Source: a virus
Taxonomy: Duplodnaviria; Caudoviricetes
Virus record (IMG/VR): IMGVR_UViG_3300020044_005488
Coordinates: 1 to 29,198 of that record
Direction: 5' to 3' (one strand)
Length of the DNA stretch: 29,198 bases
Shown here: positions 1-29,198 of the stretch, piece after piece
Layout: every line of letters starts with the position of its first letter
How positions within the stretch are numbered: position 1 is the stretch's first letter
The notes under the pieces: generated by a model
Told to the model about the DNA's origin: nothing
Database searches by the model: none
The model's input: the letters and a program-made list of their open reading frames with translations, nothing else
Position numbers and translations under genes: made by a program

Positions 1-66
1 ATTGTCGTTCATGACAATGACTTTGCCCGTTTTGATGTTCAAAACCTTGTGTTCTTTAATAATCAT
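1..66 (-). CDS. Partial CDS running off the window edge (MIIKEHKVLNIKTGKVIVMNDN...)
   Basis: ATG at 64-66 with an A/C-rich leader, open to position 1, directly downstream of the gpF-like gene. Not in the ORF track. Confidence 0.6.
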   Translation of the reverse strand, partial: MIIKEHKVLNIKTGKVIVMNDN

Positions 67-111
67 TGATTGTGTTGTTTTCGGTAAAATTAACGAATTT
101 TTTTTGATTAA

Positions 112-993
112 TTACAAACCTAATTCGGCACGTTGTGATTTTGTCAACTTAAACGGAATCGCTGAATGGCGACAATTATAACCACCACGAAAAACCGCGA
201 AATTGTTTGGTGTCGTTCCCGGAATCATTCCGGTTCCGTTATTGTACGCCCAATTTAATTCGTTTTGTAATTCAGACGCCAACAAAACATTTTTTCCAAC
301 CCAACGGACACATTGTGGTCGTGAATCGTCAATCAATGAACCAACGTATCTGAATGCATCCAAACCGAATGTTTCAGCAATATGCGAATTCACTTGACCG
401 TCGAATTGATTCAGCGAATCGCGCGAAACTTGGGTGACGTATCGTTTCAATTGTGACATTCGTTCCGGGTTGCTCAAAATATAATTTGACAAAAAAACTT
501 CCATGTCCGAAATGGTTGTCCCGGCGACAATGTTTTTATAAATACCCTCACGAACGGGTTGAATGAAATTTGTTGAAACGCCGGTCCCGGTCAAACCATT
601 CAATGTTTGTTCGACATTTGCTTTTTGAATTGGATTAATTAAATCGGACAATTCTTTTTCGGAAATATCATTCACCGATTTTTGCGCGTCAAAATTGAAT
701 TGTTTGATTGTTTCAAATGACCTTAAAAATTCCTTGACTTGCGTTGGATAATTTGAACCCTGCAACGCGTTTTGAATAACGGCGTCGATTTCATTCACGA
801 TTGCCGTGTTGGTATCGTCAAACAAAATTTTGCCACCTTCAACATTCATTGTGTTGATTTTCTTTTTGACCGCATCAAAAATTTTTTTCTCAATATTGTC
901 AAAATTATCAACCAAATCATTTTCCGCAATTAAAACTTCCTTGTCTTTTTTGCCAACTAATTTGTCAATTGAAATCGCGAAAACATCAGCCAT
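112..993 (-). CDS. Minor head / head morphogenesis protein (Mu gpF / SPP1 gp7-like)
   Basis: C-terminal YVGSLIDDSRPQC...RGGYNCRH motif; lies immediately downstream of the portal. Confidence 0.75.
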   Translation of the reverse strand: MADVFAISIDKLVGKKDKEVLIAENDLVDNFDNIEKKIFDAVKKKINTMNVEGGKILFDDTNTAIVNEIDAVIQNALQGSNYPTQVKEFLRSFETIKQFNFDAQKSVNDISEKELSDLINPIQKANVEQTLNGLTGTGVSTNFIQPVREGIYKNIVAGTTISDMEVFLSNYILSNPERMSQLKRYVTQVSRDSLNQFDGQVNSHIAETFGLDAFRYVGSLIDDSRPQCVRWVGKNVLLASELQNELNWAYNNGTGMIPGTTPNNFAVFRGGYNCRHSAIPFKLTKSQRAELGL

Positions 994-995
994 TT

Positions 996-2678
996 TTAAA
1001 TTGAAATTACGGTTGTCGTGTTATATGAATCAACAATCGGTTGCAACGCTTTGTCCAAATCCGCAAAAATTACCGATAAATCATTTTCCAAATATGTCGT
1101 TCCATTATCGGCCACAATTTTTGTCAATGTTTTATAGGCATATAGTGAACGAATTAAATCGTCTTTTTTGATAACACCTGACGCCAACAACATTTGTTTG
1201 TCTTTTGTGTTCACATGATAAATCGGATCGTATGAAACCAAAATTTCAACAATTCGTGTGATTGGTATATTCCCGGAAAAACGTTTTTTTGCAAGGTCTT
1301 TTGTCGCTTCAACTAAAAATGCAACCGGCGCGTTTTTGTCGTTCAATTTATTTATTTCGTCAATCAAGTCGTTTTCGGTTTTCATGCTGAATGAAATCGG
1401 TTTCACAATAACCGGATCAATCGGATTCGCGACGCTTCGATATTTTTCAATAATTAATAAACTTTGATAAATAATTTCGTCAAAAATATTGTTCGAAATT
1501 TTCGTCAACATCATGAATGAATCTTCGCGGTCAATTTCCTTTGCCGTTCCTGATTGCGCTTCGTCAATATTATTCAAATGCAACGCGTCTTCGGCTTTTT
1601 TCAATAATGTTTCCCATGCGCGACCGGAATATTCAATCACATCAACCGGCGGCCCAATAAAACGAATCATTGGTTCACTTGAATTGTTTGGTCCGTCAAT
1701 CAAATTTCCCTTTTCGCGCATAAATACGCCAAACGGCGAACGTGTAATGACGCGCCCGGTTCCCTTACATGAACGACACATGACATGTTCTTCAGTTTCG
1801 CCGTTATAACAAAACCCGTCACGACAACCAGGTGCCGAACATGTTTCCGCAACTTCTTCTCGATAAGGAAAACACGACGTTGTCATGATTGCCGTCCAAT
1901 CTGAATATTGTCGAATCGCTTCATTTGCAAACGGCAAAAACGCGCTGAAATAACTTTCAAAATAATCGTCGTCGGTAACATCACCGCCCAATACAACACC
2001 CGGCAAAAATCCGATGTTGTGTTGATAGATTAATTCAACAACGAATTTGTTGTCTTTTTTAATTCCGATTTGGGTGTGTTTATAAAACGCGTCCGGTGTC
2101 AACGTGTAAATGATTCGGCCTTCTTTTTTATTTCGGCCACCTTGATAAACTTCGCTTTGTTCGTCTTCAGCAACCCACGAAATGACACCTTCGTCAATGT
2201 CCAAAAAATGAATTTGATTTGAACCAACAATCAACGGATAAACGTCAACTTTGACCGTCGGATTTGTCAACCCTTCGCCCGTCGGAATCCATACCAACCA
2301 ACCGTTCGGATCTTCAATCATTCGACGAACGACATATTTCTGAATATACGAATAAAAATATTGATTGTCGAATTTTTGCGTGTTCAAATACGTTGACAAT
2401 TCGTCTGACACCTGAATTGAAAAATTCGCCGAACTAAAAATTCGATACAATTTGTCGATTGCGCGATTGATTGAACCTTTTGTGATTGGTTCGTAAATGT
2501 CCAAACGATATTTTTGAATCTCGGCGTCTTCATTCGGACGTCGTTGTGTTAATATTCGCCCCGGATTTTTCCCGCGTGTATGCACAAACATTTCGTCGCG
2601 TACTTCAACCCAATCGTCTTTTTCTTCTGGTTGCGGCAAATCGCCCAACATTGAATTGTAAATTTCTATTTCAAACAT
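996..2678 (-). CDS. Portal protein with an inserted Cys-rich zinc-finger-like segment
   Basis: 560 aa, largely helical, portal-like SGTAKEIDR motif, sits before the gpF-like gene. Internal CSAPGC...CRSCKGTG. Confidence 0.75.
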   Translation of the reverse strand: MFEIEIYNSMLGDLPQPEEKDDWVEVRDEMFVHTRGKNPGRILTQRRPNEDAEIQKYRLDIYEPITKGSINRAIDKLYRIFSSANFSIQVSDELSTYLNTQKFDNQYFYSYIQKYVVRRMIEDPNGWLVWIPTGEGLTNPTVKVDVYPLIVGSNQIHFLDIDEGVISWVAEDEQSEVYQGGRNKKEGRIIYTLTPDAFYKHTQIGIKKDNKFVVELIYQHNIGFLPGVVLGGDVTDDDYFESYFSAFLPFANEAIRQYSDWTAIMTTSCFPYREEVAETCSAPGCRDGFCYNGETEEHVMCRSCKGTGRVITRSPFGVFMREKGNLIDGPNNSSEPMIRFIGPPVDVIEYSGRAWETLLKKAEDALHLNNIDEAQSGTAKEIDREDSFMMLTKISNNIFDEIIYQSLLIIEKYRSVANPIDPVIVKPISFSMKTENDLIDEINKLNDKNAPVAFLVEATKDLAKKRFSGNIPITRIVEILVSYDPIYHVNTKDKQMLLASGVIKKDDLIRSLYAYKTLTKIVADNGTTYLENDLSVIFADLDKALQPIVDSYNTTTVISI

Positions 2679-2684
2679 AATTTT

Positions 2685-3743
2685 TTAACATGATAACGTT
2701 TTTGAACAATTTATTTTTCGCAATTGGGCTTCAACAAACCATTGATTCCCGACCTCGTTATTTTTAGGAATTTCGCCGTCCGAAATATATTCAACGCCGT
2801 TGACATAAACATTTTTCGCGGCCAAAATATTTGTCAAAATTTTTGCAATTTGACGTGGAATTCGTTTTGATTTCAATGTCCATTTTTCAATGACTTCCGA
2901 CGAAACCGTTGTCAATCGCGTTCCGACAAATTCTTTTGCAATTTCAAACGATGTTTGTTCGATAAATCCTGGCAAACGATATTGATTGTAAAATGTGAAC
3001 GGTGTTCCGTTTCCAACGAATTCGTCACCGTAATAATATTTGAAACAATCGGTTGTTTTGTAGTTACCTTCCAACATCAATGTTTCGGATTTGTCCGGAC
3101 ATGGATCGAATTTGTAAGGTTCCGAACAAAACGAATATTTTGAAACCGGATTTGCCGCGTTGAACCACCATTCAAAAACAAAACACCCGCCGCCGTTTGG
3201 AAATTGCGCGTTCAAATCAATGTATAATTGCTTTAAATCAATTTCGATTTGCTGAATATTTTTCCATGTAATATTTCCCGCGTAATCATAAACCGGGAAA
3301 ACACCGACAAATTTATTTGACGCGTAATTCGTCACCGATTTTGGATTGCCACCTGACATGATATATTGATCCGAACAACAATCTTTGACAAATCCATTTG
3401 CAAAACCGGTCGGTCCCCAACCATACGGAAACGAACCGTTCGGATCTTGACCGTTGAAATTGTCGATTTGCTGAAATTGAAAAACCAAAATGTCTTCATC
3501 TAAAACCGGCGACCAATACGGCAAATCATTTCCGCAAAGATTGCAATTGAACGATGTATCACATGAACACAATGTCAAACCGTTATTCACAACAACTGAA
3601 TCGCAATCGTCACCGTTTCCGCAAATCAAAATTTCTATTTCTTTGCAAATGATACGTGATTCAATGTCGTCAATGTCGCCACAATCCGACGATTGGTCGC
3701 AATATGTTTTTGAATTGATTGAATAGTTTACAAAATAACCCAT
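2685..3743 (-). CDS. Cys-rich structural (tail-associated) protein
   Basis: 352 aa with about 17 Cys, in the tail gene run downstream of the tape measure gene. Confidence 0.6.
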   Translation of the reverse strand: MGYFVNYSINSKTYCDQSSDCGDIDDIESRIICKEIEILICGNGDDCDSVVVNNGLTLCSCDTSFNCNLCGNDLPYWSPVLDEDILVFQFQQIDNFNGQDPNGSFPYGWGPTGFANGFVKDCCSDQYIMSGGNPKSVTNYASNKFVGVFPVYDYAGNITWKNIQQIEIDLKQLYIDLNAQFPNGGGCFVFEWWFNAANPVSKYSFCSEPYKFDPCPDKSETLMLEGNYKTTDCFKYYYGDEFVGNGTPFTFYNQYRLPGFIEQTSFEIAKEFVGTRLTTVSSEVIEKWTLKSKRIPRQIAKILTNILAAKNVYVNGVEYISDGEIPKNNEVGNQWFVEAQLRKINCSKTLSC

Positions 3744-3752
3744 GTTTATTTT

Positions 3753-6581
3753 TTATGGTTTTTTTAATTGAACACCGCAAATTTGATATTTGCCAGGCGA
3801 CAATAAAGATAAATCAATTTTAAAGAATGCCGAACCACCCGAAAACGTCGGGTTGACGTCGTATAATTCCGGACATGATAATTGTGTCAATCCGGTTCCG
3901 CTTGTACCGCCGTTTTCCTCTAACAAGTTATTGACGCCATAAGGGAAACGATCCAACATTGCAATAAACGTGTAATTTGCCGCAACTAATTGTTGAACTT
4001 CAATCAACAAATAATCAAATTGACCGTCGCAAAACGGACCGGTAACATTTGACGGTGTTCCGTTTTTATATCCTTTGACGCTTATTCCTTTTAACATTTG
4101 CGAATAAGGTTGCGGATTTGTTTCATAGTCAACCGGGTGAATTTTGTTGTTTCTTACAATTGTAAAATCACATGATTGACCATAAATCGGTGACAAATCA
4201 AAGTCAAATTGATATTCAAAATAAACGTCTAAATCGGCCCAATCAAAATTCGCGTTGTTTACTGAAATATAGGTTGACGCCAACGCCCCCGCCGGATTTC
4301 GTGTGAAACCTTGCGCCGTATTTGCAACGAAAACATTCCCGTTTGAAATTGGCAAATTTGGTTCATAACGAACACGCCCGTTCCATTCCGTTGACAATGT
4401 TGTTCCGTCGTCACTCACAATCAAATCCGAACTATTGTTTTGCCAATTGCCAGGAAAACCCGCAATTCGATTTGAAGACATTGAATAAAAATAAAAAAAC
4501 GTTGTTTGTCCGGTTGACGGATAATTGTTCACCTTTCTGTAAACATTCAATGTGACTTTTTTCAAAAAATCAATCCATGTGTTTGCCGGATCCATTCCAA
4601 AATTTGTCAAACAAATATCAAACGCGCCACCGGTGATTTGCATTTTGTTTTGAATTCGTTCTTTCATTGTTGGCGCAAAACATTGATTGACGAATGACAT
4701 TGAATAATCATTCCACGTATTTGAATAAGTCAATGAACAACACAATTCAATTCCTGGAATTTGCGTCACCGGAATAATGTCCGAAATAAAAGAATTCGAA
4801 ATCGTTATCAAACCACTAACGCCGTAAACAATCGCACCAATGCGCCATTGTCCGTTTGGATTGATTGAATTATCAATGTAACATGTAACGCGCCATGTCG
4901 AACCACCCACGTTCGTAATTAATGTTGACGGCGCATAAATCAAATTATTCAATTGACCGGGTGTTGCGTCGGTCGGAATTGCAATTCGTGACATGTCGTA
5001 ATTCAACGGAAACGTTGTTGTGTTATCTGTTTGACTTGTATCAAATAACATGATGTAACAATCCCATAATGTCGAAATTGAATCAATTTCAAAAATTAAT
5101 TGCGTTTGTTGAACGGTTGACAAATTAGAAACAAAAACACCGTTGCGTTTGAATTTGAATTGTGGATTCGTAAACTCTGACGCGCCACCGTACAAACCAG
5201 AATTCCAAAAACGCGATGTCCAACCGATTGATTTTGTCAAATAACAATTAAAATCGACGGCTTGTCCATTCACAATTGTTTGAACATTTGAATCGGTGAT
5301 GTAAGTCATCAAACACAAATTTTTGTTTGAATTATAAACCGATTGAATTGTGTTTGTCAACGGTGTTGGTGAACTAATATGTGAATTCAACAACTTTGGT
5401 TGATTTGGAATTGTTGTTCCGTCAATCCAATTTTCAAGGTCTTCAATCATGAAAAAATTCAATGTGATAATGAAATTTGTATTATCAACAAATTGAATTG
5501 TCGCGTTCAAATTCTTTTGTGAATTTGCATTCACACCCGCGCCATATAAAGTCATTTGATACAACCCACCAATTAACGCGTTTGAATTCAGGTCAAAAAA
5601 CCAACCTGCCGGTGGCGGCGAATCAATAATTCCGGAACCATAACGTCCTGGATAGTTGCAATTGATGTCAAATAAAACCGGATTGAAAAATATTTTCACA
5701 CCCGCTTGTAAATTAACATAAGTCATGGTCCATTGCAACGAAACACTTGCGCCAATGCTTATTCGGTCAAATAAAACAGACGAACCGCAATTTCCGATTT
5801 GTTGAACCCACCCACCGTCGGAAAAAATATTCAAATAACGACATCCAATTCCACAATCACCGCAATAGACCGGTTGATAATAAACTAAAACATTGTAGGT
5901 TTCACCGCAATTTGTGACATCAAAATAAAAAATATCACCGTCACTCATGTCCAACGGACACGTTTGAATTCCGACTTCATGTTCACCCGGCGGAATAGGC
6001 AATGAAACGCCCGTTCCCGAACCAGACGCAACGCCGTCAATAAACCAATTGAGCGCACCGGTAAAAAATGAAATCGTTGAAAATCCAACATTGACCGTGA
6101 ACGGCGTTGGATTGTTCACTCTAAAAAAGTCACCTTGTAATTTCGTGCAATCGTCTAAACATGGATGCCAATTAAATTGTGTTTGCGAAATGATTGGATT
6201 TGTGACCGGATCAATATTAATCATGTCAAAGGTCCATGTTTGCGAACCGCTTCCCGGCGAATTCCAATGAACTTCCAACTCAAACGATGTAACGTGACCA
6301 ACGGCCGCGTCACAATCCGCACAAACCGACACCAAACATGTGATTTCATTCAATGAATTCAATGTGATGTTATATGTCAACGGATCGGTCCATGCAACGC
6401 CGTCAACGCTCAAAATTTGCGTCGAACAACCGCCGGTGTTATTTATATGGATTCGATGTATTGAACGCGTCGGTTCGTTCGTGTTCAACTTTACTTTTAT
6501 TTCAACCAAACCACAACAACCCGCAAAAATTGGATTTGTCGCGCCGGAACTGTTATCAACTAAATTCGATGTGATTATCAT
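3753..6581 (-). CDS. Large beta-rich, Cys-rich tail/baseplate or receptor-binding protein
   Basis: 942 aa rich in N/T/S/G and aromatic residues, about 27 Cys, second gene after the tape measure gene. Confidence 0.6.
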   Translation of the reverse strand: MIITSNLVDNSSGATNPIFAGCCGLVEIKVKLNTNEPTRSIHRIHINNTGGCSTQILSVDGVAWTDPLTYNITLNSLNEITCLVSVCADCDAAVGHVTSFELEVHWNSPGSGSQTWTFDMINIDPVTNPIISQTQFNWHPCLDDCTKLQGDFFRVNNPTPFTVNVGFSTISFFTGALNWFIDGVASGSGTGVSLPIPPGEHEVGIQTCPLDMSDGDIFYFDVTNCGETYNVLVYYQPVYCGDCGIGCRYLNIFSDGGWVQQIGNCGSSVLFDRISIGASVSLQWTMTYVNLQAGVKIFFNPVLFDINCNYPGRYGSGIIDSPPPAGWFFDLNSNALIGGLYQMTLYGAGVNANSQKNLNATIQFVDNTNFIITLNFFMIEDLENWIDGTTIPNQPKLLNSHISSPTPLTNTIQSVYNSNKNLCLMTYITDSNVQTIVNGQAVDFNCYLTKSIGWTSRFWNSGLYGGASEFTNPQFKFKRNGVFVSNLSTVQQTQLIFEIDSISTLWDCYIMLFDTSQTDNTTTFPLNYDMSRIAIPTDATPGQLNNLIYAPSTLITNVGGSTWRVTCYIDNSINPNGQWRIGAIVYGVSGLITISNSFISDIIPVTQIPGIELCCSLTYSNTWNDYSMSFVNQCFAPTMKERIQNKMQITGGAFDICLTNFGMDPANTWIDFLKKVTLNVYRKVNNYPSTGQTTFFYFYSMSSNRIAGFPGNWQNNSSDLIVSDDGTTLSTEWNGRVRYEPNLPISNGNVFVANTAQGFTRNPAGALASTYISVNNANFDWADLDVYFEYQFDFDLSPIYGQSCDFTIVRNNKIHPVDYETNPQPYSQMLKGISVKGYKNGTPSNVTGPFCDGQFDYLLIEVQQLVAANYTFIAMLDRFPYGVNNLLEENGGTSGTGLTQLSCPELYDVNPTFSGGSAFFKIDLSLLSPGKYQICGVQLKKP

Positions 6582-6600
6582 GTTTCAAATTTATTTAAAA

Positions 6601-8337
6601 TTAAACAATTCCCGCAACTTGGATCACTCTTTTTGTGAAATCAATATTTAATTCTTTGACAACGCCGTTGACAATTTGCCCGTTTTTAATTAACCGAATT
6701 GTTTTGGCAAAATTAAAATCATTGTATGTTTGACAATCAAATTCAAAAGTAAATTTAAAATCGAATTGCGTCGTTCCTGGCAACCTTGGATCGTCGATGT
6801 AATGAAACAACGAATAAAGATTGTTTTTGTAACTTGCATTGAACCAAAACGGATAATTGAAACGTTCGTCGGGTGCTGGTCCCGGATAACCACCACAAAA
6901 CGCGTCGGAATAGTCATGTTTAACCAAACCGGCCGTTCCTGAATTTGTGTCATAAATCATGAATTTATAATAACCGACTGTATGTTGATTGGTTAACAAT
7001 GTTTGGTCGTAATCTGAAAAAATATTGTGCCAAATGAAATTCACGATTCCACCTAAAAACGTTTGAAAATAATCATAAACGGTCAAATCAATTCCGTCCT
7101 TTCGATGTCGTGACGGCCCTATTTGCAATAATATTTCGCGTGAACCTTTTTGTCCTGGGTTATAGGGAACATTCCATTCGACAATGTCATTGAATCTTGT
7201 TATTGATTCGTTTCCAACATAGTCAACAAAATCTTTTGAATATTGATAATCGCCATAGGACCAACGTTCCTTGTCAATCCAATTAAAACAAATTTCATTG
7301 TTTTGAATTTTACCTTCATTCAATAATTGTTCAACGTCAATCCATGTCGTTGTTGTTTGAAAAAAATCCTTTCGTTCAAAAACCAAAACATTGTTGACAA
7401 TTTGAAATTCGGCATTGAAAATCGGTTTCAAATACGTTTGCATTAACGTTTCAATTGTTTCAATTGGTTTGTTGTCCGAAATCAATGTGAAATCGTTTGA
7501 ATCATACGGACGGCCCTTTGCAACTTGCGCGGCAAATAATACCGTGTTGTAATAAGGTGACGACGGATCATTTAGAATTGAACTTTGAAATTGCAATCCA
7601 CATTTTTCACATGCGTTTTTTATATAGTCACGAACATACGGTGACGGGTGAAAACGACCGCACGGTGCTAATGACGCGCTTAAATCTGTTAATAAATGTT
7701 GAATGTTATTTATCAATGTGATTGGATTTGTTAAACCACCGCCGCAATTAACGTCAACACGTGGAATTGAATTAATAGCCGAACAAATAACATAGACAAT
7801 CCCAAAAATGACAAAAATCACCGGAACCAAAACGAAAAAAATAAATTGAAACGTGAAATTCCAAATTGTCGCTTGTAAAATTAACGCGTATTGTAAAAAT
7901 TCCGGACGTACTTCAATGCAATAACGAATGATTGGATTTGAACGATTCAAAAATCCGTTGTGATTGTCCCAAATTAATGTTGATTTGACGCAATTGATTT
8001 TCGCTTCGTCTTCAATCACATTTGCTGAAATAAAACATTTGGGTTCACACCAATCAATCGCGTCGCCTTTGATAACACCTTCGAAAACCGCTTCGCGACA
8101 ACAATCGTCAAAAATTTTGATTGCAACGCTTTTTGAAAATCCGAATGGATCGTCAATCAATGCCGTTTTTAAAATTTGATAACCGTCATCGTAAAATGTC
8201 AATTCAGATGTGAACGATTTCGCCAATGTTCCGTCTTCGGCACGGTTCCGCAATGTGACCGAAAAATTTTGAATGCCGTCAATCACCCCGGTGACCAATG
8301 TCCCGTTTAATTCAATTCGCATTGTTGAATTTGCCAT
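6601..8337 (-). CDS. Tail tip/hub-like protein with an internal hydrophobic segment
   Basis: 578 aa directly after the tape measure gene; contains a ~40 aa hydrophobic run FLQYALIL...VYVICSAI. Confidence 0.6.
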   Translation of the reverse strand: MANSTMRIELNGTLVTGVIDGIQNFSVTLRNRAEDGTLAKSFTSELTFYDDGYQILKTALIDDPFGFSKSVAIKIFDDCCREAVFEGVIKGDAIDWCEPKCFISANVIEDEAKINCVKSTLIWDNHNGFLNRSNPIIRYCIEVRPEFLQYALILQATIWNFTFQFIFFVLVPVIFVIFGIVYVICSAINSIPRVDVNCGGGLTNPITLINNIQHLLTDLSASLAPCGRFHPSPYVRDYIKNACEKCGLQFQSSILNDPSSPYYNTVLFAAQVAKGRPYDSNDFTLISDNKPIETIETLMQTYLKPIFNAEFQIVNNVLVFERKDFFQTTTTWIDVEQLLNEGKIQNNEICFNWIDKERWSYGDYQYSKDFVDYVGNESITRFNDIVEWNVPYNPGQKGSREILLQIGPSRHRKDGIDLTVYDYFQTFLGGIVNFIWHNIFSDYDQTLLTNQHTVGYYKFMIYDTNSGTAGLVKHDYSDAFCGGYPGPAPDERFNYPFWFNASYKNNLYSLFHYIDDPRLPGTTQFDFKFTFEFDCQTYNDFNFAKTIRLIKNGQIVNGVVKELNIDFTKRVIQVAGIV

Positions 8338-8340
8338 GTT

Positions 8341-11300
8341 TTATTTTGCTTTGTTTCGAATTCGATTTTCTTTGAACTGATAATGTGAAACCAAACCATG
8401 AATTCCACGTTCGTCGATTGACAAATTTATTCGCGATTGTTCCCGAATTGCATTTTCAATTCGCGACAATTGTTGATCCATGTTGTGATTGTTTACGACG
8501 ATAATTTTTTCGCCTAAACCCAACGCCATTTCAGGTGTTCGACCTTTGTGAATCGCTTCAAAAAATGAACGATATTTTGATGTTTTGTCCTTTGTGAAAA
8601 CAAATTCGCCTTTGTGAACAACACCGGCCGTTTCACTTTTGCCACCGTCACCCGTGTAACCACCTTTTTCAAAACCTGCCGCCGCTTGGGCCTGGCTTCG
8701 TGCTGAAATAAATCCGGCCGCCAATGCCAACAATGTCGCGGTAATTGTGAACGGTGCCGCCGGACCACCTAATGCCGCCGCTTTTGCGATTGCGATTGAC
8801 GAATTCAACGCCAATTCAATAAATGCCAACGCTTGTTGTTGACGAACAAATTTTGCACGTTCTTTTGTTAATTTGTCCAAACGTTCTTGTTCCAATTGCA
8901 AAACCTCGGCATTGCCTTTTTCCGCAATTGTTTTGGCTTGTTCAATTCGTTTTTCTTGCGCTGAAATTGCCAAATCCGCTTCCCGAATTCGCGCGTCAAT
9001 GACTTGATTAATGAAATCAATTGTCGCCTTTCGAACGTCTTCAATTCCTTGTTTTATTTTTTCGCGTTTTTCTTCTTCCAATTTTATTTCGGCTTCGCTC
9101 AACCCTTCTGACAATTTCAATGTTTTTTTGCTCGTTGCGTCCTTCTCTTTTAAAATTGCAAAATCCGCTTTTTTATTTATCAATTCAATTTCCTTTACGT
9201 CACCTTTTGCGTTGGCAATATCACGTTGACGATTTTCATTAATTTGCTGAATTCGTTCCTGACTTGCTTTTTCTTCAGCCAAAATTTGCAAACGAATTGT
9301 TTCGGCCAAATTTTTTTTCAATGAATCAATTGCCTTTTTACTTCGTGCTTTTTCAAATTTTTCAATGATTTTGTCTTTTTTTGTTTCTAAATCGGTGATG
9401 GCTTGTTCCTGGATAAATTGACTTTGTTCGAATTGTTGTTGTTGAATGTCTTCGCGCAATTTCTGAATTCTTAATTCTTCTTTGTAACCTTCAGCCGAAA
9501 TTTGATTTCCGGTTCGACGGGCCAAATTCAATTTTTTTTGCGTTCCGATTTGTTCAATCAATGATTCATTTTGTTTCGTCAACGTTCCATTTTTTTTCGC
9601 GTCTTCTTTTTCGCGTTCTGTTTCCAAATCAATGATTCGTTCCTGATCCGCTTGAATTGCCTTCAATTGGGTAAATGTTTCATTGAAATTTTTTGGAACG
9701 ATGTTGACTTCTAATTCCATTCGTGCCGCTTCATTTTCTAAATCGGCCAATTGACGTTTTAAATCATTGAAAAAATTCAACGTGTCATTTTTTGTTTTAT
9801 CGTCAACCTTGCCAACTTGGGAAACATCGAATTTTGATTTTGACAATTGTTGTTCCAAATTCGCCGAACTTTGCGACAACGCGTCAATTGCGTCAACGGT
9901 TTGTGATAATTGTTCAACCGTCTTTTGATTTTGTTTGATGTCAACAACATTCAAAACATTTTTTTGCAATTTGTTTTGTTGTTTTGCTAAATCCGCATAT
10001 TGACCTTCAAATGTTGAATTGACATTGATAATATCTTTTGAAAATGATTTTTGGAATTCCTGGTTGCTGAATGCGACGTTTTTTTGTAAATCACCGGACA
10101 ATGTATTGAAAACCGATTTTTGTTTTTCGCTTAATTTATTTCGAAACGCGTCCAAACCTTCTTCAACTGTTTTGAATGATTTCACGTCAAATTTTCCAAC
10201 ACCTTTGAAAATCGATTCAGATAATGCCGCGCCACCGGATGCGCTTTGTTGAATTTTTGTTTGTAGGTTCAACGCTTGTTTAAACAATTCCGTCAATTGT
10301 TGTGATGTCGCTTCGGCTTGGGCCTTTAATTTGATTTGATTGGTCAATTTTTTATAGGCGTCGTCAACTTGTTTGACAAATTTTTCTTCATCACTCAAAT
10401 TTTTCAACGTTGTTCCGTATGTCGAATTGATTTGGTCAATAATTGTTTTGCGTTCCTTTGATCCGGTCGTTGTCAACTTCAATTGTTTGAACAATTGATC
10501 CAACTTCGAAATTTCGGACGCCATGTTTTGATTTGTTTGTTCCTGAATATTATTTTGGGCTTGTTTCAAATCAATGAACGTTTCCGTTTCTTTATTCGCT
10601 TCAGCGGTTGCGTTTGCGGCCCCTTCGGTTGCGTCGCCGTAATCAATCATAAATGCCGCCGCCGTTGCCAACAATGAAACAACCAATCCAATCGGATTCG
10701 CCTTCAATGCGGTGTTGAAACCTTGTTGTGCAATGGTCGCGATTTCCGTTCCGACCGCATAGGCACGTTGAACAATGTTTCCTTGCACTTGCGCGGCCGT
10801 CTTTAATCTTAATTGAACAAAACCCAATGTCACCGCCGTATTCAATGCGCGTTGACGTAATATAGACAACAACGATTCTTTGTTTGCTAATTGCTGAATG
10901 ACAAATCCGCGAATTTGCGCACTAACGTATAAAGAAACGGCCGCACCCAATAATGAAAACGCAACTTTGTTTTGTTCAATGATTGCAGGAATTCGTCGCA
11001 AAAATTCAATTGCACGTGATGCGCCACCGATTAACACTTCAAAAATTGGTAACAACCCTTCACCAACGGATCGCGCAACCTGGTCAAAATTATCTTTTAA
11101 TGTTGACACACGACCGGCAAATGATTGTCCCAACGTCGCCGTCAAACCTTCAAATTGACCGCCGTTTGACGTTAATGTTTGAAACGCTTTTTCCAAATCT
11201 TTGAAACCGATTTTCCCTTCAGACGCTAATTTTTTAACGTTTTCGGCACCGACGCCCAAATTTTTCGCAAACTCCTGAATGATAGGAACACCCGCTTCCG

Positions 11301-11832
11301 TCAATTGGTTGATGTCTTCAGCATATAACGTTCCTTGCGTTCGCGCTTTGCCGTATAAAACCGTTAATTCATTGAAATTTTTTCCGGTTCCCGCGCTAAT
11401 ATCACCAATCCTGGATAACACCGGAATCAGGTTTTTTGAATTTTCACCAAACGCCAACAATGCACGTCCCGCGTTTTGAACTTCTTCACCCGTGAATGGA
11501 GTCACCGAACTAAACTTTTGCAAATCGGCCAATACCGTTTTCGCTTTGTCCTGGTCTTTTAAAAATGTTGTGAATGAAATTTGCAACGATTGAAAATCGG
11601 ATGCGGCCTGGATTGCGTTTTTTCCAAAATCAATAATCGATTGACTAATTGCAATGCCACCAAACGCGGCCGCCGCCCCTTTTAATACACCACCTAATTT
11701 CGAAACATTGTTTGCGGTATTATTTACTCCGGCATTAACACCGTCAATTGATTTTTTAACGGCGTCTAATTCACGACGCAATTGCGCGGTGTCGGCTTGG
11801 ATTTTAAAAATGACATTTTTTGGTTCGGCCAT
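8341..11832 (-). CDS. Tail tape measure protein
   Basis: 1163 aa, Ala/Gln/Lys helical. N-terminal tape-measure motif LQKFSSVTPFTGEEVQNAGRALLAFG, NPIGLVV segment, and lambda-H-like C-terminal GFEKGGYTGDGGK...AGVVHKGEFV. Confidence 0.92.
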   Translation of the reverse strand: MAEPKNVIFKIQADTAQLRRELDAVKKSIDGVNAGVNNTANNVSKLGGVLKGAAAAFGGIAISQSIIDFGKNAIQAASDFQSLQISFTTFLKDQDKAKTVLADLQKFSSVTPFTGEEVQNAGRALLAFGENSKNLIPVLSRIGDISAGTGKNFNELTVLYGKARTQGTLYAEDINQLTEAGVPIIQEFAKNLGVGAENVKKLASEGKIGFKDLEKAFQTLTSNGGQFEGLTATLGQSFAGRVSTLKDNFDQVARSVGEGLLPIFEVLIGGASRAIEFLRRIPAIIEQNKVAFSLLGAAVSLYVSAQIRGFVIQQLANKESLLSILRQRALNTAVTLGFVQLRLKTAAQVQGNIVQRAYAVGTEIATIAQQGFNTALKANPIGLVVSLLATAAAFMIDYGDATEGAANATAEANKETETFIDLKQAQNNIQEQTNQNMASEISKLDQLFKQLKLTTTGSKERKTIIDQINSTYGTTLKNLSDEEKFVKQVDDAYKKLTNQIKLKAQAEATSQQLTELFKQALNLQTKIQQSASGGAALSESIFKGVGKFDVKSFKTVEEGLDAFRNKLSEKQKSVFNTLSGDLQKNVAFSNQEFQKSFSKDIINVNSTFEGQYADLAKQQNKLQKNVLNVVDIKQNQKTVEQLSQTVDAIDALSQSSANLEQQLSKSKFDVSQVGKVDDKTKNDTLNFFNDLKRQLADLENEAARMELEVNIVPKNFNETFTQLKAIQADQERIIDLETEREKEDAKKNGTLTKQNESLIEQIGTQKKLNLARRTGNQISAEGYKEELRIQKLREDIQQQQFEQSQFIQEQAITDLETKKDKIIEKFEKARSKKAIDSLKKNLAETIRLQILAEEKASQERIQQINENRQRDIANAKGDVKEIELINKKADFAILKEKDATSKKTLKLSEGLSEAEIKLEEEKREKIKQGIEDVRKATIDFINQVIDARIREADLAISAQEKRIEQAKTIAEKGNAEVLQLEQERLDKLTKERAKFVRQQQALAFIELALNSSIAIAKAAALGGPAAPFTITATLLALAAGFISARSQAQAAAGFEKGGYTGDGGKSETAGVVHKGEFVFTKDKTSKYRSFFEAIHKGRTPEMALGLGEKIIVVNNHNMDQQLSRIENAIREQSRINLSIDERGIHGLVSHYQFKENRIRNKAK

Positions 11833-11835
11833 GAC

Positions 11836-12192
11836 TTATGCTTTTTTTGCTTTGCCGAATTTACGTCTTTCTTTTGGTTTTTCGTCGTCGCCTGAATTGA
11901 TTTTTTCAAACGACTTGTTTTTTTCGTCAATGATCCGCATCCATGTTGAAATGGTTTGATAATATTCGTCAACGGTCAATGATTCCAATGCGCGAACCTC
12001 TGACGGACGCGATTCACAAATCAATTGGTTCAAATAATTTATTTCGTCTATATATCGCCCAACGACAATGTTTGCAAAATTTGATTCAACTTTGCGTTTT
12101 CCGGTTCCATTGTCTTCAAAAATTCGAGAATATCGGTTCCGGATGAATTCGAATAGTTGATTGTGTATTCGAATGCCCTTTGCAAAAAAAAA
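11836..12192 (-). CDS. Tail assembly chaperone frameshift extension (gpGT-like, -1 frame)
   Basis: Open -1 frame overlapping the upstream chaperone. It is entered at T TTT TTT (12186-12192), ends 3 nt before the tape measure ATG, and has no convincing start of its own. Confidence 0.6.
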   Translation of the reverse strand, partial: FFFAKGIRIHNQLFEFIRNRYSRIFEDNGTGKRKVESNFANIVVGRYIDEINYLNQLICESRPSEVRALESLTVDEYYQTISTWMRIIDEKNKSFEKINSGDDEKPKERRKFGKAKKA

Positions 12193-12620
12193 TCGTGACA
12201 TTCCGGATCGTCTTTGAATTTGTCTAATTTGATTTGACGATGTTTGTCGTCGTATCCGGTCGCGTCTTCGCCGTCGATAACAAAATAACATGTCGCCAAT
12301 TCCAACAATGTTGTTTCTTCGCCAATGTAATTCAACCGGAATTCGATTTCACCCATTAAATGAAACAATTCAACGATGTTCCCTTCATTCGCTTTTTTCT
12401 TCATTTCAGCGAACAACCTGGTCAATTGACCTTTCGTCAAATTCATGTCGGCAAACCTGGTCGCGATTTCGGCCGCGATTGCGCGTTTTGCCGGAATGGT
12501 CAACATGTTTTCAAATTCGTACCAATTACAACCGTCATTGTCGGTGTAAACTTTTTTTAAATTGAAACTTGAATTTGTGATTGGTTGTTGTTGTTGTTTT
12601 TTTCGTTTAAACCACTTCAT
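12048..12620 (-). CDS. Tail assembly chaperone (gpG-like); probable start MKWFKRKK at 12620
   Basis: Position upstream of the tape measure gene, slippery DFFL codons, ATGA overlap with the upstream small ORF. Confidence 0.65.
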   Translation of the reverse strand: MKWFKRKKQQQQPITNSSFNLKKVYTDNDGCNWYEFENMLTIPAKRAIAAEIATRFADMNLTKGQLTRLFAEMKKKANEGNIVELFHLMGEIEFRLNYIGEETTLLELATCYFVIDGEDATGYDDKHRQIKLDKFKDDPECHDFFLQRAFEYTINYSNSSGTDILEFLKTMEPENAKLNQILQTLSLGDI

Positions 12621-12757
12621 TTTTTCTTTGTTGTTGTTTTCGGTTGTTTGGTTGTTCCTTTGATTGATGCCGTACAAATCGCGTATGAACTCGACTTGTC
12701 TTTGCCCGTCTTCATTACGTCCATAACGCAACGGTGCATTTTGTCCATTTTAGCCAT
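12617..12757 (-). CDS. 46-aa basic protein MAKMDKMHRCVMDVMKTGKDKSSSYAICTASIKGTTKQPKTTTKKK
   Basis: Hand-translated. Fills the gap between terL and the chaperone; its TGA overlaps the next ATG. Not in the ORF track. Confidence 0.7.
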   Translation of the reverse strand: MAKMDKMHRCVMDVMKTGKDKSSSYAICTASIKGTTKQPKTTTKKK

Positions 12758-12775
12758 AACTTAAAAAATTTTATT

Positions 12776-12783
12776 CAAATATA
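12776..12783 (-). promoter_or_regulatory. Possible Bacteroidota -7 box (TATATTTG) ahead of the tail operon
   Basis: Exact TAnnTTTG in the short gap after terL; no clear -33 TTTG. Confidence 0.35.
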
Positions 12784-12791
12784 GTGAAAAT

Positions 12792-14072
12792 TCATTTTAG
12801 AAAACGAATAAAATCATGATGAAACGTCCACAAATAATATCTGAAACAATCCAATAAATGCGTCAAATGTTTGTCCTTGCTTTTATCGATGTCGCCGTTC
12901 GAATCGGTTTGAACTGAAATCAGGTCGTTGATTAAGTATTGACATGACGAATCAATCAACAAATCGGTGTGACGTTCCAACATCGAATTCAACAACACGC
13001 GTGAATTTTTTATCGACGGATTAATTGACGGAACTTTGAATTGTGATTTGCTCAACCCTAATTCGTCACGGATTATCGAATAAAAATTCATTGCGCCTTT
13101 TGTCATTGCGGAACGATTCGCCCCGGACGCGTCACCGGTGACAATGAAAAATGGATTTCCAAACGTCGTTTTGATAACTTGACACAAATTGTAAATGTCC
13201 GAATTGCGCAATCTGAATTCTTTTAATATTCGAATTTTCCCGCCGTAACTTTGACCGGCGACACATGTAATCGGATCAACGTTGAAATCGAACGATAAAA
13301 TGATTGGTTCGTTTTTATTGAATTCCAAATTCGATTTGACGGTTTTGAATTTATTGAACGCGTACGCAAACGGACGTTCAACGTTCATGACGTCCCAATT
13401 TCCATTCACGAAAATTTCGCGCGTTACTTCGTCTAAATTTTCCAATCCGTTCAAATACGATTCCGGCAACGACGGATTGTCTTTCATTAACGATTGCAAA
13501 TAAAAATGATCCGGTGTCAATGTTCCGTTGATAAATGGTTCATGAAACAATTCCTTTGTCCAATTTTGCGACGGGTTACATGTGACCAAAATCATGGGAT
13601 TTGGTTGTTTGTCCAATCCTGGAATGATATTTCGTCCCGCTCTCAATTTGCATTTTTCAAACGTTTTGCGTTGGCATTCCTGGCCTTCTTCAATCAAAAA
13701 AAAATTCGCTTCAATACCGTCAAATCGCGTCAAATTTTTGTCCATGACATAGTTTTCCGGGAAAAACGTCAACGTTGAACCGTTTCGAAATTTAACCAAT
13801 TGGTCGGTTTGATTGTAACTTTTGACAAACGATTTCGGGCATAACTTGAAAAACGACGGAATGGTTGTTCGTTTTAATGTTGGCAACGATTCACGAATGA
13901 CAAACGATTTTGAACCTGGATATATTCGGGCCAACAAAATCAATGTCGCCAATGATACGAATGATTTGCCACCACCGGCCGCACCGCCAAAAAGCAAATA
14001 TTTATATTTTTCCGAAAATACCGCCTGAATGAATTCGTGTTGTTTCGGATGCGGTTCAAATAAAATTGACAT
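12792..14072 (-). CDS. terL: Terminase large subunit (PBSX/SPP1-like)
   Basis: Walker A GGAAGGGKS, Walker B FFLIEE, motif III TCNP, nuclease motifs SFDFN, GDASG and HLLDCFRY. Confidence 0.95.
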   Translation of the reverse strand: MSILFEPHPKQHEFIQAVFSEKYKYLLFGGAAGGGKSFVSLATLILLARIYPGSKSFVIRESLPTLKRTTIPSFFKLCPKSFVKSYNQTDQLVKFRNGSTLTFFPENYVMDKNLTRFDGIEANFFLIEEGQECQRKTFEKCKLRAGRNIIPGLDKQPNPMILVTCNPSQNWTKELFHEPFINGTLTPDHFYLQSLMKDNPSLPESYLNGLENLDEVTREIFVNGNWDVMNVERPFAYAFNKFKTVKSNLEFNKNEPIILSFDFNVDPITCVAGQSYGGKIRILKEFRLRNSDIYNLCQVIKTTFGNPFFIVTGDASGANRSAMTKGAMNFYSIIRDELGLSKSQFKVPSINPSIKNSRVLLNSMLERHTDLLIDSSCQYLINDLISVQTDSNGDIDKSKDKHLTHLLDCFRYYLWTFHHDFIRFLK

Positions 14073-14087
14073 GTTGTTGTTGATTTG

Positions 14088-14159
14088 GGCCGGGTGTCGG
14101 ATTCGAACCGAACTTCCAACGCTTTGAAAAACCTTTGGTTTGACAATTGTTCACCCGGC
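14088..14159 (-). ncRNA. tRNA-like element (intact acceptor stem and T-arm, degenerate D and anticodon arms)
   Basis: GCCGGGT/ACCCGGC 7-bp acceptor stem, TCGG-TTCGAAT-CCGA T-arm, 71-72 nt long, followed by CCA. Fills the terS-terL gap. Confidence 0.6.
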
Positions 14160-14161
14160 GT

Positions 14162-14638
14162 TTATTTGAATTCAATCGTTTGGTCGCCTATTTTGAACAC
14201 TTGTTTTTCGCCACCGAAATCAATTGTCATGTCTTCATTCCATTGCGCCGGATCAATATTTTTCAGGGCAAAAATAACGGCCGTTGTTGACGGGGGAATG
14301 AATTTCATTTTCTTTTTGGTCTTTGTCATTACGACTTTGCCTTTGCCGTTTTTCATTTCCTCGGTTTCGGTTTCCTCAACATTCCAACCGGTCAAAAATC
14401 GTTGTAATCCGTTCAACGCCTTTTCGCGCATAACGGATTTATGAACTTTTGAATTTTTTTCCTTTGCAATCTTATATAAATCAGAAACATCCGAAATGGC
14501 ATCGCACCACAATAAAAATGTTCGACCTGAAATTCCGTGTTGTTCACAAACCGAATCAATAGTAACGTTGTTTGTTCCGTAATCGTCGCAAATCTTTTTT
14601 GATAGTGCGATTTTGTCTTTAATTGTTCTTTGCGCCAT
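14162..14638 (-). CDS. terS: Terminase small subunit (probable start MAQRTIK at 14638)
   Basis: N-terminal HTH (TIDSVCEQHGISGRTFLLW) and a PPSTTAVIFALKNIDPAQW motif typical of TerS; lies upstream of terL. Confidence 0.8.
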   Translation of the reverse strand: MAQRTIKDKIALSKKICDDYGTNNVTIDSVCEQHGISGRTFLLWCDAISDVSDLYKIAKEKNSKVHKSVMREKALNGLQRFLTGWNVEETETEEMKNGKGKVVMTKTKKKMKFIPPSTTAVIFALKNIDPAQWNEDMTIDFGGEKQVFKIGDQTIEFK

Positions 14639-14679
14639 GTTGAATTTTTTCGGACGATTCGCGTCCCGTTTGGTCAAAA

Positions 14680-14868
14680 TTACGAAAAATCATTGTCATC
14701 CAACAAATCGTTGATTTTTGACAACATCAACAAAACCCGTTCACGTTCGGATTCGATTTGATTGAAACGATTTTCAAATTCGAGCAAAGAAACATTTTCG
14801 TTGTTTGCCAGGTCTTCAATCAAACTGTCAACCCAATCGTTAAATTCCAACAATTCATTCATTGTCAT
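14680..14868 (-). CDS. Small acidic hypothetical protein
   Basis: 62-aa ORF in an operon-like run. Confidence 0.55.
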   Translation of the reverse strand: MTMNELLEFNDWVDSLIEDLANNENVSLLEFENRFNQIESERERVLLMLSKINDLLDDNDFS

Positions 14869-14962
14869 TCCGGTTTTTGTATTTTGTCCATTCCATCCAA
14901 ATCACTAAAATAATAAACAAAGTAAAATGAATTGAAATCACCGTCAACATCGCTTCAATCAT
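14855..14962 (-). CDS. 35-aa single-TM protein MIEAMLTVISIHFTLFIILVIWMEWTKYKNRNDNE
   Basis: Hand-translated; ATGA-coupled to the upstream ORF; hydrophobic helix plus charged tail. Confidence 0.5.
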   Translation of the reverse strand: MIEAMLTVISIHFTLFIILVIWMEWTKYKNRNDNE

Positions 14963-15117
14963 TTTTTCAGTTTTTCAATTAGTTTTTCGCGTTCATTGCG
15001 TATGGTCGTCAATTGTTGGTCCAACATGAATTTTGTTTGTTCCAAATTTTTGATTTGGTTTTCAACCCAATTGATATTTCGCTGAATTTGGTCAACGTCT
15101 TTTTTCCCGGAAATCAT
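14959..15117 (-). CDS. 52-aa coiled-coil protein MISGKKDVDQIQRNINWVENQIKNLEQ...
   Basis: Hand-translated; fills the gap; heptad pattern. Confidence 0.55.
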   Translation of the reverse strand: MISGKKDVDQIQRNINWVENQIKNLEQTKFMLDQQLTTIRNEREKLIEKLKK

Positions 15118-15127
15118 TTCGAACAAT

Positions 15128-15370
15128 TTACCCATTTTTGAATGTGATTTTGTCGTCGTCGGTCAACGCGTTAATGAATGAATTCAATTTTTGTTTTCGT
15201 TTGACAATATACGACAAATAATCAAACGCGTCTGTTATTCCGGTAAACCTGGAAACCCAAAACAATAATTTGATTGAATAGACAAATAAAAATGTCGCAA
15301 TTGATAACGCGAACATGATTGGCAAAACAATTGTCATTGCGATTCCGCCCCTAATGGTCAATTTTTTCAT
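15128..15370 (-). CDS. Small membrane protein
   Basis: 80 aa with a long N-terminal hydrophobic segment. Confidence 0.55.
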   Translation of the reverse strand: MKKLTIRGGIAMTIVLPIMFALSIATFLFVYSIKLLFWVSRFTGITDAFDYLSYIVKRKQKLNSFINALTDDDKITFKNG

Positions 15371-15539
15371 TTTCGATTTTTTGTTTTATTGATTTGTTGA
15401 TTTCGTTGAATTGCTGAATTAAATCACTAATGACCAACACGGCGTTGAAATTGCCTTCGGCGTACATTTCCGACTTTTTAACCAACATGATATTTCGGAA
15501 TTCTTTGAACCGTTTTATTTCGTCTTTGGTGATGTTCAT
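15351..15539 (-). CDS. Hypothetical protein
   Basis: 62-aa helical ORF. Confidence 0.55.
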   Translation of the reverse strand: MNITKDEIKRFKEFRNIMLVKKSEMYAEGNFNAVLVISDLIQQFNEINKSIKQKIENEKIDH

Positions 15540-15630
15540 ATTTTAAACAGATAGGACATATTTTGTCAATCCGAATGTCGTAAAAATTTCGACATGTTTC
15601 GCAACAAATCCAAATTTCATGATTGTTCAT
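15478..15630 (-). CDS. 50-aa zinc-ribbon-like protein MNNHEIWICCETCRNFYDIRIDKICPICLK...
   Basis: Hand-translated. ATG overlaps the methyltransferase TGA; two CxxC pairs; C-terminal tail overlaps the next gene by 62 nt. Confidence 0.5.
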   Translation of the reverse strand: MNNHEIWICCETCRNFYDIRIDKICPICLKYEHHQRRNKTVQRIPKYHVG

Positions 15631-16280
15631 ATTTCAAATAATTTAGTTTGTGACGTGTGATTTTTAATTCGCTGAATTGCTTTGTCGTAATATTCCGAAT
15701 CTAATTCGCACCCGGTCAATTCAAATCCGTAATCATGACAAGCAATTGCAATCGAACCGGAACCAATATGAGTGTCCAAAATTTTGTCACCCGGTTTTGA
15801 ATAATTTTCTAAAATCCATTTGTATAATTTAACAGGTTTTTGTGTTGGGTGAATTTTATTATCATAACCCGCTGAAAAATGATGCATTCTAAACATTCGT
15901 GTTGTTCCTTTTATACTTTTCCACGCCAATTCAGCATCGGACATCGGATTTGTGCCATTCATTTTGTCCCATACAATAAAACCGTCGGTTGAACATAAAT
16001 AATCTAAAAAATAATTGCCACCCCAAATGATTTGATTTTTGCTTACCCTTTTTAATTCATTAAAATAATCTTTTTTTGGAGAAATATCCCATTTTTCAAC
16101 TTTATTATCGGATAATTTCTTTAAACTTCCCATTGAACCTTTTCGCCCACCTTTTATCAATCTATTTCCAAGTCCATAAGGCGGATCGACAATTGCCAAA
16201 TCGAAATATTTGTCCGGGTAACGTGACATCAAAACCATATTGTCTTCATTTGTGATTGTGATTTTGTCGGTGATATTCAT
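15627..16280 (-). CDS. DNA N6-adenine/N4-cytosine methyltransferase, beta class (copy 2)
   Basis: DPPY catalytic motif precedes HPTQKP and the DTHIGSGS SAM-binding motif. Confidence 0.92.
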   Translation of the reverse strand: MNITDKITITNEDNMVLMSRYPDKYFDLAIVDPPYGLGNRLIKGGRKGSMGSLKKLSDNKVEKWDISPKKDYFNELKRVSKNQIIWGGNYFLDYLCSTDGFIVWDKMNGTNPMSDAELAWKSIKGTTRMFRMHHFSAGYDNKIHPTQKPVKLYKWILENYSKPGDKILDTHIGSGSIAIACHDYGFELTGCELDSEYYDKAIQRIKNHTSQTKLFEI

Positions 16281-16912
16281 AATTCAAACAATTTAATTTG
16301 TGAAACATGATTTTTTATTCGCTGAATTGATTTTTTATAAAATTCAACGTCAATTTCACATGCGGTTAATTCAAACGAATAGTCGTGACATGCAATTGCA
16401 ATTGATCCGGAACCAAAATGTGTGTCAATTATTTTATCACCTGGTTTGGCATATTTGTTTAAAATCCATTTGTAAAGTTCAACCGGCTTTTGTGTTGGGT
16501 GAATTTTGTTTCCGGTTCGATTGTCAAATTTGAACAATTGCGCGGGACTTTCAAACGATGTCCAACCAATTTCAACTTGACTAAAATTTTCCCATGGTTG
16601 ACATTTGTCCCAAACAATAACGCAACGCGTCGGTTTCAAATTAAAATAATTGCCACCCCAAATGATTTGATTTTTGCTAATTCGAAACAATTCGTCAAAA
16701 TAACTTTGATTTGGTGCAATATCCCAATTGTCAATTGAACCGTTGTTGTAAATTCTATTTTTGAAATCGCCTTTGCCGCCGCTTTGCGCACCCATTTGAC
16801 GCATTCCATACGGGGGATCGACAATTGCCAAATCAAAAAAATTATCTGGAAAACGTGACATCAAAATCATATTGTCTTCGTTCGTCACTTCTATTTTGTC
16901 GGTGATTTTCAT
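16277..16912 (-). CDS. DNA N6-adenine/N4-cytosine methyltransferase, beta class (copy 1; start MKITDK at 16912)
   Basis: DPPY, HPTQKP, DTHFGSGS; ATGA overlaps at both ends. Confidence 0.92.
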   Translation of the reverse strand: MKITDKIEVTNEDNMILMSRFPDNFFDLAIVDPPYGMRQMGAQSGGKGDFKNRIYNNGSIDNWDIAPNQSYFDELFRISKNQIIWGGNYFNLKPTRCVIVWDKCQPWENFSQVEIGWTSFESPAQLFKFDNRTGNKIHPTQKPVELYKWILNKYAKPGDKIIDTHFGSGSIAIACHDYSFELTACEIDVEFYKKSIQRIKNHVSQIKLFEL

Positions 16913-17172
16913 TTTCTGAATATTTTTTGAAACCATGATTTCCGCTTTTTAATAACGGGCAACGCGTATGTTGTCAACTTCAGGCAATCACAAATGAATG
17001 GATAATGCCGTGAACATTCCATTGACAATTGAAAATTGACCGTTTCGCCGGGTGTGAATTCTTTGTTTTTGAAAAACGGATGCAATGGAAATTCGTTTTC
17101 GAAATTCATTTCGTTGATTTCAACCACTACAAATTGACCGGAATTTGTTTGTTCGATCCAACCTTTGTTCAT
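16909..17172 (-). CDS. Hypothetical protein
   Basis: 87 aa, coupled by ATGA overlaps at both ends. Confidence 0.6.
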   Translation of the reverse strand: MNKGWIEQTNSGQFVVVEINEMNFENEFPLHPFFKNKEFTPGETVNFQLSMECSRHYPFICDCLKLTTYALPVIKKRKSWFQKIFRK

Positions 17173-17384
17173 GATTCTTTCAATTCAATCCAATCAATTA
17201 ATTTTCGTTTACTTTCGTTTTTGTAACAATTAGCGACAAAATCGTTTAATTCAGATTCCGTGAATTCCTTTTGTTCGTTGAAATACATTTGTTCATAATC
17301 AATGTAAGATTCGCCCCGTCTTTGAACAAATTTGGCTTCGTAACCTCGAAACCTGAAAATGTATGTTTTTTTTAATTCAGTCAT
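17169..17384 (-). CDS. Hypothetical protein (start MTELKKTY at 17384)
   Basis: 71 aa. The upstream extension in the ORF track overlaps the 281-aa gene and is probably spurious. Confidence 0.6.
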   Translation of the reverse strand: MTELKKTYIFRFRGYEAKFVQRRGESYIDYEQMYFNEQKEFTESELNDFVANCYKNESKRKLIDWIELKES

Positions 17385-18222
17385 TTTGATTAATTTTTTC
17401 AATTTGTTGATCCAATAATTTTTCGAAATCGTCTTTTGTTGTCCTGAAATAATTGTCAACCGAAATTCGGAAACATTCATTTTTAATTTCCAACGCGAAA
17501 ACATTTTCAAAACCTTTCGTTTCGATGTCGCTTCGTTTGGTCCTAAATTGCGCAAAATTGACCAATTGTTTGTTGTTCCATTCGGCCCGTATAATTTCAA
17601 CCGCTTTGTCTTTTATAGGTTGCTTTTGTTCCGGTGTTAAATTTAAAACGCCCAAATCGTCGGTCAAAAACCGATAAATGAATTGAATGGGTGTAATTCC
17701 GAACGTCAAATGTCCGGTTCGTTTAAAATATTGATATGGTTTGCGAATACATTCGTTTATGTAATCAATCCGAATTTGTTTGCGGTCTTTCATGGACATT
17801 TCAATTTGAACGGGTGTTTCTGTTTTTGGCAAAACCTCAATTCGTCGTTTTTTGTAATTATTTAAAACCTGGCTGAAATAAATCGCATTGAAATTTTGAT
17901 AATGTTCGACCAATTCCAATTCGCCGGAAACCATGAATTGAAACGCGACAACAATTTCGTCGGGTGTTATGGTCGGAAATTTTCGTTTGATAAAATCAAT
18001 CAAAATCATTTTTTGTTCGGTGTTCGGCAAATTTTCGCTTTTTAAACCGATTAATCCGAAAACGTATTTCAACGCGTTTGTGATTTGCGGTTCCGGATCT
18101 TTTAAATCCCGGATTTTTGATTGAGCGATTGCACGTTGAATTTGTCCGATAACGGAATCACCATTTGCGGATTGCGTCCGTCCAATCGACTTTTGTTGGT
18201 TTGTTGTTGTTGGTTTTGTCAT
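17377..18222 (-). CDS. Replication-associated protein (possible helicase loader/partner of the initiator)
   Basis: 281 aa immediately after the initiator, in the lambda P position. No Walker motif seen; function inferred from position only. Confidence 0.5.
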   Translation of the reverse strand: MTKPTTTNQQKSIGRTQSANGDSVIGQIQRAIAQSKIRDLKDPEPQITNALKYVFGLIGLKSENLPNTEQKMILIDFIKRKFPTITPDEIVVAFQFMVSGELELVEHYQNFNAIYFSQVLNNYKKRRIEVLPKTETPVQIEMSMKDRKQIRIDYINECIRKPYQYFKRTGHLTFGITPIQFIYRFLTDDLGVLNLTPEQKQPIKDKAVEIIRAEWNNKQLVNFAQFRTKRSDIETKGFENVFALEIKNECFRISVDNYFRTTKDDFEKLLDQQIEKINQND

Positions 18223-18883
18223 TTTTTGCCCTTTTTAGCCAATTTAAGCACGTTTTGAACGGCGATTGGTATGATGTATTCAATTTTTTATAATTGTCCA
18301 TTGAAATCAAAATTTCGGTGATTTCCTGAAATTCGAATGCGTCCATTAATTTGTTGGCTTCTGTTTCTGTCATTGGCTGATTCATTTTTTGGATGTTCGG
18401 ACAATTTTCAAAAATAAAAATCAACAACGGATTCAATGAATTTTTATAAATATCTTTTTCATTATTACATTCTTTTAATTCTTTTAATTCTTTTTTAGTG
18501 TTCACTCGTTGTTCATCCGTTGTTCGTTTGTTGTTCACTCGTTGTTCATTTTGTTGTTCACTCGATTGAAATTTTTGATAGTTAATGACTGATATTAAAC
18601 GACTTGTGTTTGTTTTTCGTTGTTCAATTTGTTGTTCATTTTCGAACAACTTTAACAACCTTTCAATCTTTGATTCCTGAATGCCGGTTTCATTCGCAAT
18701 TTTTTTTCGGCCGGTCACGAATTGACCTGGTTGTAAATCAATGATTTGACCATTCCAAAAATATTCCGATTTCGTGTGATTTGATTTCAACAAAATGTAA
18801 ATCCATAAATGAACCGCGTCGGAATCCATGAACCAACCTTTGTCCAAAATTGACCTGTGAACTTTTATCCAACCTTGTTCCAT
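18158..18883 (-). CDS. Phage replication initiator / replisome organizer
   Basis: N-terminal GWIKVHRSILD...LWIYILLK...LQPGQFVTGRKKIANETG winged helix, iteron-encoded linker, C-terminal NWLKR. Confidence 0.85.
   Translation of the reverse strand: MEQGWIKVHRSILDKGWFMDSDAVHLWIYILLKSNHTKSEYFWNGQIIDLQPGQFVTGRKKIANETGIQESKIERLLKLFENEQQIEQRKTNTSRLISVINYQKFQSSEQQNEQRVNNKRTTDEQRVNTKKELKELKECNNEKDIYKNSLNPLLIFIFENCPNIQKMNQPMTETEANKLMDAFEFQEITEILISMDNYKKLNTSYQSPFKTCLNWLKRAKNDKTNNNKPTKVDWTDAIRKW
18497..18650. repeat. Iterons of the putative replication origin (GTTGTTC core)
   Basis: Units at 18497, 18508, 18519, 18530, 18541 and 18553 (11-12 bp period), two more at 18619 and 18631, and one inverted copy at ~18644. 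An AT-rich tract lies next to them. Confidence 0.8.
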
Positions 18884-18891
18884 ATCAAAAC

Positions 18892-18959
18892 AAATCCGAC
18901 ACCCCTTTGTCGCTTCCCATGCGCCAAATTAACGCAAACGATTTCAGGGTGTCGGATTT
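18892..18959 (-). promoter_or_regulatory. Structured 5' leader of the replication gene (13-bp perfect outer stem with nested stems)
   Basis: aaatccgacaccc (18892-18904) pairs with gggtgtcggattt (18947-18959). Inner TCG/CGA and TGCG/CGCA stems. Ends 8 nt before the ATG. Confidence 0.65.
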
Positions 18960-19010
18960 TAAAGATTCTAATTTCATGAATTTGGAATTTGGGAATTGTA
19001 AAAATATAAA

Positions 19011-19403
19011 TCAAATTTTGATTTTCAAAACTTTGAACAATGATTTCACACGGTCGTCAATCTTTACTTTTTGACCATTTTTAATCGCGCTAATGTAGGC
19101 CGCCGAAAATTCCGGGTGCAATTCAACAAATCGTTTGATTGTTTTGAACTTCAACAATATTTCAATTCGAACCATTTCGCGCATTGTGTCGTTCAATTCA
19201 CCGTCCAAAACAATATTTCGCGTCGTTTGAATTAATGATTGAACAATGTCCAAATGTTCATTCAGTTTTTCGCCTGAATAACGTTCATTGATTAAATTGC
19301 TCAACATTTGATATGACAATCCGGACAATTGACTGAATCGTTTGACGTTTCCAAATTTCGCGCAAATGGTCGATTTCAATTTGTGACTATTAAATTTCTT
19401 CAT
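19011..19403 (-). CDS. Putative DNA-binding protein with two tandem XRE-like HTH repeats
   Basis: KFGNVKRFSQLSGLSYQMLSNLIN and KFKTIKRFVELHPEFSAAYISAIKNG align with each other. Confidence 0.6.
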   Translation of the reverse strand: MKKFNSHKLKSTICAKFGNVKRFSQLSGLSYQMLSNLINERYSGEKLNEHLDIVQSLIQTTRNIVLDGELNDTMREMVRIEILLKFKTIKRFVELHPEFSAAYISAIKNGQKVKIDDRVKSLFKVLKIKI

Positions 19404-19743
19404 AATTTGTGACCGCTTTTTGGATTTTATATCCGTGTAATTTTAACAATTCAATTGCTTTTTCAATTTCGGTTGATACCGGATTCAAATTGATTTCGGT
19501 TTGAACAAATTTGTTCTTTTTGAAATACGATTTTCGCGACATGCGCTTCACGTCTTTTGATTTTACCAAAAATCGACATCGGAAATTTTTGATTGTTGAT
19601 TCGCCACCGGTTAATTTTTCCAAACCGTTGTTTTTGCAAATCCTGGCGAAATCGTAACCGGTGAACGTTGATCCATTTGGAATTTCGTTCAATGACTGAT
19701 TCAAAATTTGCTGAATTGCTTTTTGATTAATTGTTGTCGTCAT
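19390..19743 (-). CDS. Hypothetical protein, possibly DNA-binding (start MTTTINQ at 19743)
   Basis: 117-aa basic ORF ending IEKAIELLKLHGYKI. Confidence 0.55.
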   Translation of the reverse strand: MTTTINQKAIQQILNQSLNEIPNGSTFTGYDFARICKNNGLEKLTGGESTIKNFRCRFLVKSKDVKRMSRKSYFKKNKFVQTEINLNPVSTEIEKAIELLKLHGYKIQKAVTNYEEI

Positions 19744-19921
19744 GACTTTCGTTGTTTTTAGGTGTTTGAATTCTGTTTCGTTTTTCTTTTTTGTAGGTGA
19801 AAAAACCAATTACCGCGTCAATGGCTTCGCCTATTTCAGCCGGTGACAATTGTTCGTCTGTTTGTCCTTTGCGCCATTTTTGAAATTTGCGCAATGTTTC
19901 AATTGCTTTGTTCGTCGTCAT
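19727..19921 (-). CDS. Small hypothetical protein (MTTNKAIETLRKFQKWRKG...)
   Basis: Overlaps both neighbours, consistent with translational coupling. Confidence 0.6.
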   Translation of the reverse strand: MTTNKAIETLRKFQKWRKGQTDEQLSPAEIGEAIDAVIGFFTYKKEKRNRIQTPKNNESHDDNN

Positions 19922-20831
19922 TATCAAATAAATTTTGGGCGTGAAAATGTGAATTCATTTGGTCAATTTCGGTTGAACGTTGACCGACATTTTTTTGAAA
20001 TTCCAAATCAGTTTTGAAACGTTCGTGTTTTTTTACGATGTGATTGAATTCGGAAAACGATGTCGCCAAATGCAATTCAACGATTGCGTTTTCCAATTCT
20101 TTTTTGATTATTGCTTTGCGTTTGCTCAAATAATTTTTGAAATAATCGTTGTTTTGCAATCCTGAATTTGAATTCCAAATTGTCATTAAATCATCGTGAT
20201 TTTTTGCCGTGTCAATTAAATGATAAACCATTTGGTCAACTTCGATTGGTTCAACTTGAATCGGTTCCGGTTGTTTAATTTCAACGTGTTGAATGTCGAT
20301 TGAATCGTTTCCGATTTCTTCAGCCGTGTAAGGCATGCCGCCCAATTCGTCGCTGAAACACAAACGAAAACCTTGCGACATTGCGACCTTTTTAATCATT
20401 GTGATTGGTTTTTCCTTCCAAAAACGATTCAGGACACCGGCATTTGTTTTTTGCGCGTACTCCTCAAACCATACTTCGTGAATGAATGGATGTTCCCAAT
20501 CTTTTCGATTGATTGTGATAACCGCTTTGATTTTGGAATCCGCCACGTTTTGACGGTTAATGTCGCCGAATGTTGTCACCGACCAACCGGACAATTTTCC
20601 GGTTCGTTCCGCGCGTTTGATGTACGTTTCAAATCCGACAATGATTGAAAATTTGTCGCCGAATTTCGACGCGTAAATTTCACGCTTAAACGGGTTTAGG
20701 CCAAACGCCTGACTGATTTCGACAAATTGTTGAACTTCGGATTTTGTCAATTTTCCGGTCAAATTCATTGTTTCCAAATACGTTCCGATTTTTTCCAAAT
20801 CGTTGGAAACGGTTGTCAATTCTTTTTTCAT
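19899..20831 (-). CDS. bet: Single-strand annealing protein, Bet/RecT family
   Basis: GLNPFKREIY, IIVGFETYIKRA, EVWFEEY and W..KPITMIKKVAMSQGFRLCF motifs. Confidence 0.88.
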   Translation of the reverse strand: MKKELTTVSNDLEKIGTYLETMNLTGKLTKSEVQQFVEISQAFGLNPFKREIYASKFGDKFSIIVGFETYIKRAERTGKLSGWSVTTFGDINRQNVADSKIKAVITINRKDWEHPFIHEVWFEEYAQKTNAGVLNRFWKEKPITMIKKVAMSQGFRLCFSDELGGMPYTAEEIGNDSIDIQHVEIKQPEPIQVEPIEVDQMVYHLIDTAKNHDDLMTIWNSNSGLQNNDYFKNYLSKRKAIIKKELENAIVELHLATSFSEFNHIVKKHERFKTDLEFQKNVGQRSTEIDQMNSHFHAQNLFDNDDEQSN

Positions 20832-20856
20832 GTTGTTGTTGTTGTTGTTAATTTTG

Positions 20857-20886
20857 CAAATATAAATTAAATTTTATTTTGACAAA
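20857..20886 (-). promoter_or_regulatory. Bacteroidota sigma-A-type promoter for bet
   Basis: TTTG (20883-20886), an 18-nt spacer, TATATTTG (20857-20864), then an (AAC)6 leader and the ATG. Confidence 0.65.
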
Positions 20887-21362
20887 GTGATTTCAACCGA
20901 TGTTTTTGAACTTTTTATTGGTTGCCAAAATTCAATGATTTCACCGGTTTGTTCGTCAACGGTTGTCATTTTGGTTTGAACGGATTTCAATGTTAATTCC
21001 AATGACTTCAAATCATTCGTCAATTCGTCAATGGCTTGTTTTTTAGCCACCCACAACGCGGTGTTTGAATAGTCATATTTGACGCCGGTTTCCTTTATTT
21101 TAAACGTCACGCCGTTTGTTTTGACACCGACTTTCGATTCGTTGCCGTACTTGTGTAATTCGTCAACCAATTGTTCCCGGACTGATGTCATGACATGATC
21201 CAAAGTTTGAATCATGAATTCAATTTTTGACGCGGTTTCAAACAAATTTGTTTGTCCGGATTCAATGTTCGAAATCATTTGTTCGGCTAATGTTTTGACG
21301 TTTGATTTTGTCAAATCGTTTGTTGAATTAAACAATTCAACGATTGTTGTTTTTTGTTTCAT
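20874..21362 (-). CDS. Hypothetical protein (helical, GVKYDYS motif)
   Basis: 162-aa ORF upstream of bet. Confidence 0.65.
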   Translation of the reverse strand: MKQKTTIVELFNSTNDLTKSNVKTLAEQMISNIESGQTNLFETASKIEFMIQTLDHVMTSVREQLVDELHKYGNESKVGVKTNGVTFKIKETGVKYDYSNTALWVAKKQAIDELTNDLKSLELTLKSVQTKMTTVDEQTGEIIEFWQPIKSSKTSVEITLSK

Positions 21363-21634
21363 GGTTGTTCGATTAATTTTTTAACTTTTGAAATAATGAT
21401 GTTTGATAATACTTTGCCAGGTTCCATGAATTCCGGTTGAATGGTTACCAAAAAAACAAACAACCAATTTGCATTCATGGCGTAAAAATCTGACTTGTCA
21501 ATTGTCAATTTGGATCGTCGGTTGACGTTGTTAATGACAAACGCGATTTCATGCGGAACAAATTCGTGTTTGATTTCGGAAATTTTTTTTCGGTTATTGT
21601 CGCGGAATATGTGACCGCCTTCATTTTTTAACAT
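21359..21634 (-). CDS. Hypothetical protein
   Basis: 91 aa, ATGA overlap with the downstream gene. Confidence 0.55.
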   Translation of the reverse strand: MLKNEGGHIFRDNNRKKISEIKHEFVPHEIAFVINNVNRRSKLTIDKSDFYAMNANWLFVFLVTIQPEFMEPGKVLSNIIISKVKKLIEQP

Positions 21635-21687
21635 AAATTTGTGATGTCTATTTGTGATGTGTTGTGTTGTTATTTCGTTGTTAATTG

Positions 21688-21723
21688 AACCGGGCCTTTC
21701 GTTGTTGTTGGCCCGGTTTTTTT
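21688..21723. terminator. GC-rich hairpin, probable intrinsic terminator
   Basis: aaccgggcc pairs with ggcccggtt around a 13-nt loop. The T-tract follows on the + strand; on the coding strand only TTCAATT follows. Confidence 0.6.
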
Positions 21724-22024
21724 ATTGTCGTTTATAATTAACAATATAATTTGAAACGCTGGAAACCATTAACAATCCAATGATAATTCCGTAAACAATC
21801 CACCACCGTTCCAAATAGCAAATCATTAAACCTGCAATTGAAAATGAAACAAAAATCGTTGACAACGCCGATTTGATAAATTCGACGAACTTCCGGTTTG
21901 ATTGCATCCAAACATGAAGACAACGACCGCATTTGATGTAATTATCTGAATCCGTTGTTTTATACGTTTTCACTATGTGCATTGAATTTTCGCCGCAATT
22001 GGGACATTTGAATTGATTGTTCAT
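21722..22024 (-). CDS. Zinc-ribbon protein with two C-terminal TM helices
   Basis: CPNCG...CGRCLHVW followed by two hydrophobic segments. Confidence 0.65.
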   Translation of the reverse strand: MNNQFKCPNCGENSMHIVKTYKTTDSDNYIKCGRCLHVWMQSNRKFVEFIKSALSTIFVSFSIAGLMICYLERWWIVYGIIIGLLMVSSVSNYIVNYKRQ

Positions 22025-22533
22025 TTGTTTTCGTTTAAATGGTTAATAATATCATTCATTTCAATCAATATGTCGCGAAATATTTCTATTTCAACACCAG
22101 GACGCAAACGTTCCAAAATTACGGGTTGCCACATTTTGATTGTTTCAATTAAAAGTAACATTTTACGCGCATTTTGTAACAATTCCGGATTATAAATGTC
22201 AATTGATTTTGCGACATTAAAATCAATCGGTGTCATTAACGGATCAACCGGTTCAACGTCTTCCAACCAGGATTCAAAATAAATATATTTGTCATTGTCG
22301 CCAATTCGGTCGTCGCCAATTTCAAATAAGACGTTGCCACACGCGTCGCAAATCATGCCGTCTTCATTTTCAAAATAATCGTCGTTGTAAAAATCAAACC
22401 AATTGTTTTTAATTGCCTCAATCGCGTCGGATTTCGATCCGGTGATTGTTTCAATGATTTTTGTTTTGCCACGTTGGCGCGTATGATTCGCGAACGTCAA
22501 AATGATGTTGTGTTTCTGAATAGTGTTTGACAT
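22021..22533 (-). CDS. Early hypothetical protein (start MSNTIQK at 22533)
   Basis: (AAC)4 leader before the ATG; acidic; contains CDACG. Confidence 0.6.
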   Translation of the reverse strand: MSNTIQKHNIILTFANHTRQRGKTKIIETITGSKSDAIEAIKNNWFDFYNDDYFENEDGMICDACGNVLFEIGDDRIGDNDKYIYFESWLEDVEPVDPLMTPIDFNVAKSIDIYNPELLQNARKMLLLIETIKMWQPVILERLRPGVEIEIFRDILIEMNDIINHLNENK

Positions 22534-22546
22534 GTTGTTGTTGTTT

Positions 22547-22768
22547 TTATTTGTTTGAATTGATTTTGTCTTCAATTGAACAAAATTGGTTTGCAAAATA
22601 TAAAAGTAAAACCGATTTGTTTTGATTCCATTCGTTGGCCGTAATTCCTAATTTTTTAGCCGCTTTGATTGCTAATTTTCTGAAATTAACGTCCATGACT
22701 AAATTTTCGCGTCTTTGCCATTCAGCATTGAAAAAATTTAAAGATTCCTGATTTTGTGTTGTTGTCAT
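22547..22768 (-). CDS. Early hypothetical protein
   Basis: 73 aa with an (AAC)4 leader. Confidence 0.65.
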   Translation of the reverse strand: MTTTQNQESLNFFNAEWQRRENLVMDVNFRKLAIKAAKKLGITANEWNQNKSVLLLYFANQFCSIEDKINSNK

Positions 22769-22781
22769 GTTGTTGTTGTTT

Positions 22782-22958
22782 TTAGTTTAATGTATAAATA
22801 AGATTAACACCTTTTAAAATTTTGGTCAATCTGTTTTTTGCTTGTTTTTCTGATGTAGTCGCAAATAAACATTGATTTGCTGAATCAACAATCATGAATG
22901 TTTTTCCTGATTTGAAAATTTTTGCGTAATAACTAAAAATGTGAATTGTTGTTGTCAT
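22782..22958 (-). CDS. Early hypothetical protein (start MTTTIHIF at 22958)
   Basis: First gene after promoter cassette A. Confidence 0.6.
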   Translation of the reverse strand: MTTTIHIFSYYAKIFKSGKTFMIVDSANQCLFATTSEKQAKNRLTKILKGVNLIYTLN

Positions 22959-22974
22959 GTTGTTTTTATTTATA

Positions 22975-23049
22975 TGCAAATATAAGTTAAAAATAATTTA
23001 AAAAACAAATATTTTTTAAATTATTTTTAACATTATTTTGTTAATAACT
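22975..23049 (-). promoter_or_regulatory. Promoter/operator cassette A
   Basis: -33 TTTG (23006-23009), 21-nt spacer, -7 TATATTTG (22977-22984). A perfect 20-bp inverted repeat (22986-23005 / 23012-23031) flanks the -33 box. Confidence 0.8.
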
Positions 23050-23259
23050 GATTATTGGCATTTCAATATAAGGATTGACAACTAATTGCATATGCGACGC
23101 AATTGAATCTGAATATTTTTTAATGTTTTCAATGTTTGCCAAATCTTTATATTGGATTTCTCTTTCTAACAATTTCTGATACATTGCTACATATTTTAAT
23201 GGTTCCGCAATATTTTTTTCTGTTAGTTTTACTAATTGTGTTTTGAATTTCGGTTTCAT
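23041..23259 (-). CDS. Early hypothetical protein
   Basis: 72 aa with an (AAC)3 leader. Confidence 0.65.
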   Translation of the reverse strand: MKPKFKTQLVKLTEKNIAEPLKYVAMYQKLLEREIQYKDLANIENIKKYSDSIASHMQLVVNPYIEMPIISY

Positions 23260-23272
23260 GTTGTTGTTTTTT

Positions 23273-23611
23273 TTAGTTTATGTATTGAAAATTTTTTCCG
23301 TATGATCCAATTGACATCCAAACATAATGTGAAGGTTGTGTTCCATAATCGCCGGTTTCAAACCATGTTGTCCCGCGTGACGCGATTTCATAAATCTTTA
23401 AAAGCATTTCACGTTGTTCGCCTTGATAATTTTCAGCAATCCAACATTCATTGATTGTTTTGTAATCAACATTAAAATTGACATTTGATTTTAAAATTTC
23501 AATTCTTACGCCTGAATAATGCTCACGGCAAATTGAAAATTTTGTTTTTGGGAATTGTTTTTTTAATTCCGTTCTAATTTCTTTAACTTGTTGTGTTGAG
23601 ATGTAACCCAT
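23273..23611 (-). CDS. LPD29-like (large polyvalent protein-associated domain) early protein (start MGYIST at 23611)
   Basis: The VKEIRTELKKQFPKTKFSI...YSGVRIEI pattern resembles LPD29. First gene after promoter cassette B. Confidence 0.6.
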   Translation of the reverse strand: MGYISTQQVKEIRTELKKQFPKTKFSICREHYSGVRIEILKSNVNFNVDYKTINECWIAENYQGEQREMLLKIYEIASRGTTWFETGDYGTQPSHYVWMSIGSYGKNFQYIN

Positions 23612-23639
23612 GTTGTTGTTGTTTTTTGAATTATTGATT

Positions 23640-23714
23640 TGCAAATATATGTTAAAATAAATTTAAAAAACAAATATTTTTTAAATTATTTTTAACAAAC
23701 TTTTGTTAATAACT
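23640..23714 (-). promoter_or_regulatory. Promoter/operator cassette B (near copy of A)
   Basis: 75 bp with 6 mismatches to 22975-23049 by hand alignment; same -33/-7 boxes and inverted repeat. Confidence 0.8.
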
Positions 23715-23737
23715 CAAAACAACCGAAAAAATGACTT

Positions 23738-24241
23738 TTATATTGAAACCAATGTCCACGATCCGACAACACCGTAATTTTGGCCGCATGTATTGTTCGC
23801 GCAATTAATGAACATTTGTTGGTCAAATGATACCGGAATTCCGCCAAAACTAAATTCAATTTCGTCACCCGGATTCATGGTAATTGTGTAATTCACATTT
23901 GGGATCATAAATATATTGTTGAAATTGTGAATTAAAACAACATTTGGCAAATTGATAAATGTTGAATTTGACCATGAAAAAACCAATTCAAACGGACAAT
24001 TTTGACCATTGACAACATTCAAAAAAATTGGTGGTGTCAAATACGGATTAAAACCACCGGATTGCCAATCACCAACAAAAAATTGCGGCCTTAACAAACA
24101 ATTGCAACCAGGCGGAATCGGTGTTCCGTCGTCTTCAAATTTGGGGCGACAATTGCAATCACAACCGCACGGTTGTTTTGACAAATCGTTTTTGACCTTT
24201 TGACTGATCCGATTCAGATAATTTTTGTCAATTATTCCCAT
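23738..24241 (-). CDS. Cys-rich structural protein (start MGIIDKNY at 24241)
   Basis: PCGCDCNC and GCNC motifs followed by a beta-rich, Ig-like-looking C-terminus. Confidence 0.6.
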   Translation of the reverse strand: MGIIDKNYLNRISQKVKNDLSKQPCGCDCNCRPKFEDDGTPIPPGCNCLLRPQFFVGDWQSGGFNPYLTPPIFLNVVNGQNCPFELVFSWSNSTFINLPNVVLIHNFNNIFMIPNVNYTITMNPGDEIEFSFGGIPVSFDQQMFINCANNTCGQNYGVVGSWTLVSI

Positions 24242-24651
24242 AACAATTTTATAAATATTGTCAAACTCATGTGACTGATAATGATTGCCGGGATTAACAT
24301 CCAAAATGACACGCCAAACGATTGATTTGCGAACGCGAAAATAAAAAACGTGATCCATGTATTGTGACACTGAACGCAACCGCCTAATGGCTTCCAAAGG
24401 AACCCAAACGGATTTTTTGGATTATCGCGAAAATATTTTTCAATGAAATCCATGTAAAACCCGAACACGTTTCCGGGACGATAACAGAATTCTAAAAAAA
24501 ACGACGTCATTGAACTGAATAAACCAATCGCGAACGCTTTTAAAATTAATTCATTCAAATATCCGTCGTCGGACAATTCAGAAATCAAAAATCCAATTGC
24601 GAACGAAACAATCGCAATCAATGTCGGTGTTGTGGTGTCTTTTGGGTTCAT
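24232..24651 (-). CDS. Multi-TM membrane protein with CxxC..W motif (DUF1360-like)
   Basis: Four hydrophobic segments; KPLGGCVQCHNTW at the start of the third. Confidence 0.65.
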   Translation of the reverse strand: MNPKDTTTPTLIAIVSFAIGFLISELSDDGYLNELILKAFAIGLFSSMTSFFLEFCYRPGNVFGFYMDFIEKYFRDNPKNPFGFLWKPLGGCVQCHNTWITFFIFAFANQSFGVSFWMLIPAIIISHMSLTIFIKLLWE

Positions 24652-24652
24652 T

Positions 24653-24967
24653 TTACAAACATGTTTGAACGATTCCGTTTAATTCAAAACAACATGCGCC
24701 GTCGGGCGTTGTCGCGTAATATGAACCGGGTGTTTGCAATGAAACCGGCAATTCAATTTTGACCATTGTTGTTGAGTCCTCGTTGAAAACCATTGTCAAT
24801 TGAATTTGTTCGTTCGGATCAAACGAAATTGTTTGTTCCAAATATGTTCCATTTGTCCAAATGTGAAATGTGAAATCTTCAGGGTTTGACGACCAATTCG
24901 CAAAACCGAAATCAATCGTTTGATTTGGTGCAAAGCAACCAATATTTTTAACGCAACCGCAATTCAT
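24653..24967 (-). CDS. Small Cys-rich beta protein, probably structural
   Basis: 104 aa, 6 Cys (MNCGC...GACC...TCL). Confidence 0.6.
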   Translation of the reverse strand: MNCGCVKNIGCFAPNQTIDFGFANWSSNPEDFTFHIWTNGTYLEQTISFDPNEQIQLTMVFNEDSTTMVKIELPVSLQTPGSYYATTPDGACCFELNGIVQTCL

Positions 24968-24987
24968 AATTTTTCAATTTTAGATAA

Positions 24988-25545
24988 TCAAAGATAATTT
25001 AATTCAAACACAACGTCAAAGTCAATCGCGACAAAATTCAATGACTTATCAAATTGTTTCGGTTTGGGACTTTCTTCAGTCAATACCGCAATCGCGTCAA
25101 TGGTTGATTTTATTGGTTTGATTTGGATCAATCGAAATTCGTCAAAATCCTGGAATTTAGCCGTCATGAATGCCGTTCGAATAGCATGTTCCAAATTATA
25201 TGAACACCAATTGCGTTGAACGGCCACCAATCGCAATTCATAACGCGAATTAATTCGATTAATCGTTTGACAACTGAATTGACGTGAATTCGCGGATTCT
25301 TCATAAAAAATTTGTCCGTCGTCGCGATGTCTTATGTAAAAATAATTTGATTCGTTGTCGCTTATTCCTGAATAAACAAATTCGTTTTTTGTCGATTCGC
25401 TTTGAATTAAAATTCGCCCCTCTGAATCAATTCGGGCCAAATAAACGGCCTTTTGAAAACCCGGAACCATTTGCAAAACGTAATTTGATAAATTCGACAA
25501 AATTGTGTCGATTGGCGAACAACAATCCGATGTGATTTGTTTCAT
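24988..25545 (-). CDS. Putative tail terminator/completion protein
   Basis: 185 aa after the gp10-like gene; C-terminal beta strand FVAIDFDVVF. Assignment is by position. Confidence 0.5.
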   Translation of the reverse strand: MKQITSDCCSPIDTILSNLSNYVLQMVPGFQKAVYLARIDSEGRILIQSESTKNEFVYSGISDNESNYFYIRHRDDGQIFYEESANSRQFSCQTINRINSRYELRLVAVQRNWCSYNLEHAIRTAFMTAKFQDFDEFRLIQIKPIKSTIDAIAVLTEESPKPKQFDKSLNFVAIDFDVVFELNYL

Positions 25546-26012
25546 AGTTTATTTATTATAAAATCAATTTTTTCGTCAATCAAATCGGCAATGTAATTTT
25601 GAACACCGGTCCGTTCTTTTTTTGACGGTGTAAAAATTTCCATTTTTTGTTGACCTTTCTTTTTTCCCTGGATTAATTCCTGACCTTGCGATTTTTCAAA
25701 ATCTTTGTCGTTGATAATGACAAAGTAAATCGAATTTTTGTCTTTAACAACTTGCATTGAATTACGCAAATCACCGGTAAATTCTAAATCGACAAACCCG
25801 GTTTGATTTCCCTTTTCGGATCGTTTCTTTGTCCAATATTTTGATTTGTATTTTCCGATTTTTGTTTCGGCCGTATTTTTTCCGTCGTTGAAAATTCGAC
25901 GTTTCATTCGCCCTTCCAAATCCTTCGCACCCAACAAAAGCAAATCACCCGTTGACCGACTTAATTCAATCGATACCGCGTTTAATTTTTCTTTGAATTG
26001 TTCGGGTGTCAT
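25542..26012 (-). CDS. Virion morphogenesis / tail completion protein (HK97 gp10 / Mu gpG-like)
   Basis: Basic, 156 aa, VDLEFTGDLRNSM motif. Confidence 0.65.
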   Translation of the reverse strand: MTPEQFKEKLNAVSIELSRSTGDLLLLGAKDLEGRMKRRIFNDGKNTAETKIGKYKSKYWTKKRSEKGNQTGFVDLEFTGDLRNSMQVVKDKNSIYFVIINDKDFEKSQGQELIQGKKKGQQKMEIFTPSKKERTGVQNYIADLIDEKIDFIINKL

Positions 26013-26347
26013 AAACCTTTCAAATAAATGATTGCGTTGATTATGTCTTTTTTATCGGCGTATGGAATTAAATCAATGAATTGAATCATTAATTCTTTGT
26101 TGTATTCGTCAACCATTTGATTAACCGATTTAAATTTGTCAATGGTATATTTGTTTTTTGGAACGTTGGCATCAACTGAATCAAACGCGCAAACGTTTAA
26201 TTTTTTAGTGACGCGTTGAACTTCCGTCAAATAAACTTTTGCCAAATCGACCTTTGCCATTGACGAAAAATAAATTGTGTCGGATTGTGTTTGTCCGAAC
26301 GATTGGATCGCGAACATTAACATCAAAATTGTTGTTGTTTTTTTCAT
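26009..26347 (-). CDS. Secreted/periplasmic protein in the lysis module
   Basis: Sec signal MKKTTTILMLMFAIQSFG followed by Q. Confidence 0.6.
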   Translation of the reverse strand: MKKTTTILMLMFAIQSFGQTQSDTIYFSSMAKVDLAKVYLTEVQRVTKKLNVCAFDSVDANVPKNKYTIDKFKSVNQMVDEYNKELMIQFIDLIPYADKKDIINAIIYLKGL

Positions 26348-26354
26348 TGTATTT

Positions 26355-26753
26355 TTATTTTAAAATTAGTAAAATTGACGCAAACCCAATCGTGAAAATT
26401 AAATTTCGTTTTCGGTTTTTGCTTTGTTTAGTTAAAAACTCGATTTTCTTTTTATGTTCCAAATTTTGAAATTCACATTCGTCTGTAGTTGAACGGCATT
26501 CAACTAATTTTTCGGCGAATGACTTATTCAATTTCATTAATTCGTCAATTTGTTTTTTTTGCAAATCATTTTGTTCCGCAATTAAATTGTTTTGTTCAAT
26601 TATCAAATCGGTTGTTTTCAATTCTGAAATAATATTCAGGACAACCCATTTTGGCAACGCGACAATTTTTGTTGTGTCGTTATTTGTAACGGTTTGCGAA
26701 AAAATTGGTGATGTCGGAATCATTAAAATTGCGAACAACAATATTCGTTTCAT
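26355..26753 (-). CDS. Signal-peptide coiled-coil protein with C-terminal TM (spanin-like candidate)
   Basis: MKRILLFAILMIPTSPIFS followed by Q, heptad repeats, C-terminal LIFTIGFASILLILK. Confidence 0.55.
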   Translation of the reverse strand: MKRILLFAILMIPTSPIFSQTVTNNDTTKIVALPKWVVLNIISELKTTDLIIEQNNLIAEQNDLQKKQIDELMKLNKSFAEKLVECRSTTDECEFQNLEHKKKIEFLTKQSKNRKRNLIFTIGFASILLILK

Positions 26754-27042
26754 GTTTTTTCTTTTTTAAATTCAAAATTTGCATTTCCTTTTTTTCAATT
26801 TCATATTGCAATGAAACGATTGAATCCGAAATCACTTTCAATGTTGAATCAAACGTCAATTTTTCAACTTCAAATTTTTTGATTTTAAATTCCAACAATT
26901 CAATTCGTTTGGTTTGATCCGAATCACTCACAACAATGTCCGGTTTTGTCAATAATTTTTTAAACGGGATTAAAAACAAAACAAACAAAACGATTGTAAT
27001 TGCCAACATCCATTTTTGAAAATTTGTGTATTTGCTCAACAT
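26680..27042 (-). CDS. N-terminal TM coiled-coil protein (i-spanin-like; start MLSKY at 27042)
   Basis: WMLAITIVLFVLFLIPF TM then coiled coil; lies after the holin and overlaps the next gene. Confidence 0.55.
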   Translation of the reverse strand: MLSKYTNFQKWMLAITIVLFVLFLIPFKKLLTKPDIVVSDSDQTKRIELLEFKIKKFEVEKLTFDSTLKVISDSIVSLQYEIEKKEMQILNLKKKKHETNIVVRNFNDSDITNFFANRYK

Positions 27043-27056
27043 ATTTTTTTTAATTT

Positions 27057-27572
27057 TTAACAACCGTCGTTTCCTGGTTTCGCGTCTTTGCTTTGAATAT
27101 ATTCGTTTTTATAAACGTCAATTTTTTTATAGAGTAATTCAGCAAAACCGCGTTTGATAAAACCCAACAACGATAAATTTTTGACTAAAGAAATCAAATT
27201 CACCACCACCAACGGAACGAAAATTCCTTCATTCAACCAATAAATCGCGTTTGAACCCTTCGCCAAATTTGTCGCAAATGCCAACAATCCGGTGTGTGAT
27301 AATAACGTCCAAAAAACCCGCGTCGCTTTGCGCGTTTCAAATCTGTTGTTTTTCCATGCAATCCACATTCCCGTGAAATGGTCACAACAAATCAACAACA
27401 TCAACGTGTAATAACTCACCGCAGGATCGAAAATCCAATTTGAAACAAACCCGGAAATCGAACCCAACGTGAACCCGCCAAACACCGACAATGTGAACGG
27501 AACAACTTTCAAATTCAGCGATAACACGGAATCAAAAATTGATTTTGTTTCGCTTATGAAATGCGGTTTCAT
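27057..27572 (-). CDS. Holin (phage holin family 4-like; start MKPHFISE at 27572)
   Basis: TM segments with the LLICCDHFTGMWIAWKNNRFET...NLISLVKNLSLLG pattern and a charged C-terminus. Confidence 0.7.
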   Translation of the reverse strand: MKPHFISETKSIFDSVLSLNLKVVPFTLSVFGGFTLGSISGFVSNWIFDPAVSYYTLMLLICCDHFTGMWIAWKNNRFETRKATRVFWTLLSHTGLLAFATNLAKGSNAIYWLNEGIFVPLVVVNLISLVKNLSLLGFIKRGFAELLYKKIDVYKNEYIQSKDAKPGNDGC

Positions 27573-27667
27573 TTTCCGCGCGGTTTTGACGGACGTTGAA
27601 TTGAACCCGGACGTGGGCGCGAACCGCCACAACTTGAACATGCATTTTTTTGACCTCTTGTTTTCAT
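27569..27667 (-). CDS. 32-aa basic Cys peptide MKTRGQKNACSSCGGSRPRPGSIQRPSKPRGK
   Basis: A-rich leader; ATGA overlap with the holin start. Confidence 0.55.
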   Translation of the reverse strand: MKTRGQKNACSSCGGSRPRPGSIQRPSKPRGK

Positions 27668-27680
27668 GATATTTTTGTTT

Positions 27681-28625
27681 TTATGGTAATCCTTGAATGT
27701 AGCGATTTTGATTGCAAACAATACAACATTCGTCAATTCGACGCAATAATTGCGGCAAACTTTCAATCAACATTTTCATTTGTTTGTCGTATTCAGCCGT
27801 CCAATTTTCTAATAAAAAATTGATTTTGTCGGTGTCCAACAATGTCAATGAATTCAAACGATCCGTTGCAACCGCTTCGTGTAAAATTTCAATTCCTGAA
27901 CGATATAAAATTGGCAAACCTAATTTTGCGCCCAAAATACACGCGAATTCGTCATTGTCACAAACGGCATTCGCCTGAACTTTTATTCCATAGGTTGAAT
28001 TTGAATTTCCCGAACCGTTCCAACCGTATGCGCTCAAATATTGACCGGACTTTGACGAACAACCGCAACCCGTTTTGATTGACGAATTGTTGACATTGAT
28101 TGTTGAATTGTCCATGTAAATATAAACATCTGGTGTTGTCGATGTAAAATTCAAATTGATTTCCGCTTCGCCTTGGGCGTTGGTTGTGAACGAATATTGC
28201 GTTTGAACATTCCCGTCGTCAACCCAAACATCGTGTGTTGTGTTTGCGTTTCCAATTTTTATTTTGATGTTGGTCACGTTAATTCGTAACATGCGCGAAC
28301 GTTTAACCTGCAAATGAACGCCCCTATCAGCGTTTTGAACCGCCAATGAACTATTTGTCCAATCACCAACCGATAATTCGTCAACGATGCTATTTATACG
28401 AAAATAAGGCAACGCGTAACGCGTCAAATCTGAAATCACCAATTTTGTCGCAAATGCGATTTTTTCATTCAGGAATTGTAAACCTGAAATAAAATCCGAA
28501 TCCGCAATGTTCGCGGCATATTTCAAATTTAAACCTTCTAAATCGTTAATGTATAAACCTGACGTTGGTGTTCCGGTTGTCAAACATTTGACACCGATTA
28601 AATTATTTAAACATGTTGGTTGCAT
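27681..28625 (-). CDS. Cys-rich structural protein, possibly a head-tail adaptor with an inserted beta domain
   Basis: 314 aa; helical N- and C-termini around a beta-rich middle; GCGC and ECCIVC motifs. Confidence 0.55.
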   Translation of the reverse strand: MQPTCLNNLIGVKCLTTGTPTSGLYINDLEGLNLKYAANIADSDFISGLQFLNEKIAFATKLVISDLTRYALPYFRINSIVDELSVGDWTNSSLAVQNADRGVHLQVKRSRMLRINVTNIKIKIGNANTTHDVWVDDGNVQTQYSFTTNAQGEAEINLNFTSTTPDVYIYMDNSTINVNNSSIKTGCGCSSKSGQYLSAYGWNGSGNSNSTYGIKVQANAVCDNDEFACILGAKLGLPILYRSGIEILHEAVATDRLNSLTLLDTDKINFLLENWTAEYDKQMKMLIESLPQLLRRIDECCIVCNQNRYIQGLP

Positions 28626-29124
28626 GGTATGGATCGTTTAAGTAAATATTTTTTTCATTGACTTTTATCAAACAATGGTTTCGTAAATAATCCGGAACCC
28701 AAAATGACGGACATCCCTTTTGCGCAAATTGGTTGTGACCGGCAATCAACACGTCCGGGTTATATGATAAAACTTCGGCAATGATTGACGACAACATTGA
28801 ATTTTGTTGATCCGTCAACGTGTTTTTAATTTGTTTCATGTCTTTAGTCATCCCGCCAATGTAGCAAACGTGACGTGAAACGGAATTGATGCCAGACGCG
28901 CCGTTTGTGATTTCGTTTTCGTCAATCCATTTGTCCATGTTATGTTTCACAAATCGGTGACGACTTCCGTCCAACAAAATCAAATCTGAATAACCAACAC
29001 GCGACCAACCGCGACCAACCGGTTTCGGGGCGCAATGCCAATTTCGAACGGTTTCGGCCGTGACGCTTCGACCTTCCGGTGTCGCCGAACAATGAATCAC
29101 CAAATATTTAAACGGTTTTTTCAT
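28603..29124 (-). CDS. Endolysin, N-acetylmuramoyl-L-alanine amidase (T7-lysozyme/Amidase_2-like; start MKKPFKY at 29124)
   Basis: Zn-amidase motifs YLVIHCSAT, GWSRVGY, CYIGG and GHNQFAQKGCPSF. Confidence 0.9.
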   Translation of the reverse strand: MKKPFKYLVIHCSATPEGRSVTAETVRNWHCAPKPVGRGWSRVGYSDLILLDGSRHRFVKHNMDKWIDENEITNGASGINSVSRHVCYIGGMTKDMKQIKNTLTDQQNSMLSSIIAEVLSYNPDVLIAGHNQFAQKGCPSFWVPDYLRNHCLIKVNEKNIYLNDPYHATNMFK

Positions 29125-29198
29125 TTTCAATTTGTTCAATTTCGGTCGGTTGCTCAACCACTATTTTTTTTGATTTTGGTTTTGTAAATGTAAGCAAA

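What the first reader, a model, noticed from the sequence alone, without database searches (positions are those of the whole stretch)
1..29198. Genome-wide AG/CT dinucleotide avoidance that reshapes codon usage
Seen: a hand count of positions 1-600 gave only 3 AG and 12 CT, where base composition would predict roughly 30-40 of each. GA/TC and CG are abundant. Surviving cases are mostly AAG/CTT or TCAG/CTGA; GAG and TAG are rare, and I noticed no AGCT or CTAG. Leu is almost all TTG/TTA, Arg CGN and Glu GAA, and Ala/Thr/Ser/Pro avoid NCT codons despite an AT-rich genome. Classic palindromes (GATC, GAATTC, CCGG, GGCC) are common, so this is not generic palindrome avoidance. Inference: selection against a host defence or DNA-modifying activity with a very short AG-containing target, or mutational loss of a base modified in AG context, possibly by the phage's own methyltransferases.
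Basis: partly seen in the sequence, partly recalled or inferred. Interest (0 to 1): 0.85.

Follow-up and report, generated by a model that had tools for sequence, protein, structure and literature searches.

The report
Phage purges AG to dodge restriction
A freshwater phage lineage has removed about three quarters of the AG/CT and 60% of the TA letter pairs from its DNA, even altering its proteins, and the spacing of the survivors points to natural selection, likely to evade many host restriction enzymes with two-part targets, a kind phages were thought not to avoid.

Summary
Confirmed. The window is a partial tailed phage, likely of Bacteroidota; 11 of 16 lineages in its subclade share AG ≤0.35. 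It is selection, not hypermutation: silent changes creating AG/CT occur at 8.6% of sites versus 37.5% for neutral ones, and dipeptides that force AG are depleted. Surviving AG and TA adenines lack a T 7-9 bases downstream (AG-N7-T 143 vs 276±15), the Type I/IIB restriction geometry; this tracks depletion across 20 lineages and is absent in AG-normal kin. It explains only part: AG stays at 0.44 without such a T, so contiguous-site enzymes probably add. The phage's own methyltransferases are an accessory insertion missing from most AG-poor relatives. Host not found; no sampled Bacteroidota genome is comparably depleted. The scan noted the same pattern before in another phage (e1-3474494). A published survey reported no Type I site avoidance in phages.

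The parts
1..29198 (.). Partial tailed-phage genome with strand-symmetric AG/CT (0.27) and TA (0.39) depletion; surviving AG and TA adenines lack a T 7-9 bases downstream
15627..16280 (-). N6_N4 (PF01555) DNA methyltransferase 1; accessory, less depleted than its neighbours (CT 0.30, TA 0.59)
16277..16936 (-). N6_N4 (PF01555) DNA methyltransferase 2; with the first it forms an insertion that contigs of two other runs skip (15625 to 16908)
12792..14072 (-). Terminase large subunit, used to define the clade and its tree
28603..29157 (-). Amidase endolysin whose best named matches are Porphyromonas and Bacteroides phages (46-48% identity): the main pointer to a Bacteroidota host
18158..18883 (-). 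DnaD-like replication initiator; no DNA polymerase was found among the 42 ORFs scanned, so replication likely uses host enzymes
22782..23259 (-). Two small ORFs with near-normal AG (0.78, 0.82) and milder TA loss, probably recent acquisitions not yet purged (small counts)

Best explanation
The AG/CT and TA loss is purifying selection on the phage's double-stranded DNA, likely imposed by a large, shifting pool of host adenine-methylating restriction systems whose two-part (Type I/IIB-like) targets usually have AG or TA at one methylated adenine. Shown: new AG/CT is removed by selection; the effect is lineage-specific; adenines in depleted words, and only those, avoid a T 7-9 bases downstream, which is where the second methylated adenine of a Type I site lies on the other strand. 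Inferred: because the partner half-site and the spacer vary between host strains or shuffle within them, no single full site can be eliminated, so the phage purges the shared half-site core, which synonymous codons allow cheaply (Leu TTR, Arg CGN, Glu GAA, no NCT). Inferred: contiguous one-strand m6A targets ending in AG (Type IIG/III/BREX-like) and ordinary Type II palindromes (AGCT, CTAG, GGATCC, TGATCA, GCNNGC) supply the part of the loss that does not depend on the distant T. The host and its enzymes were not identified.
For: Selection: silent transitions that would create AG/CT are seen at 83 of 963 sites vs 416 of 1110 neutral sites; losses 17 of 34; a star-tree simulation gives 0.25-0.36 and 0.88-1.0 under hypermutation but 0.07-0.11 and 0.71-0.77 under selection of S 2.4-3. 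Both bases of the dinucleotide are removed wherever silent. K/E/Q + V/A/D/E/G dipeptides, which force an AG, are at 0.71 of expectation here, 0.45 in G1025, 0.90-1.03 in five records with AG 0.63-1.02; the i+2 control is 0.99 here and 0.88-1.01 across records. Geometry: T at distance 8/9/10 from the A is 0.78/0.51/0.69 for AG and 0.71/0.68/0.83 for TA, 0.93-1.08 for AA, AC, AT, CA, GA, and not depleted upstream; AG-N7-T 143 vs 276±15 in shuffles; with the protein fixed the odds of the AG state fall to 0.43 with a T at distance 9 (z -4.2); new AG alleles appear at 66 of 551 sites without such a T vs 61 of 925 with (p 5e-4; control distances p 0.92). Type I methylated bases are 6-9 bp apart (PMC3874165 Table 1). 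Across 20 lineages link strength tracks depletion (Spearman 0.88 AG, 0.84 TA; kin are not independent); lineage-specific words (GAC in L286/L312/L347, CAY in L356) show the same link; near-empty bipartite motifs cluster at distance 8-9 (17 of 26 here, some counted twice; 0 of 0 and 0 of 5 in two AG-normal kin). A freshwater Bacteroidetes genome has five bipartite motif pairs, all with an AG or TA half (PMC6329791 Table 3); the window holds 6 of those sites vs 30 expected from base composition, AG-normal kin 44-48 vs 40-43. Shuffling Type I loci are reported as common in Bacteroidetes (PMC7641763).
Against: AG with no T at distances 7-11 is still only 0.44 of expectation here and 0.18 in L286; silent NNY|T sites without the partner are 7 of 203: the bipartite geometry explains perhaps a 2-3-fold part only. 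AG-N7-T is halved, not absent, and all four NAG contexts are affected, so no discrete site is pinned down. Observed loss polymorphism (0.50) is below the selection model's 0.71-0.77. The BS15 sites are not further depleted beyond what half-site rarity gives (6 vs 8.8), so they are an example, not the host's motifs. By my rough reading of the Type I rows in part 1 of 41 of a REBASE-derived list, AG or TA halves are common but not clearly above chance across all bacteria. Weaker A...T deficits occur in 14 of 146 unrelated loci for AG, some perhaps from helix periodicity. A survey of about 4000 viruses found no Type I or IIG site avoidance (PMC6286503). No host was found.
Confidence: 0.62

Rival explanations
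1. Contiguous one-strand m6A systems (Type IIG, III, ISP, BREX), many of whose motifs end in AG, are the main driver, and the Type I-like link is a minor addition.
For: Strong T-independent, context-specific loss: without T at 8-10, CAAG 3/38, CGAG 2/31, GCAG 2/39, TGAG 3/38 but TCAG 54/85, AGG 25/28; G is depleted 3-5 bases upstream (OR about 0.7); many IIG/III sites end in AG.
Against: Does not explain the TA loss or the T at 7-9 bases, seen for both AG and TA and for lineage-specific GAC and CAY.
Confidence: 0.15
2. One undescribed host defence (a degenerate Type I-like enzyme or a DNA-modifying toxin) acts on AG and TA adenines with graded, loose specificity and prefers a second adenine one helical turn away on the other strand.
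For: All four NAG and all four TAN contexts show both depletion and the link; the loss is graded, not all-or-none; other adenine contexts in the window show no pair avoidance.
Against: Sister lineages lose different words (CG 0.06 in L029; GAC, CAG near 0 in L286; GGG, TGG, CAY in L356), and discrete holes such as AG-N6-CT 0/53 and GGA-N6-TC 0/35 look like many ordinary enzymes. AG-N7-TA is not empty (26 vs 38), so one AG+TA enzyme does not fit.
Confidence: 0.12
3. Mutational bias (host repair or a modified, hypermutable base in AG/CT), with the phage mimicking its host.
For: The phage has no polymerase; AA/TT is enriched as CT to TT would give; two Bacteroidota genomes show a milder signature of the same shape (G080 AG 0.60, CG 1.75; G074 AG 0.69). 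Methylation-deamination was proposed for CpT loss in invertebrate DNA viruses (PMC4219779).
Against: Hypermutation predicts loss polymorphism near 0.9-1.0; observed 0.50. Gains are suppressed for every mutation type and depend on a base 8-10 nt away. All 401 Bacteroidota genomes sampled hold the four-AG pattern; lowest AG among 20 checked by sequence is 0.60; lowest ratio in 251 genomes of G080's family is 0.28 vs about 0.02 expected at phage level. These are samples, not the host.
Confidence: 0.06
4. The phage's own tandem methyltransferases modify AG/CT and the modified bases erode.
For: Two tandem PF01555 genes are present here and in G002, as expected for a two-strand non-palindromic target.
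Against: Absent in 14 of 15 records searched, including complete genomes G1025 (AG 0.11) and G1032 (AG 0.16); kin L021, L006, L007 lack both and L003 has one different gene; contigs of two runs skip the cassette; no modification gene is shared by the AG-poor records.
Confidence: 0.03
5. Translational selection (host tRNA pool or an RNA-level nuclease).
For: Codon usage is extreme.
Against: Deficit is as strong at codon junctions, in intergenic DNA and for both AG and CT on the coding strand; no tRNA genes in the window; distance link is strand-symmetric.
Confidence: 0.02

Closest known systems
Restriction-site avoidance in phage genomes (Rusinov et al. 2018, PMC6286503)
   Same: Non-temperate dsDNA phage depleted of host restriction targets; orthodox Type II palindromes are missing here too (AGCT, CTAG, GGATCC, TGATCA, GCNNGC).
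   Different: That survey found no avoidance of Type I or IIG sites. Here the signal has Type I geometry, acts on half-site cores rather than full sites, shifts a dinucleotide four-fold and changes amino-acid neighbours.
Type I / Type IIB restriction-modification (Loenen et al. 2014, PMC3874165), including shuffling loci of Bacteroidetes (B. fragilis GAC-N5/6 sites, PMC7641763) and the Lake Biwa Bacteroidetes BS15 motifs (PMC6329791)
   Same: Two adenines on opposite strands 6-9 bp apart; fixed half-site with variable partner; AG/TA halves in BS15; GAC halves depleted with the same link in three sister lineages.
   Different: No enzyme or host is identified; depletion is graded and spans all NAG and TAN contexts; a large part does not depend on the partner T.
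[quoted passage not shown]
   Same: Phage escape from Type I restriction by losing an AG-containing bipartite motif.
   Different: One motif, one genome region, short-term escape; here the whole genome and a whole clade are reshaped.
CpT(ApG) depletion with CpG excess in large DNA viruses of invertebrates (PMC4219779)
   Same: Same dinucleotide directions (AG/CT down, CG and TT up).
   Different: Eukaryotic hosts, attributed tentatively to methylation and deamination; that mechanism fails the polymorphism test here.

Membership tests
Avoidance of Type I/IIB bipartite sites | An adenine paired with a T (adenine on the other strand) 6-9 bp downstream is avoided | tested here: met
   spacing from PMC3874165 Table 1
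Avoidance of Type I/IIB bipartite sites | Directional: partner lies 3' of the adenine, not 5' | tested here: met
   upstream T 1.01-1.12 at distances 4-11
Avoidance of Type I/IIB bipartite sites | Discrete 3-4 bp half-site pairs eliminated | tested here: inconclusive
   near-empty motifs cluster at distance 8-9 and are sharp in sister lineages, but AG-N7-T is only halved and AG-containing pairs are too rare for power
Avoidance of Type I/IIB bipartite sites | Depletion vanishes where the partner base is absent | tested here: not met
   AG without T at 7-11 is 0.44; 7 of 203 at NNY|T sites: Type I geometry alone is insufficient
Avoidance of Type I/IIB bipartite sites | Host encodes hsdRMS or IIB genes with matching specificity and restricts by site number | not testable with these tools
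   host not found
Orthodox Type II palindrome avoidance | 4-6 bp palindromes absent | tested here: met
   AGCT, CTAG, TGATCA, CGATCG, GTCGAC, GGTACC 0; GGATCC 1; GCNNGC 1
Orthodox Type II palindrome avoidance | Accounts for the dinucleotide deficit | tested here: not met
   all non-palindromic NAGN words are also depleted; GAATTC 41, CCGG 137, GGCC 44 are common
Methylation-driven dinucleotide decay (CpG-type) | High loss rate at the motif with normal gain rate | tested here: not met
Methylation-driven dinucleotide decay (CpG-type) | Responsible methyltransferase present wherever the depletion is | tested here: not met
   (phage-encoded only; a host enzyme was not testable)
Host-signature mimicry | Host genome has the same odds ratios | tested here: inconclusive
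   none of the sampled Bacteroidota approach 0.27, but the true host is unknown

The most novel reading that the evidence does not exclude
These phages face an undescribed host defence that reads only AG or TA around an adenine, helped by a second adenine one helical turn away, so that every such pair carries a small cost; this loosest known self/non-self DNA code has rewritten the codon usage and dipeptide content of a whole phage clade, and a relative that gained a glycosyltransferase plus PAPS-reductase-like cassette (G004) has escaped it and regained AG.
Probability: 0.12. Interest if true: 0.9.

Novelty: new variant of a known kind. Interest (0 to 1): 0.68.

Why it matters
If right, phages do adapt to Type I-like restriction, but by purging shared half-site cores instead of whole sites, which site-by-site surveys would miss. 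The pressure is strong enough to change codon usage and protein sequence. The adenine-to-T distance test reads host restriction geometry from phage sequence alone, gives candidate motifs for matching uncultured phages to host methylomes, and offers a testable cause for some extreme TA and AG depletion in phages. It also warns that k-mer host prediction can fail where phage signatures are driven away from the host's.

Tried and rejected
Host search: terminase profile over 151 genomes of G080's family, 33 of its genus, 55 of G074's family, 301 of G006's order and 301 of G008's family found only distant prophage terminases (best 394 bits); BLAST of 18.2 of 29.2 kb of the window against 5 low-AG genomes gave only short chance-like matches; the profile scans of genome and metagenome contigs read 13 and 2 of 64 parts. 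One relative's terminase carries an Aequorivita MAG label, treated as probable co-binning. G080 and G074 have ordinary hsdS counts and no distance link in 20 kb each. Single AG+TA enzyme rejected. No tRNA. Structure search of methyltransferase 1 gave only general beta-class matches and no specificity. No named phage is close (terminase under 28% in the 30 rows listed). The tree is the quick IQ-TREE run; the careful one did not finish. Literature: searches showed no report of this clade, of AG depletion of this size in phages, or of half-site purging; most subscription papers, including Forni et al. 2024 (seen only in a reference list), are not in the library. PMC11282364, PMC11409064, PMC8594841 and PMC8919816 (passages only) gave no AG/CT range; the last reports Type I motifs undetected in marine samples.
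Full report
Observation. Over the window the strand-symmetric odds ratio of AG/CT is 0.27, low in every 1-kb bin; TA is 0.39, CG 1.86, AA/TT 1.46, GA/TC 1.04. Codon claims are correct. Palindrome avoidance is present as well (AGCT, CTAG, TGATCA, CGATCG, GTCGAC 0; GGATCC 1; GCNNGC 1), while GAATTC, CCGG and GGCC are common.

What the DNA is. A partial tailed-phage genome, all genes on the minus strand: minor head protein, tape measure, terminase, DnaD-like initiator, RecT/Bet, holin, amidase and two tandem PF01555 methyltransferases. No polymerase, tRNA or known anti-restriction gene was found. The amidase's best named matches are Porphyromonas and Bacteroides phages and the best terminase match in bacterial genomes is a Flavobacteriales MAG (40%), so a Bacteroidota host is likely. 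Contigs 85-99% alike cover the tested 9.9 kb in four runs, three labelled freshwater or lake.

Distribution. 118 loci fell into 33 clusters at 90% terminase identity. In a 16-cluster subclade (quick tree, support 87) 11 have AG 0.10-0.35, three 0.45-0.51 and two have recovered (L020 0.76; L029 0.84 with CG 0.06). More distant kin L337, L277 and L279 are normal (0.98-1.10). Among 207 loci of at least 3 kb from outside the clade the lowest AG is 0.66. Each lineage lacks its own words: CAG, GAC and TAG near zero in L286; GAG, GGG, TGG and CAY low but AAG normal in L356; GATC absent in L301 and L312.

Own methyltransferases. PF01555 was found in 1 of 15 related records; complete genomes G1025 (AG 0.11) and G1032 (0.16) lack it. 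Close kin L021, L006 and L007 lack both genes, L003 has one different gene, and contigs in two other runs join 15625 to 16908 directly. A C5 methyltransferase occurs in G001, G1027 and G005 only. The cassette is accessory and not the cause; it may be a counter-defence (inference).

Selection versus mutation. In an alignment of 18 close loci (16 records), at silent sites with at least five sequences and invariant neighbours, transitions that would create AG/CT were seen at 83 of 963 sites, neutral ones at 416 of 1110, losses at 17 of 34; every mutation type with enough sites was suppressed. Removing two near-duplicate loci gave 79 of 1040, 413 of 1174 and 16 of 35. A simple star-tree model predicts gain 0.25-0.36 and loss 0.88-1.0 under hypermutation, and 0.07-0.11 and 0.71-0.77 under selection of 2.4-3 units; the data reject the first and match the second for gains but not fully for losses, plausibly because surviving AG sit in tolerated contexts. 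The pressure reaches proteins: K/E/Q followed by V/A/D/E/G, which cannot be coded without AG, is at 0.71 of expectation here (z -8) and 0.45 in G1025, against 0.90-1.03 in five records with AG of 0.63-1.02 (G005 is 0.84); 348 of 888 coding AG/CT in the window are such forced cases. TA gains are not suppressed overall (119 of 319), only by mutation type and by context.

Geometry. Adenines in AG and TA lack a T at distance 8, 9 and 10 (0.78/0.51/0.69 and 0.71/0.68/0.83 of frame-matched control distances); AA, AC, AT, CA and GA do not, and upstream positions do not. An independent shuffle test gives AG-N7-T 143 vs 276±15. With the protein held fixed, a T at distance 9 lowers the odds of the AG-containing synonymous state to 0.43 (z -4.2), with no such effect in two AG-normal kin, which removes helix periodicity as a cause. 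New AG alleles are twice as frequent where no T lies at 8-10 (66 of 551 vs 61 of 925, p 5e-4; control distances p 0.92), and likewise for TA (p 0.002). In each depleted lineage the rare xAy words are the ones lacking the T (Spearman 0.59-0.89 in 13 sequences; 0.10, 0.38 and -0.26 in three controls), including GAC in L286 (1 vs 14 expected at 8-10). G004 regained AG and lost the AG link while keeping the TA link. Seven to nine bases between an A and a T is the spacing of the two methylated adenines in Type I sites (6-9 bp; PMC3874165, section 6 read).

Limits. The link explains only part. AG with no T at distances 7-11 is still 0.44. The remainder is context-specific: CAAG, CGAG, GCAG, TGAG and ACAG are rare regardless, while AGG and TCAG are largely spared. 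This fits contiguous one-strand m6A motifs ending in AG (several in part 1 of 41 of the site list of PMC6286503), but that is inference. Weaker A...T deficits occur in 14 of 146 unrelated loci, so the link is not unique to this clade; its size, and its coupling to four-fold depletion, are.

Host. Not found. All 401 Bacteroidota genomes sampled hold a four-AG pattern; of 19 picked by eye for the lowest ratios or counts, plus G006, the lowest AG is 0.60; G080's family does not approach phage level. A real freshwater Bacteroidetes genome has five bipartite m6A motif pairs, each with an AG or TA half (PMC6329791, section 9 read); the window holds 6 such sites against 30 expected from base composition, G1025 1 against 36, AG-normal kin 44-48 against 40-43. 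This shows the pay-off of the depletion, not the host. Shuffling Type I loci with a fixed half-site (GAC in B. fragilis) are reported across Bacteroidetes (PMC7641763, passages).

Comparison and novelty. It works like restriction-site avoidance, but the survey of PMC6286503 (passages and part of one supplement) reports none for Type I or IIG sites; PMC12455610 (passages) shows local loss of one Type I motif. CpT loss with CpG excess is known in invertebrate DNA viruses with a different proposed cause (PMC4219779, passages). Eight searches found no report of this pattern in phages. Enzyme class names for IIG, III, ISP and BREX motif shapes beyond those seen are recalled. Verdict: a real, clade-wide, selection-driven signature; new variant of restriction-site avoidance; mechanism about 60% as stated; interest 0.68.

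Noticed in passing
G004 (L273:1424-3499, minus strand): The relative nested in the AG-poor clade that regained AG (0.75) carries a TET-associated glycosyltransferase (PF20691, E 5e-33) beside a PAPS-reductase-like gene; possible DNA modification cassette relaxing selection. One case; TA is still 0.19.
   Followed up: partly
L029 (4 kb): A close relative (terminase 77%) has CG at 0.06 and near-normal AG (0.84), the opposite signature.
   Followed up: no
L042: Unrelated phage with CG 0.06, TA 0.27 and the same TA...T link (0.68, z -5.9).
   Followed up: partly
L356, L352, L286, L312: Sharp bipartite holes: AG-N6-CT 0/53 (L356), GGA-N6-TC 0/35 and GAA-N4-TTC 0/24 (L286), CCA-N7-TC 0/28 (L312); candidate host motifs.
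   Followed up: partly
G080 contig 1, G074 contig 1: Bacteroidota genomes with a milder signature of the same shape (AG 0.60 and 0.69, CG 1.75 and 1.47, AA about 1.4); several other low-AG genomes share G074's family.
   Followed up: partly
G001 4801-17312: A 6.6-kb tail block appears twice and the small terminase is missing; probably an assembly artefact.
   Followed up: no
window 23273-23644 (-): Small protein with an LPD29 domain (PF18847, E 6e-9) in the variable region; possible anti-defence function, untested.
   Followed up: no
G1030 (L405:3004-3930): An AG-normal relative carries TIGR03299 and a MazG-like gene not seen in the AG-poor records.
   Followed up: no

Follow-up and report, generated by a model that had tools for sequence, protein, structure and literature searches.

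A gene whose small membrane product has an invariant CxxC motif proved to be a core gene of an uncultured family of siphophages, in which the putative capsid and tail tube proteins carry conserved cysteines. By profile and structure comparison the product is a remote member of an uncharacterised family (DUF1360/phrog_781), and we regard its gene as a well-placed candidate for a variant disulfide-forming system. The gene comes from a linear virus record, the window, which comprises 29,198 bases, is 87% complete and encodes a terminase, tape measure, holin, amidase and RecT (Pfam, PHROG), identifying it as a tailed phage; the holin and amidase genes are part of the same operon as the CxxC gene. 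The features that are discussed below are listed in Table 1.

Table 1. Positions in the window of the CxxC membrane protein gene and of the cysteine-rich genes discussed with it
Feature	Position	Strand	Remarks
CxxC membrane protein gene	24232..24651	minus	distantly related to DUF1360/phrog_781; closes the conserved part of the family's virion operon
Invariant C92-V-Q-C95, start of membrane helix 93-112	24367..24378	minus	predicted cytoplasmic side
Cys-rich protein of 104 aa, usual upstream neighbour of the CxxC gene	24653..24967	minus	virion role suggested by position
Putative protein of 185 aa at tail-terminator position	24988..25545	minus	role from position
ORF rich in Cys (9), overlaps the CxxC gene at its end	23738..24241	minus	ATG at 24241
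Basic CxxC/CxC micro-peptide of 32 aa with Arg/Lys/Pro tail	27569..27667	minus	predicted partner, shuttle or virion substrate
Putative head-tail adaptor of 314 aa, immediately upstream of the micro-peptide	27681..28625	minus	from position
Three Cys-rich putative tail-tip genes, predicted substrates	2685..8337	minus	between tape measure and portal-position gene

Conservation and predicted topology of the CxxC protein

The product of 139 residues contains PLGGCVQCHNTW at positions 88-99, with the CVQC motif at 92-95. An AlphaFold2 model based on an alignment of 150 rows (pLDDT 90.9) has long helices at 7-26, 30-56, 93-112 and 116-138 and short ones at 64-75 and 83-91, and the CxxC opens the helix 93-112. 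A profile search of 1.84 billion representatives yielded 378 proteins at E<=0.001, and the broad alignment consists of 149 of the best 150 of these 378 together with the query; all counts out of 150 refer to this selection. C92 and C95 are the sole invariant positions (150/150), followed by G90 (148/150) and W99 (135/150), while among 38 close homologues C92, C95, N97 and seven further positions are invariant, and H127 is kept in close relatives only. As there is no third or fourth invariant ligand, a redox pair would fit better than a monomeric zinc site.

The sequence-only reading had described a four-TM protein of 139 residues with a CxxC at the start of a membrane helix and one additional cysteine in an FCY context. 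The placement of the motif is confirmed, and both the length and the four long helices of the individual protein agree with the model, but residues cover the first helix in only 14 of the 150 homologues, so that the family core comprises three membrane helices and “four-TM” had to be rejected as a family feature. The additional cysteine likewise exists (C56, the third of the protein) but is present in only 101/150 of the broad homologues and missing from many members of the phage's own family; it was rejected as a required catalytic residue.

In the broad alignment, K and R residues number 7.0 on average in the loop preceding the CxxC and 0.3 in the one that follows the CxxC helix, and in each of the 150 proteins (best 150 of 378) the CxxC side has the higher number of them. 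On this positive-inside bias, the predicted location of the CxxC is the cytoplasmic face.

Relationship to DUF1360

The 139-aa protein has no Pfam or PHROG match of its own and lies below the Pfam gathering cut-off, with no match to PF07098 even at E<=0.1, while 5/150 of the homologues (best 150 of 378) match this profile at E<=0.01. Aligned by hhalign to 32 Bacilli DUF1360 ORFs, the broad profile reaches 73% (E 3e-5, 101 columns) with the CxxC and the W in register, compared with 0.2-0.3% for a holin control. The value is 96.5% against crAss001 gp97, 27% for the broad alignment against PDS1, and only 2.9% for the close alignment (A2) against Bacilli DUF1360. The top neighbour cluster in the ESM Atlas (0.94) is 42% DUF1360, and the best BFVD match is crAss001 A0A385DTE3 (Foldseek prob 1.0, TM 0.63-0.65), with several DUF1360-labelled models among the BFVD matches. 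What had been called “DUF1360-like” from the letters alone is, on these comparisons, a remote DUF1360 relative under the curated cut-off; the likeness holds as remote homology but not as a direct database match.

Examples of DUF1360/phrog_781 are crAss001 gp97, PDS1 gp55, mycobacteriophage Aelin gp7 and the Bacilli gene beside cot genes. The 139-aa protein has in common with them a small size, a phage virion-gene or spore-coat setting, and the succession of a membrane helix, an amphipathic loop, a second helix opened by CxxC-x-x-x-W and a third helix. It differs in remaining under the Pfam cut-off, in an extra N-terminal helix and in a loop motif of its own. The accessible texts that name DUF1360 give no function for it.

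The CxxC gene within its own phage family

The family was represented by 56 IMG/VR loci. Its gene order is portal-position, minor head, scaffold-position, putative capsid, putative tail tube, amidase, adaptor-position gene, micro-peptide, holin, neck-position, terminator-position, small Cys protein and, as the last conserved one, the CxxC gene; most of these labels were assigned by position, PHROG being uninformative for the putative capsid and tube. Both of the latter genes are absent from the window itself. The CxxC is kept in all 47 called homologues, the remaining source loci being incomplete or missed in gene calling. Among loci chosen by their putative capsid gene (best 80 of 116), the CxxC gene is present in 33 of the 33 that were informative, in that their sequence continued for 1.2 kb or more beyond the terminator gene (47 of the 80 fell below this length). 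Since none of these 33 lacks the gene, a contrast within the family is impossible.

Cysteines are unevenly distributed over the virion genes, with 10 conserved Cys columns in the putative capsid (42 sequences) and 8 in the tail tube (39 sequences) as opposed to none in the tape measure, scaffold-position and neck-position genes. The 314-aa protein has 8 invariant Cys columns in 50 sequences and no Pfam or PHROG match, the 185-aa protein 4 conserved columns in 49 sequences, and the 104-aa protein, with 6 Cys, belongs to a family found in 42 loci with 5 conserved columns. The three putative tail-tip genes reach 4.8, 2.9 and 2.4% Cys, compared with 0 Cys in the adjoining tape measure. From this conservation we infer that virions of the family contain disulfides. 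The CxxC gene had been described as flanked by Cys-rich structural genes; both flanks are indeed Cys-rich, but neither has a virion-family match in Pfam or PHROG, so that “structural” is a designation from position. The overlapping ORF, moreover, is missing from the 45 gene families that occur most often in the related loci, and is not family-wide.

The putative major capsid (340 aa, 10 conserved Cys; L022 2955-3977 and relatives) has no match in PHROGs or the annotated-phage collection, no cultured representative of its family was found, and a search of GTDB prophages gave one weak match of 21 residues. Bacteroidota are a candidate host, suggested by one protein label and by kinship to crAss001 gp97.

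Three further observations concern other minus-strand genes of the window. The portal-position protein (996-2678) has a CxxxxC...CxxCxGxG insertion, resembling a DnaJ-type zinc finger, the cysteines of which are more likely metal ligands than disulfide partners. Two tandem, similar N6/N4 DNA methyltransferase genes occupy 15627-16936, and a stand-alone LPD29 (polyvalent-protein-associated) domain gene (23273-23644) lies at the start of the early region.

The CSSC peptide that had been proposed as a possible shuttle is a genuine element, being a conserved micro-gene. A strict peptide filter, written after these peptides had been seen, detects it in 48/51 family loci and fires in 2/80 random loci. 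Its motif is CxxC in 25 of 50 family loci and mostly CxC in the others, while the Arg/Lys/Pro tail is always present. In a separate lineage (L055-L057) the micro-peptide directly precedes the membrane gene and follows the terminase and a small Cys protein. A complex prediction for membrane protein and micro-peptide scored 0.00, which gives no verdict either way. Its role may be that of a shuttle, or it may itself be stapled into the shell.

Phages with published virion disulfides

Inter-subunit disulfides have been described in the tail and portal vertex of crAss001 (PMC10172136), whose gp97 is annotated as DUF1360 and sited away from the virion genes. PDS1, which belongs to the same proposed genus as PD491P1 (PMC10773633), carries a gene annotated as DUF1360 (gp55) inside its tail genes, and the virion of PD491P1 is reported to be almost wholly disulfide-linked (PMC13576161). 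A scan with PDS1 gp55 found near-identical relatives only, and neither crAss001 nor PDS1 has a micro-peptide by the strict filter.

The virion of Milano is disulfide-networked (PMC10811340). Its whole 68.5-kb genome contains a single ORF combining CxxC and membrane helix (gp4) and a single basic CxC peptide (gp5), and these adjoin each other at 4158/4159 (L062 3913-4287) in the virion gene block, before the terminase; gp4 is kept in 7-7-1 and OLIVR4. The available text of PMC10811340 contains nothing that we found about either protein. Milano gp4 has one membrane helix, and its homology is not demonstrable (hhalign 0.06-3.1%, no phrog_781 match), and we treat it as an apparent look-alike of the CxxC membrane gene. 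As gp5 is annotated as virion-associated, it could be a substrate no less than a shuttle. In Milano the capsid has 2.2% Cys, the sheath 3.2% and the tape measure 0, and this outer versus inner pattern is matched by the uncultured family.

The CxxC-helix motif alone is frequent, with 24 matches in 1.02 Mb of random DNA (~1 per 42 kb); the scan finds 44/51 family loci and misses the window's own protein. Peptide and CxxC-helix filters co-fire in 0/80 random loci. The adjacency of membrane gene and peptide recurs in L055-L057. The two filters also co-fire once on the minus strand of the last 5.5 kb of Pam3, a phage with no phrog_781 match and only fibre-baseplate disulfides (Jabs preprint).

Spore-forming Bacilli

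Outside phages, PF07098 is found in 89/121 genomes of the order of G252, which was judged to represent spore-forming Bacilli because of its cot genes, and in 5/301 of the phylum of G050. We inspected 32 Bacilli DUF1360 loci (30 of the 89 and two from the search of the G050 phylum) with ~1.5 kb on each side. A short basic CxC ORF lies within 300 bases downstream of DUF1360 in 19/32 and upstream in 0/32, while a Cys-rich CotZ-family gene is a neighbour in 9/32; conversely, 13/32 have no such peptide and 23/32 no CotZ-family gene within ~1.5 kb. CotO, CotZ, Coat_X and SpoVIF (Pfam) surround three of the loci, and two small CxC ORFs that were scanned (L359 1917-2117, L361 1860-2027) belong to no Pfam family.

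B. subtilis is the one control genome matching PF07098, and we take its DUF1360 gene to be yjcA. According to the accessible literature, yjcA is Bacilli-specific (PMC3533761), adjoins cotV (PMC11708026) and is under sigmaE control (PMC517825). CotY is disulfide-linked and assembled in the cytoplasm, and recombinant CotY lattices cross-link in E. coli, which was attributed to cooperative self-oxidation (PMC4950064).

Comparison with known disulfide-forming systems

Fold searches provided no link to an established enzyme. Foldseek against the PDB yielded nothing at E<=0.001, PDB sequences searched by profile gave nothing useful, and the best VIA-align matches among 48,161 chains (Z 8.1 and 7.2) were to unrelated helical proteins, with DsbB, VKOR and Erv absent among the 50 matches listed; this outcome is compatible with a shared as well as with a different fold. 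The likeness to DsbB and to bacterial and eukaryotic VKOR, from which the sequence-only reading argued, goes no further than a CxxC placed where a membrane helix has its N-terminal end, within a small membrane protein built of helices. In DsbB and VKOR this CxxC faces the periplasm or lumen, whereas it is predicted to be cytoplasmic in all 150 proteins aligned here; their second conserved Cys pair has no counterpart, given that only C92 and C95 are invariant, and the core of the phage protein has three helices. Membership of the DsbB/VKOR group was rejected for the inverted predicted orientation and for the want of that second pair, so that of the original comparison the motif remains.

The likeness to the poxvirus E10/A2.5/G4 pathway concerns the proposed role only, in that the virus itself would encode the means of forming its virion disulfides in the cytoplasm. 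E10 belongs to the Erv family and is a soluble FAD enzyme, and A2.5 is that pathway's analogue for the small Cys-pair partner. The 139-aa protein differs in having hydrophobic membrane helices, no Erv-type Pfam match was obtained for the 150 homologues (best 150 of 378), and there is no G4-like gene in the window, where no thioredoxin-like partner was found among 32 proteins scanned with Pfam and PHROG (record 87% complete).

The uncultured family has Cys-rich outer shell proteins together with a Cys-free tape measure, and cytoplasmic assembly, in common with the virions of Milano, Jabs, PD491P1 and crAss001 and with the CotY/CotZ crust; it differs from these systems in that its disulfides are deduced from conservation only. 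The accessible literature on these five systems was found to name no catalyst for their disulfides.

Proposed function and alternative explanations

Of several possible explanations, we favour one in which the CxxC protein is a cytoplasm-facing thiol oxidoreductase, probably an oxidase, for shells that are assembled inside the cell, and we give this about an even chance of being correct. Dithiols of virion proteins would give up electrons to the CxxC, either directly or by way of the micro-peptide, and the CxxC would hand them on to an acceptor in the membrane, for which quinone is a guess by analogy to DsbB and VKOR. The stapling of capsid, connector and tail would take place just before lysis or while it proceeds, and crust or exosporium proteins would be treated likewise by the Bacilli copy in the mother cell. 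The broader proposal, that DUF1360-type proteins and basic CxC micro-peptides are the two parts of a disulfide-forming system that faces the cytoplasm and has a new fold, common to tailed phages and Bacillus spores and representing the missing catalyst for virion disulfide networks and the cross-linked spore crust, is put forward more tentatively, at somewhat below an even chance. The original suggestion that the protein may oxidise virion cysteines gains from the genomic setting, namely an invariant CxxC, the core status of the gene in a family whose virion cysteines are conserved, the occurrence of the gene or a look-alike in crAss001, PDS1 and Milano, and the micro-peptide that accompanies it in several unrelated settings.

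Several observations count against the oxidase reading. Equal occurrence of homologues in phages with Cys-poor virions, which the sequence-only reading had named as evidence against it, is borne out in part, by one lineage with a homologue among Cys-poor virion genes: a random sample (the 49 longest records of 120 loci) contains two records with a phrog_781 match, none of them among the 11 near-complete ones, and both (G013 and G020) represent a single T4-like lineage and are 24-29% complete. There the gene lies between the portal (3 Cys in 655 aa) and the prohead protease, the fibre-like ORFs have 0-0.3% Cys, and these partial records yielded no micro-peptide and no capsid gene. As a separate observation, many small ORFs of this T4-like phage (L348-L349, G013) open with a repeated basic leader of the type MKITNxQLxQIIKEEL. 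Further points against are the fibre-baseplate disulfides of Pam3, formed with no phrog_781 match in that phage; the Bacilli loci without peptide or CotZ-family gene; and the missing peptide of crAss001 and PDS1, the position of gp97 off the virion genes and the weak homology of Milano gp4. The self-oxidation of CotY also counts against it, as does the suggestion of the Jabs authors that oxidation occurs during or after lysis (Jabs preprint).

One alternative explanation dispenses with any catalytic role. Shell disulfides would form spontaneously in ordered lattices or upon exposure to air, the CxxC would bind a metal, possibly zinc shared between two copies or with the CxC/CxxC of the peptide, and the protein would be a membrane anchor or an accessory of assembly or lysis. 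Disulfides can arise spontaneously (PMC13576161) and CotY lattices self-oxidise (PMC4950064), and the homologue amid Cys-poor virion genes, the holin and amidase genes in the same operon and the virion-associated annotation of the Milano peptide all agree with it. However, it leaves unexplained why the gene is repeatedly sited by Cys-rich shell genes, in phages and in spore formers, and there are only two invariant ligands, H127 being confined to close relatives. We consider this explanation unlikely, though the most probable of the alternatives.

A redox role in the opposite direction appears improbable to us. Such a protein would hold Cys-rich subunits reduced, or reshuffle wrong bonds, until assembly, with the final oxidation being spontaneous, and it would account equally for the invariant cytoplasm-facing CxxC and for the same neighbourhoods. 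It would also suit early expression in the mother cell, if yjcA is the DUF1360 gene; sigmaE control implies such timing for yjcA, by the text cited above (PMC517825). Against it, electrons would need to be brought in, and a second Cys pair that could do so is lacking. Moreover, the cytoplasm already possesses reductants of the thioredoxin/glutathione type, so that an additional membrane reductant would be less needed than an oxidant.

Finally, we regard it as very improbable that the neighbourhoods are partly coincidental and that small CxxC membrane proteins of several separate origins, each with its own part in host interaction, have been lumped, as might be read from the low direct scores (5/150 for PF07098, 2.9% for A2 against Bacilli, 27% for PDS1 and at most 3.1% for Milano). 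Against such lumping, the broad profile aligns with Bacilli DUF1360 at E 3e-5 with CxxC and W in register and the DUF1360-labelled BFVD matches and the ESM Atlas cluster (0.94, 42% DUF1360) point the same way.

Significance

As far as the accessible texts go, no phage-encoded disulfide machinery has been described (PMC13576161, 2026), where virion disulfides come from is still being asked (Jabs preprint, 2026), and the formation of spore-crust disulfides in the mother cell has itself been posed as a question (PMC4950064). In the literature searched, which comprised few subscription papers, we found no proposal of a disulfide-forming role of this kind for a phage, for yjcA in the spore or for yjcB in the exosporium. 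The analysis names candidate genes in culturable systems, namely gp4 and gp5 of Milano, gp97 of crAss001, gp55 of PDS1, and yjcA of B. subtilis with its downstream peptide. If the favoured reading is true, these phages and spore formers would possess a membrane thiol oxidase of inverted orientation, DUF1360 would acquire a function, and the system might possibly serve as a tool for disulfide formation in the cytoplasm.
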